A DNA stretch of 64,000 nt from Deltaproteobacteria bacterium (GCA_040218735.1 JAVJQW010000023.1:512001-576000), one strand, 5' to 3'; counted from the stretch's first letter, positions 1 to 64,000 are shown. The notes: generated by a model from the sequence alone, not told the origin. Translations and numbers: made by a program.

Positions 1-290
1 GGACGCCAGGTCGCGCTCCCGTCGGACTGGGTGCCGCCCGCCGTGAAGTAACGCGGAGCGCGGCGAGCGACCTGATCTGCATAGCGCGGCGCTCCTCAGC
101 TATGGTCGTGACGACCATGCCCACGTCGCAGAACAACGCCAATTGAGCGCGCGGTCGACGAGTTCAAAAAACTCTGCCCTACGTGTCGGCAGAAGTGCCG
201 AGCCGGCAGGACGGTGGCCGAGTGCGGAGACGGTCATTGCACATGGAGGTATGTGCCGCGCTAACCGCACACGGCCTTTGCGCGATCCGA

Positions 291-1682
291 TCAGCCGTTC
301 ACCTGGACGAAGTGGATCGTGCGGTCTTCGTTGTCGCCGTTCGCACGCTGCGTAATCGTGTTGTCGTACGGCTGCGGAACCTGCGACGGGTTCGGGCCGC
401 CGTGGTCCACCGCGTAGGGGGTGAGGAGCGACGGGTCGTAATCGACACCGTACGTGGTCGAGAACGCGTCCGCGTTCGCGGCCCAGTACGCGTTGGCATC
501 CTCGACACTCGCGAAGAGCGGCGGCGGCGGCGCGTCCGCGATCACCGGCGGGAGGTTCGGGCCGAAGCCCACGATCATCGACACGTGATCCCAGTCCGGG
601 TGTTCCTCGGTGTGAGGATCCGAGAAACTCGTGAACACCAAGTCGCCCGGTCCGAGCTGGTCGACCGAATCGACCTCGACCCCGACCCCGTTGTCGATCA
701 TCGAGTCGTAGAGCGAGGTCGCGACGCGGAACGGCTCCGAGCCGGCGTAGACGCGGTAACCTTCGCCCCAGTTGCGCTCGGTGGGCCCCTCGTTCCATTC
801 GCCGAAGGGCGGCAGCGAGCTGTGGTACCAGGCGGACGACACGAAGGTCGCGCAGTTGCCGCCGTACACCTGGTTATCGTTGAAGGCGGTCTCGAACGAG
901 AAGTCCTCGCCGCGGAGCCCCGCCAACGACATCCCGTAGAGCGCGGCGGCCGCGCCGGGGTCACCAGCGGCCGCGGACGTGAGGAGGTTCTCCACGGTCT
1001 CGGGGGCGATGAGACCCGACGTCACCATCTGGGCGAGTCGCTCGGCCACGAACCCTCCGACGTCGGTGGTCGCGTCGGTCTCTTCGCCGTCGACCCAGAT
1101 CTGGTAGGTCAGGTCGTCGCCGTACAGGTTCTCGGTGGTCTGTGCGTAGGTCTGCGTGAGGTAGATCGGCAGAAGCTCGTCGGCGGTCATCGAGAACCAA
1201 TCCGGGTCGACGGCCGAGCAGTCGATCGCGGCGAGCTCCGCGATCATCTCGTCGCGGGTGAGGCCCACGGTGGCGTTGCTGTTGCCAGCATCGACCGCGA
1301 TGTTCGCATCACCGAGATCGCTCTCCGGTACCGCGGGCGGGCATTCACACGTGGCGGTGGGATCGACGGCGTCGGCGCCGACCAGCTGCATCGTCACGGT
1401 GGCCGCGACGACGCCGAGGTCGACGAGCGCGAGGGCTTCGGCCAACGCGCCCTCCTCCCCCGCTTCGACACGGGCCGCGAGGCCCTCGTTGTCCGGATCG
1501 GCGAGGACCTTGTTGAGCTCGTCCTGGAGCGTCTGGCTAACGACGCTCTCGAGGTTCGGATCCGGGATCCACTCGAGGATTTGGACGAGCTGTTGGACGG
1601 CCTGCTGGAAGACTTCTCCGTCGTCGCCCGTGAGTTGCTGATAGACGATCTGAGTTTGGAAAGTGACGCGTGGGATGCACAT
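291..1682 (-). CDS. Acidic protein with C-terminal NlpC/P60-CHAP superfamily (Amidase_6-like) putative amidase domain
   Basis: Motifs GGNCATFVSSAW (catalytic Cys), LGPGDLVF, WDHVSMIVG (His) and YAVDH. AGGAG RBS before the ATG. No signal peptide. D/E-rich. Confidence 0.7.
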   Translation of the reverse strand: MCIPRVTFQTQIVYQQLTGDDGEVFQQAVQQLVQILEWIPDPNLESVVSQTLQDELNKVLADPDNEGLAARVEAGEEGALAEALALVDLGVVAATVTMQLVGADAVDPTATCECPPAVPESDLGDANIAVDAGNSNATVGLTRDEMIAELAAIDCSAVDPDWFSMTADELLPIYLTQTYAQTTENLYGDDLTYQIWVDGEETDATTDVGGFVAERLAQMVTSGLIAPETVENLLTSAAAGDPGAAAALYGMSLAGLRGEDFSFETAFNDNQVYGGNCATFVSSAWYHSSLPPFGEWNEGPTERNWGEGYRVYAGSEPFRVATSLYDSMIDNGVGVEVDSVDQLGPGDLVFTSFSDPHTEEHPDWDHVSMIVGFGPNLPPVIADAPPPPLFASVEDANAYWAANADAFSTTYGVDYDPSLLTPYAVDHGGPNPSQVPQPYDNTITQRANGDNEDRTIHFVQVNG

Positions 1683-1714
1683 GGCGATTCTCCTGGTGTC
1701 CTCGAGACAGGGGG

Positions 1715-2818
1715 TCAGCGACCGGCGGTTCCGGTCAGGTCGTTACCGGCGCTGTCGACGATCGAGCCGACGCCATCGCCATCGTCCGAGAACGACATCA
1801 CGACGAACTGGTTGTAGCCGGTGATGCCGGCGGTATCCTGGACGACCGATTCGAAGTCCGCGACGGCTTCCTCGAGCGCGGCGCGCGGGACCTCGAAGGT
1901 CCGGCCCGACCACGGGTCGTTGATGATGAAGTTCCCGTCCTCGTAACCGGTGATCACGATGTAGTGCGTGGTCGCGTTGGCGCGCTCGGCGTCGCTGAGC
2001 TCGACGCCCATCGCGTCCATCACCGAGAGGAAGCTGACGGACATCATCACGGGGTCACCCGCGGCGAGTGCGTTCATCGTGACGGTGATGATCTCGTTCA
2101 CGGAGCTCGCCGGATTTGCGTTGAAGGTGCGCGGCCCGAGGAGCTCGACCACGTCGAGCCCGTACGCCGCAGCGACGCGTTCGATGTGGTTGTACTGAGA
2201 GCCGTCGGCGGAGGTTCCGATCTCCCCGGCGAGGGTGTCGATCCGGGCGGCGTTGTCGTCACCGTCGACGTCGATGCCGAAGCCCTGCAGCACCATCAAG
2301 AGCGCGGTCGGTCCGCAGTTGCTCGCGCGGTTCTCGCTGTCGCTGGCGAGCTGACTGATCGCGGGGAACGAGCCGGCGTCGTACGGGCCGATGACCTCGC
2401 CCCACTGCTCCTCCTCGACGTCATTGACGGCGTCGGCGACCGCGTTGACGAAGCTCGCCGGAATCGCGATCGACTCGGGCTCCACCTCTTCGTCGTCCTC
2501 CGCGTCCGCCTCGACCTCGGCTTCGGTCGGCAGGAGGATCGAGGCCGGAGGCGCCTGGCCGACGATCGCTCCGGTCGCGCCGCCGATGAGCGTGAAGTCG
2601 AACGAGACGTCGCTGCCCGACAGCTGGACGTTGACGTTGCGCGTGAACCCGTCCTCGAGCCCGATGCGAAGCTCGACCTCGGAGATCTCCCCGTTCCCGT
2701 CGAGATCCAGGTCTCGGGGATCGTCGGTGATGATCGTGATGATCTCGGGCTGGTCGTCCCCGTCGAGGTCGACGTCCAGGTTGACGGTGTAGCTGTTGTT
2801 GTCGATCGGCGAGGTCAT
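1715..2818 (-). CDS. C39-like (papain-fold) peptidase with N-terminal DxDxDG Ca-binding-like motifs
   Basis: SQ..NCGPTALLMVL, THYIVITGYEDG and IINDPWSG give the C39 Cys-His-Asp set. DLDGDDQPE and DLDGNGEISE occur near the N-terminus. Start moved to ATG 2818. Confidence 0.75.
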   Translation of the reverse strand: MTSPIDNNSYTVNLDVDLDGDDQPEIITIITDDPRDLDLDGNGEISEVELRIGLEDGFTRNVNVQLSGSDVSFDFTLIGGATGAIVGQAPPASILLPTEAEVEADAEDDEEVEPESIAIPASFVNAVADAVNDVEEEQWGEVIGPYDAGSFPAISQLASDSENRASNCGPTALLMVLQGFGIDVDGDDNAARIDTLAGEIGTSADGSQYNHIERVAAAYGLDVVELLGPRTFNANPASSVNEIITVTMNALAAGDPVMMSVSFLSVMDAMGVELSDAERANATTHYIVITGYEDGNFIINDPWSGRTFEVPRAALEEAVADFESVVQDTAGITGYNQFVVMSFSDDGDGVGSIVDSAGNDLTGTAGR

Positions 2819-2832
2819 GACCCCCGACCTTC

Positions 2833-2848
2833 TCAAGAACCTTGCCAA
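2833..2848 (-). promoter_or_regulatory. Putative sigma54 (-24/-12)-like promoter for the peptidase/amidase pair
   Basis: Minus strand TTGGCAAGGTTCTTGA = GG-N10-GA (C to A at -12). ATG is 15 nt downstream. Confidence 0.4.
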
Positions 2849-3047
2849 CGCCCGGGGGGCGTTCAGCGGGGAGCTGCCGTGGGCAGGTCCGGCGGACGTG
2901 CAGCCCAATCGGGGCAGGGCCTCCGTAGCTGCACACTGGGGCGGCAACGCCCGAAGCCGCGATCCCACGCGGGCGCGGCCGAAACGGCGTCGCGCAGAGA
3001 CACCTCAGCCGCGGGCGCTCTGGGAGGGGCCTCTTGGCGGAAGAAGG

Positions 3048-3242
3048 CTATCCGATGCGTTCGCCGCTGACGGTGGTCTCGGCGTTGTCCTTGATGTGCT
3101 GGAGCGCGGCGACCACGGCGGCTGCCACGGCCTCGGCGAACGGCTCCATCGCTGCGACATTGCCATCCGGATAGGACTCCGACAACTGCTGCAATACGGC
3201 TTCACGTGCCCGTTGCCGAGCCACATCTAGATTCATCGACAT
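3048..3242 (-). CDS. Small hypothetical protein (64 aa)
   Basis: ATG-initiated ORF with an amphipathic helix (FAEAVAAAVVAALQHIKDNAE). It fills the gap divergent from the regulator. Confidence 0.6.
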   Translation of the reverse strand: MSMNLDVARQRAREAVLQQLSESYPDGNVAAMEPFAEAVAAAVVAALQHIKDNAETTVSGERIG

Positions 3243-3323
3243 CGTCGACGATGCGTCTTACTCGCTCCCCGAGCGTTTGTCTGTACACGTATTCCGATCA
3301 AGACTCCCGCGCCGGGGTGTTGG

Positions 3324-4337
3324 ATGACGGAGGCGGGGGCGGGGTCGTCGTATCGACGCATCGAATCGGAAGAAGAGGTCGACTTCGCGGAGCTCGGACT
3401 GATCGGCGGCGACCCGAGCTTTCTGCATTGTCTGTCGCTCGCACGTAGGTTCTCGCGAGGCGTCGCTCCGATCCTCGTCTACGGCGAAACCGGTACCGGA
3501 AAAGAACTCATCGCACGTGCGATCCACTACGCCGGACCGCGCAGCGGCGGGCCGTTCGTCCCCGTCAACTGCGGCGGGATTCCGGAGTCACTCGTCGAGA
3601 GCGAGCTCTTCGGCCACGTACGCGGCGCCTTCACGGATGCCTACGCCGAGCAACGCGGGCTGGTTGCACTCGCCGACTGCGGAACGCTGTTCCTCGACGA
3701 AGTCGACAGCCTTTCACCCCGAGCGCAGACGGCGCTTCTGCGGTTCGTCCAGGACCGACGGTTCCGCCCGGTGGGTTCCGAACGCGATGCATCCGCCGAT
3801 GTCGCGCTCGTAACGGCATCGAACCGAAGCCTCGGCAAACTCGTCGAAGCCGGTCAGTTCCGACGTGACCTGTTCTTTCGCCTCGACGTCGCGACGCTCC
3901 GTGTCCCGCCGCTCCGTGAACGCTCGGGGGACATTCCCGATCTCTGCCGACACATCCTCGCGAAGCTAGGCGCAACGTATCGGTGTCCCGCGAAGATCAT
4001 CCACCCGCCCGACGCCCAACGTCTGCAGGAGCAACCTTGGGTTGGCAACATCCGCGAGCTCGAGAACCGACTGCACCGCGCCTGGCTCGTGAGCGACGGA
4101 CCGTACCTCGAGTTCGAGTGGGAGACGGCGCCGGACGAGCCTCACGCCGAGCTCGATCTCAAGAAGGTCAAGCGCGAGGCCGTCGCCGCGGCGGAGCGTC
4201 GTGTCCTGTTGGCGCTGATGAAGCGTACGCAGGGCAACGTATCGCGCGCTGCCGCGCTCGCCCAACACGAACGGCGAGCGTTCGGTCGCCTCCTCAAGAA
4301 ACACGGAATCGATCGAAACGAGTTCATCAAGCGATGA
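3324..4337 (+). CDS. Sigma54-dependent enhancer-binding protein (AAA+ and Fis-type HTH) lacking an N-terminal sensor domain
   Basis: Walker A GETGTGKE, ESELFGHVRGAFTDA, LFLDEV, FRRDLFFRL, WVGNIREL and C-terminal GNVSRAA HTH. Confidence 0.93.
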   Translation: MTEAGAGSSYRRIESEEEVDFAELGLIGGDPSFLHCLSLARRFSRGVAPILVYGETGTGKELIARAIHYAGPRSGGPFVPVNCGGIPESLVESELFGHVRGAFTDAYAEQRGLVALADCGTLFLDEVDSLSPRAQTALLRFVQDRRFRPVGSERDASADVALVTASNRSLGKLVEAGQFRRDLFFRLDVATLRVPPLRERSGDIPDLCRHILAKLGATYRCPAKIIHPPDAQRLQEQPWVGNIRELENRLHRAWLVSDGPYLEFEWETAPDEPHAELDLKKVKREAVAAAERRVLLALMKRTQGNVSRAAALAQHERRAFGRLLKKHGIDRNEFIKR

Positions 4338-6289
4338 CGGCCGCGACCGACCGCGGAATGGCGCTCGAGTGGGATCGTCTGCACCAGATCCTCGTCGATG
4401 CAGCGAGCGGCTCATCGAGCTCGGAGGAGGTCGCCCGAATCGAGGATGCGCTTCGACCGCTGGGGAGCCCGCTACGTTCGCTCGGCGCACGCTTCGAGCT
4501 GACCGGGTTCGAACGCGACACACTCCTGCTCGCCTTGTCCGTCGAAGCATCACTCGACTCGGCACGAAACGTCGCGTCCCTCAATGCGCCACGGGACTCC
4601 GCGCTGGTCACCGTTGACCTCGCGCTCCGGTTGTTCGCCCCCGGCGGCGATCACCGAAGACGTGGCCGAACCGCGCTCGGCCCTGACGGGAAGCTCTTCG
4701 CCGAGGGGTTGCTCGAGTGGGCGGGGCCTGCGTTTGGTTCTCACCTCGCCCGACCCTTCCGAGTCACGCGCGTAGTGTTGGAGCACTTCCTCGCGGACGT
4801 GACGTCGATACCGTCGGGATGTCGAATGCTCACGGACGGAGAAACGGCGCCCGAAGCTCAGGGACTGGCCGCAGCGCTGTCGGCCGACGCCAACCCACCG
4901 ATCACGATGGTCGTCGGTACGATCGCCGCCGAACCGGAGGTCACGGCCCTCGCTGTCTCGAGCGCGCTATCGCGGCCGATGCTCGTCGTGGATCTCGACG
5001 AGGCGGAGGAAGCCGAGGTCGACCCAGTCGCAGTGAGGGCTCGGGCGCGCCTCGAGCGCGCGACCGTCTACCTACGTCACGTCTGGAGATCGCCGGCCCG
5101 CCTTCGGTGGGTTCGCCGTGTGAGCTACGGGGCGCCGATCTTCGTCGAGACACGCCCGGATGACGATTGGTCCTGGAGCACGACGCGGCTCGCGGTGACC
5201 GCGATCCACTGCTCGGAACCGGACACTCGCGCGCGCGTCGAACGATGGCGTGCCGTCCTTCGTGAGAGTGAAGTCACCATCGACGACGCCCTCATCGACG
5301 AGGTTGCGACCAGCTTCGTCCTCTCGCGCGAGCAAGTGAGACTCGCGGTTGGGCACGCGCGCGTCGCGACCGCCGCGGAACGGGGGCTCACGGACACACT
5401 CGACGCCGAGGAGCTCCGCGCAGCGTGCCGAGCCCGACTCGATCATGACCTCGCCGCCGTGGCGACGAAATGCGAGCGACGCCAAACGTGGGACGATCTC
5501 GTCCTCCCCGACGTCACAAAGCGACGACTTCACGACTTCGTCCATGCACTGAAGCACCGATCGCTCGTCTTCGAGACGTGGGCGCTGGCGGACCGTATCG
5601 GAGGCACGACGGGGATCTCGGCGCTTTTCACCGGCGCGTCCGGTACGGGAAAGACGATGGCCGCCAGCGTCGTCGCGCGCTCGGTGGGATTGGACATCTA
5701 CCGAATCGATCTCGCGAGTGTCGTCAGTAAGTACATTGGCGAGACCGAGAAGAACTTGGACCGAGCATTCGGAGCGGCGCGCCGCGCCAGCGCCATCCTC
5801 TTCTTCGATGAAGCCGAGGCGCTGCTCGGAAAACGCTCGGAGGTGAAGGACGCACACGACCGGTACAGCAACATCGAAGTCGCGTATCTCCTTCAGCGAC
5901 TCGAAGCGCACCCAGGCGCGGTGATCTTCGCGACGAACCTCGCCAAGAACCTGGACGCCGCATTTGCGCGTCGGATGCACTTCGTCGTCGAGTTCCCTCG
6001 TCCGGATCCAAAGCTCCGTCTGGCGATTTGGCGTTCTCTGCTCTCGGACCGCGTCCCTGTCGCCGCCGACGTCGACCTCTCGGTTCTCGCGGAGCGATTC
6101 GAGACCACCGGGGGCGAGATTCGCAACGTCCTGCTGGACGCCGCCTTCCTGGCGGCGCGCGGCGGGCGCCCCATCTCGATGTCGAACCTGATGGTCAGCA
6201 TGGCACGCCATCTCCGGCAGGAGGGCCGCCTCCCGACCGCCTCGAGCTTCGGAGCGTTCCACGACGCCGTTGCGGAGGCGCTACTCTGA
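4334..6289 (+). CDS. eCIS-associated AAA+ ATPase (Afp15/Pvc15-like), copy 1
   Basis: WDDLVLP, LFTGASGTGKT, VVSKYIGETEKNL, LFFDEAEALLGKRSEVKDAHDRYSNIEVAYLLQR. ATG overlaps the regulator stop (ATGA). Confidence 0.9.
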   Translation: MTAATDRGMALEWDRLHQILVDAASGSSSSEEVARIEDALRPLGSPLRSLGARFELTGFERDTLLLALSVEASLDSARNVASLNAPRDSALVTVDLALRLFAPGGDHRRRGRTALGPDGKLFAEGLLEWAGPAFGSHLARPFRVTRVVLEHFLADVTSIPSGCRMLTDGETAPEAQGLAAALSADANPPITMVVGTIAAEPEVTALAVSSALSRPMLVVDLDEAEEAEVDPVAVRARARLERATVYLRHVWRSPARLRWVRRVSYGAPIFVETRPDDDWSWSTTRLAVTAIHCSEPDTRARVERWRAVLRESEVTIDDALIDEVATSFVLSREQVRLAVGHARVATAAERGLTDTLDAEELRAACRARLDHDLAAVATKCERRQTWDDLVLPDVTKRRLHDFVHALKHRSLVFETWALADRIGGTTGISALFTGASGTGKTMAASVVARSVGLDIYRIDLASVVSKYIGETEKNLDRAFGAARRASAILFFDEAEALLGKRSEVKDAHDRYSNIEVAYLLQRLEAHPGAVIFATNLAKNLDAAFARRMHFVVEFPRPDPKLRLAIWRSLLSDRVPVAADVDLSVLAERFETTGGEIRNVLLDAAFLAARGGRPISMSNLMVSMARHLRQEGRLPTASSFGAFHDAVAEALL

Positions 6290-6290
6290 G

Positions 6291-9200
6291 ATGGGCCCAC
6301 CGTCCAAACGAAAGGCCAAGGCGCTCGTCCCAAGCGGCGGTACACCACTCCCCGCGAAGACGCGTCGCCGCTTCGAGTCGGCGATGAACGTCGACCTCCG
6401 CGACGTCCGGACCCACGCTTCGCGCGACGTTGGTGAACATGGAGCGCGGGCCGTGACGATCGGGCGACACGTGTTCGGGCCTCCGAGCCTGTTCGCGCCC
6501 GATGCCAAAGACGACGTTCGAACCCTCGCCCACGAGCTGACCCATACGGTCCAGCAGCAGGAGCGCTCGCCCCACGGGGCGCTCGAGCGCACCGCGCCTC
6601 GCTCGCTCGAAGAGCGCTACGCCCGCCGCGTCGCCGACGTCGTCTCGACGGGCCGCCCCGTCGATCCAGCGTGGCTTCGGTATCGATCACCTCGCGCGTT
6701 CGTCGCCTACGACGACGAACCCACCGATGCGGATCGCGCCGCGGCCGCGGACCTTCGCCTCGCGGTTCAGGCCCGAGACCAGGCGGCGGGACTTCGTGTC
6801 CTGCGAGCCAACACGGGCCCGGCGATGCACCGCGTTCGGGCGGCGTACGGCGAGGACTTCGTTCCGGACCTGCGCCAGCTCTTTCGCTACCGGGCCCGCC
6901 ACCCGAATGGGCTGAGCGACCTGATCCTCCGAACGGTGCTGCCGGCCGGAACCGAACCCTGGGGCGAGGCCCGCGCGCTCCTCGGTGACGCGCTCACCCT
7001 CGAAGAGGAGCTCCGGACGCTCGAGGGCATCATGAGCTGGAACGTCGCGGCGTTCTGGCGCGTCCTCGAAGAAGCCGACGACGAGCACGTGCTTCGGATG
7101 TTCGAGGCGCAGGGTGTCGAGCCCGAAGAAGGTGATCGACCTACGAGCAACCTGGCCGGTGTTCGGGCGCTGATCGAGAGCGCGCTCGGAGACTCGGAGC
7201 GCTGGCTCGCGAACAACGTCAACGTGCAGCGCGCCATGCGCATCCTGCTCGCGAAGGCAAACCGCGCCCGCGCGGCGCGACGGGCGCGCGGGGTCGAAGC
7301 GCCCCGGACCGATGGCGACGATGCCGACGACGGCCACTTCGACGACCCGCTCCTCGAGGCACACGTCGACCTCGTGTGGAGCCGAATCGTCGAGGCCGAC
7401 CGACGTTGGGGCCCAGCCTTCGAAGCCGAGCCGATGGCGTCCCGCGCGTACCTCGCGTTGGCCGACCTCGAGGCGATAGAACGTCGGGCGATCGGCGTCC
7501 GGATTCGTGCGCGGACGTGGTCCGGATTCGACAGCGATATCGTTGCGCGCCTCGAGGAGATCGCGGACGAGCGGGACGACGCGCAGGCGCTCTCGCTCGC
7601 GATGCGGCAAGCGCTCACTGAGCGCCACCACGACGCCTACGGAATGCAGCTCGCCACCGAGCGCGCCGGCACCCTCGTCCACCGTGCCCGTACTCGGGAC
7701 CTCGAGCGACCACCGACGCCCCCGGGCGTGGAGGTCCCGTCGTTCCTGGAGTTCGGCGCACCGCCGTCCGAAGGCTCGACGCGCGACATCCTCCACGACC
7801 CTGTGCTCCTCGAGCTCCTCCTCGATCACTCGGGGGAGCCGATGAACGTCGGAGGGCAATACATCGAGTGGATGCGCTCGATGGGAATGACGACGGGGGA
7901 GGTCGCCGAGTACCAGATGCGCGGTGTCGGAGACTTCGACGAGCTGTACACGGTCGTCGAGGGCGTTGCACCCGCCGAGCGCTTCAGTCTCGTTCACTTC
8001 AACGCCAACGGCCGGGCGGCGATGCAACGCGCCAACCTCACCGCCGAGCAGGACCGCATGATCTGGGCGCTCGTCAGTCAAGGCGGCCCTTCGCTGCTAC
8101 CGGGGCTCGACGCGGAGAACGACGGTCTCATCGCGGCTCGGCATCTTCTCGCGGCGGCACGCGAGGAACGACCTGACCGCGTCTTCGCCGTTCTGCGAAG
8201 CCTCGACGAACCCACCCGGACCGCGATGAGCCAAACCGAGGCCTACGCCGAGGCGCTCCGCCACCTGGAACGGAGCGACATCGAGGGACGCGTGCTCGCC
8301 GGGAACATCCGACGTGTCGTCCTGCGAGGCGAGCTGCAAGAAGCCCTCGAAGCGTACGCGATCCGACCGGGTACGACGCCGCGGATTCGCGACCGAAGCG
8401 CGTTCGCGGAGCTGATCTCCCACGAGCTCGACCAGGGCGGCGGACGAAGCCGGCAGGTCGAGATCCGTCGCGGTTTTGTCCTCCACCAGCGGAGCCTGCG
8501 CCACCCGGACCTCGAGCTCTCCACGGGGGATCAAGCGCTCGTCGACGCGTACCGTGACTACGCGAACTTCATCGAAGGCGAGGACAACGAGGACCAACAA
8601 CCCCTGTGGAACGTATTGCTCGGCGCGCCCCGCGTCGTCGGTGGCCAGCAGGACCTCGATCCCAACATGGAGGCGGACTTCATGTTCTACCGCCTCCAGC
8701 AATTCGCCGGTCTCCGCGGAGCCGCCGTCGCGCCCTGGGGTTGGGCCCTGCACGATCTCGACGAAGCCACGGTCGGGTTCACGGCGCTCTACGAACGTGT
8801 CCGGCCCGGCGGCGTCAGCCCCTCCGACCTCGCCGAGCTCGTGCTCCGCTACCACGCGGCGATCCGCGCGACCGAAGCCTACCGTGATGCGAACGAATCG
8901 CTGGCTTCGGACGTCGCGTCGATCGTGGCGTGCGTCGTCGGCGTCGCTGTCGTCACCGTGCTCAGCGGCGGCACGCTCGGACCGGTCGCGATCGCGGCCG
9001 TCGCCGGTCTCGCCGGCGGCTCTGCCGCGGCCATCACGGGAGCGGCGCTCCGGCACGAATCCAGCGGCGAAGACGTCGCCACCGACTTCGCGCTCGGCGC
9101 GGTGGAGGGAGCGTTGGCGATCACCGGCGAGGCCCTCGCGGCCCGAGCCGTTCGAGGTCTGGGCCTCGCCGCCGAGGGCGCGGCGGAGGTCGCGACGATG

Positions 9201-11195
9201 TCGGCCGGCGCGACAGCGCGTGCGGCGGGAACTCGCGCGATTCGAAGCACGGCTGCGCGCGGCGCCGAGGTCGCCGTGCGCGGCGCGATCGACGGGGCCG
9301 TCGGCGGCGCAGGGGGCGAGCTGTTTCGGTCGGCGCTCGACGAGGCCACGTGGGATCGGGGCGTCAGCGAAGCCATCGCCCGAATCTTCCAGGCGACGCT
9401 CCGCGGCGCCGCCATGGGCGCAACATTCGGTGGCGCGACCGGGGGGGTGATCTTCGGCGCTGGCGAGGCCTTCAATCGCGTCGCGTCACGTCACGGTACA
9501 CGCGCCGCCCTCGACATCCTCGGCGCCTTCGACGGTACGGAGCTCGGCGTCGGCTACGTCCGCGGATTGGACGAAGCGACGCAGGACGCCCTCTTCCGCG
9601 CGCGCGCAGCGCATAGCATCGGACGCGACGACATCGCCCGGGACCTGCTGACCCGCGAAGCGCGCCTCACTCCGACCGACGCGGACGAGATCCTCGATGC
9701 GCTGCGGGCGCGCGCCGATCTCGCCCGACGGGTCACCTCCGATATCGACCGCACGATCGACGACGATGTCGCCGCGGCGCTCGGTGACGAGCTCGGCGTA
9801 CCGATCCGGGTCGATTCGGATCTGGCCGGCCATCGGCACCGCATCGAGGTCGACTATCGCCTCGGCGTGTGGGGCTCGCCGGATGCGCTCACGATTCGCG
9901 TCGCGCCCGGCACTCCGGTGGGCGACGTCATCGCGCACCAGGCGGTCGTGCGTCGGATCCGCGATTTCGGCCGCGCCTCGCGCAGCTTCCGCGGCTTCTT
10001 CGAGCGCGCGCACGCGTTCTTGCGCGGCGCGAGCGACACGATGCCGCTCCGGGCGGAGCGCCTCGCCGAGCTCGACAAATACGGGCTGATGATCGAGGCC
10101 CGCCAGCGTGCGCTGACTGGAGAGGCGCTCTCGGACGAGCTCGCCGAGCGCCTCGAACGAGAGATCGCCGAGCTTCGTCGTTGGCGGGCCCACTTCGCCG
10201 AACAGCTCGACGAAGTCGGCGCAGGACAGGGGGTCATCCGCTCGGAGGGTGAGATGGACTTCTCCGAGGAAGCGATGCGCGCGCGATGGGAGCGCGACCT
10301 CGCCGAGCCGGATCTGATGGACGACGCGCTCCCGACCGTGACGGAGGCTCAGGACGCGGCTGCGACGTCGCGCTACCGCTATTCGTCATCGACGCAGCTC
10401 CCCGTCGGGACGACGGCGGACGAGGTCCGCGACGCGTTTCGCACGGTTCACTTCGACGGCCGCGGCGCAGAGAGCTTCGGTCAGTTCGAACACGAGTTGA
10501 GGTCGTACGTCGCCTTGGGCGTGATCAGCGAAGCCGACATCATGGAAGTCATCACTCGGCGCCTCAACGGAACGCAGGTCTCGGGCAGGGCCCGCGTGCT
10601 GGGCCCGATCGTTCGCGATGTCCGCCGCATGGCGCGTGCCTCTGCGCTCCGGGAGATCGAGGAGGGTTCACTCGATCTCCTCGAGGTGCTCGACGTTCTA
10701 CCGCCGTTCGGCAAGGGGGACGTGTTCGAGTCCTGGTTCTCACGTCACGGCGGACCCGGTATCGAACAGATCTCGGTCGACGCGCGGCGACTCCGAGAGC
10801 AAGGCCCCACCCTCGCGGGCGACCGTCGGATCGATCGCATCGAAGCCATCAACGGGGACGAGCTCGACGCCGCGACCGAGGACCGGATCCGTCGAATGCT
10901 CGCCGGCGACACGACGGCCGCTCAGGAAGGTCCGATCCCCAGCCTGCGCGTGCGCGAGCTCAAGGCCGGACGTTTCACCGGCGATCATCGCGCGCAGCTT
11001 CGCGACAACCTGCGTCTCCTTCGGCTCGGCGCCGTGAACGAAGTGAGCCTGACGATCACTCGGCTGGACGCGATCGACCCGTCGCAGCTCGCCTGGCTGC
11101 AGCGGCAACTCCGGAGGTACCGCGGTCAGTTCGTGATCGAGGTCGTCAACGGCCCACGAATCACCTCTTCCGCACAGCTCGGCAGGATGCGATGA
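6291..11195 (+). CDS. DUF4157 (eCIS core domain) large putative toxin with central hydrophobic segment and C-terminal PD-(D/E)xK nuclease-like domain
   Basis: N-terminal ARAVTIGRHVF..LAHELTHTVQQ (HExxH). Gly/Ala-rich hydrophobic stretch at about 8915-9050. C-terminal GDVFE..RRID..RELKAG..QL. Confidence 0.8.
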   Translation: MGPPSKRKAKALVPSGGTPLPAKTRRRFESAMNVDLRDVRTHASRDVGEHGARAVTIGRHVFGPPSLFAPDAKDDVRTLAHELTHTVQQQERSPHGALERTAPRSLEERYARRVADVVSTGRPVDPAWLRYRSPRAFVAYDDEPTDADRAAAADLRLAVQARDQAAGLRVLRANTGPAMHRVRAAYGEDFVPDLRQLFRYRARHPNGLSDLILRTVLPAGTEPWGEARALLGDALTLEEELRTLEGIMSWNVAAFWRVLEEADDEHVLRMFEAQGVEPEEGDRPTSNLAGVRALIESALGDSERWLANNVNVQRAMRILLAKANRARAARRARGVEAPRTDGDDADDGHFDDPLLEAHVDLVWSRIVEADRRWGPAFEAEPMASRAYLALADLEAIERRAIGVRIRARTWSGFDSDIVARLEEIADERDDAQALSLAMRQALTERHHDAYGMQLATERAGTLVHRARTRDLERPPTPPGVEVPSFLEFGAPPSEGSTRDILHDPVLLELLLDHSGEPMNVGGQYIEWMRSMGMTTGEVAEYQMRGVGDFDELYTVVEGVAPAERFSLVHFNANGRAAMQRANLTAEQDRMIWALVSQGGPSLLPGLDAENDGLIAARHLLAAAREERPDRVFAVLRSLDEPTRTAMSQTEAYAEALRHLERSDIEGRVLAGNIRRVVLRGELQEALEAYAIRPGTTPRIRDRSAFAELISHELDQGGGRSRQVEIRRGFVLHQRSLRHPDLELSTGDQALVDAYRDYANFIEGEDNEDQQPLWNVLLGAPRVVGGQQDLDPNMEADFMFYRLQQFAGLRGAAVAPWGWALHDLDEATVGFTALYERVRPGGVSPSDLAELVLRYHAAIRATEAYRDANESLASDVASIVACVVGVAVVTVLSGGTLGPVAIAAVAGLAGGSAAAITGAALRHESSGEDVATDFALGAVEGALAITGEALAARAVRGLGLAAEGAAEVATMSAGATARAAGTRAIRSTAARGAEVAVRGAIDGAVGGAGGELFRSALDEATWDRGVSEAIARIFQATLRGAAMGATFGGATGGVIFGAGEAFNRVASRHGTRAALDILGAFDGTELGVGYVRGLDEATQDALFRARAAHSIGRDDIARDLLTREARLTPTDADEILDALRARADLARRVTSDIDRTIDDDVAAALGDELGVPIRVDSDLAGHRHRIEVDYRLGVWGSPDALTIRVAPGTPVGDVIAHQAVVRRIRDFGRASRSFRGFFERAHAFLRGASDTMPLRAERLAELDKYGLMIEARQRALTGEALSDELAERLEREIAELRRWRAHFAEQLDEVGAGQGVIRSEGEMDFSEEAMRARWERDLAEPDLMDDALPTVTEAQDAAATSRYRYSSSTQLPVGTTADEVRDAFRTVHFDGRGAESFGQFEHELRSYVALGVISEADIMEVITRRLNGTQVSGRARVLGPIVRDVRRMARASALREIEEGSLDLLEVLDVLPPFGKGDVFESWFSRHGGPGIEQISVDARRLREQGPTLAGDRRIDRIEAINGDELDAATEDRIRRMLAGDTTAAQEGPIPSLRVRELKAGRFTGDHRAQLRDNLRLLRLGAVNEVSLTITRLDAIDPSQLAWLQRQLRRYRGQFVIEVVNGPRITSSAQLGRMR

Positions 11196-12160
11196 CGGTG
11201 CCCGTGCTGCCGATCTCGTTCGAGGCTCGAGATCTCCCCCGCCTCCTAACAGACGTGGTCACGACTTTCTGTTCGGGGCGAGCGCCCGACGCCATCGTGC
11301 AGATCGACTCCGATCTCGATCTCGCGCTCGTCGACGATTGGCCGGATCGGTACGCCCACCAAGAGATCGAGGTGACGTTCGGTTCGTCGGTACTCCAAAC
11401 CGACCCGGAGGACCGCGCCGTCATCGCCGAGCTGAATCTCCCCCTCGACCTCGAAGCGCTGCTCACGAGCCTCGAACGGATCGACTTCGAGACCGCCGTG
11501 GTCGGCGCGCTTCACGAGGAGTGGCTCGGGCGGGCCGGCGATCCGAGCTGGGGGATGTCGGGCGCGGGGCTTGGCTTCGGGCACCACCCGCACGGCTTCC
11601 TGACGGCATTCAAAGGCGACGGACACCGCCGACTGATGTCGAAACGCGCCGTCGACTACGGGCCTTGGCGTGTGATCCGCCGCGGAGACCTCACCGCGCT
11701 ACAGTTCCACGCGATCGATGCCGACCCCGCAACGGCCCGCGCGCAGGCGCTTCCGGCGCACCGGTGGCTCGGCTACAAGGTGCAGGATCCGGGCGTCGTC
11801 CTGTTCGGGGAACACCACGTCTACCACCACGACCTTCGCGGCTTCTACGACGTGGAGACCCGCACGTATCGCATCCTCGTCGCGGGTCGGCCGGTCCCGC
11901 TCCAGGAGATGAACGACGCGCGTGAGCTCATGGAGAAACGTCGGCGCGACGGCGACGATGTCATCGACCGCCTCGCGTTTGTCTTTGCGTACGAGGCCGA
12001 GGCGAGAGCTCACCTCCATGAACTTTGGCTTCGAGGGCTCGAGTGCCGCGTCACGACACCGTCGGCCGACGAGGTGCAGCTCGACGCGAGCTACACGCCG
12101 CCGCCCCCGAACCCACCGGAGTGGGTCGCGAGGTTGGAGTCCAACGAAGGTGCCGGCTGA
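11192..12160 (+). CDS. Putative immunity protein for the upstream nuclease-like toxin (322 aa)
   Basis: ATGA overlap with the toxin stop. Globular sequence starting MTVPVLPISF. Function is inferred from position only. Confidence 0.6.
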   Translation: MTVPVLPISFEARDLPRLLTDVVTTFCSGRAPDAIVQIDSDLDLALVDDWPDRYAHQEIEVTFGSSVLQTDPEDRAVIAELNLPLDLEALLTSLERIDFETAVVGALHEEWLGRAGDPSWGMSGAGLGFGHHPHGFLTAFKGDGHRRLMSKRAVDYGPWRVIRRGDLTALQFHAIDADPATARAQALPAHRWLGYKVQDPGVVLFGEHHVYHHDLRGFYDVETRTYRILVAGRPVPLQEMNDARELMEKRRRDGDDVIDRLAFVFAYEAEARAHLHELWLRGLECRVTTPSADEVQLDASYTPPPPNPPEWVARLESNEGAG

Positions 12161-14142
12161 AACCGCTGCAGGGTGATGCGATCCAGCATTCGGCCGTCGC
12201 GACGGAGATGACGGGTCGCTGCATCCAGGAGGTCGCGCATTCGGAGCGAGCGCTGCTCGCGCGCTGCGGCGAACGCCGCGTCCACCGCGATGTTCCTGAT
12301 CTGCCCACCGGACGCCTCGAAGCCATCCGCGAGCAAGTCGATCAGGACGTCGTCGTCGAGCGGAATTCCGCGCCCCAACGTGCGCTGCCAGATGCGGCGT
12401 CGTAGCTCGGCGTCCGGCATCGGGAACTCCAAAGCAAACTGGATGCGGCGCGTGAACGCCGCGTCCATGTTCTTCGCGAGATTCGTCGCGAACACGACCG
12501 GGCCCGCGTGTCGCTCGATACGCTGCAGGAGGTATGCGACCTCGATGTTGCTGTAGCGGTCGCGCGCATCCTTGACCTCCGACCTCTTCCCCAGGATCGC
12601 CTCGGCCTCGTCGAAGAACAGCAGCGCATTCGACCGGCGCGCGGCCTCGAAGACACGGTCGAGGTTCTTCTCGGTCTCTCCGATGTACTTGCTGACGACG
12701 CCGGCGAGATCGACACGATACAGATCGAGGCCGACCTCGCTTGCAGCAACACCCGCGGCCATCGTCTTGCCCGTCCCCGACGGACCGGCGAACAGGGCGC
12801 ACACCCCCGCGTTGCGCCCGGCGGCACCACCGACGCCCCACTCGACGAAGACCCGGGCCCGGTGGCGAATCGCACTCACGAACGCCTCGAGCCGTTCGCG
12901 CGTCGCGTCGGGGAGCACGAGGTCGTCCCACGGATCGGTGTCCGTGCCGCGCACGGCGAGACGCCCCAACTCGTGCTCGAGGCGAGAACGGCAGGCGGCG
13001 GTCAGCGCCGACTTCGACGTACCGCGATCGACACGGAGGGACACCGCGGCCTCGCGAACGGCATCAACGACCTGGGCGTCCGAGAGCTCGTACGTTCGCG
13101 CGATATCCTGAAGGTCCGACTCGTCGAGGTCACACGGCGTCGCGTGGATCGCCCGGCGCCATTGCTCGACGCGCCCCTCGAAGCTGGGCGGTGAGAGTTT
13201 CAAGACGTGGGCGGGCGCCCCGAGGGACGAGAGCCGCCACGCGTCGTCCGGGTCCGTGTCGACGAAGACCGGGCCCCCCCACGCGAGGGCGTCGATGTCA
13301 GCGGCGATCGAAGCGGACGACCACAACCCGCGCACGTAGAGCGCGGCATCGTCGAGCCGCGCACGTAGACGAATGCTCCTCAGAGCCGTCACCCGGTCCG
13401 CTCCGGTCGGCAGACGCCCGAGGTCGACGCTCAGCAGCGGTTGGGTCCGATGCGCCGCGATGTGCGCGGCAGCGCCGAAGGTATCGGCCACAGCGCCGCC
13501 GATCAGAACCACGATGGCCGGCGCCGTGCCGTCGGCGAGTGCGCCCGCGAACGCTTCGAGCCGCGAGGCATCTTGATGCCCCGTGAGCTCCAATGCGGGC
13601 GGGCGAATGCAGCCCTCGGGAGCGCGGTACGGAGCACCCTCGAGCGCCTCGACGACCAGCGGCGCCGCGGTGAACGCGTCCAGCAACGTCGAAGCGTGAT
13701 CCTCGGTCCGTCGAACCAATAACCCCTCGGTGAACAAGCGGCGCTCCGGACGAAGCATCGCGCGGGCCGCCGCGCGGTCGTCGGGCTCGAACACCGCGAG
13801 GGCCAGGTCGACCGTCGCGTGCCCCCGGTAGGGATCGCCGGCCAAGTGGGCGTAAGCCGCCACGAAATCGACATCGAGCTCGGGGGCGAGCGCGAGCAAC
13901 AACACGTCCCGCTCGAAAGGGACGAGCCCCATCGCCGCGCCCAGCCTTCGCACGGGACTCGACGATGCGGCGAGCGTCGCCTCGACATCCGAGATCGCGT
14001 GGACGAGCTCCGTCGGGACCGCGTCCGGCACGACGCCGCCGAACACACGTTCGAGCGGCCCGGCGCGGCGCGTCCAGGCCGTTCGCCTCAGTAGAAGGAG
14101 GAGTCGCTCGAGCTCGAGCGCAGTATCCGGCGCGTAGTTCAT
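12091..14142 (-). CDS. eCIS-associated AAA+ ATPase (Afp15/Pvc15-like), copy 2
   Basis: WDDLVLP, LFAGPSGTGKT, VVSKYIGETEKNL, FDEAEAILGKRSEVKDARDRYSNIEV. ATGA-coupled to the upstream gene. Last gene of the eCIS operon. Confidence 0.9.
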   Translation of the reverse strand: MNYAPDTALELERLLLLLRRTAWTRRAGPLERVFGGVVPDAVPTELVHAISDVEATLAASSSPVRRLGAAMGLVPFERDVLLLALAPELDVDFVAAYAHLAGDPYRGHATVDLALAVFEPDDRAAARAMLRPERRLFTEGLLVRRTEDHASTLLDAFTAAPLVVEALEGAPYRAPEGCIRPPALELTGHQDASRLEAFAGALADGTAPAIVVLIGGAVADTFGAAAHIAAHRTQPLLSVDLGRLPTGADRVTALRSIRLRARLDDAALYVRGLWSSASIAADIDALAWGGPVFVDTDPDDAWRLSSLGAPAHVLKLSPPSFEGRVEQWRRAIHATPCDLDESDLQDIARTYELSDAQVVDAVREAAVSLRVDRGTSKSALTAACRSRLEHELGRLAVRGTDTDPWDDLVLPDATRERLEAFVSAIRHRARVFVEWGVGGAAGRNAGVCALFAGPSGTGKTMAAGVAASEVGLDLYRVDLAGVVSKYIGETEKNLDRVFEAARRSNALLFFDEAEAILGKRSEVKDARDRYSNIEVAYLLQRIERHAGPVVFATNLAKNMDAAFTRRIQFALEFPMPDAELRRRIWQRTLGRGIPLDDDVLIDLLADGFEASGGQIRNIAVDAAFAAAREQRSLRMRDLLDAATRHLRRDGRMLDRITLQRFQPAPSLDSNLATHSGGFGGGGV

Positions 14143-15638
14143 GACTTCATGGCCTCCAGTCTCACGACGACGTCGGGTCGCCACGACAGCCTGAGCTCGA
14201 TGTCACAGAGCCGAGTCATCCGCACCACCACGTGCAGTGGCGGCCGTGCGACCTCGACGAGGATCTCACCGGGCGCGTAGGAGACGCGCCCGGGGACATC
14301 GAGGACGTTCTGCCACACAAAGGCCGGCGACGAGGCACCGAAGCCGATCAGCCGGGCGGCGACCCTCTCCACGCACCAGCGACTCGCGGCGCGCACGGCC
14401 TCGACCGGTGCCTTGGGCGTCGCGTCGTCCACGATGCGCATCGGGCACTGCACGGCGAGCCACTGCATCGCTTCCGTCGGTCCGACGCCGCCCCCTACGC
14501 CCATCATGTTGCGAAGCGGCGGATCCTCGAAGAGCGTCGGCCACGCCTCTCCGGCGGCAAACGCGACGACGAACAATCGACAAAGGGCGTCGGCAGCGAC
14601 GTCGCCACACGACGCCCAATCCTCGGCGACACCGTCGAGGTCGAGCGCGTCCACGAACGGGAGCAACATCATCGCGCCCCCAGCGCGCGTGAGCTCTCGC
14701 GTCGGCGACGTGCGCTTGGGGCCGTCGCCCGCGCCCGGTCGGTGCGGTTCGAGACCGGCCGCAGTGCGGAGCACGCGAAGCAGCGAAGGCGGCACGTCGG
14801 CTGCGTTCACGTCGTCGGCGAGAGCAGGAGACGGCGGGTCCTCCATCGCTCCGGACGGGGTCCGCTCGGTGCTCGTCGCCTGCTGAGCGATCAAGCGCTG
14901 GGCCTCGCGTACCCATCGCACCACGGCCGCACTGACCGAACCGCCGGACGCGGCGTACGCGACCACGATCGATGCCGTCGCTCGCCACGAAGTCAGGCGT
15001 GTGCGCGGCAGCGACAACGATTCGGAGGCCAGCACCTCTGCGACCGTGTCTGGCGCGGGCGAAGACGTCGTTGGATCGATCCATCCCTCGACCCAAAGGC
15101 GAGCGTCACGCTCCGTGACGACATCCACCACCTTCGAACGCACCGTGCGATCGAGCGTTTGCCACGCCGCCATCCCCAGCTCCCGATCGGCGGTGAGGGC
15201 CGTCCGTATCGCCGGTGAGGTCGGGACGACGCGGAGCCCGTCGAAACGCCGGAGGAACCAGGCCCCCTCATCGCCGAAGGCGCGACGCTGCACGTACGCC
15301 GCAAGCTCGTGCGCCGGACTCTCGAAGCGCACCACGTCCTCTCCTCCCCCGGCGAGCATGGCCAGCAAACGCTTCGCGATCGCGACGGCCCAAACCTCCG
15401 CCTGCTCGCGCGGCGGGAGGCTCGCGTCGAGATCGAAGTCGAGCTCCAGCCGCCGAATCGCGATCACCTCGCCCCGGTCGGGGAGCGCGAGCGCATCGAG
15501 CACCCGCGCGAGCGCATCACACAACCGTGTCTCGACGACGTCGTCGAGGCGACGACGGAGCCCTTCGCGATCCGGATGATCACGAGCGACGAGATACTCC
15601 GCCGAGAGCCGGCGCACTGCGACTTCGTAGCCTGACAT
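14139..15638 (-). CDS. eCIS tape-measure-like protein (Afp14/CIS_TMP-like)
   Basis: N-terminal VIAIRRLELDFDL and C-terminal GGAMMLLPF..VWQNVLDVPGRV..PLHVVV..LSW pattern. Sits between fibre and ATPase. TGATG coupling. Confidence 0.6.
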   Translation of the reverse strand: MSGYEVAVRRLSAEYLVARDHPDREGLRRRLDDVVETRLCDALARVLDALALPDRGEVIAIRRLELDFDLDASLPPREQAEVWAVAIAKRLLAMLAGGGEDVVRFESPAHELAAYVQRRAFGDEGAWFLRRFDGLRVVPTSPAIRTALTADRELGMAAWQTLDRTVRSKVVDVVTERDARLWVEGWIDPTTSSPAPDTVAEVLASESLSLPRTRLTSWRATASIVVAYAASGGSVSAAVVRWVREAQRLIAQQATSTERTPSGAMEDPPSPALADDVNAADVPPSLLRVLRTAAGLEPHRPGAGDGPKRTSPTRELTRAGGAMMLLPFVDALDLDGVAEDWASCGDVAADALCRLFVVAFAAGEAWPTLFEDPPLRNMMGVGGGVGPTEAMQWLAVQCPMRIVDDATPKAPVEAVRAASRWCVERVAARLIGFGASSPAFVWQNVLDVPGRVSYAPGEILVEVARPPLHVVVRMTRLCDIELRLSWRPDVVVRLEAMKS

Positions 15639-18598
15639 CAGCCGTCGAGGCGCTTCTCGAGCGCCGCCAGGCGGGCCTCCATCGCGTCGAGACGCTCCGC
15701 CATCTTGGCCGCGACGGCGCGCGTTCCACCGGGGTCGACCGCGACGAGGCAACGCACCCTTCGCACCTCTTCACTCGCGTCACCGTCGATCGCTCGGCCG
15801 ACGACTCGCGAGAGGTCGCGAGGTCGCAGATCTTCCTCCTCGATCGCGGTCGCACATCCGTCGTGGTCGCCGGACGCGACCAAGAGCATCCCGGCGCGAA
15901 CCGGGCCCCGGGTTCGAACGTCGACCTGCCCTAGGAACGCCACCAGCGCGTGTCGCTGACGATCGTCACCAGGGTCGTTGCCCGCGACCAAGGCCTGGTC
16001 CGTGACGACCGCGACCGCGGACGACGCGCCGATCCGGCGCGACGCCCCTCGCGCCCCGAAGCACACGACATCCCCCGGCTCGAGCGCCTCCGACGGGTCG
16101 GCCCGCGGAACCCACTCGGCATAGTCGGCGCCGGGCCCCGTGACTCGCACGCTCCCGCCGAACCCTTCGATGCGGCCGACGGGCCCCCCCGTACCGAAGA
16201 ACGTGACGAAGTTGTTGTTCCCGTTTGGAGCCGCGCGGTTCACACGTAGCGCGAGGACACTCGACGTCCCCGTGTTGCGGTTTTCGATGAACGCCACGTG
16301 GTCGTTGGTGCTCGAGCCGTCTCCAGGCCGGTCGTCGCGAACGTGAAGACGGTTGGCCGGCGCCACCGTACCGACCCCGACGTCGGCGCCCGCACACGCC
16401 ACGGCGGCGAGTCCGCGACTCACGAGTCGCATCGTATCCGTCGCACGATCCAGCTCGAGCCGTCCCCGTTCGACGCCGGCGATCGACATGCGAAGATCCG
16501 GGTCGCCCCCGCCCGAAGAGTCCAGCACCAGCTCCGGGTTGGGGTTGCGGACGTGAATCGACACGTTCGGCGCGCTCGTACCCACCCCCAACCGACCCTG
16601 ATCAGTGATCACGACGCGCTCTTCCTCCGGCCGCGTCTCATGGATCGTGACGTCACCGCCACGCGGCCGGAGATGAAGCCGATCGCGCTCGCAGGACAAG
16701 GCGGTGACACCGTCGTGCTCCAGCTCCGTCTGTTGAGAAGCGCGACTCCACGTGAGCTTGCTCTTCTGCGTTCGGTCGTCCTGGAACCGAACGGCGGGTG
16801 AGTAGATCGACCCCGGCAGACAGTCGAGGATGACGTCGGGATCGTCCGCGTGCACCTCGATCGCTACGAGCGGGTTCTCGGTGCCGATGCCGAAGTACCC
16901 GCTGGGGAGGATGACGACGTGTGACGACATCGCGGCCAACGCCTCGTGGAAGAGAATCGTTCCGTCGCCATCGACCGTGACGTGATTCCTCGAACCGGCT
17001 CCGAAGCGAAGTTTGTCCTCGTCGTGGAAGTAGTCGACGTAGCCCCGATGGCGTTGGTCGCCCGCGGTACCGTCCGCGAAGTGGATGTGTCCGGCCGCGT
17101 TCGATCCGCTCTTGATCGTGAGCCCCGAGTTCTCGTCGTCGCGCGCGATGACGAGGTCGGACGCGGTCGGATCGAACGCTCCCGGATCGTCCGTGCCGAC
17201 GCCGACGCGCTGCCGATCCGGGTTCGTCACGAAATGGACGAACTCTCGAGAGTCGGTCGCAAAGCTCATCCCATTGTCCGCGTGGTCGTAGACGATGCGG
17301 CCACGCTTCGCGTTCGGATCTCCGGGCCCGTCGCCGAAGAAGAGGTTGCTCGTCTTGGCCGCACCCGCGGAGATCGTGACGCCAGTGTCCCCGGCGCCGT
17401 TCACGACGAGATCGTCGGCGGCCCCGTCGAACGCCGTGGGATCGGGCGCACCGATTCCAACCTTGCCTCCCCCGGTGACCACCACCTTCGGGGCGAGTGG
17501 ATCTTCGGGCGGGTCGGCCTGGTTGCCGATGACGAGGCGGTTGTCGTCGGGGTTGGCGTCGTCGGCACGACCAATCGCGAGCTCGAGATCCTCACCGCCC
17601 AGTCCGCCGGCCGCGGCGCGCCGGAGGAAGAGCGGTACGTCGCGCGTACGTCCGCCGTCGGCGCGGAACTCGACGCTCGTACCCCACATGCGCACGTGGC
17701 CGAGGCCCCGGAGGTTGCCTTCGACCCAGACGAGGTCCTCCACGCCTACGGGCTCGTCGGCGCTGGCCGGGTCCGCAGGATCCGGACCGGTGAGGTCCTG
17801 CTGCTGCACCCGATGCCCCGCGCAGAGCTGTTCGGTCGTGAGGAGAGGATCGGTCGGCGCCGTGCGGGAGCGCAGACGGATCAAACCGTCTGCGGCCTGC
17901 ACACCTTCGACGACGACGCCGGCGTAGACACGAATTCGTCGAGCGTCGAGTTTGTCGACGGGGAGCGGTTTGACGAACTGCCCAGTCCCGCCGGGCGGCC
18001 CGGCCTGCCAGCGCACGATCCCGATGGGCACCAACCACTCGGGCGGCTTGTCGTCCGGCGGGAAGTCCTGGTGGGGGACCGACGCGTCGCAGAGGACCAG
18101 GTCCCGATCTTCCAAGAGGTCGCGCGGATCGCTCTCGAGCACCCCCGCGACCTCGACGCCTCCCTGCTGTTGGATGAACGGCCGCGACCCCACGACGATC
18201 TGGGTCGCCTCGTGGATGCGGATGAACTCGTCCGCCGCTCGGCAGACTTCGAAGCCCGGTCGCACCGTTCGCCCCGGCGTCTCGACGAGGCGAAGCCATA
18301 CGGGATAGGCACCGTCGCCCTGCCCATCCAGCGCCGAAATGGGAATGGGTTTCGGCGCCATCACCATCAACGTGCGACCGTACCCATCCCACGCCAGGCC
18401 CGGGCTGACGACGATCTCGATCGTCGACTCACGTTCGATCAATTCGATGTCCAGGCCCATCGCGATGCCCCAGGTGTGGCCGGCGAGTGCGTGGCGGCGC
18501 AGGGCGCTGCGGGTGTAGTCGAGTAGCGCTTCGAGATCCTGGGCGCTCAGGTACTGCCCCTCGAAGAAGCTCGGTCGTTCCTCGAAGACCGCCGACAT
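15638..18598 (-). CDS. eCIS tail fibre protein with beta-repeat shaft and C-terminal peptidase G2/intramolecular-chaperone-like domain
   Basis: N-terminal RPSFFEGQYL..HTWGIAMGL. Repeated GKVGIG/RVGVGT/RLGVGT motifs. GADYAEW..LEPGDVV..VAFLGQVDVR..VVGRAI, then a terminal coiled coil. Confidence 0.75.
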   Translation of the reverse strand: MSAVFEERPSFFEGQYLSAQDLEALLDYTRSALRRHALAGHTWGIAMGLDIELIERESTIEIVVSPGLAWDGYGRTLMVMAPKPIPISALDGQGDGAYPVWLRLVETPGRTVRPGFEVCRAADEFIRIHEATQIVVGSRPFIQQQGGVEVAGVLESDPRDLLEDRDLVLCDASVPHQDFPPDDKPPEWLVPIGIVRWQAGPPGGTGQFVKPLPVDKLDARRIRVYAGVVVEGVQAADGLIRLRSRTAPTDPLLTTEQLCAGHRVQQQDLTGPDPADPASADEPVGVEDLVWVEGNLRGLGHVRMWGTSVEFRADGGRTRDVPLFLRRAAAGGLGGEDLELAIGRADDANPDDNRLVIGNQADPPEDPLAPKVVVTGGGKVGIGAPDPTAFDGAADDLVVNGAGDTGVTISAGAAKTSNLFFGDGPGDPNAKRGRIVYDHADNGMSFATDSREFVHFVTNPDRQRVGVGTDDPGAFDPTASDLVIARDDENSGLTIKSGSNAAGHIHFADGTAGDQRHRGYVDYFHDEDKLRFGAGSRNHVTVDGDGTILFHEALAAMSSHVVILPSGYFGIGTENPLVAIEVHADDPDVILDCLPGSIYSPAVRFQDDRTQKSKLTWSRASQQTELEHDGVTALSCERDRLHLRPRGGDVTIHETRPEEERVVITDQGRLGVGTSAPNVSIHVRNPNPELVLDSSGGGDPDLRMSIAGVERGRLELDRATDTMRLVSRGLAAVACAGADVGVGTVAPANRLHVRDDRPGDGSSTNDHVAFIENRNTGTSSVLALRVNRAAPNGNNNFVTFFGTGGPVGRIEGFGGSVRVTGPGADYAEWVPRADPSEALEPGDVVCFGARGASRRIGASSAVAVVTDQALVAGNDPGDDRQRHALVAFLGQVDVRTRGPVRAGMLLVASGDHDGCATAIEEEDLRPRDLSRVVGRAIDGDASEEVRRVRCLVAVDPGGTRAVAAKMAERLDAMEARLAALEKRLDG

Positions 18599-18600
18599 GA

Positions 18601-20436
18601 CTAGCGACTCCCTTCGAGCTTCTTCTCGAGCTCTTCGATCTTGCGCCCTTGGGACTCGACGAGACGAGTGAGGCGCTCCAGGAGAACGCGTTCATCGACG
18701 CGTGACTTCAGCTTCGACATCTCCTCATCCTGCGTCGACGCCTCCTTGCGGAGCTTCTCCACGTCATCCCGGATCTGGTCTGTCGAGAGCACGGCACCAA
18801 GTCCTTGCGCCAGCCCGTCCTCGGCGTCCTTACCGACGTGCTTCATCACCTTCGCCGCGACGCGCAGAACGCCGTCGATCCCGGCGCCGGCGAAGGCGGG
18901 ACGCGCGATGCGTTCGAACAACATCAGCTGCGGGAGCAGGGCTCGGTCGTTGGCGTCCAGGTAGAGCGCTTCGCCGTTGACGCTCTGCCCCATGAGCCCC
19001 GCCGAGAAGGCTCGACCGTTGAACTCCGCCGGATCACGTTGGAGAGAGTTCGAGATCACGATCCGTTGCTTCCCGAGCTTCTCTTCGCCGTCGTAGCCCG
19101 CGGGCGGATCCTCCATCCGGAACTTTTCGGGCTCCCCGGGACAACACAGCTGGTGAAAGAGTGTTCGCACGAGCCGAGCGATGCCGAACGGCGCCAGCCA
19201 GTACCTCAGGTTCGGCATCGTCATCGCGACCTTCCGCAACGGCGTCCAGTTGCAAACGCTCAACACCGAGCACGCGGCGCCACGCCGCACTCGCACCGAC
19301 GCCAGCGGGACGCGACGATCGTGCGTCGGAGCCGGGCACGCCGGGAGCAAGGCGCCGCACAGGCAGTCGAGCGCGATCCGTTCGACGACCCGGAGCAACG
19401 CTTCGGCGGTTGCTTCGAAGAGCGCCCCGAAGTTCACCGCATCTTCGCGCGGACACTCGATCGCCTTCAGCTCCGCGAGGAGGCCGCAATCGTAGCCGGG
19501 GCTGTTCATCAAGTGCGATGCGAGCATCTGCTTCGTCGCACGCGCCCACGAGTTCCACGCAGCCGGCTGCGCGTCGTAGTTGCCGAGCGCGAAGGACCCC
19601 GGCGCATCCGGGAAGCCGTCGATGAGCGGTTGGAGACAACACGCGAACCGCTTCGCCATCGCGGCGTCCCCGAAGTCGAGCTCGAACAACGAGCCGCCCG
19701 GCTTCTTGCGTCGCTCCACCTTCGGCGCCCGGAACACCGTGTAGCGGTACGATTCGCACTGCACGGTCGGCTCGCACTCGGCAGGGGCTCGACGCGGCAT
19801 GGTCGCCGGCGGAGCAGCGGAGCTCGTCTCGCAGCTGCACGCACCGGAGCCACATCCGCCGCAGCCGCAGCTCGCCTTGCGTCGATCGGGCCCACGGAGC
19901 GGCGAGATGCCGCGCTGCGGAACCTCCGCGTACTCCAACGCGAGGATCCAATCTTCGTAGGCATCCGGACAGCTCAGGTCTGCGCCGTACGGCCGGCAGT
20001 CGACTTCGCGACGCTCACGCCCGACGCAATCGTCGATCAGACCGCAGACGTCCACCGCGTCGGGAGCGCAGACGACGATGTCGTTTCCACAGGGGTCGAT
20101 CGCGTACCCGGTGCTTACTCGCACCGAGCCGCCACACGGGTCGCAGCTCACCTCGAGACCACAGACCGTGCCCCAGTCGTGCAGCATTCGATTCCTGAGT
20201 TTGTTCTTCTCGACGATGTAGCGGTCGAGCCGCCGAAGGTCGGCCTCCGTGAGAAGTTGCCCGGCGAAGAACCGAGGGCGGCACAGACACTCCAGTGTTC
20301 CGCACTCCGCACACGCGGGTTCCTCGACGGGACACTCCATGTTCGTGCCCCAGTTGCGTCCATCATCGGCAGTACGCCATCGCGCACTCTCGACGGTTCC
20401 GCAGGCGTTGGATCGGCTCGTTCGTCGACTCGTCAT
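18601..20436 (-). CDS. Cys-rich eCIS fibre/baseplate-associated protein with C-terminal coiled coil
   Basis: RPRFFAGQLLTEADL..LHDWGTVCGLEV..GYAIDPCGNDI domain shared with its neighbours. AAGGGGA RBS. Alternative start at 20340. Confidence 0.7.
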   Translation of the reverse strand: MTSRRTSRSNACGTVESARWRTADDGRNWGTNMECPVEEPACAECGTLECLCRPRFFAGQLLTEADLRRLDRYIVEKNKLRNRMLHDWGTVCGLEVSCDPCGGSVRVSTGYAIDPCGNDIVVCAPDAVDVCGLIDDCVGRERREVDCRPYGADLSCPDAYEDWILALEYAEVPQRGISPLRGPDRRKASCGCGGCGSGACSCETSSAAPPATMPRRAPAECEPTVQCESYRYTVFRAPKVERRKKPGGSLFELDFGDAAMAKRFACCLQPLIDGFPDAPGSFALGNYDAQPAAWNSWARATKQMLASHLMNSPGYDCGLLAELKAIECPREDAVNFGALFEATAEALLRVVERIALDCLCGALLPACPAPTHDRRVPLASVRVRRGAACSVLSVCNWTPLRKVAMTMPNLRYWLAPFGIARLVRTLFHQLCCPGEPEKFRMEDPPAGYDGEEKLGKQRIVISNSLQRDPAEFNGRAFSAGLMGQSVNGEALYLDANDRALLPQLMLFERIARPAFAGAGIDGVLRVAAKVMKHVGKDAEDGLAQGLGAVLSTDQIRDDVEKLRKEASTQDEEMSKLKSRVDERVLLERLTRLVESQGRKIEELEKKLEGSR

Positions 20437-20448
20437 CTCGTGGTCCCC

Positions 20449-22833
20449 TTACTGAAGCAACTCGAACCAGCTCTCGAAGATCCCGCCTTCGATGCCATCT
20501 CCGGTTCGATATCCCGGCGCTCCGAACCACGGCGGCAGGTGGTCCGCGTCCAACGCGGGGCCCGGTGCACGGCCCGATCTGAACTCTCGAATGAAGTTCC
20601 CGCGCACGGTGATGCGAGCCGCACGGTAGATATCCTTCGACGAGAGGTTCGCGAGTATCCAAACACCGTCGACGGCGTTTCCTGGAGGGACGCGCGGCAG
20701 ATCCTCCCCGTTCACGTTGGCGACGTCACACCGATTCGGCAGGCGCACCGGTCGAATGACCTCGAGGTCACAGTCACACCAACAGAGGTCGGCACGGTCC
20801 CCCGTGTCTCGGGGCGTCCGTATCGCGACCGAAATGGAGAAACCGTGCAGGTCGTCGGAGTACACGGGGCGGTCGAAGGCGATCAGGAATCCCGACCGCA
20901 TCACCTTGGGCAGCGAGACGGTCCCCGCGTGATCCCAGCTGATCGCGCAGATGTGCGCCAAGTCCTGCGACAGCCCGGTGCCGTCGTCGCCCTTGGGCCC
21001 TCTCAGCCCCTGAGGCCCGCGTGGTCCGGCGGGGCCCGCGAGCCCCTGCGGTCCCTGTGGACCCGCTCCCCCCGGCACACCGGGCGGACCCGGTGGGCCC
21101 TGGAGTCCAGTGCCTCCGCCCCCACCCCCGCGACAGAGGCAGCGCACCGCCTCTGCGATCGCCTGCGTGCTGGGCAGGTATCGGCGCTCCTCGGTCACGA
21201 TTCGCGCGTGGGGATCGGGGACGGGCCGAGCCCCCGGTGCCGGCATGTCGAGCACGCGGCGCCCTGGCCGGTACCCGACAATGCGGGCGAGGAGCACGCA
21301 GTCGTCGTCGCACGCCGGACACGCGGCGCCGTCCAAGATCGCGCAGCAGTCGCCGATACGAATGTCGAACACGGCGACCCCACTCGGGGCGCCGTCGACG
21401 TTGTTGGGGATCAGCACACGGGCGCCGTCGTCCATGAACGTCATCGGGCCGGCGCGGGGCCCGATCGTCACGGGTGGGATCGAAGATGGCGTCGTCCCGC
21501 GGCGCAGCGCTTGAAGGTCTACGACTTCGAACACGTGACCCGCACCGTCGTCCTCGACGACGAGCGCCGCGTGACCGCCATGGACGGCACGAGCTCGAAG
21601 GGGCTCGTGTTCCAGCGCAAACGACGCCAAGCGCGGCTCGACGGCGGTCGGATCGAGGATGTAGAGGAGCTGCGCCGCTGCGTCGACCCCCACCAGAACG
21701 TCCGGCGCCGTGCTGCGGACAACGGTGACGTCGCGGAGTGTCACTCCGGCGATCGCAGCCGTCGTGTGGCTGAGATCGACGGTCGCGAGGGTCACGAGAT
21801 CGCTGCCGTTCGCGACCGCGTACGCGCGCGTCCCGTCGCTGCTGAACTCGGCGACCGTCAACGGGTCGCCGACGTCGACCTCGTGCTGCGGCGTCGCGGG
21901 GTCCGCGACACCGACGTCCCAGCGCTTCACGATCCCGGTACCCATGACCTGAGCCATGAGACGACCGTCAGGCGCGGGGTAGAGCACGACATAGCCGGCA
22001 TCCGAGTCCGGAATCTCGCCGTCGCGGACGACGCCACCTGCAAACGCCGCGGTGTCGATCGCGGCGAGACGCCTCGGTCCCGGGTCTGCAGGATGCAGCG
22101 CCACGTAGAGCTCCGAGCCATCGGCGGCGAGCGCAATCGTGTCCGCCGGAACACCGAGGTCGAGCGTCGACTCCACCCCCATCGTGTCGAGGCGAACCCG
22201 GACGATCGTCGACGGCGCCGGGAGGTCGCGCGTCAGGACGTAGGCCAGACCGGCGTCCTCGTCGAGGACGACCTGTGTTGCGCGTTCGACGTTGAGGTCC
22301 GCGATCCGAGCGAGCTCGAGCGAAGCGCCGTGCAGGTGCCGAAGCGGCTGGTCGACCTTCGCCGTGACTTGGAACGACTCCAGGACTCGGTTCGGCGCGC
22401 AGGCCGTGTCATCACAGCCGCACTCGTCGTAGAGCACCGGGACGTCCTCCGCGTAGCACTCCCGATACTCGAGGCAGAGGTCGATCGTGTGGTCGCGATC
22501 GTCGGCGATGGCACGCACCTCGGCGAAGTCCTCGAGCACGATCGAGTCGGCGTCGACGACCATGATGTCGTGACCGCAGCAGTCGATGGCGCTCCCGGGT
22601 AACAGCTCCAGCATTCGATCCGGGCACTTGGCATGCTCGCGAACCTCGAGGCCGCACACGATCCCCGTGCCGTGCAGGCGCTGATGATGCAGCCGAATCT
22701 TCTCCACGAAGTAGCGCTGCTCATCGGTGAAGTCGCGCTCCATCATGAGCTTGCCGGTGAAGTAGTTGTTCCTCGACGGACGACTCGGCTCGCAGGTTGG
22801 ACACGTACTCTTGAACTTGGTGGTAGGCGACAT
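20449..22833 (-). CDS. eCIS fibre-like protein with beta-propeller-like region and collagen-like GXY repeat
   Basis: RNNYFTGKLM..DFTDEQRY..LHGTGIVCGLEV N-domain. YncE-like blades (ALAADGSELYV, FSSDGTRAYAV). About 14 GXY triplets. Start moved to ATG 22833. Confidence 0.7.
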   Translation of the reverse strand: MSPTTKFKSTCPTCEPSRPSRNNYFTGKLMMERDFTDEQRYFVEKIRLHHQRLHGTGIVCGLEVREHAKCPDRMLELLPGSAIDCCGHDIMVVDADSIVLEDFAEVRAIADDRDHTIDLCLEYRECYAEDVPVLYDECGCDDTACAPNRVLESFQVTAKVDQPLRHLHGASLELARIADLNVERATQVVLDEDAGLAYVLTRDLPAPSTIVRVRLDTMGVESTLDLGVPADTIALAADGSELYVALHPADPGPRRLAAIDTAAFAGGVVRDGEIPDSDAGYVVLYPAPDGRLMAQVMGTGIVKRWDVGVADPATPQHEVDVGDPLTVAEFSSDGTRAYAVANGSDLVTLATVDLSHTTAAIAGVTLRDVTVVRSTAPDVLVGVDAAAQLLYILDPTAVEPRLASFALEHEPLRARAVHGGHAALVVEDDGAGHVFEVVDLQALRRGTTPSSIPPVTIGPRAGPMTFMDDGARVLIPNNVDGAPSGVAVFDIRIGDCCAILDGAACPACDDDCVLLARIVGYRPGRRVLDMPAPGARPVPDPHARIVTEERRYLPSTQAIAEAVRCLCRGGGGGGTGLQGPPGPPGVPGGAGPQGPQGLAGPAGPRGPQGLRGPKGDDGTGLSQDLAHICAISWDHAGTVSLPKVMRSGFLIAFDRPVYSDDLHGFSISVAIRTPRDTGDRADLCWCDCDLEVIRPVRLPNRCDVANVNGEDLPRVPPGNAVDGVWILANLSSKDIYRAARITVRGNFIREFRSGRAPGPALDADHLPPWFGAPGYRTGDGIEGGIFESWFELLQ
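20980..21110 (-). repeat. Collagen-like Gly-X-Y coding repeat
   Basis: GLQGPPGPPGVPGGAGPQGPQGLAGPAGPRGPQGLRGPKGDDG. Confidence 0.9.
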
Positions 22834-22846
22834 GGTCGGGGCTCCG

Positions 22847-24925
22847 CTACTCGATGATCGAAGTGAGTCCGACGCGCGCACGGCCTGCGGCGGCGCGGTC
22901 GGTGTCTTGGGGTCGGTTCGAACCGACGATGTTGGTTCCGCCCGTGTTGAACGAGGCGATGGCCGTGGGTGCGGGCGCGGCGGCGATCGCACCGTCGTAG
23001 CCGATCATCGACTGCACGCCGATGCGGTACCGAGGCTCGACCCAGCGCACGTCGACCTTCACGTGCCCCGGCGACTCGAGGTCGACGAGGCGTCGTACGG
23101 CGCGCCGATCGGCATCGGTGCGCGCCATCGCCGCAGGGAGGAAGACCGTCGCGCGGTGCGCGAAGTGGTGAAAGGGATCTCGCTTCGGGTCGCGCTCGGT
23201 AGCGAGCTTCGTCCGGCCCAAGCTCGCCGTCTCACCGAGCTGACTTCGGCCCACGATCTTCTCGCCCCAAAGGCGAGACTGATCTCCGAGCCGTCCGCCG
23301 TCGACGAACAGCCAGCGCCGGAGTTGGAAGTGTTCGAGCACCAGCGGAGGTGGACACCACCGGTCGACCGCGGGCGCGTCGCAGCGCCCGCAGGGCGGGC
23401 ACCGAGGGCAGTCGTGGTCTTGGATTCCGAGGTAGACGAGCACGGCGCGTCGGAGGCCGTCGCGCGTTCCACGTTGGGCGAACAACCGACCGGCTTCGCG
23501 TAGGTACCGACGACGACGCTCCACGGACCATGTCCGATCGAACGTGATGCCCACCCAGCTCCCGAGCCAGCTCAGAAAGTCGGGCGCACCTGCCGGCGCG
23601 CTCCGCGCGTCGAAGTAACTCGACTGGTCGTCGAGCACCTCTTCGATCTCCCGAAATCCTCGATCGAAGATCCCGAGGAATCGGTCCAGGAAGTCCGCCG
23701 AGCTCTCCTCGCCCCGATAGGCCGCGGGGAGGAAACGGCTGAGGCTGATCCTCGGCATCTCGACCCGCACCGCCTCGATCGTCGGCGTCTCGGCGCCCCC
23801 GCCCTCCAACTGGAGGGCGAGCGAGAGGTAACGTGCGCGCGACGATCGAATCGCAAAGTCGACGCGCGCCGTGTCGTCTTCGAGCGGCCCCTCGAAGACG
23901 GGTCCGGACACCCACGGAGGCGCGCCGACGGGCGGGAGCGCGTCGACGCGCGCGTGGCTCTCGGTGAGGGTCCACGCTCGAATCCGAGTCCGCTCCGGGA
24001 GCCGGAGGCGCAGCTCTACACGATCCCAGACGCAGCGCTCGATTCGGCTGTCGAGCGGCTCCGTCACCCACGAACCGAGTGACTCATAGCGAGCGCCCGT
24101 GCCCTGCGGAACTTCGGGGAGACGAACACCTTGGTCGTCGAACGCCACTTCCCCGTCGTCACAAGGGATGACGATGGACGCCCCTCGCACCTCGAACGGG
24201 AGCGCGCGGAACCGATGCGCGATCCGGTCGCGGCGCGTGACACGCTCCAAGCGCTGACCAGAGAACGACAGAACCTCGACCGCGCCGGCCCCGGGCGCCA
24301 CCACATAGATCCGACAGACTTCGTCGAGCGCGACTCCGGTGACCCCACCGAGCCCAGTGATGCTGCGAAGCAGCCGACCGCGACGGTCGAACACATGGAC
24401 CGCACCGCCCAGGGGGTCGGCCACGTAAAGCCCCTCCGGCCCCACCGCGAGTTGGCGCGGGCTCCATGCGCGACCGGAAGGCAGGGCGAAGGCGGTGCTC
24501 CGAACGAGATCAGGCAGCCGCCGAACGACGATACGATCGTCCTCGATCGCGTAGAGCGCGTCGCAGCTCACGACGATCGACCGCGTACGTTCGGAGGCCG
24601 TCGCGCACGGCACCACCTCGAACGCGCAAGTGCAGGGATCGAAGCGCAGGAATCGACGGCCCCGCGCGTCCCAGAGGTATAGCCCCCAACGTTCGTCGAA
24701 CGCGAGTCGGTCCGGAGGAACGAGCCCGGCCAGACCCGTCGCTGCGTCGTCGAGCGGCGGAACCGACGCGGCGCTCCGAGGGAGCACCAGGGCGCCCGAG
24801 ACTGGATGTGTCTCCACGGGGTTCGCGATCGACGGACGCGTCCGCCAACCCGTGCGCCCGTCCATGACGATCGCCAGCGGGTCGTGCGGCGGTCGTCGTA
24901 CGACTGGATATCGAAGCCCCGTCAT
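22847..24925 (-). CDS. Baseplate wedge / phage tail protein I-like (P2 gpI-type domain) with N-terminal NHL-like propeller
   Basis: LSRFLPAAY..FLDRFLGIF..FLSWLGSWVG..RGTRDGL motif. LAVGPEGLYVAD..VHVFDRRGRLL blades. Confidence 0.8.
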   Translation of the reverse strand: MTGLRYPVVRRPPHDPLAIVMDGRTGWRTRPSIANPVETHPVSGALVLPRSAASVPPLDDAATGLAGLVPPDRLAFDERWGLYLWDARGRRFLRFDPCTCAFEVVPCATASERTRSIVVSCDALYAIEDDRIVVRRLPDLVRSTAFALPSGRAWSPRQLAVGPEGLYVADPLGGAVHVFDRRGRLLRSITGLGGVTGVALDEVCRIYVVAPGAGAVEVLSFSGQRLERVTRRDRIAHRFRALPFEVRGASIVIPCDDGEVAFDDQGVRLPEVPQGTGARYESLGSWVTEPLDSRIERCVWDRVELRLRLPERTRIRAWTLTESHARVDALPPVGAPPWVSGPVFEGPLEDDTARVDFAIRSSRARYLSLALQLEGGGAETPTIEAVRVEMPRISLSRFLPAAYRGEESSADFLDRFLGIFDRGFREIEEVLDDQSSYFDARSAPAGAPDFLSWLGSWVGITFDRTWSVERRRRYLREAGRLFAQRGTRDGLRRAVLVYLGIQDHDCPRCPPCGRCDAPAVDRWCPPPLVLEHFQLRRWLFVDGGRLGDQSRLWGEKIVGRSQLGETASLGRTKLATERDPKRDPFHHFAHRATVFLPAAMARTDADRRAVRRLVDLESPGHVKVDVRWVEPRYRIGVQSMIGYDGAIAAAPAPTAIASFNTGGTNIVGSNRPQDTDRAAAGRARVGLTSIIE

Positions 24926-26895
24926 CGGCCGGCCTCACCGTCCGCCTCGTAGCGAATGTCGAACGTGTGATCGCCGCTCTCCGTAAGCGCCCCGGGTGCC
25001 AACAGGAGGTCGGCGCACGTGACGGGATCCTCGCCGTCGAATCGTAGCTCGACCTCACCGACGCGACGTACACCGCTCTGGCGCATGAGGCGGTGGAGCA
25101 CCAGCCCGTAGCGGATCGCTCCGCCGAACGGCCATCCGTCTCCTTCGCCGCCGGTGAGGGGATGGAAGTAGGTGTCGAGCGCTCGAGTCGCCTCGCTCCG
25201 AATCTGCGCGAAGTCCTCACCCTCTTCCGCGATGATCTCCGCGTGGACATGGACCTTCCGATAACAAGGCGGCACCACGAACAGCTCGGTCGTCGCCAAG
25301 CGTCGTTTGTCGAGATGCGCACAAATTCGCGCCAGACGATCGCGGCCGGGCAACGGAGCCGGCCCCTCGACGTCCGGAACGACGATCACGCTGATCACGC
25401 CCGGAACCTCGATGCCCGGGAACTTCGGATGCGCGAACGGCAACGCCTTGGCTCGGCGCGCACCCGCAGCGCGGGCGAGTAGCTCGAAGTCCTCGGCCGT
25501 CACCGCGCGCTCGCGGCTCTTCAGAAACTGCGGTGCCCGGTCGACGGCGTCGTCGATCGACTCCTCGTCCTGTCCTCCGTGGGCGGCAAAGAGGTTCGTC
25601 ACGCGCCCCGGGTCGACACCCGGCACGCTGGCGAGCACCGCATTGAGGCGCCCCGCGCCCACGTTCCCGCGAGCTCCACCACCGAAGCGGTAGGAACGAG
25701 CCACGATGCTCGACGTCGGGCGGCGGGGATTCGCGGAGGGGATGCGACCGCGCCGACCATCACCCGCGCGGATTCGGCCGGTCGCGGCGTCGACCGCGAC
25801 GTGTTCGTCGAGGGGCCCCGAACCCAGGAGGTCTTCTCGCACCGACCATCGAACGGCGGTCTCGTCTTCATAGACGTCGAGCTCCAGAGAGCCGGGGACG
25901 ATCGGAACGTTCCGAAGGTGCCACTCCTGATCCGGTCGCCCATCGCTCCCGGCGACGATCTCGTCACGGATCGTCTGCTCCTGAACGACGCGCACGGTGT
26001 TCGTGCGGACCGCGACGATCCGCGGAGACGCATCCAGCCCACTACGTTCGAGTCGCGCCCGAATCCAATGACGCTCTCGGTCGGTCGCCGAGCCCATTCG
26101 CGCCAACGCGATCTCCCCGGGCGCCGGTGCCCCGAGCCGCACGTGTCCAGACCGCGTGAGGCCCAGAGTCTCGTCCGCGCGCACCGCGAGCGGCTTCCAG
26201 AGCCGACCGTTCCAGTACTCCCAGGCCAGCGCCGTCGTGGCCGTCGGGCCCCGCCGGGATCCACAAGGCTCCGCCTCCACTGCGAGCTCCTCACCGGCGA
26301 GGAAGAAGGCCAGGTCGAGCTCGACCTGCGGGAAGGGGGCCGGTGTAGAGCTCGGGTCGCGGAAACCCAGGTACAGGGCGTTGCCTTCGACGGGCCTGCG
26401 CCCAAAAGCGTCGAAACCCACCGTCGCCTCGGCGTTCACCAGGCTCTCGTCGAGATCGCCTGTTTCGATACGCACCAGCACGGATTCGAGCGTCATTCGG
26501 AGCGCGGTCAGGGACCGTTGCGTCTCGAAGATGATGGGCCCCTCGTCATCGGCATCCTGCGCCGCGACCTGCGTGGCGATGGGAATGTCGACGATGGGTT
26601 CAGCGTAGGCCGGGAGCACGCCGAAGGTGACCTCCGAGGTCGCGGGACGCGCTGGCTCGAGCTCGATTCCGACCATCTCCAGAAATGCGAGATAATTGCG
26701 CTCCGGGATTCGGTTCATCCGGAACACCATCATCTCGGTCATCCAGGAGAACAGTTGGATGAGCGTGATGCCGGGATCACTCTCGTTGCGGTCTGTCCAC
26801 TCGGGCGCGTACCGCTGAATTCGACGCAGCGCTTCTTCGACGATGTCGTCGTAAGTACGGTCGTCGAGACGCGGGATGTGATCGGAGAGTGGCAC
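24922..26895 (-). CDS. Baseplate J-like assembly protein (Afp11/gp6-like)
   Basis: PRLDDRTYDD..PEWTDRNESDPGITLIQLFSW, GSDGRPDQ, GDGRRGRIP, RAVTAEDFE and GWPFG motifs. Confidence 0.92.
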   Translation of the reverse strand: MPLSDHIPRLDDRTYDDIVEEALRRIQRYAPEWTDRNESDPGITLIQLFSWMTEMMVFRMNRIPERNYLAFLEMVGIELEPARPATSEVTFGVLPAYAEPIVDIPIATQVAAQDADDEGPIIFETQRSLTALRMTLESVLVRIETGDLDESLVNAEATVGFDAFGRRPVEGNALYLGFRDPSSTPAPFPQVELDLAFFLAGEELAVEAEPCGSRRGPTATTALAWEYWNGRLWKPLAVRADETLGLTRSGHVRLGAPAPGEIALARMGSATDRERHWIRARLERSGLDASPRIVAVRTNTVRVVQEQTIRDEIVAGSDGRPDQEWHLRNVPIVPGSLELDVYEDETAVRWSVREDLLGSGPLDEHVAVDAATGRIRAGDGRRGRIPSANPRRPTSSIVARSYRFGGGARGNVGAGRLNAVLASVPGVDPGRVTNLFAAHGGQDEESIDDAVDRAPQFLKSRERAVTAEDFELLARAAGARRAKALPFAHPKFPGIEVPGVISVIVVPDVEGPAPLPGRDRLARICAHLDKRRLATTELFVVPPCYRKVHVHAEIIAEEGEDFAQIRSEATRALDTYFHPLTGGEGDGWPFGGAIRYGLVLHRLMRQSGVRRVGEVELRFDGEDPVTCADLLLAPGALTESGDHTFDIRYEADGEAGR

Positions 26896-26899
26896 GACG

Positions 26900-27298
26900 T
26901 CAGGTCCCTTCCGTGAGGTAGAAGGGGTGGACGAGGTTCTTGACCGTGTTCGTCGAACGAACGCGGTAGTCCACGCGGATCAACAGGACGTTTGATTCCT
27001 CCGGCACACTCTCCACACGAACGCTCAAGATGTCGGCGCGAGGTTCGAACGACACGAGGGCCCTCCGGACTTCGTCGGTGACGATGCTGCGCGTCTGCGC
27101 ATTGTTGGGCGCAAAGAGCAGGTCATGGATCCCACAACCGAACTCGGGATTCATCATGCGCTCCCCTTTCGCCGTGGAGAGAATGATGAAGATCGACTCC
27201 TCGACCTTCGCCTCCTGACGTTCGGTGGCGATCCCACCGCGACGGTCGACCTGCAGAGGGAACTTCCAGCCGCTCCCGAGATGTTCACGCGAACCCAC
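26900..27298 (-). CDS. GPW/gp25 baseplate protein (Afp9-like)
   Basis: LGSGWKFP..SIFIILSTAKGERMMNPEFGC..FEPR..NLVHPFYL. Confidence 0.93.
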   Translation of the reverse strand: MGSREHLGSGWKFPLQVDRRGGIATERQEAKVEESIFIILSTAKGERMMNPEFGCGIHDLLFAPNNAQTRSIVTDEVRRALVSFEPRADILSVRVESVPEESNVLLIRVDYRVRSTNTVKNLVHPFYLTEGT

Positions 27299-27299
27299 G

Positions 27300-28043
27300 T
27301 CAACCTCCCAGCGCCGCGGCTGCGGCGCTCATCCCTTCCGAAGCGGTGCGCAACGCGTCCACGAGCTCCTCGAGGGCTTCGACCGAATCCGTATCGCCAA
27401 CCTCCGGCAAACCAGGAGCCTCGGCGCCGATCAAGGCGATCATGGGTTGCAGCAAACCCATGATTCCCTCGAGCGGAGCCAATAGACCGACCGAATAACT
27501 CATCGACGTCTGCATGTTCTGACGCGCATCATCGAGGATCTTCTGAAGCGCCGGATTCCCCTCTGCCGCCTCCATCGACGCCTGGATGTGCTTCATGGAC
27601 GCCACCACGTTCTCGAGTTGCTCGACGACGGCCCCGAGGAGCTTCGCCACCAACGCGAGGCAGTCGCGCACCATGGGGAGAATCGAGGCCTGGGGAATCG
27701 CGAGAGGAACGAGCTTCGTGACGTTCTTGATGAAACGCTCGATCGCCTCCGGTGGAGGGAACGGAAGCCCTGAGACGATCTCCTGTAGGGCCTTGAACGT
27801 GTCGATGATCGTGATGATCGGATCCAGCGCCGCCAGCAGTGGCCCCATCTGCCCGAGGAGGTTCATCAGCGTGGCGGTGTCGTCCGCCGCACCCCCAGAG
27901 AAGTCTGGGATGCCCTTGAGCACGGCTCCGCCCGGCAGCGTCACCTGAACGGAGCCCACGGGGGGTAGCGCGAGCTGCGCCAGGTCGGGCGCCTCGAGAG
28001 CACTCGCGAGCGAGGCAGGAAGATCGATGTCGATATTCGCCAC
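27300..28043 (-). CDS. Hypothetical alpha-helical eCIS protein between spike and gp25
   Basis: 247-aa ORF tightly packed in the operon with a GGGAG RBS. Amphipathic, Leu/Met-rich helices. No PAAR motif. Confidence 0.75.
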   Translation of the reverse strand: MANIDIDLPASLASALEAPDLAQLALPPVGSVQVTLPGGAVLKGIPDFSGGAADDTATLMNLLGQMGPLLAALDPIITIIDTFKALQEIVSGLPFPPPEAIERFIKNVTKLVPLAIPQASILPMVRDCLALVAKLLGAVVEQLENVVASMKHIQASMEAAEGNPALQKILDDARQNMQTSMSYSVGLLAPLEGIMGLLQPMIALIGAEAPGLPEVGDTDSVEALEELVDALRTASEGMSAAAAALGG

Positions 28044-28052
28044 GGTGCTCCC

Positions 28053-28571
28053 TCAGATCGGCCTTCCGTTGGGTAGAACCGTCCGCGTCGTACCCATCGC
28101 CTTGATCACCACCTGTGAGCCCGAGAGCTCGAGCACGCCCGGGGTCTGGATCGAAATCTTGCCGTTCGACATCGCGATGACGTTGTGATGAGCGTCCTCG
28201 ATGATGAGGGCGCCCGAGTCCCCGTCGACCTCGGTGGAATCGACGAAGCGAATCGTGTGTCCGTTCCGCGACCTGATCATGCGCTGGCGGACGTCACGAC
28301 TCGGCGTGTCGTGCTGCCCGTTCCACATGAAGCCCACGACGTAGGGGTGTGCGAAGTCTCCGTGCTCGAAGGCGAGCAGTACCTCGTCGTCACGCTCCGG
28401 CATGAAGAACAAGCCGCTGTCGCCGCCGGCCATCGGCGCCGCAACCGATGCCCAGTGGCTCTCGGCAGTGGAATCCATCCAAGGATAGCGAACCTGAATC
28501 CGACCTCGGCTCTCCGGGTCCTCGACGTTGGTCACCGTGCCGATGACGACTCCGCTGAATCGTGTGCTCAT
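28053..28571 (-). CDS. Phage baseplate assembly protein V / gp5 OB-fold spike (C-half of split VgrG/Afp8)
   Basis: GVVIGTVTNVEDPESRGRIQVRYPW..WASV..GLFFMPERDDEVLLAFEHGD..PYVVGFMWNG. Confidence 0.92.
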   Translation of the reverse strand: MSTRFSGVVIGTVTNVEDPESRGRIQVRYPWMDSTAESHWASVAAPMAGGDSGLFFMPERDDEVLLAFEHGDFAHPYVVGFMWNGQHDTPSRDVRQRMIRSRNGHTIRFVDSTEVDGDSGALIIEDAHHNVIAMSNGKISIQTPGVLELSGSQVVIKAMGTTRTVLPNGRPI

Positions 28572-29776
28572 CCGGCGCGCCCCTCCTCCTGGTCCTCTCG
28601 GCGAGCCTCGAAGCGCGTCGTATAACCTCCGCTCGGATCGAATCGGTGCTCGCTACTCTTGATGAAATACGTCCCCGAGAAGCGACCACCCACGCCGACG
28701 ATCTGCACACGCCGACCCGCGCGCAGGCGCGGCAATCCGACGGTCGACGCCGAAGCGGTCACCATCTCCCGGTTTCGATCGAGGAGGAGGTTGGTTGCGC
28801 GACGCCGGGCCTCGGCTCGACTGAACACCGGTTCGTGAACCACCTGCTCCTCGCGGGGGTCGCAGTCCATCAGCACCTCATGAAGGTCGCGGTTGATTCG
28901 GATCCGTCGGTCGTCGAGTGAGACCGTCTCCGAGATCTCCCGCTGCCGTCGTCGGTCCCACCCGCGTACCGTGACGGAGCGAACCTGGTTGGCGGTGGTC
29001 AGACTCGGCTTGAAGTCGACGAGTGACTCGCCCCAGGCCAATTCGTAGGTGATGGGTTCCTCGCGGTTCTCGGACGGGCCGAAGTAGAGACGCTGCGGCG
29101 TACCGCGCTCCGCATCCGCTTCCTCGAGGTAGACGACGTAGCCGCGACGACGCGCCCGCGTGAGCAGGAAGTCGATGTCGTACTGATTGTCCTGAACGAC
29201 GTACTCGAGCTCCTCTTCGTCGCGCATCGCGGACTCGTCGATGCGGATCGGAATGGGAAAGCGTCGCTCACGTCGGTCGCGCAGCGTCGCGATGTTTCGT
29301 GCAATCCAGCTATCCTTCTTCGCGGTCCAAGCGGTGGTGTACTGACGCCGTCGAAGTCGATGCAGGGCGTTGAGCCCTCGCACCGTGAGGGTCGGCGCCC
29401 CAGACGAGGGGAACGACGGTTCGAGCGTCGTGAACGTCCCCGAGAGCATCCGAACGAGTTGCCCGGCGTAACCCAGCCAAAGGTCGACCGTCTTGTTGCA
29501 GGGATCGAACAGCTCGAAGCGTGCACGTTCGGCGGCCCCGAGAGACGAACGATCGCGCGGCTCGCTACCGATGTACTTGAACTGATTGAGTCGGTCGTCC
29601 CAGTTGTTCACCGTGAGGTCGAAGCTGTCGATCTCCTCGATGCTGTCGCGATACGTGACGCTGATGACGTCCCGGAGCACATCACTGGGGAGCCCGGCGC
29701 CTTCGATTCGAACCTCGAAGGCAGGAACGTAGAACCCACCCAGTTCGGGTGAGCGTTCGGCGAGTGTCACACTCAT
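28568..29776 (-). CDS. Phage late control D / gp27-like hub (N-half of split VgrG/Afp8)
   Basis: FYVPAFEV, DSFDLTVNNWD, QDNQYDIDFL, VTVRGWD, GLPRLRAG..GVGGRFSGTYF..H..GYTTRF. ATGA-coupled start at 29776. Confidence 0.88.
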   Translation of the reverse strand: MSVTLAERSPELGGFYVPAFEVRIEGAGLPSDVLRDVISVTYRDSIEEIDSFDLTVNNWDDRLNQFKYIGSEPRDRSSLGAAERARFELFDPCNKTVDLWLGYAGQLVRMLSGTFTTLEPSFPSSGAPTLTVRGLNALHRLRRRQYTTAWTAKKDSWIARNIATLRDRRERRFPIPIRIDESAMRDEEELEYVVQDNQYDIDFLLTRARRRGYVVYLEEADAERGTPQRLYFGPSENREEPITYELAWGESLVDFKPSLTTANQVRSVTVRGWDRRRQREISETVSLDDRRIRINRDLHEVLMDCDPREEQVVHEPVFSRAEARRRATNLLLDRNREMVTASASTVGLPRLRAGRRVQIVGVGGRFSGTYFIKSSEHRFDPSGGYTTRFEARREDQEEGRAG

Positions 29777-30498
29777 CGGCGCCCTCCTCCCCGTCGACCG
29801 CTCGGATCCAGCCGCGGAACGCGAAGCACCGCGCCAACTTCGAGGCGGCGTGGATCGTCGATCCCGTTCTCGATGGCGACCTCGCGCCACTTCGAAGTCC
29901 GACCGTAGTAGCGGTGCGAGATACTCGACAGCCGTTCCCCCGCGCCAACGACGTGAGCGTGGGTCTTGTCCGGTGAGCTCAAACGAAGCTCCGCGAGCTG
30001 CTGTTCGAGCGGACGGTACTCACGCAAGGTGAGGTTGATGCGCGCCCGCAGTGGGACGCCCTCGGGGCTGAACAACGTGAAGCGCTGCGAGAGGCTCTCG
30101 ACGACGCCCGTGAAGTTGTGGCGCGCCTGGTTACCCGATCGCTCGGAGAGGTGGTCACCGGCGAAGTGTGCGTTCCAGATGAACGTGACGATGGGCGGCG
30201 CGTGACGCTCCGGATCGATCTTCGCCAACTCGTAGATTCGGTCCGTCTCCTCGGTCACGGAGCGCGCTCCCCGGCCCGTGCCCTCCTCCGTGGTGTCGAA
30301 GAACAGCTCGACGGTCAGCTTCTCCGCTTGTCCCCGGACGAACTGCTGAAGCGGCGCGTCGATCCCGGGGATCGTGATCTCCGCGAGTTGGACGCTCTTC
30401 TCGAGCGACAGCTCCGTGGGGTTGTACTGCACGGGATAGTTGGTCGTCGCTCCCGACGCCCAACTGGCCCGCAGAACCGCCTTCATCGGCTGCGTCAC
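29773..30498 (-). CDS. CIS tube initiator with LysM domain (Afp7-like)
   Basis: VQYNPTEL..LQQFVRG..LFFDT..PPIVTFIW..FTLFSPEGVPLRA, plus C-terminal LysM (HVVGAGERLSSIS..YG..WREVAIENGI). Confidence 0.9.
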   Translation of the reverse strand: MTQPMKAVLRASWASGATTNYPVQYNPTELSLEKSVQLAEITIPGIDAPLQQFVRGQAEKLTVELFFDTTEEGTGRGARSVTEETDRIYELAKIDPERHAPPIVTFIWNAHFAGDHLSERSGNQARHNFTGVVESLSQRFTLFSPEGVPLRARINLTLREYRPLEQQLAELRLSSPDKTHAHVVGAGERLSSISHRYYGRTSKWREVAIENGIDDPRRLEVGAVLRVPRLDPSGRRGGGRR

Positions 30499-30698
30499 GA
30501 GCGACCCCCCCGGTTTCCGCCACCGTGTCCACGGGTGTCGAGGTCTCGTGCGAGACGTCGTTCCTGGAGGTCGCGATCTTCGATCGTCTGCAGCACCGCC
30601 TCGACGAGGTGACGAATGGTCTCCTCGGAGAGGCCGCGACGGCCGTCGAGCGCGCGCACCCGACTGACGATCTCATGGACGTCGACACGGGTCCTCAC
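30495..30698 (-). CDS. Small eCIS protein (Afp6-like position, 67 aa)
   Basis: GTG start overlaps the tube stop (GTGA). Sequence VDVHEIVSRV..LVEAVLQTIE. Canonical slot between Afp5 and Afp7. Confidence 0.6.
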   Translation of the reverse strand: MRTRVDVHEIVSRVRALDGRRGLSEETIRHLVEAVLQTIEDRDLQERRLARDLDTRGHGGGNRGGRS

Positions 30699-31201
30699 GA
30701 CGTGACCCCCGGGAGCGTGTAGAGCCCTTCGTGAGTGATCTCGATACTCTCGATGGCGACCTGAGATTGCGCAGCGTTGAGCGATGGTCCCGACCATCGA
30801 CGCGGCAACCCACGACGAAACGTCCAGGCGGTGTGAGCTCGGCCGTCCGCGTCCCGCAGCGTGATGACACCGTTCTTTCGACGGCCTCTCCCCTCGACGA
30901 ATCCCTGAAACCAGTCGACGAGGTCACGGTTGGTCGCAATGCCCCGCTTCAGCGTGATCGGGTTCCATTGCACGCGCGTCGGGAACTGCAAAACCGTCCC
31001 GTTCCGCCCCCCCTCTTGGTACTCCTCGAGGTCGAGCGTCATCTCCAGGCCGGTGCACTCCGAGAACCCCGCGCTTGCGCCACCGAGCAGCGCCCCCACC
31101 GAGATCGTCGCGATGCCGCTCCCCGCTGCTGCGGGTGAATCGAGCAGTGTCACCGCGAAGTTGAATCCGGCCACCGGATCGTTGCGCCTTCCGACGGTCA
31201 T
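30695..31201 (-). CDS. Tail tube protein (T4 gp19-like, Afp5-like)
   Basis: DPVAGFNF..GFSECTGL..EYQEGG..ITLKRG..WSGPSLNA..VAIESIEITHEG. Confidence 0.93.
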   Translation of the reverse strand: MTVGRRNDPVAGFNFAVTLLDSPAAAGSGIATISVGALLGGASAGFSECTGLEMTLDLEEYQEGGRNGTVLQFPTRVQWNPITLKRGIATNRDLVDWFQGFVEGRGRRKNGVITLRDADGRAHTAWTFRRGLPRRWSGPSLNAAQSQVAIESIEITHEGLYTLPGVTS

Positions 31202-33072
31202 GCGAAACCTCCGTTTGATTCGCGCTGCTCGGTGATTTCCAGGAGATCGAACGCTCGACCCACGCGAACGACGACCAACTCAGCGGTCATCGTGGGACGA
31301 AACTGCACGCGACAGATGAGCTCACCACGGTCACGTGCCGCGGCGGGCATCGTCTCTTCGTCGCACTTCACGTCGAACGCGGTGTCTGACGTCTCACCGT
31401 CGAACGCACCGCGCTCCCACAACGAGGTCAGGTACGCGCTGACGACGTGGCGTACCTGGCGCCAGGTGTCCGAATGACTCGGCTCGAACGTCGCCCACCG
31501 GGTCAGCGGGTCGAGCGCCCGACGCAGAAGAACGATCAGACGCCGAACGGGCAGCGACCGGTGACGCGGGTCGCTGCTCAGGGTGCGCGCACCCAACACG
31601 CGAACCCCACGGCCCGGCTGAACCCGAATGACGTTGATGCCCTCCGAGTTCAGGAGGCCGTGCTCGGTATCCGCGACTTCGACCGAGGCCCCGATCGTCC
31701 CTTCGAGCCTCAGGTTCGCGGGGGCGCGGTGAGGCCCGGTCTCGAGATCCACCGACGCGATCTGACCAGCGACATGACCGCACGGAGGAATCGGGCGCGA
31801 CGGACGTGTGCCGCTGCGGTCGACGACGTCGAGCCACGGGAAATAGAGCGCCGCCAGGTCCGAGTCGAAGGACCGGCGCCACGCCCGCGCCCCGTCGATG
31901 GCACCCGCGGGCGCCAGCGCGACGCTGATCGGCACGTCGAGAATCGCGATGCGATCCCGACGGCGCTCACAGGACGCGACGAGTACCGTTTGTGCGGTTC
32001 GAATCTCTTCGGCGAGGAAGCGACGCGGTTGTTCGGCGACGGCAGGCTCGGGCCGCGGCAATGCGGCGGCTGGCGCCGGGCACGGAGCGCAAGGGTCGGA
32101 AACCACGGTACGCAGGTCGTACTGAGGCGGGACGCGCGGCACGACCATGAGATCCGGAGCCGCGACCTGCGTGACTTCGTCGATACGTTCGAGCGCCTCG
32201 AACGCGCGCACATAGTCATCGACTCGCAGCAACGACAAACCATCGGCGCCGCCCCGGAGCCGCACCTGCTGCGAGGGCGGGAGCCGCGTCGTGATTGGGG
32301 CCACGGCCTCCACTCGAACGGTCGCGAGGGCGGACCGCGAGAGGTCGCCAACGTACCGGGCAGCCCCTTCCACGGGCGAAAGGTCATCGTAAGTTGCGAT
32401 GAGTCGCCCAAGGTCGCGAACCTGGATGTCGTATCCGAGTACGGTGAGTAGCGCACGTTGATCGTGCGCGATGCCAATGAGCGGACGCTCACCGGCGACA
32501 CCGCGGCCGCGGATGGGATGCATCCAGTGGACGAGACGACGGTCGTGGTCGACGGCGGAGACCACCGCGACGCGCTCCACGACGCCCTGCGTGACGGACA
32601 CGAGCGTTCCCGGTTCGAATCCTACGCTCTGTTCGACGACGGCACGGTTGGGTCGACTCTCGTGGAGCACCGTCTCCGTCTGATGCCGAACCCGCGATCG
32701 AATCGTGACCTCGAGATCGTCGCCGCGCACACCCACGCTCGCGGCCGAGACCTTCCAGACCCGTCCTCCAGCCTCGTCGACCACCCAGCCTTCCGCCGCC
32801 GCAGCGCCTTCACCAGCGACCCGCACGATGTAACAACGGCGACCACCGTTGGCGAAGAACGCGCGCACGACCGACGGTAGATAGGCCGCTGGATGGTCGA
32901 TGCCGAACTGGCTCTCGAAGTGACGGACGGACTCGATGGCCACAGGGACCGCAACGGGGCCCCGCGTCGCGATCCCCACGAACGCCGCGACGTCCGTGCG
33001 TACGCCCGCGAGCGAATGATCGAGCGCATCGGCGCGCTCGAATCGCACGGACGGTGGGGATAGTGAGACCAC
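31198..33072 (-). CDS. Contractile tail sheath protein (624 aa)
   Basis: RTDVAAFVGIATRGP, AFFANGGRRCYIVRV, AALYFPWL, PPCGHVAG, HRAPAN, GARTL and FEP motifs. Confidence 0.9.
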   Translation of the reverse strand: MVSLSPPSVRFERADALDHSLAGVRTDVAAFVGIATRGPVAVPVAIESVRHFESQFGIDHPAAYLPSVVRAFFANGGRRCYIVRVAGEGAAAAEGWVVDEAGGRVWKVSAASVGVRGDDLEVTIRSRVRHQTETVLHESRPNRAVVEQSVGFEPGTLVSVTQGVVERVAVVSAVDHDRRLVHWMHPIRGRGVAGERPLIGIAHDQRALLTVLGYDIQVRDLGRLIATYDDLSPVEGAARYVGDLSRSALATVRVEAVAPITTRLPPSQQVRLRGGADGLSLLRVDDYVRAFEALERIDEVTQVAAPDLMVVPRVPPQYDLRTVVSDPCAPCPAPAAALPRPEPAVAEQPRRFLAEEIRTAQTVLVASCERRRDRIAILDVPISVALAPAGAIDGARAWRRSFDSDLAALYFPWLDVVDRSGTRPSRPIPPCGHVAGQIASVDLETGPHRAPANLRLEGTIGASVEVADTEHGLLNSEGINVIRVQPGRGVRVLGARTLSSDPRHRSLPVRRLIVLLRRALDPLTRWATFEPSHSDTWRQVRHVVSAYLTSLWERGAFDGETSDTAFDVKCDEETMPAAARDRGELICRVQFRPTMTAELVVVRVGRAFDLLEITEQRESNGGFA

Positions 33073-33085
33073 GTCGCGTTCGTCC

Positions 33086-33538
33086 TCACTCGCTGGTCGC
33101 GAGCTCCATCGTTAGACCTTCGTGGCAGAGCTCGATCGTCTCGACGGCGACGTCGTTGCCCGTTGCGTTCAGCGACGGGCCCTCGATCTTGTTCAGCCAC
33201 GCGTTTTCGAAGTTCCAGCGCATGACGGGAACGTGCGCTTCGTTCTTGAGCGTGATGGTCCCGTTGCGACGGTCGTCCAGACCGTTCGCAACGTTCCCGT
33301 ACCAATCCCACATCGTCGTATCGCTGATGTAGCCGCGCTTCAGGGTGATGTTGCTGTACTTACGAAGGCCGACGAGTTTGCGGACCGTATTGGGTCGGTC
33401 CGTCCCTTCGCGGTACTCCACGGGATCACCTTCAGCGGTCAGCCCGCTGACTTCGCTGAACGAACCCACGGTCGTGCCATCGATCTCGACCTCGAAGTTG
33501 TAAGTACGAAAAGGATCTCGTCTCTGATCAGTAGACAT
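33086..33538 (-). CDS. Major tail tube protein (T4 gp19-like, Afp1-like)
   Basis: RRDPFRTYNFEVEIDG..FSEVSGL..EYREG..KYSNITLKRG..RRNGTITL..GPSLNATGNDVAVETIEL. Confidence 0.95.
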   Translation of the reverse strand: MSTDQRRDPFRTYNFEVEIDGTTVGSFSEVSGLTAEGDPVEYREGTDRPNTVRKLVGLRKYSNITLKRGYISDTTMWDWYGNVANGLDDRRNGTITLKNEAHVPVMRWNFENAWLNKIEGPSLNATGNDVAVETIELCHEGLTMELATSE

Positions 33539-33551
33539 TCCGAACTCCTAG

Positions 33552-36500
33552 TTAGGACTCACGATCGGCCGTCCATAGACCGATGCGAATGATGACGTAC
33601 TCGGCGGGCTTGACGATCGCGACGCCGACGTTTGCAACGAGCCGGCCCGCATCGATGTCGGACTGAGTCATGGTCGTGCGATCGCACTTCACGAAGAAGC
33701 CATGCTCCGGTGACGGTCCTTCGAGCGCACCGTTCCGCCACACCACCGTCAAGAAGTTGCGAATGGAACGGCGAACCCGCGCCCAGGTCGGCTCGGAGTT
33801 GGGCTCGAAGACCACCCACTGCAGCCCGCGATCGATCGACTTCTCGAGGAAGATCAGGGTGCGCCGGACATTGACGTACTTGTAGTCCGTGTCGCTCGTG
33901 ATGACGCGTCCGCCCCAGATCCTTATCCCGCGGTTGTTCGGTCGGAAGTCTCGGACCACGTTGATGTTCACGGGCGACGGGTTGAGGATGTCGTGCTCCC
34001 CCCGATCCAACGATCGCGACAGGCCGATGATCCCTCGAACGACCTCGTTCGCCGGCGCCTTGTGCACGCCGCGGTCCTGGTCGGTTCGCGCGTAGACGCC
34101 CATGACGTGACCGCTCGGCGGAATTGCGTAGGGCTCGATGTTGACGACGCTGCTCGGCGTGGGATCCGGGATGAGAAGCCACGGATGGTAGATGGCGGCG
34201 TACCGAGTATCGAACTGTTGCCTCTGGAATCGTACGTCGTTGAGTTGATCGGCCGGGGGCGGCGGACCGTCCAGCACGGCGAAACGATAGCGATCGATCT
34301 CGCAGTGGCTGATCAACGCCTGCTGCACGAGCGGGGTCCGTTGCCCCGGCGCAGCCACGATGCTGATGTCCTGCTCGTTACGAAGGCTGAACAGCCCGGT
34401 GCGCAGTGCGGGCTCGTGATTGTCGAGCCCCACGTACATGGCATCGGTCATCGTCCCCGGCGAGTCGTCACCGTTCGCCAGCGCCAGACGAGCCGGACGC
34501 GACGTACCCGTCGGGAGGAGGTCCCGGAGATTCTCCGGTCCCAAGCGCGTCGAGGTGAGGTCGGCGGGCATGGTCGCAACATCTGCAACGCGGATGTAGG
34601 CCGACTCTCCGGGCGTGCGCCTATCCCAACGACGCAGCTCTTCACCGGGACGAAGCGTGATCGATCCGATGACGTCTACGAAGTATCGGCTGTGCCGTGA
34701 GTCCATCGACAGATGTCGATGCACCTCGGTGTCGAGGACAGTCTCGTCGCGGGTCGGCACCGCGGGATCCGGACGGCGCAGGTACGTCACGATGAGTTGG
34801 AACTCACGTGAGCGCGCTCGAATCGGCGCTCCCGGAGGGGCGCCCGCGAAGGCGGCCGCGTGGGCGACGCCGAGGCCACCGCTGAGGGTGACCGTGCGCG
34901 CCGCACGATCCACGGCCTGCACCTTCAGTAACCCCGCGACGGGAGCGCCGTCGGGCTGAAGGAGCTCCAGGATCGTACCCGGTTCGATACCGGTCACGGT
35001 GGTGAGGTCGATCTGCTGCGTTACGGTGTTCAGCGCCACGAGATCGGCCCGCGAGGCGAGGCCTTCCTCTTCGTCACGAACGCCGATCCGAAGTCGGTCC
35101 CCCCATCGACCTGCGTCGAGCGCCTCGACCGTCATGAGTGGGTCGCGACCGAGCATGGCAGACCCGCGGCCGTGTGAAGCTTCGAGTGTTCTCGTGAGCT
35201 CGATGGTGCCCGCGTTTGCGAACGCCGCCGCTGCGGTCGAGTCCGCGAAGAGGACCCGACCGTCCGGCGTCGTGACCCGAACGATGTCGCCGGCGCCAAG
35301 ACCAGCGACGCCTCCGACGGACAAAGTGGCGGCGTCGGCCCCCTCGTCGAAGAGGAGAGCGGCGACGGCGTGGTTGGCCACTCGGAAGGGCGGCATCAAC
35401 ACCTCGACGGCAGCGGCAGCGTGCGCGTGCTGCAGAGGTGTCATCAGTACGACGTTGCCCGGATCGTTGGGGGCGCTTCGATCCCCCGGGACGTCGAGGA
35501 CGACGACGTACTCCGCGAGCGGACCCACGTCGACCTCGAGAACGTCTCCGGCCCGAAGGTCCTCGCGGTTATCGAGAGGCAAGACACTCGCGCCCGCCGT
35601 CACGTTTCCAACGACGTTCCTCGGGGCACGCGTAATGGGGTTCGTCGCGATGAGTCCCGCGGGGAGCGCGGCAAACTCGAGCTCGTTGGTGAACGGATGG
35701 ACGCGAGTCACCTCGATGGGTGGGTTCGCGCCGAGTCGCAGCATCATCCCCTCGCGAGCGCCCACGACACTCTCGGTCTGAACGCGGTTGCCGATCGGCG
35801 CCGCGGTAATGGTTCGGCTGAACTGAACCACTTCCGCGACCGAGCCTGCTGGGCACGACACGCCGAGCGGAGCATCGAGGGTGACGCTCCCCGGGGTCGC
35901 CCACATGATCCGCTCCGTGCCGATCTCGATGTAGGTTCCCGCGGGGGGTAGCAGAGGGGAGAAGACGATCGGGTCGCCGGGGTTGGCGTCGAGGTCGAGG
36001 TTGATCGGTGCCGTGACGGGCGCGAGCGTGTTGACGACCTCGACGTTCGCTCCGATCGGGTACGGGAGATGGAGTGGCTCGTCGAGCGTGAGTCGAAACT
36101 CGTCGACGACACCGGTCGGGGCAGCGTCGGTCGCGGTCCGGATCTCTTTGCGTCCCGCCGGTCCGACCGCGACGACATCATTCGCCGCGAGCCCAGCGCG
36201 CCGGACGACGATTTCGTTCGCGCCTGCGTCGACCGCCGCTCCGAGGGCGCCGCCCGCGCCCGGCGCGGCGTAGGTTCGAGCCCGAATGGGCGTCCCCGAC
36301 GCGTGAGCCCTCTGAAGCGGGAACATCAAACCCACGTGGCGGGCGGGCCCGGGCGCGCTCGCCACCTGGTGGTACTCCGTGCGGCTCCCGTCGTGGATGC
36401 GGACCCAAGTGTTGGCCGCAGCCGAGGTCGTGTCGGTCACGTACAACAGCGGCGCAAAGCCCGCGGCGCCGGTATCACGCGCCGCCGGCCGGAGTAGCCT

Positions 36501-36854
36501 CGTTTCTACCGCGTCGCCGGTACGGGCGTGCAGCATTCGTCCAGCGTGCCTCGCGTTCTGCGGGAGCACGCGGGTCACGAACATGCGTCGGCCGCGATTC
36601 GTGAAGAAGCCTTCGACGGCGTGCGGCGTGTACGAATGCCGTACGCCGCGAAGATCCACGAAGTCATCCGCGTCGAGCGTTCCCCCGAAGACACGCTGAT
36701 AAGCGGCGTAGCTGGTGACGAGCACCGGGATGTCGACCGGACCGCGCTCGGTCACGCCCACGACACCCGCCGTGCTCGTGCTGACACCCTCGATGGGACG
36801 GTTACCTGTATCGACTTCTTCGACGTAGACGCCGGGGGCCAAGTACTCAGCCAT
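33552..36854 (-). CDS. Contractile tail sheath protein, large (1100 aa) with long internal insertion
   Basis: MAEYLAPGVYVEEVD..GVTERGP. C-terminal YAAIYHPWL, PPSGHVMGVYAR..GVHKAPANE, WVVFEPN, FFVKCD, KPAEYVIIRI. Confidence 0.95.
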   Translation of the reverse strand: MAEYLAPGVYVEEVDTGNRPIEGVSTSTAGVVGVTERGPVDIPVLVTSYAAYQRVFGGTLDADDFVDLRGVRHSYTPHAVEGFFTNRGRRMFVTRVLPQNARHAGRMLHARTGDAVETRLLRPAARDTGAAGFAPLLYVTDTTSAAANTWVRIHDGSRTEYHQVASAPGPARHVGLMFPLQRAHASGTPIRARTYAAPGAGGALGAAVDAGANEIVVRRAGLAANDVVAVGPAGRKEIRTATDAAPTGVVDEFRLTLDEPLHLPYPIGANVEVVNTLAPVTAPINLDLDANPGDPIVFSPLLPPAGTYIEIGTERIMWATPGSVTLDAPLGVSCPAGSVAEVVQFSRTITAAPIGNRVQTESVVGAREGMMLRLGANPPIEVTRVHPFTNELEFAALPAGLIATNPITRAPRNVVGNVTAGASVLPLDNREDLRAGDVLEVDVGPLAEYVVVLDVPGDRSAPNDPGNVVLMTPLQHAHAAAAVEVLMPPFRVANHAVAALLFDEGADAATLSVGGVAGLGAGDIVRVTTPDGRVLFADSTAAAAFANAGTIELTRTLEASHGRGSAMLGRDPLMTVEALDAGRWGDRLRIGVRDEEEGLASRADLVALNTVTQQIDLTTVTGIEPGTILELLQPDGAPVAGLLKVQAVDRAARTVTLSGGLGVAHAAAFAGAPPGAPIRARSREFQLIVTYLRRPDPAVPTRDETVLDTEVHRHLSMDSRHSRYFVDVIGSITLRPGEELRRWDRRTPGESAYIRVADVATMPADLTSTRLGPENLRDLLPTGTSRPARLALANGDDSPGTMTDAMYVGLDNHEPALRTGLFSLRNEQDISIVAAPGQRTPLVQQALISHCEIDRYRFAVLDGPPPPADQLNDVRFQRQQFDTRYAAIYHPWLLIPDPTPSSVVNIEPYAIPPSGHVMGVYARTDQDRGVHKAPANEVVRGIIGLSRSLDRGEHDILNPSPVNINVVRDFRPNNRGIRIWGGRVITSDTDYKYVNVRRTLIFLEKSIDRGLQWVVFEPNSEPTWARVRRSIRNFLTVVWRNGALEGPSPEHGFFVKCDRTTMTQSDIDAGRLVANVGVAIVKPAEYVIIRIGLWTADRES

Positions 36855-36890
36855 GAACGTTACTCCCTCGATCGAGCTCGACGCGCGTCT

Positions 36891-38051
36891 TCACCGCGAC
36901 ACCACGTCGACCCTTTGTTCAGCTCGCCCGTACGCGGGCGTCGTGACGATGTTCAGAGGCCCCGGGAGACTTCCTCCCGAGAAACGAATTGTTAGACGGG
37001 CCACGCGTGAGATCGGCGGGAGCGCGTAGCGCCCACGCATGCTCGTCGTGGCGGAGAAGAGGGACGCGCGCCGGAACTCCGGCGCCGCGGCGCCGCCGAA
37101 GACTTCGATCCACTGGCCGGCGCCCACGCCAGCGACGGCGTCGAGAAACAGGGTGGCGTCACCGGAGTGGACCTCTCTCGTGACCATTCGCGTCGGCACA
37201 CCTGGAGCGAGGCGAGCGGCGGGGCGCGCCACGGTGCCTTCGCGGTGCACGTGGACCAGCGGGTGGTCGAGGCGCACGGTCTGCGGGCCCGCGACGGGAC
37301 CGACGCCCTCGATCGCAGCGACGGTCACGACTTCCTCCCGATCGGGGTGACCCGGTTCGAACACCAGCGGCTCGCCCACGACGACGCCAACGGCGTTCTC
37401 CAAGTCGATGCGCTCCTCGCCGATCTCCGCATCCTCGACGAGCCGCTTGTCGGCGACGGGGTTTGGCGCGAAACCGCGGGGACGAACCTGTGCGCCGACC
37501 GACCGATCCCGAGCGAGCGGTTGATGCAGCGTGATGAGGTTCGGCACGAGAGGAGCCCCCGTCGTGCTCGGCTCGTCCAGCCAGATCTCGGTGACTCGAA
37601 CGCTCGCGCCGACGACAGGGATGTCGCCGACCGGGAGTCGCCGCACGACGATACCGCTGATGCGTACGGGAGCACGGTGGAGGAGTCGGACGCCAAGGTC
37701 GACGGCGTTGAACACCGCCGGGTAGCCGGGGATCGGTCCGAGCGTCGCGGTGAGCTCACGACCGATGTAACCCGAAGCCTCCACCCGTAGGTGCAAGGGC
37801 GCCCCGGCTGCGGCGAGGTCGCCGAATCGGCGGAGCGGCTGCGCGACGAGCCCGATCAACCCATCCGGTCCGAGGCGCGGCGCGACGTCCGGCGTCAGCG
37901 TGGAGAGGCGTAGCGGCGTAGCGGGCTGTCGACCGGTGACCTCGTCGACGATTCGCGTCGTCAAGATTGCCTGGACCGCTGCGCTGCCCGTCGGGAGCGC
38001 GTCCGTGACGAATCGATACCGATCCGTCCCGACCGTCTCGATGCGCGTCAC
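36891..38051 (-). CDS. eCIS accessory protein (beta-rich, carboxypeptidase-regulatory-like segments), 386 aa
   Basis: GTG start coupled to the DUF4255 stop (GTGA). Motifs IVDEVTGR, LRVEASGY, VRISGIV..PVVGASVRV and GRYAL. Confidence 0.7.
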   Translation of the reverse strand: MTRIETVGTDRYRFVTDALPTGSAAVQAILTTRIVDEVTGRQPATPLRLSTLTPDVAPRLGPDGLIGLVAQPLRRFGDLAAAGAPLHLRVEASGYIGRELTATLGPIPGYPAVFNAVDLGVRLLHRAPVRISGIVVRRLPVGDIPVVGASVRVTEIWLDEPSTTGAPLVPNLITLHQPLARDRSVGAQVRPRGFAPNPVADKRLVEDAEIGEERIDLENAVGVVVGEPLVFEPGHPDREEVVTVAAIEGVGPVAGPQTVRLDHPLVHVHREGTVARPAARLAPGVPTRMVTREVHSGDATLFLDAVAGVGAGQWIEVFGGAAAPEFRRASLFSATTSMRGRYALPPISRVARLTIRFSGGSLPGPLNIVTTPAYGRAEQRVDVVSR

Positions 38052-38653
38052 GGGAGTCGCTCCGCGACGCCGGTTTCGACCGAAGCGCTCCGCACGGGCG
38101 GAACGGGTTGGAGCGGGCGATGCGAGTCGACGAGGACGACGCTCACCTCGTAGGAGACGCAGAGTTGGTACGGGCGCTCCAGGGCGTCCCATACACGCGT
38201 GATCTCCTCGACACCGTGGGACTCCAGGCGAACGGTCAGGCGCGCACCCGTCCCCGCGAAGTCGTCGCGCAGCAGCGCGCCCTCGACGATCGGGATGTCG
38301 TGGAACGTTTGGAGCACGCGCCCCATCAATGCTTGCTCCATCTCCACGGCCCGGTTGCCGTCCGCCAACGGCGTGATCAGGTAGTGCAGGCGTAGCGGGA
38401 GCGGTGCGCGTTGCTCGCGATCGAGACCGACGCGTGTCGGTGACATGTTGAGACGCTGTTCGTCGCGGACGATTCGGTAGAGCCACAGTGAGATGCCGGT
38501 GTCGCCCGCGGTCAGCATCTCTTGGGGAGTCGCGAGGTTCACCGTCATCCCACCGCCAGCGACGAAGGACGGAGCGAGCAGCGGCGTGGCTGCGAACTCG
38601 CTTCGGAGGAGCCCCCGCAGCGTCAGACTCGTGGCGCGAAGCGCAGTGAACAC
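38048..38653 (-). CDS. DUF4255 / Afp16-Pvc16 cap (tail terminator) protein
   Basis: ISLWLYRI..N..PLPLRLHYLITP..EQALMGRVLQTFHDIP..RVWDAL..PYQLCVSYEVSVV. Confidence 0.9.
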   Translation of the reverse strand: MFTALRATSLTLRGLLRSEFAATPLLAPSFVAGGGMTVNLATPQEMLTAGDTGISLWLYRIVRDEQRLNMSPTRVGLDREQRAPLPLRLHYLITPLADGNRAVEMEQALMGRVLQTFHDIPIVEGALLRDDFAGTGARLTVRLESHGVEEITRVWDALERPYQLCVSYEVSVVLVDSHRPLQPVPPVRSASVETGVAERLP

Positions 38654-38662
38654 ACGACCTCC

Positions 38663-38914
38663 TCACCTTGGATCGCGACGAGCGAGAAAGAGCGTCTCAC
38701 CGTCCAGACCTTCGCGCGCCTCGAGCAGCCCCGCGTCGGCGAGCGCATCGACGGCGCTCTGAAGCTGTTCGAACGTGACCCGGTGACGGAGGCGTCGAGG
38801 CAGCCACCAATCGTGAATGCCCTGGAGGGTGTCGGCCGCGCGCGGGTTCGCGGCGACGTGCGATCGGATCGCATCCTCGACCTCCGCGACCGCCTTGTCG
38901 TCAGGAACGCCCAC
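38663..38914 (-). CDS. Small winged-helix-like protein heading the eCIS operon
   Basis: HVAANPRAADTLQGIHDWWL..LQSAVDALADAGLL..DG..LF has a wHTH-like pattern. GTG start. Confidence 0.7.
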   Translation of the reverse strand: MGVPDDKAVAEVEDAIRSHVAANPRAADTLQGIHDWWLPRRLRHRVTFEQLQSAVDALADAGLLEAREGLDGETLFLARRDPR

Positions 38915-38934
38915 ACGATTCGAGGCGACGTCTC

Positions 38935-38950
38935 TACAAGGCGCGCGCCA
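38935..38950 (-). promoter_or_regulatory. Putative sigma54-like promoter of the eCIS structural operon
   Basis: Minus strand TGGCGCGCGCCTTGTA (GG-N10-GT, TTG at -15..-13) directly upstream of the first operon gene. Confidence 0.5.
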
Positions 38951-39015
38951 CGATCGAGCTCGCCGTCAAACGGCCGACTTCATTGATCGAAGCCTCGAAT
39001 CCGCCTTCGGACACC

Positions 39016-39052
39016 GGGTCCCTGCGGACCCAACTGGGTCATGAGCGACCCA
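39016..39052. promoter_or_regulatory. Tandem palindromes GGGTC-N6-GACCC (candidate enhancer-binding protein UAS)
   Basis: GGGTCcctgcgGACCC (39016-39031) and GGGTCatgagcGACCC (39036-39051), 20 bp apart, between two divergent sigma54-like promoters. Confidence 0.6.
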
Positions 39053-39083
39053 CCCCATCGCCGACGAACGCGGCGCCCTCCGC

Positions 39084-39099
39084 TGGCATCTGCGATGCA
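39084..39099 (+). promoter_or_regulatory. Putative sigma54 promoter of the right DUF4157 toxin
   Basis: TGGCATCTGCGATGCA = GG-N10-GC. In-frame GTG at 39112. Confidence 0.6.
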
Positions 39100-39111
39100 G
39101 CGACGCGCGAC

Positions 39112-42100
39112 GTGGGCGATCGACCGCACCGTGAGCATCTGCCGGCGCGCCGACCCCGCCGACGACCCGCGCCATCGGCGGCGACACCGCGTCCCACGAT
39201 GGCGCCTCCCTGCCCCTGCGCGTCCTGTACGAGCAAACGCGCGCAGCGCGCAGCGGCCGACGGCGTACGAGGTGCCGAGCGGTCGCTACCGCACCTGAGC
39301 CGAGTGCAGGCTGCGTTCGGCCCGCATGATCTGTCGGACGTGCGCGCGAAGGTCGGTGAGACGCCGACGACGCGGCTTCTTTCCGCGCACGCCTTCACCG
39401 CGAACAACCGAGTCGCCTTCGCGCGCGAACCGAATCTTCGACTCGCTGCACACGAGGCTGCGCACGTGGTTCAGCAACGCGCCGGCGTCGTCCCCGCGGG
39501 GCTCGGACGCCGCAACGATCGGTGGGAGCGACACGCCGACGCGGTCGCAAATGCCGTGGCCGGCGGGCGTTCGGCGACGCCCCTGCTCTCGGGACTTCCG
39601 CGCCGAGCTCCATCGAAGGACGCCGTGCAGCGTGAACACGAAGGCGGCACGGACACCGACCTCGGCGCGGTCGTCGACCGAATGGTCGCAGCGTACCGCA
39701 CGGGCGACGTCGCCGATGTCGCGGCGGAGCTTCAAGGCAAGAGCGTCACGCAGCTGCGGTTGATGCGAAGCCTGTTCGACGAGAACGCGAGCGCCGACCT
39801 CGCCCGATGGTTCGCATCCCGGACGAGCTCGACGACCGCGAGCACGATCGCAACGGTCGCGGGGGTCATCCTCGGAACGCTCCCGGGGGCGACGTTGCTC
39901 GCGCCCCTGATTCCTCTTGGAACGACGATGGTCGTGCAGTCGGGCGCGTCCGATCGAGCCGCTGCGGAGACCGGCTTGAGACGACTCTGGCCGGCGCTGC
40001 CGCTGATCGATCGCCTCGAGATCTACATGAACCAGTTCACGGAGATCGAGCAGGCACAGCTCGACATCATCCGATCGGCGAGCGCGGAGGAACGCAGCAC
40101 TGCACGGCGTGAGTACGCGCGACTGCTCGCGGTCTACGCGGCGATGTCGCCCGCCGAGGAGTACGAAGCCCGCAAGCTGATGGACCCCGACGACATGGAG
40201 TTCTCGGTCGGCCGGCTGATCGTTCGTGCGTCGGGTTTCTTCATGGACGATGAAGATCCGGTCTTCGACGCATTCATGGATCTCACACGCACGCAGCGCG
40301 AGTCTGTTTGGCGGACGCACAACGGCGGACTGTATCGACTGCTCAGCCTGCAGAGGTTCAACCTCCTCCAGACACTGGTCCACGGCACGGAAGCCGAGGC
40401 GCTCGTCGCGCGACTTCGCCTCGCCACCGACAACCGCATGGATGACATGGACGCCGTCGGGCGGGTGGTCGAGCGGGCGCGGCATCTCCTGCGTGAGCAA
40501 GCCACCTTGCGCGCTCAGATTGCGTCCGAGTCCCTGTCCGGCCCGGACCTAACGGCGGCCAACGCGCGCCTGCGCCAGCTCGGAGAGCTGGAGTCACTGC
40601 TCGAGGTCGAGCGAACGTCGGAAGGAGACATCGACACCACGACGTTCATGGGTCGGCTCTACCAAGCGTCCGGCTCCGGAGATCAGTTCGGCACGTGGGC
40701 GCGTTCGCTCGGTGCCGATCCGGAGGAGATCGCCAAACAGCGAATCATCGCGGCCTCCGGAGCCTTCGTGGACGCCTCGGCGATCCAGCGGGCTCTCATG
40801 GACATCCAGGTGCAGCTCGAGCCCGGTCCACCGGACGAGACCCCTGCGCAGCTCCAGATACGACAGCGCCGGGCGAACAACGATGCGCGGACTCGCGTCC
40901 TCGAGGACACACGAGTGCAAGCCATCTTGCGGAGGCTCGGCCACCAGGGGCCATCCGGAGGTGGCGAGCTCGCCGACGTTCGGCGTTTGGCGGGCGCGAC
41001 CCGATACGACGAGCTCGTGAGCGAGTTCGACGAGGCGCGGCGCGCGCTCAGATGGTCTCAGATGTACCGGGCGACCCTGGAGATCGCTCAGACGGACGCG
41101 TACCGATCGCAGTTTCGGACGGACTCGCGACAAGCGTGGTCGGCCTACTCCTGGCTCAACGGCGCACGCAAGGACATCGTCGACCGGATCCTCGACACGC
41201 GGCGGATCCCGATCAACCTCGTCCTCGAGTCGACGGGCAACGTCGAGTCTCTCCAGGCGATCCTCAGCACGCTCGACGAACGAACGCGCGGAGAGCTTCG
41301 CTTGGGGTACTGGCTGGACCGAACGGAGCGCACCCCCGCCGACGACACGCAGCGCACCGCGCTCACGGCGTTCCGCGACTTCGAGAGACGCGTGCGCGCT
41401 TCGCAGTCCTTGGGCGTGGCGAGTGTCGAAATCGAAACCGCGGCAGGCACCGTGAGCCGCTCGGGCGTTCAGGACATCCTCGATGCCGCGTTGGGCGCCG
41501 CCCCGACGGAGGAGGAGATGGACTCCGACGAGGGCCGATTCCGCGCGGCGGAGCTGCTCTACCATCGACAGCGCGAGCGCCTCGCGCTGCGACGCGGTCT
41601 TGCGGCCGCCTTCTCGGAGACCGACGAAACGATGGTCGCCGCAGCGCGAGAGTTCGCAGCGCTATGGCTTCGCATCGAGGGCACGGGCCGGGTATCGACC
41701 ACGAACTTCGCCGCCCTGTCGCGACTGCACGAGCGGTTCGAAGGTCGCGCGAGAGAGTTCGACGAGGCGAACAATCGAATCGGCGAGATCGCCGGGATCG
41801 TCGCGTCCACGGTCGCGGCGCTGGTGGTCGTCGCCGCGACGGGCGGCGCCGCCACGGTACCCGCGATCGCCGCCGCTGCGGCGGCCGGCGCGAGCGGACG
41901 TGTCTTCGCGCGGGCGATGTTCGGCGGCGACCACTACAACGCAGCCAGCGGCGAAGGGGCGCGCGACGCCCTCATCGGAGCGATCGACGGCGCACTCGCG
42001 GTTGCCTCGACCGCGCTGGCGGCGCGCGCCACGCGAATGATCGGTCTGTCGGGCCGCGCGCTCGCGCACGGGGCCGCCGAGACCGGCGGGCTGGCCGCGC

Positions 42101-43647
42101 AGCAGGCGACGCGCCCCTTCGGCCGGAGGCTCGCTGCGAGCGTGGTCGAAAACGCCATCGACGGTGTCGTCTCGGGCACGATCAGCGAGGGCGTCGTCGC
42201 GATGACGGACGACCGAACTTGGCGAAGCGGAATCTGGCAGGGCCTGATTCGTGTCGGGCAAGCCGCCCTGGTCGGTGGCCTGGCGGGGCTGGGTGGCGGC
42301 GCTGCGATGGGCGCGGTCACGACGATCGCCGGCCGGGGCGCGAGGGGGCTGCGCAATGCGCTGATCGGCGAGCCCGCCGAAGCCGCGATCGAGCGCGCAG
42401 GTGCACGCGAGACACTCGACGCGGCTCGACGCGCGAGCCAAGGCGGCAACTACGACGAAGCCCGTCGCCTCGTGGGAGAGCTCGAACCGCACTTGAACGC
42501 GCGGCAGATTCAATCGCTATTGAGCGAGCTCGGCGAGCCGCCACCTGGCGCGGTCCTCTTTCGACAGACGATCGAGCTGGATGGCGTGCGGCACACGCTG
42601 AAGTTGGTCGCTACGCAGGGCGACGAAGCGATCTTCGTCCTGTGCAGCAGCTGTCGCCACGCCGTGTCCGTCCTGTCGGACCTGATCCAGACCGCCGACG
42701 CCAGCGGACTGACCGCGCTCAAGCGAGAGTTGGAGATCGACCTCGCCCGGATGCAGGCGTTCGAGACCCGGCTGCGGAGCGGAACGCGGGTGCTCCCGCA
42801 GGAGCTTCGCGACGAGTTCACGCACCTCGCGGGTCGCCTACGCGGGCACGCGACGGCCAACCCCGCGATGGCCGACGATCTGAACCGCCTCTCCGGCGTT
42901 CGAATCGACGCGCCCGACAGCATCCCGGCGCCGACACCGCAGGCAGAGCAACGGATCCTGTCGCAGCTCCGGCGCGCCAGCATCCCAACGCCCGATGACC
43001 CGATGGTTCCACTGTCCGACTTGGTCGGGGCGTTCACTCGCGCGCAGGATCTCGGTACGGAGGTCGCGCAGCATTACCGATCGATGCTCGACCGACGGCT
43101 GGTCGACGATCTCGAATCGGTCATCCGGCGACGCCGCGCCATTCAGGCGACGGACCCCGCGGCACGGTCTGCGGCCGACACCGCATACCTCCACGGCGGA
43201 GCCGCGCGGGACCTCGAGACGATCGGGGATGCCGCGCGGGACGTCGGGATCGACCTGCGCCCGCTTCGCGGCATCCACGGGCCCACCGTCGATCCGGCCA
43301 CCCTCCGGGGCGACGCCGGGCGCGCCTACCGACACATCGTGTCGGGAGGCTCTGACGCGCGACATCTTCAGGTGGCGAGCCGCGAGGAGGCAGAGCAGCT
43401 GCTGCGCGCCCTCCGAGGCAACTTCCCCGACCTCGCCGACGCCACGGGCTTCATCCCGTCGCACTCCAAGAGGCTCCTGGGTTCGAAGGATCGAATCTTC
43501 CACTGGGACGACATGGTCGGGGCGGATGGCCGGACGTTGATCGACCACCCGACCGGACACGACCACGCGCGTTTTCGACACCTCCAGATCCACATTGGTG
43601 ATAGCCAATATCGTATCAACTGGGGCGACCCACTCTTCGACCCATGA
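39112..43647 (+). CDS. DUF4157 (eCIS core domain) large putative toxin with hydrophobic segment and His-rich C-terminal toxin-like domain
   Basis: CPCASC, AHAFTANNRVAF..LAAHEAAHVVQQ..WERHADAVA. Hydrophobic stretch at about 41785-41900. C-terminal FHWDD..H..H..HLQIH. Start uncertain (39112 or 39199). Confidence 0.8.
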   Translation: MGDRPHREHLPARRPRRRPAPSAATPRPTMAPPCPCASCTSKRAQRAAADGVRGAERSLPHLSRVQAAFGPHDLSDVRAKVGETPTTRLLSAHAFTANNRVAFAREPNLRLAAHEAAHVVQQRAGVVPAGLGRRNDRWERHADAVANAVAGGRSATPLLSGLPRRAPSKDAVQREHEGGTDTDLGAVVDRMVAAYRTGDVADVAAELQGKSVTQLRLMRSLFDENASADLARWFASRTSSTTASTIATVAGVILGTLPGATLLAPLIPLGTTMVVQSGASDRAAAETGLRRLWPALPLIDRLEIYMNQFTEIEQAQLDIIRSASAEERSTARREYARLLAVYAAMSPAEEYEARKLMDPDDMEFSVGRLIVRASGFFMDDEDPVFDAFMDLTRTQRESVWRTHNGGLYRLLSLQRFNLLQTLVHGTEAEALVARLRLATDNRMDDMDAVGRVVERARHLLREQATLRAQIASESLSGPDLTAANARLRQLGELESLLEVERTSEGDIDTTTFMGRLYQASGSGDQFGTWARSLGADPEEIAKQRIIAASGAFVDASAIQRALMDIQVQLEPGPPDETPAQLQIRQRRANNDARTRVLEDTRVQAILRRLGHQGPSGGGELADVRRLAGATRYDELVSEFDEARRALRWSQMYRATLEIAQTDAYRSQFRTDSRQAWSAYSWLNGARKDIVDRILDTRRIPINLVLESTGNVESLQAILSTLDERTRGELRLGYWLDRTERTPADDTQRTALTAFRDFERRVRASQSLGVASVEIETAAGTVSRSGVQDILDAALGAAPTEEEMDSDEGRFRAAELLYHRQRERLALRRGLAAAFSETDETMVAAAREFAALWLRIEGTGRVSTTNFAALSRLHERFEGRAREFDEANNRIGEIAGIVASTVAALVVVAATGGAATVPAIAAAAAAGASGRVFARAMFGGDHYNAASGEGARDALIGAIDGALAVASTALAARATRMIGLSGRALAHGAAETGGLAAQQATRPFGRRLAASVVENAIDGVVSGTISEGVVAMTDDRTWRSGIWQGLIRVGQAALVGGLAGLGGGAAMGAVTTIAGRGARGLRNALIGEPAEAAIERAGARETLDAARRASQGGNYDEARRLVGELEPHLNARQIQSLLSELGEPPPGAVLFRQTIELDGVRHTLKLVATQGDEAIFVLCSSCRHAVSVLSDLIQTADASGLTALKRELEIDLARMQAFETRLRSGTRVLPQELRDEFTHLAGRLRGHATANPAMADDLNRLSGVRIDAPDSIPAPTPQAEQRILSQLRRASIPTPDDPMVPLSDLVGAFTRAQDLGTEVAQHYRSMLDRRLVDDLESVIRRRRAIQATDPAARSAADTAYLHGGAARDLETIGDAARDVGIDLRPLRGIHGPTVDPATLRGDAGRAYRHIVSGGSDARHLQVASREEAEQLLRALRGNFPDLADATGFIPSHSKRLLGSKDRIFHWDDMVGADGRTLIDHPTGHDHARFRHLQIHIGDSQYRINWGDPLFDP

Positions 43648-44006
43648 CTCGCCGAAACCACCAACACCTGACGTCCGACGTCATCGCCGCCCTACGGAAG
43701 GGTCAGACGAGCTCGGTCGAGCTACCCACGGAGCGCCCTGGCCACCGCGCCTGGGTCGGCGTACACGCCCGGTTTCCTCGAGGCGTGCGGATCGCGGACG
43801 CGGAACCCAACGGCTTCCACGTCCGGCGCTTTGCGATATCGGACGAATGGATCGCTTGCGAGGGGTACCCGGTCGTCCAGGACGCGGTGGACTTCGTAGG
43901 CTTCGATGCCGCCACCCTCGACGAGCTCGACGCCAAGCTCGACACACTCCTTCCGGCCGGGGCGATGCTGCGCCCCGACGGCGTCGACTCGGATTACCCG
44001 TTCTGA
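43644..44006 (+). CDS. Putative immunity protein (120 aa)
   Basis: ATGA overlap with the toxin stop. Small globular ORF ending DYPF. Function is inferred from position. Confidence 0.6.
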   Translation: MTRRNHQHLTSDVIAALRKGQTSSVELPTERPGHRAWVGVHARFPRGVRIADAEPNGFHVRRFAISDEWIACEGYPVVQDAVDFVGFDAATLDELDAKLDTLLPAGAMLRPDGVDSDYPF

Positions 44007-44056
44007 CTCACACGTCGGATTGACTCTGCGCGGCGCGGGGGCCACACGTCCCGCCC

Positions 44057-45544
44057 ATGGCAAGAAACGTCCCTGCGGTCGGATTGTTCGTCGTCGCGTT
44101 GTTCGGCTGCGACTCCGACGCGTACATCGTGCAGAGCGCCCTGATCTCTGCCGTCCCGGCGACGGTGGACTTCGGCGTCGTTCCGGTCGGATCGACGGCC
44201 CGCCGGGAGTTGGTGCTGGCGAACGCCGGGACCCTCCCCACGCGGGTGGACGGGATCGTGGTCGAACCGGCGACCGACGTCTTTCGGACGACCGACGACG
44301 TGATGCGGCTCGATCCGCTGCAGGAGCATCGCCTGGAGATCACGTTCGCACCGGTCGTCGGCGGAGAGCACGCGGCGACGCTGCGGGTCTCGAGCAGCGC
44401 GGACCGTGGCGAGCTCGACGTCGTCCTGAAGGGATCGACGGAGTCGTTCACGCACTGCTCGACGTGTGCGGAACCTCGTCCGCGACCCGACCCCTGTGGC
44501 GGTCCATCGCAGCCGCAGATCCTTCCGCCCGACGCACGCAACGTGTCGCGGAGCGCCCTGTCGTGGGACGGCGATGCGTACACGGCGACCTACGCGGTGG
44601 AGGCCAACGGTACATCGGACCTCCACCGGCTCCGGATCTCTCGTGGGGGATCCGTCGAACGAACGGAGGTCCTCCGCCGCGACGTGAATGACGTGGTCGT
44701 CGCGCCGACGAGCGGTGGACACGTGGTGGCCTACCGCGAGGGTTGGACGGACGGCGCGACCTTCGCGCGCGTGGACGAAACGGGGACGGTGACCTTCGAA
44801 CGGCGCTTCGACGCCGACTTCATCGAGGCGGTCGCGGTCGACGGCGCCGAGCAGCAAGCGTTCGTGTACATGGTCGAACGATCGACCCCCGAAAATGGCG
44901 ACGAGCGCGACCTCTGGATCACCGTGCTCGACGACGAAGGTGGGTCACGCCTGCCCCCCACGCAAATCGACGCCAGCGGCGAACAACCCATCGCCGCGGG
45001 GGTCGTCGCCGTGCCCGGCGGTTGGACCGTCGTCTACACCATCTCCGTCGACGAGCGTGTGCGGGGACGCAGCGTCCACGTCACGGCGTCCGGTCAGGTC
45101 GGACCGCGATCGTCCGTCGCGGGTGACGCCGCGTCGGTGCGCTTCGAACGCAACCGCGGAATGGCCGTCGGGACAGACGACATTCTGATCACCTACGTCG
45201 ATGGGTTCGTCGAACCTCACAGCGTTCACGCGCAGCGCCTGACCCTACAGGGCGCGCCCCTCGAGCTGCCGCTACCGATCGTCGAGCGAATCGCCGCCGC
45301 CGCTTCGGCGACCGCGCACCGGATCGACGCGCGCTGGTTCATCGCGTGGCAGGACTTTCGTCATGACCGGCAGCGCAGCGACCTCTACGTGAGCGAGGTC
45401 GGCGGCACACCGCGCCGCGTGCCGAACACGGTCGGAGGAGGCTTCGAAGCCTCCTTCGCGTTCAACGGCTGTGACGCCGCGGTGCTGTCCACGCACGACA
45501 TCGAAGGCTACGGGCGTCTGGTGTTCGACACGATCGAGCTGTGA
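44057..45544 (+). CDS. Lipoprotein with Ig-like (ASH/choice-of-anchor D-like) domain and beta-rich C-terminal region
   Basis: Lipobox ALFG-C. PATVDFGVVPVG..LVLANAG..ITFAP..G..ATLRVSS..V.LKG. Confidence 0.75.
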   Translation: MARNVPAVGLFVVALFGCDSDAYIVQSALISAVPATVDFGVVPVGSTARRELVLANAGTLPTRVDGIVVEPATDVFRTTDDVMRLDPLQEHRLEITFAPVVGGEHAATLRVSSSADRGELDVVLKGSTESFTHCSTCAEPRPRPDPCGGPSQPQILPPDARNVSRSALSWDGDAYTATYAVEANGTSDLHRLRISRGGSVERTEVLRRDVNDVVVAPTSGGHVVAYREGWTDGATFARVDETGTVTFERRFDADFIEAVAVDGAEQQAFVYMVERSTPENGDERDLWITVLDDEGGSRLPPTQIDASGEQPIAAGVVAVPGGWTVVYTISVDERVRGRSVHVTASGQVGPRSSVAGDAASVRFERNRGMAVGTDDILITYVDGFVEPHSVHAQRLTLQGAPLELPLPIVERIAAAASATAHRIDARWFIAWQDFRHDRQRSDLYVSEVGGTPRRVPNTVGGGFEASFAFNGCDAAVLSTHDIEGYGRLVFDTIEL

Positions 45545-45593
45545 CGTGCGTCTGGCAACGGGCGGGGACGCGGACCGAGGCTTCGGAGCTCGC

Positions 45594-48500
45594 TCAGGGC
45601 AGATAGGTCATCGGCACCTGCTCCGTGACGAGCCCCAGCGTTCCGCCCGTCAGCCACATGTAGTCCGAGAGCCGGACACGCACCCGCCAGCGCGGACCGT
45701 CTTCCAACTCGGGCATCCGCGTTACGTCCCGGCCCGCCGTCGCGACGAAGGTGGTAGTGCCGCGCGGGTGGGTCTCCGGGGTCATGAGATCCAGGAGCGC
45801 CGCGGGGACGACGCCGGTGCCGAGCGCACCGTCGAACGAACACACGATCGAGACGTACTGCGGGACCAGCTGCTGAACGCGAACGTCGATCGTGTGGCCG
45901 GCTGCAGTCTGCCAAGCGATGGGCAGCGGGTCGCCGGGCGGGGGGACGACGATCGTCGAGAAGCCGTTGACCCCTGGCGCGGTGAGCTCCACCGCGGGGG
46001 TCGGTGGCAACACGTCCGCGGCAAACGCCGGGAACGTGTCGGTGCCGGCGAAGTCGACGTGCAGCGGCTGGCCGGCGACGAACACCGAGCGGCGCGTATC
46101 TTGGAAGCTGTATCGGCCGAGCAGACCCGGATCGACGGCGATGTCGAACGCACCGCCCGTGATCGTGAGGCGCCCCGCGTCCTCGCCGCGCGGTGGCGTG
46201 GCCTCCCCCGCACACACGAGCGCGGTGCAATCACCCGCGCGGGTCGTGCTGCACTCGGAGGGGAACGGCGAGCCGGCGATGAACTGCGCCGCGACCGCCG
46301 TCCGTGGCGTGCCTCCGGGGAGACGTGTGCTCTGCACGTCGCCGGCGTGAACGACGACGGCACCCTCGTGTGGGGCGAGCCGCAGGACGAAGCGCCCGAC
46401 GCTCTTCAGATCCGCGCGCCGCGCGCTCTGGGCGCGGCGCGTGACGGAGAGCTCGAAGTCACCGACCGTCTCCGTCTCGAGGACTCGGATCGTGAGGGCG
46501 TCGTCCCGCCACGCGACGAGCTCCAGCCAGGGCGGCAGCGTCGTGCTCCCGTCGACTTCGAGGACGCCGGTGGCGTCACCCAGATCGCGACCGGCGATGA
46601 CCAGTGTCTGGTCCTCCAGCGGGTTCGCCGTCGCGACGAGATCCTCCGCGTTCATCGGCGGTGACAACTCGAGGATCGGGACGCGGCGGCACCAGTTCGA
46701 CGCGCTGTCGTAACCGTGGGTCGGGATCTTGTCGCCGACCACGTTTGTCTCTCGAGCTCGCGCGAGGCGATGAGGCCGCTCGACGTAGCCGGGGTCGAGG
46801 TAGTACGGGACGTCCGGATCCGTGTCGCCGTCGGTCTCGACGAGCCCGTATCGAGCGCAGATCGGCTCCGCGACGATCCGCTCGGTTCCGTCGCCGATCG
46901 GGTAGCGGTGCTCCTCGGCGCGCGCTCCCGTGTAGCGCGGGTCCGTGCCGCGGTAGACGCGGTCCGCGAGGTAGGCGCAGACCTCCACGTTGAGGCCGTC
47001 GCGAGTGTTCGATCGAACCTCGCGGAGCGCGTCGAGGATCGGGCGCGGCGAGAGCGTCGCATCCTCGCTGCACCACCAATCCGTGTGGGCGCGATTGAAG
47101 AAGCCGAACACACTCGCTTTGTCGCGGCCGGGCCGGTTGTCCACCCGCGTCCAGTCCGCGTCGGCGAGCGGTGCGGTGGGGAGCGTCGCGAAGTCGACCG
47201 GCTCCACGAAGTCCGGGACGTGGAGGAGGCGCGGGTCGTTCCCCGGCGGAGTCTTTTCGAACGTGCCGAGGCCGGGGAGGTCGAGGCCTTCGACGACCTG
47301 GTTGCGTGCGACGTCGGTGCACGTCGGGCAAGCGCGAGCGCGCTTCAGCAACCGCCAGTAAAGACGCGTCCGATCGCGTGCGTCGGGGGTGAAGCTCGGG
47401 AGCGCCTCGAACACGCCCTCGCCGAAGCGGCGGAGGAAGTCCAACAACTCAGCGACGGGGTGACTCGGTGGCTCCGCGGGACGCGAGAACTCATAGCGGA
47501 GGAACGCGCCGGTGAGTTTGCCGAGCGGACCCTCGATATCGAAGGACGCACTCCCGTACGCCTGGATCCCCAGCCCGGACGACAGCCCCCTCAGCATCGC
47601 GCGGTTCGTCGCCCACCCCTGCCAGCAGCGACGCTCGGTGCCGAGGTCGTGACCTTCGCGGATTTGCAGCTTCAACGTGCCGTAGGCGCCGTCGATTCGC
47701 GGGAGCTCGCGAATGACTTCCGTCCACCCCTGGGCGGCGCAGAAGAACAGCTCGCGCCGCTGCTCGAGGACGTCGAGCTCGTAAGTTTGGGCTCCGTCGA
47801 CGTCTCGGTAGGTTCCTTCCAGGAAGTCGGTCGCGCGGAAGTCACCGACGCCGAAGAAGGTCTGTTCGCCATCGGGGAAGCGGCGCCACGTCATCGGATG
47901 TAGCTCGCGTCGCTCGTTGTTGGGGTCGCCGGTGATGACGACCTCCGGCGAGCAGAGGAGGTCTCGACTGAGACCAGGAGCCAACGCAGCGGTCACGGCT
48001 TCGTGTCCGTGGATCATCCCGGCGATGGCACCGACGTACGCGCTCGCGTTGGGGTCGGTTCGGATCGGCGGCGCCAGCAGCGCCGCCCAGTCGGGTCCGT
48101 TCCAGCGTTCCCACATGTGGCCGGACGACCAACGGTCCTGCAGGAAGTGTTGCCCGATCGCTTCGTAGGTGAGCGCTTCGAGCTCGGCCTCTTTGACGTA
48201 GTCGGACCACGCCACGACTTCGTTGGGCCCGACGGATTCGATGTTCCGATACAGGTCCGCGGCGCGCTTCGCGAGGCGGACGGCGATGGCGTGGTAGTGC
48301 CGGTAGTTCAGGCTCGCCTGACTCCCGAAGTGCGAGCTGTTGAACACCGCGCCCATCCACAGCCCGTAGTCGTGGCAGTCGTCGTGGCGATCCGCGGTAG
48401 GCGGGAGCGGCGGACACAGTCGGTGCCGATTGATCCAGTCGTAGAGCGTGTAGCTGACGTCCGGGAGCCCCGCGAATTGAGCGGGCGCGGGGAGACGACG

Positions 48501-48854
48501 CTCCTGGAGCGAGGTCTTGGGTTCGTCGCCGGGGATCCGACCGGGGCCGTTCACGAGCGTCCCCAGGTTCCAACGTACGTCGCGCCTGAAGTAGCTGGCG
48601 TTGAGGTCGACGACGGTGAAGTTCAACCCGCGGTCCGTGCGGATCGGGCTGTCGGCGAGCCCCATGCCATCGAGCGTCCAATCGGCGAGGAACGCATGTT
48701 CGTTTCGTCCGGCCCGAGTGTCGAGATAGAGCGAACGCCACTCTTCCTCGTCGAGCGCTTCCAACGACGAGGTTCGCGTGTCCCACGCCTCGGCCGATCC
48801 GATGCTGGCGACGAAGACGAGCGTCGCGATCGCAAAGATCCGCGCGGCGCTCAC
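45594..48854 (-). CDS. Large secreted protein with Zn-dependent phospholipase C / P1 nuclease-like N-terminal domain (1086 aa)
   Basis: Signal peptide ..SAEA|W leaves Trp at the mature N-terminus. Motifs NEHAFLAD, NSSHF, HFLQDRWSSGH and MIHG. GTGA-coupled start. Confidence 0.6.
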   Translation of the reverse strand: MSAARIFAIATLVFVASIGSAEAWDTRTSSLEALDEEEWRSLYLDTRAGRNEHAFLADWTLDGMGLADSPIRTDRGLNFTVVDLNASYFRRDVRWNLGTLVNGPGRIPGDEPKTSLQERRLPAPAQFAGLPDVSYTLYDWINRHRLCPPLPPTADRHDDCHDYGLWMGAVFNSSHFGSQASLNYRHYHAIAVRLAKRAADLYRNIESVGPNEVVAWSDYVKEAELEALTYEAIGQHFLQDRWSSGHMWERWNGPDWAALLAPPIRTDPNASAYVGAIAGMIHGHEAVTAALAPGLSRDLLCSPEVVITGDPNNERRELHPMTWRRFPDGEQTFFGVGDFRATDFLEGTYRDVDGAQTYELDVLEQRRELFFCAAQGWTEVIRELPRIDGAYGTLKLQIREGHDLGTERRCWQGWATNRAMLRGLSSGLGIQAYGSASFDIEGPLGKLTGAFLRYEFSRPAEPPSHPVAELLDFLRRFGEGVFEALPSFTPDARDRTRLYWRLLKRARACPTCTDVARNQVVEGLDLPGLGTFEKTPPGNDPRLLHVPDFVEPVDFATLPTAPLADADWTRVDNRPGRDKASVFGFFNRAHTDWWCSEDATLSPRPILDALREVRSNTRDGLNVEVCAYLADRVYRGTDPRYTGARAEEHRYPIGDGTERIVAEPICARYGLVETDGDTDPDVPYYLDPGYVERPHRLARARETNVVGDKIPTHGYDSASNWCRRVPILELSPPMNAEDLVATANPLEDQTLVIAGRDLGDATGVLEVDGSTTLPPWLELVAWRDDALTIRVLETETVGDFELSVTRRAQSARRADLKSVGRFVLRLAPHEGAVVVHAGDVQSTRLPGGTPRTAVAAQFIAGSPFPSECSTTRAGDCTALVCAGEATPPRGEDAGRLTITGGAFDIAVDPGLLGRYSFQDTRRSVFVAGQPLHVDFAGTDTFPAFAADVLPPTPAVELTAPGVNGFSTIVVPPPGDPLPIAWQTAAGHTIDVRVQQLVPQYVSIVCSFDGALGTGVVPAALLDLMTPETHPRGTTTFVATAGRDVTRMPELEDGPRWRVRVRLSDYMWLTGGTLGLVTEQVPMTYLP

Positions 48855-49288
48855 GAGCTGCGCTCCCCGGCGCGCGGCGCGCACGGTGCATCGTCCGCGA
48901 CGAAGACCGCCTCGAAGGCGTCGAGCGCTTCCACGTCGTCGACGGCGTCGCGCTTCGCCCACTCTGCCTTGCAGACCTCGGGGCACTCCGCGACCTCGAC
49001 GCACGTCGCGAGTGATGTGTCGCTCGCCGCGCAGGCGCCGAAGGTGAGGACACATCGTGTCCACTGCACGATCGAGTCGTCGACGGCAGGATCGTAGACG
49101 AATCGAACGGCGCCGCCGTGCGTGCTGCCGGGGTGGATCGCGACTTCGACGCAGGCCTCGCAGGTGGGGTCGAAGGGTCGCGTCGTCGGAGCCCAGGGCT
49201 CCGCGAGCGTCGGGGGCGGCGCTTCGGTAGGTGCCTTGGAGGCACAGCCCACCGCGAAGAGGGTCAGGAGCAGAGTCTTGGATCGCAT
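48851..49288 (-). CDS. Small Cys-rich lipoprotein (145 aa)
   Basis: MRSKTLLLTLFAVG-C lipobox and 8 further Cys. Coupled to the downstream PLC-like gene. Confidence 0.75.
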   Translation of the reverse strand: MRSKTLLLTLFAVGCASKAPTEAPPPTLAEPWAPTTRPFDPTCEACVEVAIHPGSTHGGAVRFVYDPAVDDSIVQWTRCVLTFGACAASDTSLATCVEVAECPEVCKAEWAKRDAVDDVEALDAFEAVFVADDAPCAPRAGERSS

Positions 49289-49301
49289 GAGGCGACGCGA
49301 G

Positions 49302-49317
49302 TGCACGGACCGCGCCG
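49302..49317 (-). promoter_or_regulatory. Putative sigma54 promoter
   Basis: Minus strand CGGCGCGGTCCGTGCA (GG-N10-GC). ATG is 15 nt after the -12 C. Confidence 0.5.
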
Positions 49318-49347
49318 TGTTCTTCGCCGCCATCCGGGCGCCGTGTT

Positions 49348-49390
49348 GTGCACGGTCGTGCACGACCGTCGAGCACGACCGTGCACGACC
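49348..49390. repeat. Nested inverted/direct repeats (candidate activator binding site)
   Basis: 18-bp perfect palindrome ACGGTCGTGCACGACCGT (49352-49369), a 14-bp inverted repeat (49348-49361/49373-49386) and GCACGACC three times. Confidence 0.7.
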
Positions 49391-49417
49391 GCGAACAGGA
49401 GCGCGCCCGGCGCGGCG

Positions 49418-49433
49418 TGGCACCGCGAGTGCA
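49418..49433 (+). promoter_or_regulatory. Putative sigma54 promoter
   Basis: TGGCACCGCGAGTGCA (GG-N10-GC). ATG at 49447. Confidence 0.65.
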
Positions 49434-49446
49434 CTGTCGACGCGCC

Positions 49447-50709
49447 ATGTCACTTCCGAGAGCCCGCTTCATCGCCCTGACCCTGTTCCTCACTGCGGCC
49501 GCCCCCTGCAGCTCCACGTCGACGGCGCCCGGCATGGCCGGCGTCGACGGCGGCATGCCAGCCAGCCCCCGCGAGACGGCGTGCGCCGACGCGGTCGACA
49601 ACGACGGCAACGGTCTCACCGACTGCGACGATCCCGCGTGCGCCGCCGATCCGCTCTGCGACGTACCCGAGCCCTGTCCGCGAAACGACCCCAACTGCGA
49701 CGAGACGCCGGTCGAGATCTGCGACAACGCCATGGACGACGACGACGACACTCGGGTGGACTGCGACGATCCCGACTGCACGAACACGCCCGCGTGCAGC
49801 CCGCAGACGTGCCCCGGTCCTCAGGACGAGGTCGCCGCGTTCTTCGGCGTGGTGACACCTTCGCTCGCCCACCGCATCTGTCTGTACGATTCGTGCGGAC
49901 GCTCGCTCGGCGGGCAGCCGGTGGATCCACCCGCCGCGGATCCGGGGAGCCGAACCGCCGGGTTCATCGTGAACCCGGTCGCCGTCCCGGTCGAAGGCCC
50001 CGTGAAGTTGGCGGCCTTCCGCGCCTTCGACTTCGACGACGACGCCGGCTGTCCGGAGGACACGTTCCCAGCGAGCGCGCGGCTCGACCTAGAGATGCCG
50101 GCCGTCGCGTCGGACCGCGGCCGCCCGATCGTCCTCCTCGGCGGAGCGCCCGTGAATCCGGACGGCACGACGCGAGACATCTGCGGTCCGACGCGCGACC
50201 AGCCGTGCACCGAGACCGCGCCGGGGTTCTCGGTGTTCTACAGCGAATGCGCTCCCGACGCCGACCGCGCGACGGCGCGGGTGATCAACCTGTCGCCGAA
50301 CGCCGGCCCGATCACGGTCGAAGTGATCGACGACTTCTCGGATCCGGAGGTCACGGTCACCACGTTCGGCCCCGTGCCGTACGGCGGGACGACGGACTAC
50401 GTGGCGTTGTCCAAGCTCCCGGCGGACTCGAGCTTCCCGTTGGTCGAGGCCACGCTGCGCGTGAAGAACGCGTCGAACGAAGTCATCGCGACGCGTGTCC
50501 CGTTCGGGCCTGCGTTCCCCGACAGCGGCAGCCGAATGATGTGGACGGGCTTCTGTTACTCGATCCTGTTCACGGGCGAGGTCCGGAGCTTCGACGGCGC
50601 GCCGATCGCAGATCCGCCGGCCCTCTTCGTCGAGGACACTCCGCTGTGCGAGGTGTGGCGGTCGAGCGACCCGAGCGGGGAGCCGGCGCACTGGCCCATG
50701 TGTGAATAG
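49447..50709 (+). CDS. Secreted protein with two Cys/Asp-rich putative metal-binding repeats and a DUF4397-like segment
   Basis: Signal peptide. Repeats ETACADAVDNDGNGLTDCDDPAC and EICDNAMDDDDDTRVDCDDPDC. ARVINLSPNAGPITV. Confidence 0.7.
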   Translation: MSLPRARFIALTLFLTAAAPCSSTSTAPGMAGVDGGMPASPRETACADAVDNDGNGLTDCDDPACAADPLCDVPEPCPRNDPNCDETPVEICDNAMDDDDDTRVDCDDPDCTNTPACSPQTCPGPQDEVAAFFGVVTPSLAHRICLYDSCGRSLGGQPVDPPAADPGSRTAGFIVNPVAVPVEGPVKLAAFRAFDFDDDAGCPEDTFPASARLDLEMPAVASDRGRPIVLLGGAPVNPDGTTRDICGPTRDQPCTETAPGFSVFYSECAPDADRATARVINLSPNAGPITVEVIDDFSDPEVTVTTFGPVPYGGTTDYVALSKLPADSSFPLVEATLRVKNASNEVIATRVPFGPAFPDSGSRMMWTGFCYSILFTGEVRSFDGAPIADPPALFVEDTPLCEVWRSSDPSGEPAHWPMCE

Positions 50710-50733
50710 GCGGCGGGGCTCGCCCAAGTAGGC

Positions 50734-52335
50734 TCAGGGGGCGTCGGCGCCGCCCGAAAACGCGATCAGCACGACGACGACGACCAAGGTCCCGAGCCCC
50801 ACGATGCCGGCGCGCCACAGCGGCGGTGCGGTTCGGAACGCTTCGTAGGCCCGCTCGACGTGCGCGATCACCGTGGTGATCGCGTTCGGCTCGTACCGGG
50901 GAGGCGGGCGCGGATAGGCGACGCGCTCCTGCGTGTCGACCGCCGAACCGTCGGGGAGCACGGCCTCGACGAACGCCGCGACTTCGTGCGCACCCGTGTC
51001 CCATCCGTGGTCGACGACCACGCCGCGAATCGCGTCGCGCATCGCAGCTGCGGTTGCGAATCGATCGTCCGGCTTGGTGGCGAGCGCCTGCGCGAGGATC
51101 GACTCGAGCGCTTCGGGGAGATCGTCGCGATGGTGCCGAACGCGAGCGACGAAGTCCGTGTCGAGGGTGCGGAACACCGCCTCGGCGTCGGTGTCGACGA
51201 GAGGCCGCCGGGTGAGCAACTCGAACGCGAGGAGCCCGGCCGCGAAGACATCCGTACGGCGCTCGATCGGCTGGCCGGCGAGCTGCTCGGGCGCCATGTA
51301 GCGGCTCTTGCCCGCCGGCCCCTGGGCGCGCGCGATGCCGAAGTCCGAGAGCTTCACTTCACCGGCCCGAGACAGCAGGACGTTCGACGGCGAGACGTCG
51401 CGATGCACGATGCCGAGCGACGCTCCGTCCACGTCCGTCGCGTTGTGGCAGTAGTCGAGGCCCTGGAGGATCTGCACCACGATGTGCAGCGCGACGGCGA
51501 TCGGGACGTCCTTCTCCTGCTTGGCGTACTCGCCGAGCACCTGCAGGAGGTCGCAGCCCTCGACGTGCTCCATCGCGATGAACAGCACGCCGTCGGCTTC
51601 GCCGAGGTCGTGCACCTGAACGATGTTCGGGTGGCGAAGTCCGACGCTCAGCTCGGCCTCGCCGACGAACGCCTGCCTCGCCTCCTCGTCGCGCGCGAGC
51701 TTGGGGAGCAGACGTTTGATCGCCAACGTCGCCGCCGGACCGGTGGCGCCCTTCACGTTCGCGACGAAGATCTCCGCCATCCCGCCTTTGCCGATGCGCC
51801 GTCCGAGCTCGTACTCACCGAACGTCTCGTGCGGCGGCGCCGCGGTCACTTCGACGAGGTCGGCCTCGGCAAACGGGAGGTCCTCCGTGGAGTCGCCGTA
51901 GTAGTGGACCAGCCCGGCGGCGAGCGCGCTCTGGCTGCACAGGAGCCACGAGACGTTCGTGCCGACGGGGAGCAGCGCCTCCACGGCGCGGCGCGCGTCG
52001 TCGGCGTACGGATCGGTCGTGGCGAGGAACAGACTCTCGCCGTCACCGTGTCGCTTCCGTGCGATCGGAATGACGCGATGAGCGATCGCGACCTCCGCGG
52101 GCACGAGCTCGAGCACCCGCGGATGCACCGGCGTTCGCAGCGGGTCCACGGTGGGCACGCCGAGGTGACGCGACAGCGCGGAGACGAGGACGTCCTCCTC
52201 GATGTCGCCGGCCTCCACGAGGTAGCGGCCGAGCGCACGCGCGGCGAGGCGCGCCTCGACGACGGCGTCGTCTAGCCGCTCCTCGTCGATGAAGCCCAGC
52301 TCGAGCAGCACGTCACCGAGGCGTTGTCTCGCCAC
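50734..52335 (-). CDS. Ser/Thr protein kinase with N-terminal MshEN/GspE-N domain and C-terminal TM helix
   Basis: RLGDVLLELGFI..ALGRYLVEAGDI..ALSRHLG. Kinase motifs IGKGGMAEI, AIK, HRDVSPSN, DFG and YMAPE. C-terminal hydrophobic helix. GTG start at 52335. Confidence 0.88.
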   Translation of the reverse strand: MARQRLGDVLLELGFIDEERLDDAVVEARLAARALGRYLVEAGDIEEDVLVSALSRHLGVPTVDPLRTPVHPRVLELVPAEVAIAHRVIPIARKRHGDGESLFLATTDPYADDARRAVEALLPVGTNVSWLLCSQSALAAGLVHYYGDSTEDLPFAEADLVEVTAAPPHETFGEYELGRRIGKGGMAEIFVANVKGATGPAATLAIKRLLPKLARDEEARQAFVGEAELSVGLRHPNIVQVHDLGEADGVLFIAMEHVEGCDLLQVLGEYAKQEKDVPIAVALHIVVQILQGLDYCHNATDVDGASLGIVHRDVSPSNVLLSRAGEVKLSDFGIARAQGPAGKSRYMAPEQLAGQPIERRTDVFAAGLLAFELLTRRPLVDTDAEAVFRTLDTDFVARVRHHRDDLPEALESILAQALATKPDDRFATAAAMRDAIRGVVVDHGWDTGAHEVAAFVEAVLPDGSAVDTQERVAYPRPPPRYEPNAITTVIAHVERAYEAFRTAPPLWRAGIVGLGTLVVVVVLIAFSGGADAP

Positions 52336-52388
52336 CGTCGGCCAGCATACGCGCAGAGCCCTCGCGAGGGCAGCCGGCGTCGCGAGCC

Positions 52389-53228
52389 CTAGCGAACGCC
52401 TTCCGGCAGGCCGATCCGGTCGAGGTCCGTCGTGCGGCGCCACGTATCGTCCAGGGTCCTCAGCCTCGACAGCTGGGCGCGCTCGTCGCCACGAATCGCG
52501 CGTGGCGTGCGACCCGGCGCGATCGGTGTGGCGCTACGCAGCGCCGGTCCATTCACCCACATCGGTCGGGGGCCGTAGTTCTGGATGCCCACCATCGCGC
52601 GCCCGACGTAGCGGCCCGACGCGAGGACCGAGAAGCGCACCCAGCGCACGTCGTCGATCGTCACCGCGGTCTCGGGGTGCTCCTCGAGGTCGACCGCGAC
52701 GGCGCCCGCGTCCGCCTCGAAGACGAAGAACGTGACCTCGTCTCCGCGGAACGGCGCGTCCCCCAACGACGCGTCGAAGCCGAGCCAGACCGAAGCGTTG
52801 AATCCGACTCCGGTGAGCCAACCCATCCCGTAGATCGCGACCGTGGCCGGGTGGGTCTCGGTCCCGGGGATCCGCACGACCTCGCGCCGATCGGAGGGGG
52901 TGTCGATGAAGATCTGTCGTTGGATCGGCGGCGGCGCCGTCGCCATCGGGTTCTGATCCACCGCCGGCCAGCCCGCGCTGATCAGCTTGCTCTCGAAGTC
53001 CGGCGCGTTGAGCTGGTTGTCGTCCTCGGCGCCGGGGAGCAGCTCGTACTCGACGAGCGTTCGGATCCGCGCGCCGCCGTCGGGCGGATCGACCGTCTCC
53101 TCGCCGGCGTCCCGCGCGACGCCGGCGTCCTTCATCGGCGGATTCGTTTCGCCGTCGTCATCGTCCTCGCTACAGGCCACCACCGCCACCGCCATGGTCG
53201 CCACCGCGAACCACCGTGCCCGCTGCAT
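52389..53228 (-). CDS. Hypothetical lipoprotein (279 aa)
   Basis: MQRARWFAVATMAVAVVA-C lipobox and DAG linker repeats. TGATG-coupled to the S41 gene. Confidence 0.75.
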   Translation of the reverse strand: MQRARWFAVATMAVAVVACSEDDDDGETNPPMKDAGVARDAGEETVDPPDGGARIRTLVEYELLPGAEDDNQLNAPDFESKLISAGWPAVDQNPMATAPPPIQRQIFIDTPSDRREVVRIPGTETHPATVAIYGMGWLTGVGFNASVWLGFDASLGDAPFRGDEVTFFVFEADAGAVAVDLEEHPETAVTIDDVRWVRFSVLASGRYVGRAMVGIQNYGPRPMWVNGPALRSATPIAPGRTPRAIRGDERAQLSRLRTLDDTWRRTTDLDRIGLPEGVR

Positions 53229-55420
53229 CACTCTGCCTCCGTGAGCCACTGCATCGCCGCCTCGACTTGGGTGTCGATGCCACGCGCTGCGTCGCTCTGT
53301 TTCTGGAAGACGACCTCGTCGGGCTCCACGCCGCGACCGCCGACGTGAACGTCTACCGGATCGGCGGCGCTCCCGAGGATCACGCCGCCCGTCATCTGAA
53401 AGGAGCCGCCGCCGAAGCCCACGCGGTGCAGCGGCGAGAACGCGAGCTCCCCATAGGCGCCGAGGGTCGGGACGGGCCCGAACACCCGCGTCCGCCCCTC
53501 GGGCCGGAGCACACGAACGTTGTACGTGAGCCAGTCGTTACCCGAGCCGTCGATGCCCGTGAGCACGCCGAGCTTGGTGTCGGCGGCGACGTTCGGCGCG
53601 GGGTGTGAGCCGCCGAGCAACGCGTAGTTCGACACGAGCACGCCGCCGCAGATGTAGTAGCCGAAGCCCGGCCACCCGGTGTCGATCGAGCACGCGAACA
53701 TCGCGTCGCGGAGGGCGGTGTCCCCCTCGAAACCCGCGAGCGGCGGCACCACCACGTTCGCCGGGTAGATGTCGTCGGGGAAGAAGAACGACGTCAGCCA
53801 CGCCACGCCCGCGAGCGAGCCTCCGTCACCGCGGCGCTCGTCGAGCAGCATGCGCTGAGGTGCGGGATCGAACGCGGCGGCGATCTCGTTCCACCAGGAC
53901 ATCACGTTGCCGGGTGTCCCGTTGATCTGCAGGATCCGAACGCCCGCGACGGAGGCCGTCGCGACGTGCCCCGTCTGCACGATGTCGGACGCCTCGGCGG
54001 TGCGGAGGAAGCGCGTGTCGCAGGGCAGGCGGAGGCCGCGCCACGCCGGGACCTCGTTCGACCACAGCGCGGCGGACATCGTCGCCGTGGTGACCTCGAT
54101 GATCTCGAGCTCCGCTTCGGAGCACGCGACGCCGTCTTGCCGATCACAGCGCGCGAAGCGCAGCGCGGCGCCCTTGTTCATCGCGACGCCGAGGAGCTGC
54201 GGCGTGGTCACGAAGTCTCGCGCGCGGTCGTCACCGGGGTACAGCAAGTACGGCTCGGCAAGCGCGCGCCACTCGGGGGTCGGGACGTCGTCGACGTGAG
54301 TCAGCACGTCACCCGCCCGCAGCATGCGGGCGACGGGGTGCGCGGGGATCGTGCGGAAGACCATCGGGAGCGTCGCTCGGGTCGGGAGGAGGTCCGCGTC
54401 GGACTGCACCGCGCACGTCCCGGAGCCGAGCCCGCTCACGGGCGCGATGGCGACCCCGCGCGCGTGGCCGTCCTCGAGGTGGTCGACGGCGAGGCGGAAG
54501 CGCGACCAGAATCGTTTGTTCGGAGCCGCGACGATCTCGGCGAGCTCCGCGTCGTAGCGTTCGAGGTTCGCGCGCGCCGCGCGGTGGCCGGAGAAGGTGT
54601 GCCGCTCGAACATCCGGCGCGCGAGGTACGCGTCGCGCATGCGCTCCGTCGCGAAGTCCGGGCCGTCCACGACGGCGCGATCGGCGCAGCGCCCCATCGT
54701 GCAGAGCCCTTCGGCGCCGCAGCGCTGGTCCTCGTCGACGAGCGAGCAGGTCGCGTCCGGCACCGCGGCCTCACCTCGGTCGTAGAACGCAACGGCGTCG
54801 ATCCGCATGCGGCCTTCGAAGTTCGGGACGAACGGCGGCTGCTCGTTCCGCAGCTCGTCGTCCACGTAGAGGACGGGCGCGAGCCGACGCCCGAAGAGGA
54901 AGTCGAACGCACCGGACGTGAGCTCCACCCAGCCGTCGTCGGTCGCACGCCCCGACGGGAGGAGCGGTAGAACGCCGACGTCGTGCACCGACGCGAAGTT
55001 CGGCGCCGCGACCGCAGCCTCCACGTCGCCGCTGAACCAGATGAGGAACGCGCGCGGTCGAGTGCCCTCGGCGCGGTACCACAGCTTCACCTCGACCCGC
55101 CGGTCGCCGAAGCGATCGCGCAGGCCCTCCGTATTCGCGAGCATCATCGCCGACGCCTGCCCACCCATGACGAGCGCGCCGTCGCCTTCGATCGCCGTCC
55201 CGCCCTCGAGGAGCTGGATGATCGCCTGCTCGTCCATGGGGGCGAGGCCGCCGTCGAAGTGAAAGACGTCGAGGCCCTCCGGCGGAGGTCGACCTTCGAA
55301 GCCGTGCACGAGCGCAGCGCCGGAGACGTCGAGGTGCCCCGTCGCGTCGAGCTCTTGAGCGAGCACGACGGCGGGCGACGAGAGCAGGAGGATTATCGCG
55401 AGCGCGTCCGCGTGTCGCAT
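53228..55420 (-). CDS. Secreted S41-family (tail-specific/tricorn-like) peptidase with PDZ-like domain
   Basis: Signal peptide. L..GDVLTHVD (PDZ-like), LLDERRGDGG, DGSGND (catalytic Ser), PTLGA and GVEPDEVV. Confidence 0.7.
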   Translation of the reverse strand: MRHADALAIILLLSSPAVVLAQELDATGHLDVSGAALVHGFEGRPPPEGLDVFHFDGGLAPMDEQAIIQLLEGGTAIEGDGALVMGGQASAMMLANTEGLRDRFGDRRVEVKLWYRAEGTRPRAFLIWFSGDVEAAVAAPNFASVHDVGVLPLLPSGRATDDGWVELTSGAFDFLFGRRLAPVLYVDDELRNEQPPFVPNFEGRMRIDAVAFYDRGEAAVPDATCSLVDEDQRCGAEGLCTMGRCADRAVVDGPDFATERMRDAYLARRMFERHTFSGHRAARANLERYDAELAEIVAAPNKRFWSRFRLAVDHLEDGHARGVAIAPVSGLGSGTCAVQSDADLLPTRATLPMVFRTIPAHPVARMLRAGDVLTHVDDVPTPEWRALAEPYLLYPGDDRARDFVTTPQLLGVAMNKGAALRFARCDRQDGVACSEAELEIIEVTTATMSAALWSNEVPAWRGLRLPCDTRFLRTAEASDIVQTGHVATASVAGVRILQINGTPGNVMSWWNEIAAAFDPAPQRMLLDERRGDGGSLAGVAWLTSFFFPDDIYPANVVVPPLAGFEGDTALRDAMFACSIDTGWPGFGYYICGGVLVSNYALLGGSHPAPNVAADTKLGVLTGIDGSGNDWLTYNVRVLRPEGRTRVFGPVPTLGAYGELAFSPLHRVGFGGGSFQMTGGVILGSAADPVDVHVGGRGVEPDEVVFQKQSDAARGIDTQVEAAMQWLTEAE

Positions 55421-55433
55421 CGCGGGGCGCGAC

Positions 55434-55449
55434 TGCAACGCACGTGCCG
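55434..55449 (-). promoter_or_regulatory. Putative sigma54 promoter
   Basis: Minus strand CGGCACGTGCGTTGCA is near-consensus (GGCAC-N5-TTGCA). ATG is 15 nt after the -12 C. Confidence 0.7.
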
Positions 55450-55520
55450 CGCTCCGCGTTCGTTCCTGCACACGCGGCGTTTAGATCCGCTTAGATCGTC
55501 GAGTGCTACGCTCGTCGTGC

Positions 55521-57671
55521 ATGCGTCCCGCTCCCCTCCCGCCGCCGCACGTGCCTCCGATCGGTCGAGACGAAACCATCCTCGCGCTGCGAGCGAAGGT
55601 GGTTCGCGGCGAGGTCGTCGCGCTCGTCGGCCCGCCCGGCGTCGGCAAGGCGACCGTCGCGGTGGCGCTCGCCGAAGCGGCGACGGAACGAACCGGCCGC
55701 CCGTTCGCGATCGTCGACGTCGCCCGCGGCGAGTCCCCGCCCCCCGGCGTCGGCCTCGTTCTGCTCGATGTGGACCGAGCCGCCGAGCCGATCGACTGGC
55801 GCACGCTGACGAACCGACCGCTCGTGGTGACCTCGCGCGCCTACTCGCGCTGTCCACCGCTGGCCGCCGACGCCGTCCGTTCCGTTCGACCGCTCTCGCC
55901 CGAGGACACCGCGAAGGTCTTCGCCCGGCTCGTCGGCCATCACGTCTTCGAACCGGACGCCCTCGCCTTCACCGGCGGGCTCGGCGGTTTGATCGCCGAG
56001 GTCGCCGAACGATCCAAGACTGCGCCACTGCTGCGCATCGCCGACGATCTCGCGTGCGGCCGATGGACTTGGTCGCCGCTCGAAGAAGCCATCGAAGCGT
56101 TGAGCCCGCCCGTGCGAAACACGCTCGTACGCCTCGCGCGGCTCGCGCCCGTACCGCGCCGCACCGCGGAGCTGCTCCTCGGCGCGAAGTCGCTCGAGCG
56201 GCACCTGCCGGTCCTGGAGGATCGCGGTTGGGTGTGGCGCGCCGATCAACAGCTCCACGTCGCCGCGCCCCGAGTGTTACTTCGATCGCAGCGAACGCCG
56301 CCGTGGCGCGAGGACGAAGCGGCGCAGATCGTGGACGAAGCCGTGCGCCGACGTGCGCGCCACTACGTGCAGACCTCGCCCGAGGACCTTCGATGGATCC
56401 GGCGATTCCGAGCGCAGCTCCTCGAGATCTCGACTCGCGAGCGCTCGCGCCCCGAGCTCGCGGCGCGCGCGGCGTTTGCGCTGGAGCCGTTGCTCACCAC
56501 GCACGGGTCGATGCTCGACAACGTCGCGATCCTCGACCACGCAAGCGAGCTTGCGCACGAGTCGGATGACCGAACGCTCGTCTCCGCGACCGCGTGGGCC
56601 CAGGGCAAAGCGTGGCTGACGCGCGGATGTTACGAACGCAGCCTCGACGCGCTGATGAAGGCCGATGGGCTGGCACCTTCGATCGACGATGTATCGATCG
56701 CGGCCCACGCGTACGTCGCGATCGGTCACACGCAGGCGGCGCTCGGGGACGTGGCGACGGCGAACGCTTACCTGCGCGAGGCGGAGGGCTGGGCCGACGA
56801 CGCCGACCTCGCCTACGAGCGTGCGCTCGCGCGCGTGCAGTTCGGGTACGTCGCGCTCGCCGCCAACGATCCCGACGAGGCGCTCCGCATCGCCGAGGAG
56901 TCGATCCGTGAGACGACGCTCGCGCAGCTCGAGAGGATCCGCGCGATCGCGGAGCTCGTGCGAGGACGCGCGCTCGTCGAGACGGGTGCGCCGAGGCCCG
57001 CCGTCGGTGCGTTCATGCACGCGGCGTCCGTGTTCGTAGCGCTCGGCGAGTCCGCGCAGGCGAGCAAGGTCTGGACGTTCGCCGCCGACGCGAGCGCCAA
57101 GGCGGGCGACGTCGACGACGCGCGTGCGCTGTGCCTCGACGCGATCGCCCTCGCCCGAAGGACGGACGACGAGGAGAGCGCGCTGTTCGCGCAGGTGGCG
57201 CGAGCGGATCTCGAGCTCAGCGCGGAGCGCATCGCCGAAGCCAGCCACGCGGTGCGCGAGGCCCGCCGACTCGCGGCGCGCGTGGGGACGCCGCTCTCGG
57301 TGGAGCGCCTCGCGGACGTCATGAAGCGGCTCGACCGGATCACACCATCGCCGGCGGCGATCGCGGTGCTCGACCGGGAAGGTCGCTTCGTCCGCCTCGG
57401 CGACGTGCAGCACGATCTCTCACGACGCGCGGCGCTGCGACGCATCCTCGCCCACCTCGTGGCGGCCGCAGAGGAGCGCGCCGGTGAGAGCATCTCCGCC
57501 GACGAGCTCTTCGAAGCGGGCTGGCCGGGCCGGGCCGCGTCGACGAACGCGCGCCGGAAGGTCTACACGGCGCTGTGGGCGCTGCGTCGCCTCGGGCTCG
57601 CCGACGCGATCGTGACGCGCGACGCCGGCTACGCGCTGAGCCCGGGCCGGGTGCGCATCGGTCGACTTTGA
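55521..57671 (+). CDS. P-loop ATPase-TPR-winged-helix regulator (STAND-like)
   Basis: IGRDE..LVGPPGVGKA, LVVTSR, TPR-like helices, C-terminal LFEAGWPG..RKVYTALWALRRLGL..GYAL. TGcTACGCT -10 element 8 nt before the ATG. Confidence 0.72.
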   Translation: MRPAPLPPPHVPPIGRDETILALRAKVVRGEVVALVGPPGVGKATVAVALAEAATERTGRPFAIVDVARGESPPPGVGLVLLDVDRAAEPIDWRTLTNRPLVVTSRAYSRCPPLAADAVRSVRPLSPEDTAKVFARLVGHHVFEPDALAFTGGLGGLIAEVAERSKTAPLLRIADDLACGRWTWSPLEEAIEALSPPVRNTLVRLARLAPVPRRTAELLLGAKSLERHLPVLEDRGWVWRADQQLHVAAPRVLLRSQRTPPWREDEAAQIVDEAVRRRARHYVQTSPEDLRWIRRFRAQLLEISTRERSRPELAARAAFALEPLLTTHGSMLDNVAILDHASELAHESDDRTLVSATAWAQGKAWLTRGCYERSLDALMKADGLAPSIDDVSIAAHAYVAIGHTQAALGDVATANAYLREAEGWADDADLAYERALARVQFGYVALAANDPDEALRIAEESIRETTLAQLERIRAIAELVRGRALVETGAPRPAVGAFMHAASVFVALGESAQASKVWTFAADASAKAGDVDDARALCLDAIALARRTDDEESALFAQVARADLELSAERIAEASHAVREARRLAARVGTPLSVERLADVMKRLDRITPSPAAIAVLDREGRFVRLGDVQHDLSRRAALRRILAHLVAAAEERAGESISADELFEAGWPGRAASTNARRKVYTALWALRRLGLADAIVTRDAGYALSPGRVRIGRL

Positions 57672-57748
57672 TCGGAGCGACCCTCCTCGAACGCAACACT
57701 GTCGTCCTCTTGCGTCGATCGATCCGGCGCGGTGGGAGCAGAACGACC

Positions 57749-57764
57749 TGGCATCGTTCGTGCG
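57749..57764 (+). promoter_or_regulatory. Putative sigma54 promoter
   Basis: TGGCATCGTTCGTGCG (GG-N10-GC). ATG at 57779. Confidence 0.55.
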
Positions 57765-57778
57765 TTCGCGACGAGCTC

Positions 57779-59017
57779 ATGTCGAAGCGTCGTACCCTGC
57801 CCCTCCTCCTCCTCGTGTTCACGGCCTGCGGTGACGCCGAAACGACGCCGGCGGGTCCCGCTCTCCTCGCCACGCCGATCGCCGCCGAGCTCCGAGTCTA
57901 CGGCGAGCGCGGGAACCTGGCGGAGCCGCTCCCGGTCACGCCCGCGTTCATCGGCTACCGCGGCGAGGGCGACACGTGGGTCGAGCTCGACCCCGCCGAA
58001 GCGGTCGCGTTCGACATCCTCCACGAGCGGTACGCCCTGTGGGTGGTGTGCGCGCCGCTCGAGGGCGACGCACAGACGGTCAGCCAGGTGCTCTACCTCC
58101 ACGCGGAAGACACCGTGCGACCGACCGTCCGCTGCCCGACCGACATCGCGTTGGACCCGTTCCCCGCTCTGGATGTCGAGATCCGGGAGACCGAGAACCG
58201 CTCCATCGGCATCGCCGTGGGCCAGACCCAGTCGCTGTACCACCACATCCAGGGCGGAACCGTGACGATCTCCATCGTCGCGCCCGAGCCGAAGGAGGTC
58301 GATGTGGTGACGCTCCGGAAGTACGAAGGAACCTTCGGCCTGCGCGTCGCGCGCGACGTCCAGATCCGGGAGGGCGCCCAGTTCTTGGTCGACGTCCACG
58401 CCGAGCACGCCGACATCCAGACCGCGAAGCTCGAGAGCCCCGTCAACGGAACGGTCCACACCGTCTTCATCACCGGTGGCGGCACGCAAGCTCACTTGCA
58501 CACCAGCGAGTCGTCGTCCGTCGCGGTCGTCGGGCCGGAGGGCCGCGACGCTGACGACGTCTACGTCGGCATCGTCGAAGTCGACGGCGGCGTTCACCTC
58601 AGCTATCGAGCCGACCCGACGAAGGCGACGTACCGCGCTCCCGAGGTCTTCGACGCCTGGGAGCTCGACCCCGTGGCCAACGGACCGATCGTCGGCGGTA
58701 TCGAGCTCGGCGCGGCTCAGGTCGCGACCTACCTCTACGGCACGGAGAGCTCCTACGTCGAAGCGTTGGCGACGTCGACGTACCTCGGCTCCGACGCGAC
58801 GCTGTCGTTGGACGCGCCCGAGGCCGCCGCGATCGTCGCGCCGAGCGAAGGCGACTTCTTGCAATCCCGGACGCGGCTCCACGAGAGCAACCGCACCCTT
58901 CAGGAGCTCCTCGACGTCGAGATGTTCAAGTCGACGGACGTGCCCCCGCGCGCGAAAGACGGCTTCGACGTCCGGATCTCGGCCCGCGGCACGTCGGGTC
59001 GCCTCGGCCAGCGCTGA
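57779..59017 (+). CDS. Hypothetical beta-rich lipoprotein (412 aa)
   Basis: MSKRRTLPLLLLVFTA-C lipobox. Start moved from 57575. Confidence 0.75.
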   Translation: MSKRRTLPLLLLVFTACGDAETTPAGPALLATPIAAELRVYGERGNLAEPLPVTPAFIGYRGEGDTWVELDPAEAVAFDILHERYALWVVCAPLEGDAQTVSQVLYLHAEDTVRPTVRCPTDIALDPFPALDVEIRETENRSIGIAVGQTQSLYHHIQGGTVTISIVAPEPKEVDVVTLRKYEGTFGLRVARDVQIREGAQFLVDVHAEHADIQTAKLESPVNGTVHTVFITGGGTQAHLHTSESSSVAVVGPEGRDADDVYVGIVEVDGGVHLSYRADPTKATYRAPEVFDAWELDPVANGPIVGGIELGAAQVATYLYGTESSYVEALATSTYLGSDATLSLDAPEAAAIVAPSEGDFLQSRTRLHESNRTLQELLDVEMFKSTDVPPRAKDGFDVRISARGTSGRLGQR

Positions 59018-59073
59018 ACGCGGCGGATCGACTTCGGGCGGGATTCGCCACGTGAGTGTGGCACCATCGCGCG

Positions 59074-60138
59074 ATGCTGATTCGACAGCTGGTAGACCCC
59101 GGCTCGTGGACCTTCACGTACCTCCTCGCCGACCCGGACTCGAAGGCGGCCGTGTTGATCGACCCGGTGCTGGAGCAGTTCCTGCGCGACCTCGCGATCG
59201 TTCGGGAGCTCGGGCTCGATCTCCACTACACGATCGAGACCCACGCCCACGCGGACCATGTCACGTCCGCGTGGCGCTTCAAGCAGAAGCTCGGGAGTCG
59301 GATCGTCGTGTCGAAGGCGTCGGGAGCCGAAGGGGCCGACCGGGTCGTCGAGCACGGTGACGTGATCGAGTTCGGCGCGCATCGACTCGAGGTCCGCGCG
59401 ACGCCGGGGCACACAAATGGGTGCGTCACGTTCGTCACGCCCGACCGCACGATGGCCTTCACCGGCGACGCGTTGATGGTTCGCGGTACGGGTCGCACGG
59501 ACTTTCAGGAGGGTGATGCCGGCCAGCTGTTCCGTTCGGTGCGCGAGGAGATCTTCTCGCTCCCGGCGACGTGCAAGCTCTATCCCGCGCACGACTACCA
59601 GGGCCGCACGGAGACCACCGTCGCGGAGGAGCGCGCGTTCAACCCGCGCGTCGGTGACGACAAGAAGGAGGAGGACTTCGTCGGCTACATGCGCAACCTC
59701 GGTCTTCCCCACCCACGCAAGATCGACGTGGCCGTGCCCGCGAACCTGAAGTGCGGCCGCCTCGACGACGACCCGATCCGCGAGCCCACCTGGGGCCCTC
59801 TGGTCCGGACCGTCGCGGGGGTCTGGGAGGTCGAAGCCAACTGGGTCGCGGAGAACCAAAGCGCGCTGCACGTCATCGACGTTCGCTCCGCGGAGGAGTT
59901 CGACGGCGAGCTCGGCCACGTCCCGGACGCGCAGCTCGTGCCACTTGACGACCTGAGCGATCGACTGGATGCCATGCCGCGCGACCGCCCGGTGATCGCG
60001 GTGTGCCAGTCCGGTGCGCGCTCCTCGAAGGCGACGGCGATCCTCGAGAAGGCCGGCTTCGAGCGTGTCGCGAACCTCAGCGGCGGGATGCTGCGGTGGC
60101 GCCAGCTGGGCCTCCCGGTCCAAGGGGGCGCAGACTGA
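59074..60138 (+). CDS. Persulfide dioxygenase (ETHE1-like metallo-beta-lactamase)-rhodanese fusion
   Basis: THAHADHVT, TPGHT, FTGDAL..GRTDF, YPAHDY, NPR. Rhodanese part IDVRSAEEF..GH..VCQSGARS..LSGGM. Confidence 0.92.
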   Translation: MLIRQLVDPGSWTFTYLLADPDSKAAVLIDPVLEQFLRDLAIVRELGLDLHYTIETHAHADHVTSAWRFKQKLGSRIVVSKASGAEGADRVVEHGDVIEFGAHRLEVRATPGHTNGCVTFVTPDRTMAFTGDALMVRGTGRTDFQEGDAGQLFRSVREEIFSLPATCKLYPAHDYQGRTETTVAEERAFNPRVGDDKKEEDFVGYMRNLGLPHPRKIDVAVPANLKCGRLDDDPIREPTWGPLVRTVAGVWEVEANWVAENQSALHVIDVRSAEEFDGELGHVPDAQLVPLDDLSDRLDAMPRDRPVIAVCQSGARSSKATAILEKAGFERVANLSGGMLRWRQLGLPVQGGAD

Positions 60139-60180
60139 GGCCTCGGCCGGCGGCGCGACTTCTCTTTTTTCTCGGGCCCG

Positions 60181-60207
60181 TGTCGAATCGCGTCCAGGCC
60201 GATCGTC
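60181..60207 (+). promoter_or_regulatory. ECF42-type promoter
   Basis: TGTCGA-N17-CGTC upstream of the YciI/ECF operon, matching the described ECF42 target motif. Confidence 0.65.
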
Positions 60208-60334
60208 ATCGTCCCGATGTGTCGACGAACGGCGCACGAATCGAGGCCAAAACGCCGGCCCGCGGCGCGGGACGGCTTGGCGCAGCTTTCGGACCGGTCG
60301 CTCACGCGACCGGCCTCAGCCGAGGAGGACGAAG

Positions 60335-60697
60335 ATGAAATACATGCTGTTGATCTATGGAGCGCCGGATTCATCGCCGGCACCGGACACGCCGGAGTTC
60401 GGCGCGTACATGGAGGGCTACGTGAAGGCTGACGCCACCTTCAAGGAGGAAGGCGTGATGCTCGGCGGGGAAGCGCTCGAGTCCACCGAGACCGCGACGA
60501 GCGTTCGCATCCGCGGCGGGAAGACGGAGACGATGGACGGCCCGTTCGCAGAGACGAAGGAGCAGCTCGGGGGCTTCTACCTGCTCGAATGCAAGGACCT
60601 CGACGCGGCCATCCGCTACGCGGAGCTGATCCCCGACGCGAAGACCGGGACGGTCGAGATCCGTCCGGTCATGGACGTCAGTCAGTTCGAGGAATGA
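60335..60697 (+). CDS. YciI/DGPF family protein
   Basis: MKYMLLIY..DGPFAETKEQLGGFYLL..VEIRPV. GAGGAGG RBS. Confidence 0.93.
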   Translation: MKYMLLIYGAPDSSPAPDTPEFGAYMEGYVKADATFKEEGVMLGGEALESTETATSVRIRGGKTETMDGPFAETKEQLGGFYLLECKDLDAAIRYAELIPDAKTGTVEIRPVMDVSQFEE

Positions 60698-61953
60698 GCG
60701 ACCCGCACCGAGACGCACCGATTCGCGAGGCCGTCGAAGCGACGGTCCGCGCCGATGGTGGGCGTCTCCTTGCGCTGTTGATCCGACACCTCGGCGACTT
60801 CGAGCTGGCCGAAGACTGCCTGCAGGACGCGCTCGCGTCTGCGCTCGTTCACTGGCGCCGCAACGGTGTTCCGCACGCGCCCGAAGCGTGGCTCATGCAG
60901 GTGGCGCGTCGCAAGGCGATCGATCGGCTGCGCCGCGACACGAACCTGCGCGGCAAGAAGGAAGAGTACGCCGCGCTGCTCGCGTTGGAGGCGGAGCAGC
61001 CCGACCCGTCCGAGATCCCGGACGAACGCCTCCGCTTGATCTTCACGTGCTGCCACCCCGCGCTCGACGAACCGACGCGCATCGCGCTCACGCTGCGGAC
61101 GCTCGGGGGCCTGACGACCGAGGAGATCGCGCGCGCGTTCGTCGTCAAGGAGCAGACGATGGGGCAACGCCTCGTGCGCGCCCGCCACAAGATCACGAAG
61201 GCCCGAATCCCGTACGAGGTCCCGGACGCCGAGCGGTGGCACGAACGCTTGGACGCGGTCCTCACCGTCCTCTACCTGATCTTCAACGAGGGGTACGCGT
61301 CGTGCCACGACGACTACATCCGCACGGACCTGTGCGAGGAAGCGATTCGCTTGACGAGCATCCTCGCCCGACTGTGCCCCGAGGAGCCGGAGGTCGAAGG
61401 ACTGCTGGCGTTGATGCTCCTCCCTCACGCGCGCCGCCGCGCGCGCCTCGCTCCCGACCGTTCGATGGTGCCGCTCGAAGAGCAGGACCGTAGCGCGTGG
61501 GACCACGAGGCGATCGCGACGGGCGTGGCGTTGGTGGAGACCGCGCTGAAGCGGGGCCGGCCCGGACCGTTCTCGATCCAGGCCGCCGTCAGCGCGCTGC
61601 ACGCCGAGGCGCCGACCGCGGAGGCCACGGACTGGGCGCAGATCGTGTTGCTCTACGAGACGCTGAAGCGCTACCGCAGCAATCCGATCTACGAGCTCAA
61701 CCGCGTCGCCGCGCTGGCCCACACCCGCGGAGCCGATGTCGCGCTGTCGCTCCTCGAACCGCTGCGGGCGTCGCTCGGCGACTACCAGCCGTTCCACGCG
61801 CTGGAGGCCGACCTACTCCGCCGCGAGGGACGAACGCGCGAGGCGCTCGACGCGTACGACGCCGCGATCGCCGGCGCGCGCAACGACGCGGATCGAAAGT
61901 TCCTCGAGCGACGACGCGAGACCGTTCGGCGAGCCTTGGATCGTTCGACGTAG
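60694..61953 (+). CDS. ECF42-type RNA polymerase sigma factor with C-terminal TPR extension
   Basis: GDFELAEDCLQDA, AWLMQVARRKAID, DERLRLIFTCCHPAL, YLIFNEGY, QDRSAWD. ATGA-coupled to the DGPF gene. Confidence 0.92.
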   Translation: MSDPHRDAPIREAVEATVRADGGRLLALLIRHLGDFELAEDCLQDALASALVHWRRNGVPHAPEAWLMQVARRKAIDRLRRDTNLRGKKEEYAALLALEAEQPDPSEIPDERLRLIFTCCHPALDEPTRIALTLRTLGGLTTEEIARAFVVKEQTMGQRLVRARHKITKARIPYEVPDAERWHERLDAVLTVLYLIFNEGYASCHDDYIRTDLCEEAIRLTSILARLCPEEPEVEGLLALMLLPHARRRARLAPDRSMVPLEEQDRSAWDHEAIATGVALVETALKRGRPGPFSIQAAVSALHAEAPTAEATDWAQIVLLYETLKRYRSNPIYELNRVAALAHTRGADVALSLLEPLRASLGDYQPFHALEADLLRREGRTREALDAYDAAIAGARNDADRKFLERRRETVRRALDRST

Positions 61954-61956
61954 GCG

Positions 61957-62733
61957 TCAGGCGGAGTCGACCAACGCCGCCAGCCGCGTCTCGGCTTCGG
62001 CGTCGCGCGGGAAGAGCAGCTCGACGCGGAGCTCGGAGAGGCGCACGTCGCGTGGCGCGTTGAAATACGAGATGACGGAGAACGTGCGGATCGCCGCGCC
62101 GCCGACCAGGAACGTCGGGCTGACGACCAGGGCGTCCTCGGGTTCGTCACGAAGCCGTACCCCTTCCACCTCGACCGCTTCCTCCGCGCGCGCGACGAGC
62201 GCGGCGAGGCGGTCGTCGAACGGGGAGGCGCGCTGCTCGCGGCGCAGTCGATGGAGGACGGCGGCGGCGACGGCCGGCCAGTTCTCGATCTTGTCGCGGA
62301 GCGAGGCCGTGTCCAGGAGCCCCTCGACCATGTTGTCGGGCCGCGCGCCGAGCGCGGTGAACAACCGCGCCGCGCCTTCGTTCTGGTCGACGACATCCCA
62401 CCACCCGTCGAGCACGAGCGCGGGGAAGGGTTCGTGTCGTTCGAGGATCGAACGGAGCGCCGCACGAAAGGGCGCACTCGACGCGTCGTCGCGCGCGTCC
62501 CGGTAGGCCGGCGGGAGCCCCGCGAGCGCGAGCAGCGCGTTGCGCTCCCGAAGCGGGACGTCGAGCGCGTTCGCGAGTCGGAGCACGATGTCGGCGCCGG
62601 GTCGGGAGCGACCGGTCTCGAGGAACGAGAGGTGTCGCTGCGACGCACGTGCCTCCAGCGCGAGCTCGAGCTGGGTCAGCCCACGTGCTCTTCGCCACTC
62701 GCGCAGCGCGCGGCCGAACGCCGAGGTCGTCAT
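61957..62733 (-). CDS. XRE-family HTH regulator with MmyB-like ligand-binding domain
   Basis: FGRALREWRRARGLTQLELA..SQRHLSFLETGRSRP..LRERNALL; HEPFPALVLD; ELRVELLFP. Confidence 0.9.
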   Translation of the reverse strand: MTTSAFGRALREWRRARGLTQLELALEARASQRHLSFLETGRSRPGADIVLRLANALDVPLRERNALLALAGLPPAYRDARDDASSAPFRAALRSILERHEPFPALVLDGWWDVVDQNEGAARLFTALGARPDNMVEGLLDTASLRDKIENWPAVAAAVLHRLRREQRASPFDDRLAALVARAEEAVEVEGVRLRDEPEDALVVSPTFLVGGAAIRTFSVISYFNAPRDVRLSELRVELLFPRDAEAETRLAALVDSA

Positions 62734-62822
62734 GGCAAAGACGCTACTCGACGTCGGTCGTGTGCGCGATGACCTCGGAGGGAATCGACGGGCGGATCGC
62801 GAGGTCGGTAGCGTCGTCCGCC

Positions 62823-63227
62823 ATGACGAACACGAATTCGACGCCCCGCGGCGTCCTGACCGCCCTCGCCGCGACGGCGATCCCCATCGGCGCGTTTGCG
62901 CTGCTCTTGCCCGAGACCCTCCTCGTGGAGGTGAAGGCCGCCGCAGCTGCGTCGAGCGCGGTCGCGATGGCACGCACGGTGGGCGTCCTCCTACTCGCGG
63001 TCGGGACTTTGAACCTCATGGTGCGGAACCACCCGCCGTCGCCGACGTTGCGCGTCGTCCTCTGGGCGGACTTGCTCCTGCAGGTCCTGATTCTCCCGCT
63101 CGATCCGCTCGCCTACGTGGAGGGCGCATTCGGGACCGCCGGAGCCTTCGTCCCGAACACGGTGCTCCACGTCGTCCTCATCGCCTGGCTCGCAGTCCAG
63201 GTGCGACGCGCACGAACGTGGGGCTGA
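62823..63227 (+). CDS. Small integral membrane protein (about 4 TM)
   Basis: Four hydrophobic stretches. Divergent from the XRE regulator. TAGCGT -10-like element 8 nt before the ATG. Confidence 0.7.
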   Translation: MTNTNSTPRGVLTALAATAIPIGAFALLLPETLLVEVKAAAAASSAVAMARTVGVLLLAVGTLNLMVRNHPPSPTLRVVLWADLLLQVLILPLDPLAYVEGAFGTAGAFVPNTVLHVVLIAWLAVQVRRARTWG

Positions 63228-63319
63228 GCGGAGGCCGGATCCCTGATTTCAACGGACGCGCAGCTCGATTCGTGGGAACTCGGCTGTAGGCGAGGCGCGG
63301 ACCAGGGCGGCCGAGGACA

Positions 63320-63877
63320 CTAGATGACGCCGATGCGCTTGCTCTCGTCATCGTCGGCGCTCTTCAGCCAGACTTCGGAGCTCGCTCGGTCCCGCGGGAC
63401 GACCAGGAAGCACGCCGGAACGCCGAGGCGCCCGATCTCGATGGCGGCGTACCTGACGTCGAGGCGACTCGGGCCGCCCGTGGACGGCTTCCACCCGACG
63501 ACCCCGACGTCGTGTGTGGGTTTGTCGAGCGTGACGTACAAGATGACCTGCGTGGCCCAGTCGACGTCGGGGACCGCGAGGGGTCGCTCCTGCTCGTCGA
63601 GGACCGGCGAAGCCGCAACGAACGAGGCCCACGCGTCCGAGCTCGCGGCGACTCCGACGTGCAGCTGCTCGGACGCGGCGTCCGGGCCAACCGGAAGACC
63701 GACGTGACGTCCCGGCAAGGTGGGCTCGTTCCATCTCGAGATGACTCCGCACTGGTGGGCTGTGACGACCTCCGCTTCGGCGGAGGCGATCGGCGCGGCC
63801 GAGCCTCCGGCAGGGGACGACGACGAAGCACACGCGACGACGAGCGAGAAGAGCGCGAGGGAGAGAAGCTGTCTCAT
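63320..63877 (-). CDS. Hypothetical lipoprotein (185 aa)
   Basis: MRQLLSLALFSLVVA-C lipobox. The PDVDWATQVIL motif is reminiscent of PrcB C-terminal-like domains. Confidence 0.7.
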   Translation of the reverse strand: MRQLLSLALFSLVVACASSSSPAGGSAAPIASAEAEVVTAHQCGVISRWNEPTLPGRHVGLPVGPDAASEQLHVGVAASSDAWASFVAASPVLDEQERPLAVPDVDWATQVILYVTLDKPTHDVGVVGWKPSTGGPSRLDVRYAAIEIGRLGVPACFLVVPRDRASSEVWLKSADDDESKRIGVI

Positions 63878-64000
63878 GCCTGCCTTCTACGCGCGGGTCG
63901 CGACGGAGACCTATTCTCGCTTCGCGATTTCAGGAGATGTCAGCGAGCCGTCGTCGCACTGCCTCGACGGCCGCCGAGCGACGATCGCTCAGACACACTC

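Follow-up and report, generated by a model that had tools for sequence, protein, structure and literature searches.

The 64,000-nucleotide stretch of Deltaproteobacteria DNA analyzed here (the window) carries a complete extracellular contractile injection system (eCIS), an injection machine resembling a phage tail, flanked by two effector cassettes. In each cassette, a modular giant protein with a predicted, swappable toxin tip is followed by a translationally coupled gene for the putative cognate immunity protein, a reading to which we assign a probability of roughly 0.7. The architecture of the region, the paralogy of the giants, the shuffling of tips and scaffolds, and the linkage of each tip to its downstream gene can be read directly from the genomes compared. 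The sequence-only reading of this DNA had described a full Afp/PVC-like operon flanked by two giant HExxH/DUF4157 proteins, and the Pfam and NCBIfam matches bear this out. The arrangement is a well-supported new example of a published concept (Zhang et al. 2012; Geller et al. 2021).

The eCIS Operon

The operon at 12091-38914 (minus strand) is a complete Afp/PVC-like eCIS operon, running from the Pvc16_N cap gene to an AAA ATPase gene, with the following features identified by Pfam and NCBIfam matches:

12091-14184, minus strand, AAA+WHD ATPase
14139-15752, minus strand, CIS_TMP (tape measure), a weak match of 20.6 bits against a cut-off of 27.8
15638-18598 and 18601-20436, minus strand, two CIS13-like N-termini (fibre), 33-35 bits against a curated cut-off of 370
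22847-24925, minus strand, Tail_P2_I
24922-26895, minus strand, Baseplate_J
26900-27298, minus strand, gp25
28053-28571, minus strand, Phage_base_V
28568-29890, minus strand, Phage_GPD
29773-30498, minus strand, CIS_tube and LysM
30695-31201 and 33086-33538, minus strand, two copies of T4_gp19
31198-33072 and 33552-36854, minus strand, two copies of the sheath
38048-38653, minus strand, Pvc16_N (DUF4255) cap/tail terminator, 201 aa (PF14065, E 3.8e-36; GC3 pattern)

An Afp/PVC-like eCIS has been defined by the presence in one operon of a sheath, an inner tube, a gp25/Baseplate_J wedge, a VgrG-like spike, a tape measure, an Afp15-like AAA+ ATPase, and an Afp16/Pvc16 cap. This set is found here, although the scores of the tape measure and the fibre N-termini stay under the curated cut-offs of their models. 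A match to a PAAR model has not been observed within the operon. A long ORF of 591 aa at 36891-38666 has been rejected as spurious; it encloses the Pvc16_N gene in another frame. A second eCIS operon of the same genome lies ~7.6 kb outside the window, and the assignment of cargo to the particle of the operon described here (eCIS-1) is therefore presumptive.

The Left Cassette and Regulation

The left cassette brings two genes in addition to its giant, and a divergent intergenic region lies beside the right end of the operon:

3324-4337, plus strand, sigma-54 enhancer-binding protein that lacks a receiver domain, 337 aa (PF00158, E 2.4e-57; AAA_lid_14; weak HTH_8)
4334-6289, plus strand, AAA_L, a second Afp15/Pvc15-like AAA+ ATPase, 651 aa (PF00004 and PF22977 WHD)
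38936-39098, no strand assigned, divergent intergenic region with two sigma-54-like -24/-12 candidates

The regulator is the first gene of the cassette and shares an ATGA overlap with the ATPase gene, the third such junction of the region. AAA_L and the operon ATPase at 12091-14184 are paralogues (44% identity over 641 aa, E 2e-149), and the genome holds three Afp15/Pvc15-like AAA+ ATPase genes. This extra AAA-plus-regulator cassette is a new item. The sigma-54-like candidates, 38936-38950 (minus strand) and 39084-39098 (plus strand), each have two mismatches to TGGCAC-N5-TTGC and point to their own operon. The motif is not enriched across the window (31 found, 37 expected), and the two sites are put forward as candidate promoters as a lead only.

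The Giant Proteins A and B

The two giants share a head and a middle module and differ in their tails:

6291-11195, plus strand, protein A, 1634 aa: DUF4157 head, helical region, mid-core, proximal tail module, and candidate C-terminal toxin domain
6345-6563, plus strand, PF13699 (DUF4157/eCIS_core/PVC-metallopeptidase) of A, residues 19-91, 65.5 bits (cut-off 22)
8628-9500, plus strand, mid-core module of A, residues 780-1070, from BLASTP to B
9501-10262, plus strand, proximal tail module of A, residues ~1071-1324, common to a subset of the family
39112-43647, plus strand, protein B, 1511 aa from GTG: DUF4157 head, helical region, mid-core, and tail with candidate C-terminal toxin domain
39298-39486, plus strand, PF13699 of B, residues 63-125, 36.0 bits (cut-off 22)
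41503-42366, plus strand, mid-core module of B, residues 798-1085

The DUF4157/PVC-metallopeptidase domain is a known marker of eCIS cargo. A and B are its only PF13699 matches in the 11.6-Mb genome, both above the gathering threshold, and both retain the HExxHxxQ motif, as HELTHTVQQ in A (HExxH at residue 81) and HEAAHVVQQ in B. The start of B is uncertain, giving a length of ~1450-1511 aa: the GTG at 39112 is an arbitrary choice, 39199 offers an ATG, and P0008, the form in the database, begins 64 codons later.

The middle regions of the two proteins had been aligned by eye, and BLASTP recovers the same relationship, with A795-1034 matching B813-1050 at 34% identity (E 4e-12); the DUF4157 heads align at E 1e-3. 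Beyond residue ~1050, no BLASTP alignment between A and B has been obtained, in agreement with the earlier claim that their C-termini are unrelated.

The mid-core is an Ala/Gly-rich module of ~290 aa with two adjacent hydrophobic helix-length segments (Kyte-Doolittle 2.2-2.5; maximum of 2.46 in a 19-aa window of A) and no Pfam or NCBIfam family match. It has been found in 144 of the 158 collected proteins, and in 171 representative clusters it always follows a head of the DUF4157 or annexin type and precedes a variable tail. This unmodelled module, common also to annexin-headed toxins, is a new item. Annexin repeats are present in 15 of 37 scanned family members, and the GxGT[DE] annexin motif has not been found in A or B. 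The proximal tail module of A is common to three homologues (P0017-P0019) and the Zoogloea loci L003-L007, and occurs alone in four other proteins (P0041, P0056, P0093, and P0157). CIS_tube is present in all five host genomes of the giant family that were tested, in three of them on the same contig, ~12-25 kb from the giant gene.

Exchange of Tips Among Homologues

Homologues of B (P0009-P0012; 37-43% identity) align to B residues ~36-1145/1201 and then diverge, one of them ending in Ntox4. Across the family the same gradient is seen: among 103 full-looking members, BLAST links 78% of pairs through the core, 50% through the head, and 11% through the tail. In Zoogloea, the tails of loci L004 and L007 share 93% identity over 248 aa and are unrelated past that point. 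Across five Zoogloea loci, the tip switches beside a directly downstream gene that encodes another DUF4157 protein and stays ~90% identical; an adjacent immunity gene is therefore not a family-wide feature.

The genomic features of polymorphic toxins sensu Zhang et al. (2012) have been observed in this family. A conserved scaffold carries variable C-termini, the C-terminal domains of A and B (A-CT and B-CT) each occur on differently built scaffolds, and the adjacent gene co-varies with the toxin domain as a genomic linkage. Homologues of the downstream genes of A and B (dA and dB) are not found beside 14 mid-core loci with other tails. These comparisons support the view that the C-terminal modules of A and B behave like polymorphic-toxin tips and that each downstream gene keeps to its tip rather than to the scaffold. 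Co-variation of C-termini and downstream genes among homologues had been named as a check on the initial proposal, and its result is favorable: the scaffold is kept, the tips are swapped, and the downstream gene follows the tip. On this sequence evidence, A-CT/dA and B-CT/dB are candidates for two new toxin-immunity families.

The C-Terminal Domain of A and Its Downstream Gene

The tip of A and the gene that follows it are:

10458-11192, plus strand, A-CT, residues 1390-1634, candidate PD-(D/E)xK nuclease toxin (GDVFE...RIDRIE...RELK...QLRDN)
11192-12160, plus strand, dA, 322 aa, candidate immunity protein of A-CT, ATGA-coupled, of no known family

The ATGA-overlapping small gene previously described after each giant holds in part. 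The overlaps are present, at 11192-11195 for A/dA and at 43644-43647 for B/dB, but only dB (120 aa) is small, and dA, at 322 aa, is large for an immunity protein. At its 3' end, dA extends 70 nt into the converging AAA gene. Both dA and dB have a codon-position GC like the pattern of real genes (0.73/0.46/0.82). No Pfam or NCBIfam match has been found for dA, and no likeness to the Tox-REase-7 immunity families HEAT repeats, Imm23, and Imm54 has been noted.

Homologues of dA (39-44% identity) have been found in 8 of 300 other genomes of the phylum (the f9 genomes), each just downstream of an A-CT-like domain. These eight genomes belong to one family and two genera and therefore count as approximately one lineage. 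The proteins upstream of the dA homologues (1322-1377 aa; full ORFs examined in three of the eight) combine annexin repeats and a mid-core with an A-CT-like C-terminus, and their C-termini match A-CT with an hhalign probability of 95.2% (E 2.7e-8). A differently built carrier is found at the metagenome locus L072, where a DUF4157-headed protein of 1748 aa without a mid-core has an A-CT-like end (E 8.9e-16) and is overlapped by 4 nt by a dA homologue (E 1.6e-83). With this locus and the f9 genomes, a dA family member adjoins nine of nine A-CT-like domains outside the window.

The Tox-REase-7 (PF15649) signature has been given as GxxxE, IxD, ExK, and Q (table in PMC3482391). A-CT resembles it in the order of elements, GDVFE, the Asp of RIDRIE after a hydrophobic strand, ELK, and QLRDN, and both domains are C-terminal in polymorphic toxins. 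GDVFE, ELK, and QLRDN are conserved in P0016, the f9 proteins, and the L072 protein. On the other hand, the Asp of A-CT directly follows the Ile ("ID" instead of "IxD"), ~30 residues are inserted between the D and ExK strands, and a Pfam search of the last 310 residues of A, with E-values of up to 5 allowed, does not recover PF15649. The only Pfam match is one of 14.8 bits (cut-off 25) in a homologous f9 protein. The atlas lead for A-CT is Tox-REase-7 (0.92, with 18 of 30 matches in the family), a score that is not calibrated for protein parts. The AF2 strand and helix order of A-CT is compatible with a restriction-endonuclease fold, and Foldseek searches with the AF2 models of A-CT and B-CT gave no fold match (best E-values 0.55 and 0.12). 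Because no PF15649 match exceeds the threshold, A-CT has not been filed as a Tox-REase-7 domain, only as a likely REase-fold relative. Its sequence most likely represents a PD-(D/E)xK nuclease distantly related to Tox-REase-7.

The C-Terminal Domain of B and Its Downstream Gene

The corresponding features of B are:

42994-43644, plus strand, B-CT, residues 1295-1511, mobile His-rich toxin-like domain (FHWDD..G.DG..L..H.....H....HLQ)
43644-44006, plus strand, dB, 120 aa, candidate immunity protein of B-CT, ATGA-coupled

[quoted passage not shown] A profile built from the B-CT alignment (A6) gives eight strong matches in 20 family genomes. A dB-family ORF begins 0-45 nt after seven of the eight (two in G000, three in G001, and two in G013), and the 836 nt following the remaining match, in G007, contain no detectable dB-family ORF. 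G013 also has a tandem second dB copy, G001 has a 188-aa toxin fragment with a dB-like gene, and the genome of A and B itself carries a second predicted toxin-immunity pair on contig C20. A profile built from five downstream ORFs of relatives matches only dB among 683 six-frame ORFs (E 2.7e-5, the next being 4.4).

The AF2 model of B-CT has a pLDDT of 76, and no Foldseek or PDB match has been found for it; the domain is His/Asp-rich and probably a hydrolase. The complex of B-CT and dB has been modelled with a score of 0.74 (runs of 0.81, 0.74, and 0.09), against 0.02 for the best of three controls. Of 80 solved complexes, 58 attain this score, as do 2 of 110 mismatched pairs; these counts are rough because own alignments were used. 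Contact agreement between the runs is at least 72% and the partner pLDDT is at least 79. The modelled dB interface includes the invariant B-CT residues H170, D172, H185, H191, and Q198, and the model supports the binding of dB to the tip of B over its conserved residues.

Proposed Mechanism and Alternative Explanations

The main reading predicts that the tips are toxic, that they are neutralized, and that the giants are loaded into the particle; the function of the mid-core and the type of target are likewise predictions. The products of dA and dB would keep the toxins harmless in the producer. The Afp15-like AAA+ ATPase, of which the left cassette brings its own copy, would unfold the giants and load them into the tube. 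Upon contraction the cargo would enter the target cell, where the head peptidase, the mid-core, or both may aid the release of the tip or its passage through a membrane, after which the tip would kill the target.

The sequence-only reading had taken self-immunity as a pointer to antibacterial or kin-directed use. This is not supported as written: a cytoplasmically produced nuclease calls for an antidote regardless of which organisms are preyed upon. The contrast drawn with the classic eukaryote-targeting systems is already found in Zhang et al. (2012, PMC3482391) and Geller et al. (2021, PMC8213781). It is possible, at somewhat below even odds, that the toxin-immunity pairs are real but that immunity protects only the producer cytoplasm before loading, the prey being eukaryotes (amoebae, other protists, fungi). 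Nucleases act on any cell, the Zoogloea tips switch without an adjacent immunity slot, and annexin repeats, which occur in the family, bind phospholipids in eukaryotes. Annexin repeats have also been proposed to help breach target membranes, and many PVC-type toxins have been described without immunity genes and as perhaps aimed at distant organisms (Zhang et al. 2012, PMC3482391). However, the orphan and duplicated modules (the G001 fragment with its dB-like gene, the tandem dB of G013, and the C20 pair) are typical of inter-bacterial polymorphic toxin loci, and antibacterial eCIS toxins have been validated (Geller et al. 2021, PMC8213781).

A more specific proposal concerns the mid-core. It would be an undescribed membrane-insertion/translocation module that carries the C-terminal toxin across the target membrane after eCIS injection, a role likened to that of the translocation/entry domains of colicins and CDI systems, and the extra AAA+ ATPase would be a cargo-dedicated unfoldase. 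We regard this combination as rather unlikely.

It is improbable that dA and/or dB are chaperones or adaptors that keep the giants soluble and hand them to the AAA+ loader, or co-effectors, instead of immunity proteins. The hydrophobic helix-length segments of the giants might need shielding, dA is larger than would be expected of an immunity protein, and there has been speculation on chaperone roles around DUF4157 proteins (Danov et al. 2024, PMC11297309). However, the downstream gene tracks the tip and not the mid-core or the head: dB-family genes adjoin B-CT on carriers without DUF4157 and the mid-core, and the dA homologue at L072 follows a protein without the mid-core. The modelled dB interface covers the invariant His and Asp residues of the tip, and the tandem copies and orphan pairs are easier to reconcile with immunity.

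Two adjacent transmembrane-like segments (Kyte-Doolittle 2.2-2.5), the membrane anchoring that Kodavali et al. (2014, PMC3894181) predicted for some annexin-toxin proteins of bacteria, and the existence of cytoplasmic and membrane-anchored CIS could also suggest that the giants are producer-membrane proteins, anchored by a mid-core hairpin and serving to tether a cytoplasmic CIS or set it off, with tips for regulated self-killing and downstream antitoxins, but this is very improbable given the tail-fibre-like genes, cap, and full Afp-like set of the operon, the location of DUF4157 proteins inside AlgoCIS tubes (10.64898/2026.05.27.728243), and tip shuffling with immunity, which is the pattern of exported polymorphic toxins.

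Comparison with Known Systems

PVC-metallopeptidase-headed polymorphic toxins and their possible inter-bacterial use have been described by Zhang et al. (2012, Biol Direct, PMC3482391). A notable proportion of those toxins is reported without immunity genes, whereas both tips here have adjacent candidate cognate genes. A-CT, B-CT, dA, and dB give no above-threshold Pfam match to the toxin and immunity families listed there, and the available text of that paper does not mention a conserved mid-core separating head from tip.

Annexin-toxin fusions, in which annexin repeats, DUF4157, C-terminal toxins, and predicted transmembrane regions co-occur, have been described by Kodavali et al. (2014, PMC3894181). 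By architecture, the annexin, mid-core, and A-CT-like proteins found here fall in that set. However, the transmembrane regions are treated there as anchors and not as a conserved domain, and A and B are without the annexin motif.

In AlgoCIS, the DUF4157 proteins Cgo1 and Cgo2 have been identified as lumen cargo (preprint 10.64898/2026.05.27.728243). They too combine an N-terminal region, DUF4157, and a variable C-terminal domain, with two cargos per system; Cgo2 is also large (1228 aa), and loading depends on an AAA+ protein. The giants described here match this cargo type in architecture and gene position. In contrast, the AlgoCIS loading signal is a disordered N-terminal stretch before DUF4157 where A has only ~18 residues, and neither a mid-core nor immunity genes are reported for Cgo1 and Cgo2 in the available part of the preprint.

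The eCIS-associated toxins, or EATs (Geller et al. 2021, PMC8213781; Danov et al. 2024, PMC11297309), also have an N-terminal DUF4157, linkers of more than 1000 aa, and toxins encoded beside eCIS operons. Antibacterial activity for some of them and one toxin-immunity pair have been validated at the bench (Geller et al. 2021), whereas the pairs of this locus are predictions. The present system also differs from the EAT systems in having a pair of paralogous giants around a single operon, with an additional AAA+ ATPase and a sigma-54 activator accompanying one of the giants.

The giant proteins and the left cassette

The giant DUF4157 proteins A (6291-11195; 1634 aa) and B (39112-43647; 1511 aa, counted from an arbitrary GTG), both encoded on the plus strand, pass PF13699 and are its only matches genome-wide. 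The sequence-only reading had aligned the middles of the two proteins by eye, and BLASTP confirms this similarity (A795-1034 vs B813-1050, 34% identity, E 4e-12), with the heads aligning at E 1e-3. The C-termini, described there as unrelated, indeed give no BLASTP alignment past about residue 1050. Each giant was also said to be followed by a small gene with an ATGA overlap; both overlaps exist, but the left gene, dA, encodes 322 aa and is not small. The open reading frames of dA and of its right-hand counterpart dB, the candidate immunity genes, are gene-like in their GC content by codon position. Annexin repeats are absent from A and B, as judged by the GxGT[DE] motif and by Pfam.

Four genes make up the left cassette: a sigma-54 activator, an AAA+ ATPase, A, and dA. 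The genome encodes three Afp15-like ATPases. The divergent region between the eCIS-1 operon and B contains two sigma-54-like sites, which are taken as promoter candidates and as a lead; across the window as a whole, the promoter consensus for sigma-54 shows no enrichment (31 matches vs 37 expected).

Regulatory and ATPase features
3324-4337, plus strand: sigma-54 activator without a receiver, ATGA-coupled to the next gene
4334-6289, plus strand: second Afp15-like AAA+ ATPase, 44% identical to the operon's own ATPase
38915-39111 (200 bp): two sigma-54-like -24/-12 candidates facing the two operons

The eCIS-1 operon and its surroundings

Pfam and NCBIfam searches identify a full Afp/PVC-like gene set on the minus strand at 12091-38914. 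The 591-aa open reading frame at 36891-38666 was rejected as a high-GC artefact with the wrong codon-position GC pattern, and the true gene inside it encodes the Pvc16_N cap.

Genes of the eCIS-1 operon
within 12091-38914, minus strand: AAA+WHD ATPase
within 12091-38914, minus strand: tape measure (weak match)
within 12091-38914, minus strand: fibre candidates, two proteins with CIS13-like N-termini and one collagen-like protein
within 12091-38914, minus strand: Tail_P2_I, Baseplate_J, and gp25
within 12091-38914, minus strand: spike parts Phage_base_V and Phage_GPD
within 12091-38914, minus strand: CIS_tube+LysM protein
within 12091-38914, minus strand: two gp19 tube proteins
within 12091-38914, minus strand: two sheath proteins, one of 1100 aa
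38048-38653, minus strand: Pvc16_N cap, 201 aa

The window lies on contig C9 of an 11.6 Mb genome and is GC-rich (64-72%). In the eCIS operon and its cassettes (about 3300-45600), GC at third codon positions ranges from 0.75 to 0.84, compared with 0.84-0.91 for genes at 49-62 kb and with 0.88-0.90 at 291-2968, a hint that this block in its entirety is an acquired island. The dA gene (plus) and the operon's AAA gene (minus) converge with a 70-nt 3' overlap (12091-12160). To the left of the cassette are two adjacent minus-strand genes for acidic proteins (291-1682 and 1715-2968), one with a Peptidase_C39-like domain (E 6e-15) and the other with a weak amidase-like match (E 0.0026). Directly after dB lies a gene for a 495-aa ASH/Ig-like domain protein (44057-45544), followed on the minus strand by a 1397-aa protein without any Pfam match (45594-49787); the gene at 50734-52443, also on the minus strand, encodes a fusion of a Ser/Thr protein kinase with an MshEN domain.

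About 7.6 kb past the right end of the window, on the same strand, begins a second complete eCIS operon (C9, about 583,500-606,300; locus records L045 7570-19000 and L046 1-11290). It encodes sheath, tube, spike, baseplate, fibre-like, and cap proteins and its own AAA ATPase, at 27-54% identity to eCIS-1. Downstream of it are genes of 1334 aa and 373 aa, both without PF13699, and a homologue (38% identity) of the sigma-54 activator. The assignment of A or B to one particle or the other is therefore inferred from position.

CIS_tube genes were found in all five host genomes tested, on the same contig and 12-25 kb from the giant in three and 165 kb away in one. An AAA gene upstream of the giants of Zoogloea, Ramlibacter, and Lamprocystis was considered as a dedicated loader. 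This candidate was rejected: with CIS_tube on the same contig at a distance of 12-25 kb, the simplest reading of the AAA gene is that it is the Afp15 ATPase of the operon itself. An extra AAA copy is clearly present only in this window.

A shared mid-core between head and tail

The last 1200 residues of A were searched with phmmer against 1.84 billion representatives (E up to 1e-3), which returned 171 proteins. One of these, P0016, has a match that extends to the C-terminus, four cover A524-1324, and most cover only A724-1064. A word-index search with the last 315 residues of A found A itself as the only match, and a full-length word search missed P0016 (42% identity), which phmmer recovered. 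In a local iterative search, 144 of the 158 proteins collected contained the mid-core, a hydrophobic module of ~285 aa. Its start typically lies 750-850 residues into the protein, and a tail of 300-650 aa comes after it. Rich in Ala and Gly, the module has two hydrophobic segments of helix length next to each other, and the motifs D..GA.DG and DE.TW are conserved.

The mid-core has no Pfam, NCBIfam, or PDB match. For both tails, the mid-core, dA, and dB, Pfam (E up to 5) and NCBIfam (E up to 1) give no meaningful family, and PDB sequence and profile searches with these queries and with the A6 (B-CT family) and A7 profiles return only chance-level matches. A name for the module is found neither in Pfam and NCBIfam nor in the relevant passages of the eCIS and annexin papers cited below, and an unnamed domain is not directly searchable.

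A Pfam scan of 37 members, a non-random sample consisting of the 37 shortest of 96 full-looking ones, found 15 with annexin repeats, 15 with PF13699, and one with an ADP-ribosyltransferase domain. A branch of the family without DUF4157 carries four to five canonical annexin repeats directly before the mid-core, with GxGT[DE] about every 73 aa and a best Pfam Annexin match of E 6e-69. Its members include P0105, P0114, P0127, P0139, and P0144, and its loci are L040 8367-12500, L041 10367-14335 (minus strand), and L042 5512-9555. Scanning the genome collection with a 5-sequence core alignment gave 14 mid-core loci; a metagenome scan with an alignment of the B scaffold gave 80 loci, mostly generic DUF4157 heads, with the mid-core in one.

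Variable tips on a constant scaffold

Relatives of B (P0009-P0012, 37-43% identity) align with it over B36-1145/1201 and then diverge; the C-terminus of P0010 is Ntox4. When 103 full-looking members are compared by BLAST (E below 1e-5), 78% of pairs are linked through the core, 50% through the head, and 11% through the tail, and the tail links are mostly limited to the first 60-250 residues of the tail. In five Zoogloea loci (L003-L007) the tails of the giants are 93% identical over 248 aa and then unrelated. At these loci the giant is followed by two more DUF4157 genes, encoding about 378 and about 1172 aa; the tail switches abruptly, yet the next gene stays about 90% identical, and there is no space for an immunity gene. 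Relatives of dA and dB are absent from all 14 mid-core loci that carry other tails.

The B tip and dB

Among 20 same-family genomes searched, two (G001 and G013) encode proteins of 578-752 aa that end in a match to residues ~1336-1503 of B, within its tip (B-CT, about 1295-1511). These carriers have no DUF4157, mid-core, or Pfam domain, and an open reading frame of 106-121 aa follows each with a 4-nt overlap. A profile built from five of these downstream frames finds dB as its sole match in the window (E 2.7e-5; next-best 4.4 among 683 six-frame open reading frames), and dB aligns with them end to end, including a common Y-(T)-P-F C-terminus. In profile searches of the same-family genomes, a dB-family gene lies directly downstream of seven of eight strong B-CT matches; the seven pairs include an orphan 188-aa toxin fragment, a tandem second immunity copy, and a second pair in the window's own genome. 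The match in G007 has no detectable dB relative in the 836 nt downstream. The second pair of the window's own genome lies on contig C20 (263699-264683; L043 9697-10798, minus strand), where a 263-aa, diverged B-CT-like frame (35% identity) adjoins a 122-aa gene 32% identical to dB. This pair is far from any eCIS gene looked for.

Alignment A6 of the B-CT family contains invariant FHWDD, G.DG, H185, H191, and HLQ, a pattern that suggests an enzyme. The AF2 model of B-CT (pLDDT 76, pTM 0.68) has no fold match, with nothing below E 0.1 in Foldseek against the PDB. An atlas lead for the B tip (small Ntox and HNH-EHHH clusters, 0.77-0.81) was dropped as below the informative level of the tool.

A complex of B-CT (residues 85-217 of A6) and dB (alignment A5) was modelled and scored 0.74, with three runs at 0.81, 0.74, and 0.09 and the best of three controls at 0.02. 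The 0.74 mark is reached in 58 of 80 solved complexes and 2 of 110 mismatched pairs, rough counts since our own alignments were used here. Contact agreement of the runs is at least 72% and partner pLDDT at least 79. The modelled interface contains, in A6 numbering, the invariant H170, D172, H185, H191, and Q198, as would be expected for an immunity protein blocking an active site. The model supports, rather than demonstrates, binding of dB to B-CT.

The A tip and dA

A sample of 300 other genomes from the phylum contained eight with dA homologues (39-44% identity), all from two genera of one family. At the three loci with full context, the gene upstream encodes a 1322-1377-aa protein with annexin-type GxGTDE motifs and the mid-core (E 1e-36 to 1e-40) and without HExxH. 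At all eight, the last ~270 residues of the upstream protein are homologous to A-CT, the tip of A at about residues 1390-1634 (hhalign probability 95.2%, E 2.7e-8, 218 columns), sharing the blocks kG..aE.W[YF], dRrID..E, vRELK, and Q..D, and a reciprocal profile search recovers the same eight genomes. In three of them the gene after the dA homologue encodes a GNAT acetyltransferase (L038 2224-2742; L035 948-1427, minus strand; L036). One of the 80 DUF4157-head metagenome loci, L072, encodes a 1748-aa DUF4157 protein without the mid-core but with an A-CT-like end (E 8.9e-16), and a dA homologue (E 1.6e-83) follows with a 4-nt overlap.

The atlas places A1320-1634 nearest to Tox-REase-7 clusters (score 0.92, 18 of 30 matches), and one of the eight homologues has a sub-threshold PF15649 match (E 0.036). 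The conserved elements of A-CT (GxxxE, D, ExK, Q) occur in the order listed for Tox-REase-7 in a table of PMC3482391, and its AF2 model, with a pLDDT of 70 from an alignment of only two sequences, has the expected helix-strand-strand-helix-strand order. On the other hand, Pfam does not detect Tox-REase-7 in A, and Foldseek with the A-CT model finds nothing below E 0.1 in the PDB. A-CT is therefore likely a PD-(D/E)xK nuclease, by prediction, but is not filed as a Tox-REase-7 member.

Comparison with known DUF4157 toxins

Sequence comparison gives good support for placing the locus in the DUF4157/eCIS polymorphic-toxin class, with A and B as candidate toxins. The toxin-immunity scheme of the sequence-only reading is sound but not new, having been in print since Zhang et al. 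2012 (PMC3482391) and Geller et al. 2021 (PMC8213781). The relevant passages of Zhang et al. present the PVC-metallopeptidase head as a marker of toxins exported via phage-tail-like systems, with polymorphic C-termini, annexin domains, possible inter-bacterial use, and immunity genes that are often missing. Those of Geller et al. name DUF4157 an eCIS core domain, describe linkers of >1000 aa, and validate antibacterial toxins and one immunity pair. Further elements appear in sections of Danov et al. 2024 (PMC11297309), where most DUF4157 toxins lack a second annotated domain; of the AlgoCIS 2026 preprint (10.64898/2026.05.27.728243), where DUF4157 cargo sits in the tube lumen and is loaded via a disordered N-terminus and an AAA+ protein; and of Kodavali et al. 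2014 (PMC3894181), which catalogues bacterial annexins that carry DUF4157 and toxin domains as well as predicted transmembrane regions.

What is new here is two candidate toxin-immunity families and an unmodelled, widespread mid-core. As a module between cargo tag and toxin, the mid-core may explain the long linkers of DUF4157 toxins, and knowing which parts of the giants are scaffold, tip, and antidote is of practical use for engineering eCIS particles. With an interface modelled for one pair, self-protection and target range become directly testable. In the passages of Geller et al. the general absence of immunity genes is called a mystery, most predicted eCIS toxins having no recognisable one; the two clean predicted pairs on eCIS cargo scaffolds, supported comparatively, bear on this puzzle.
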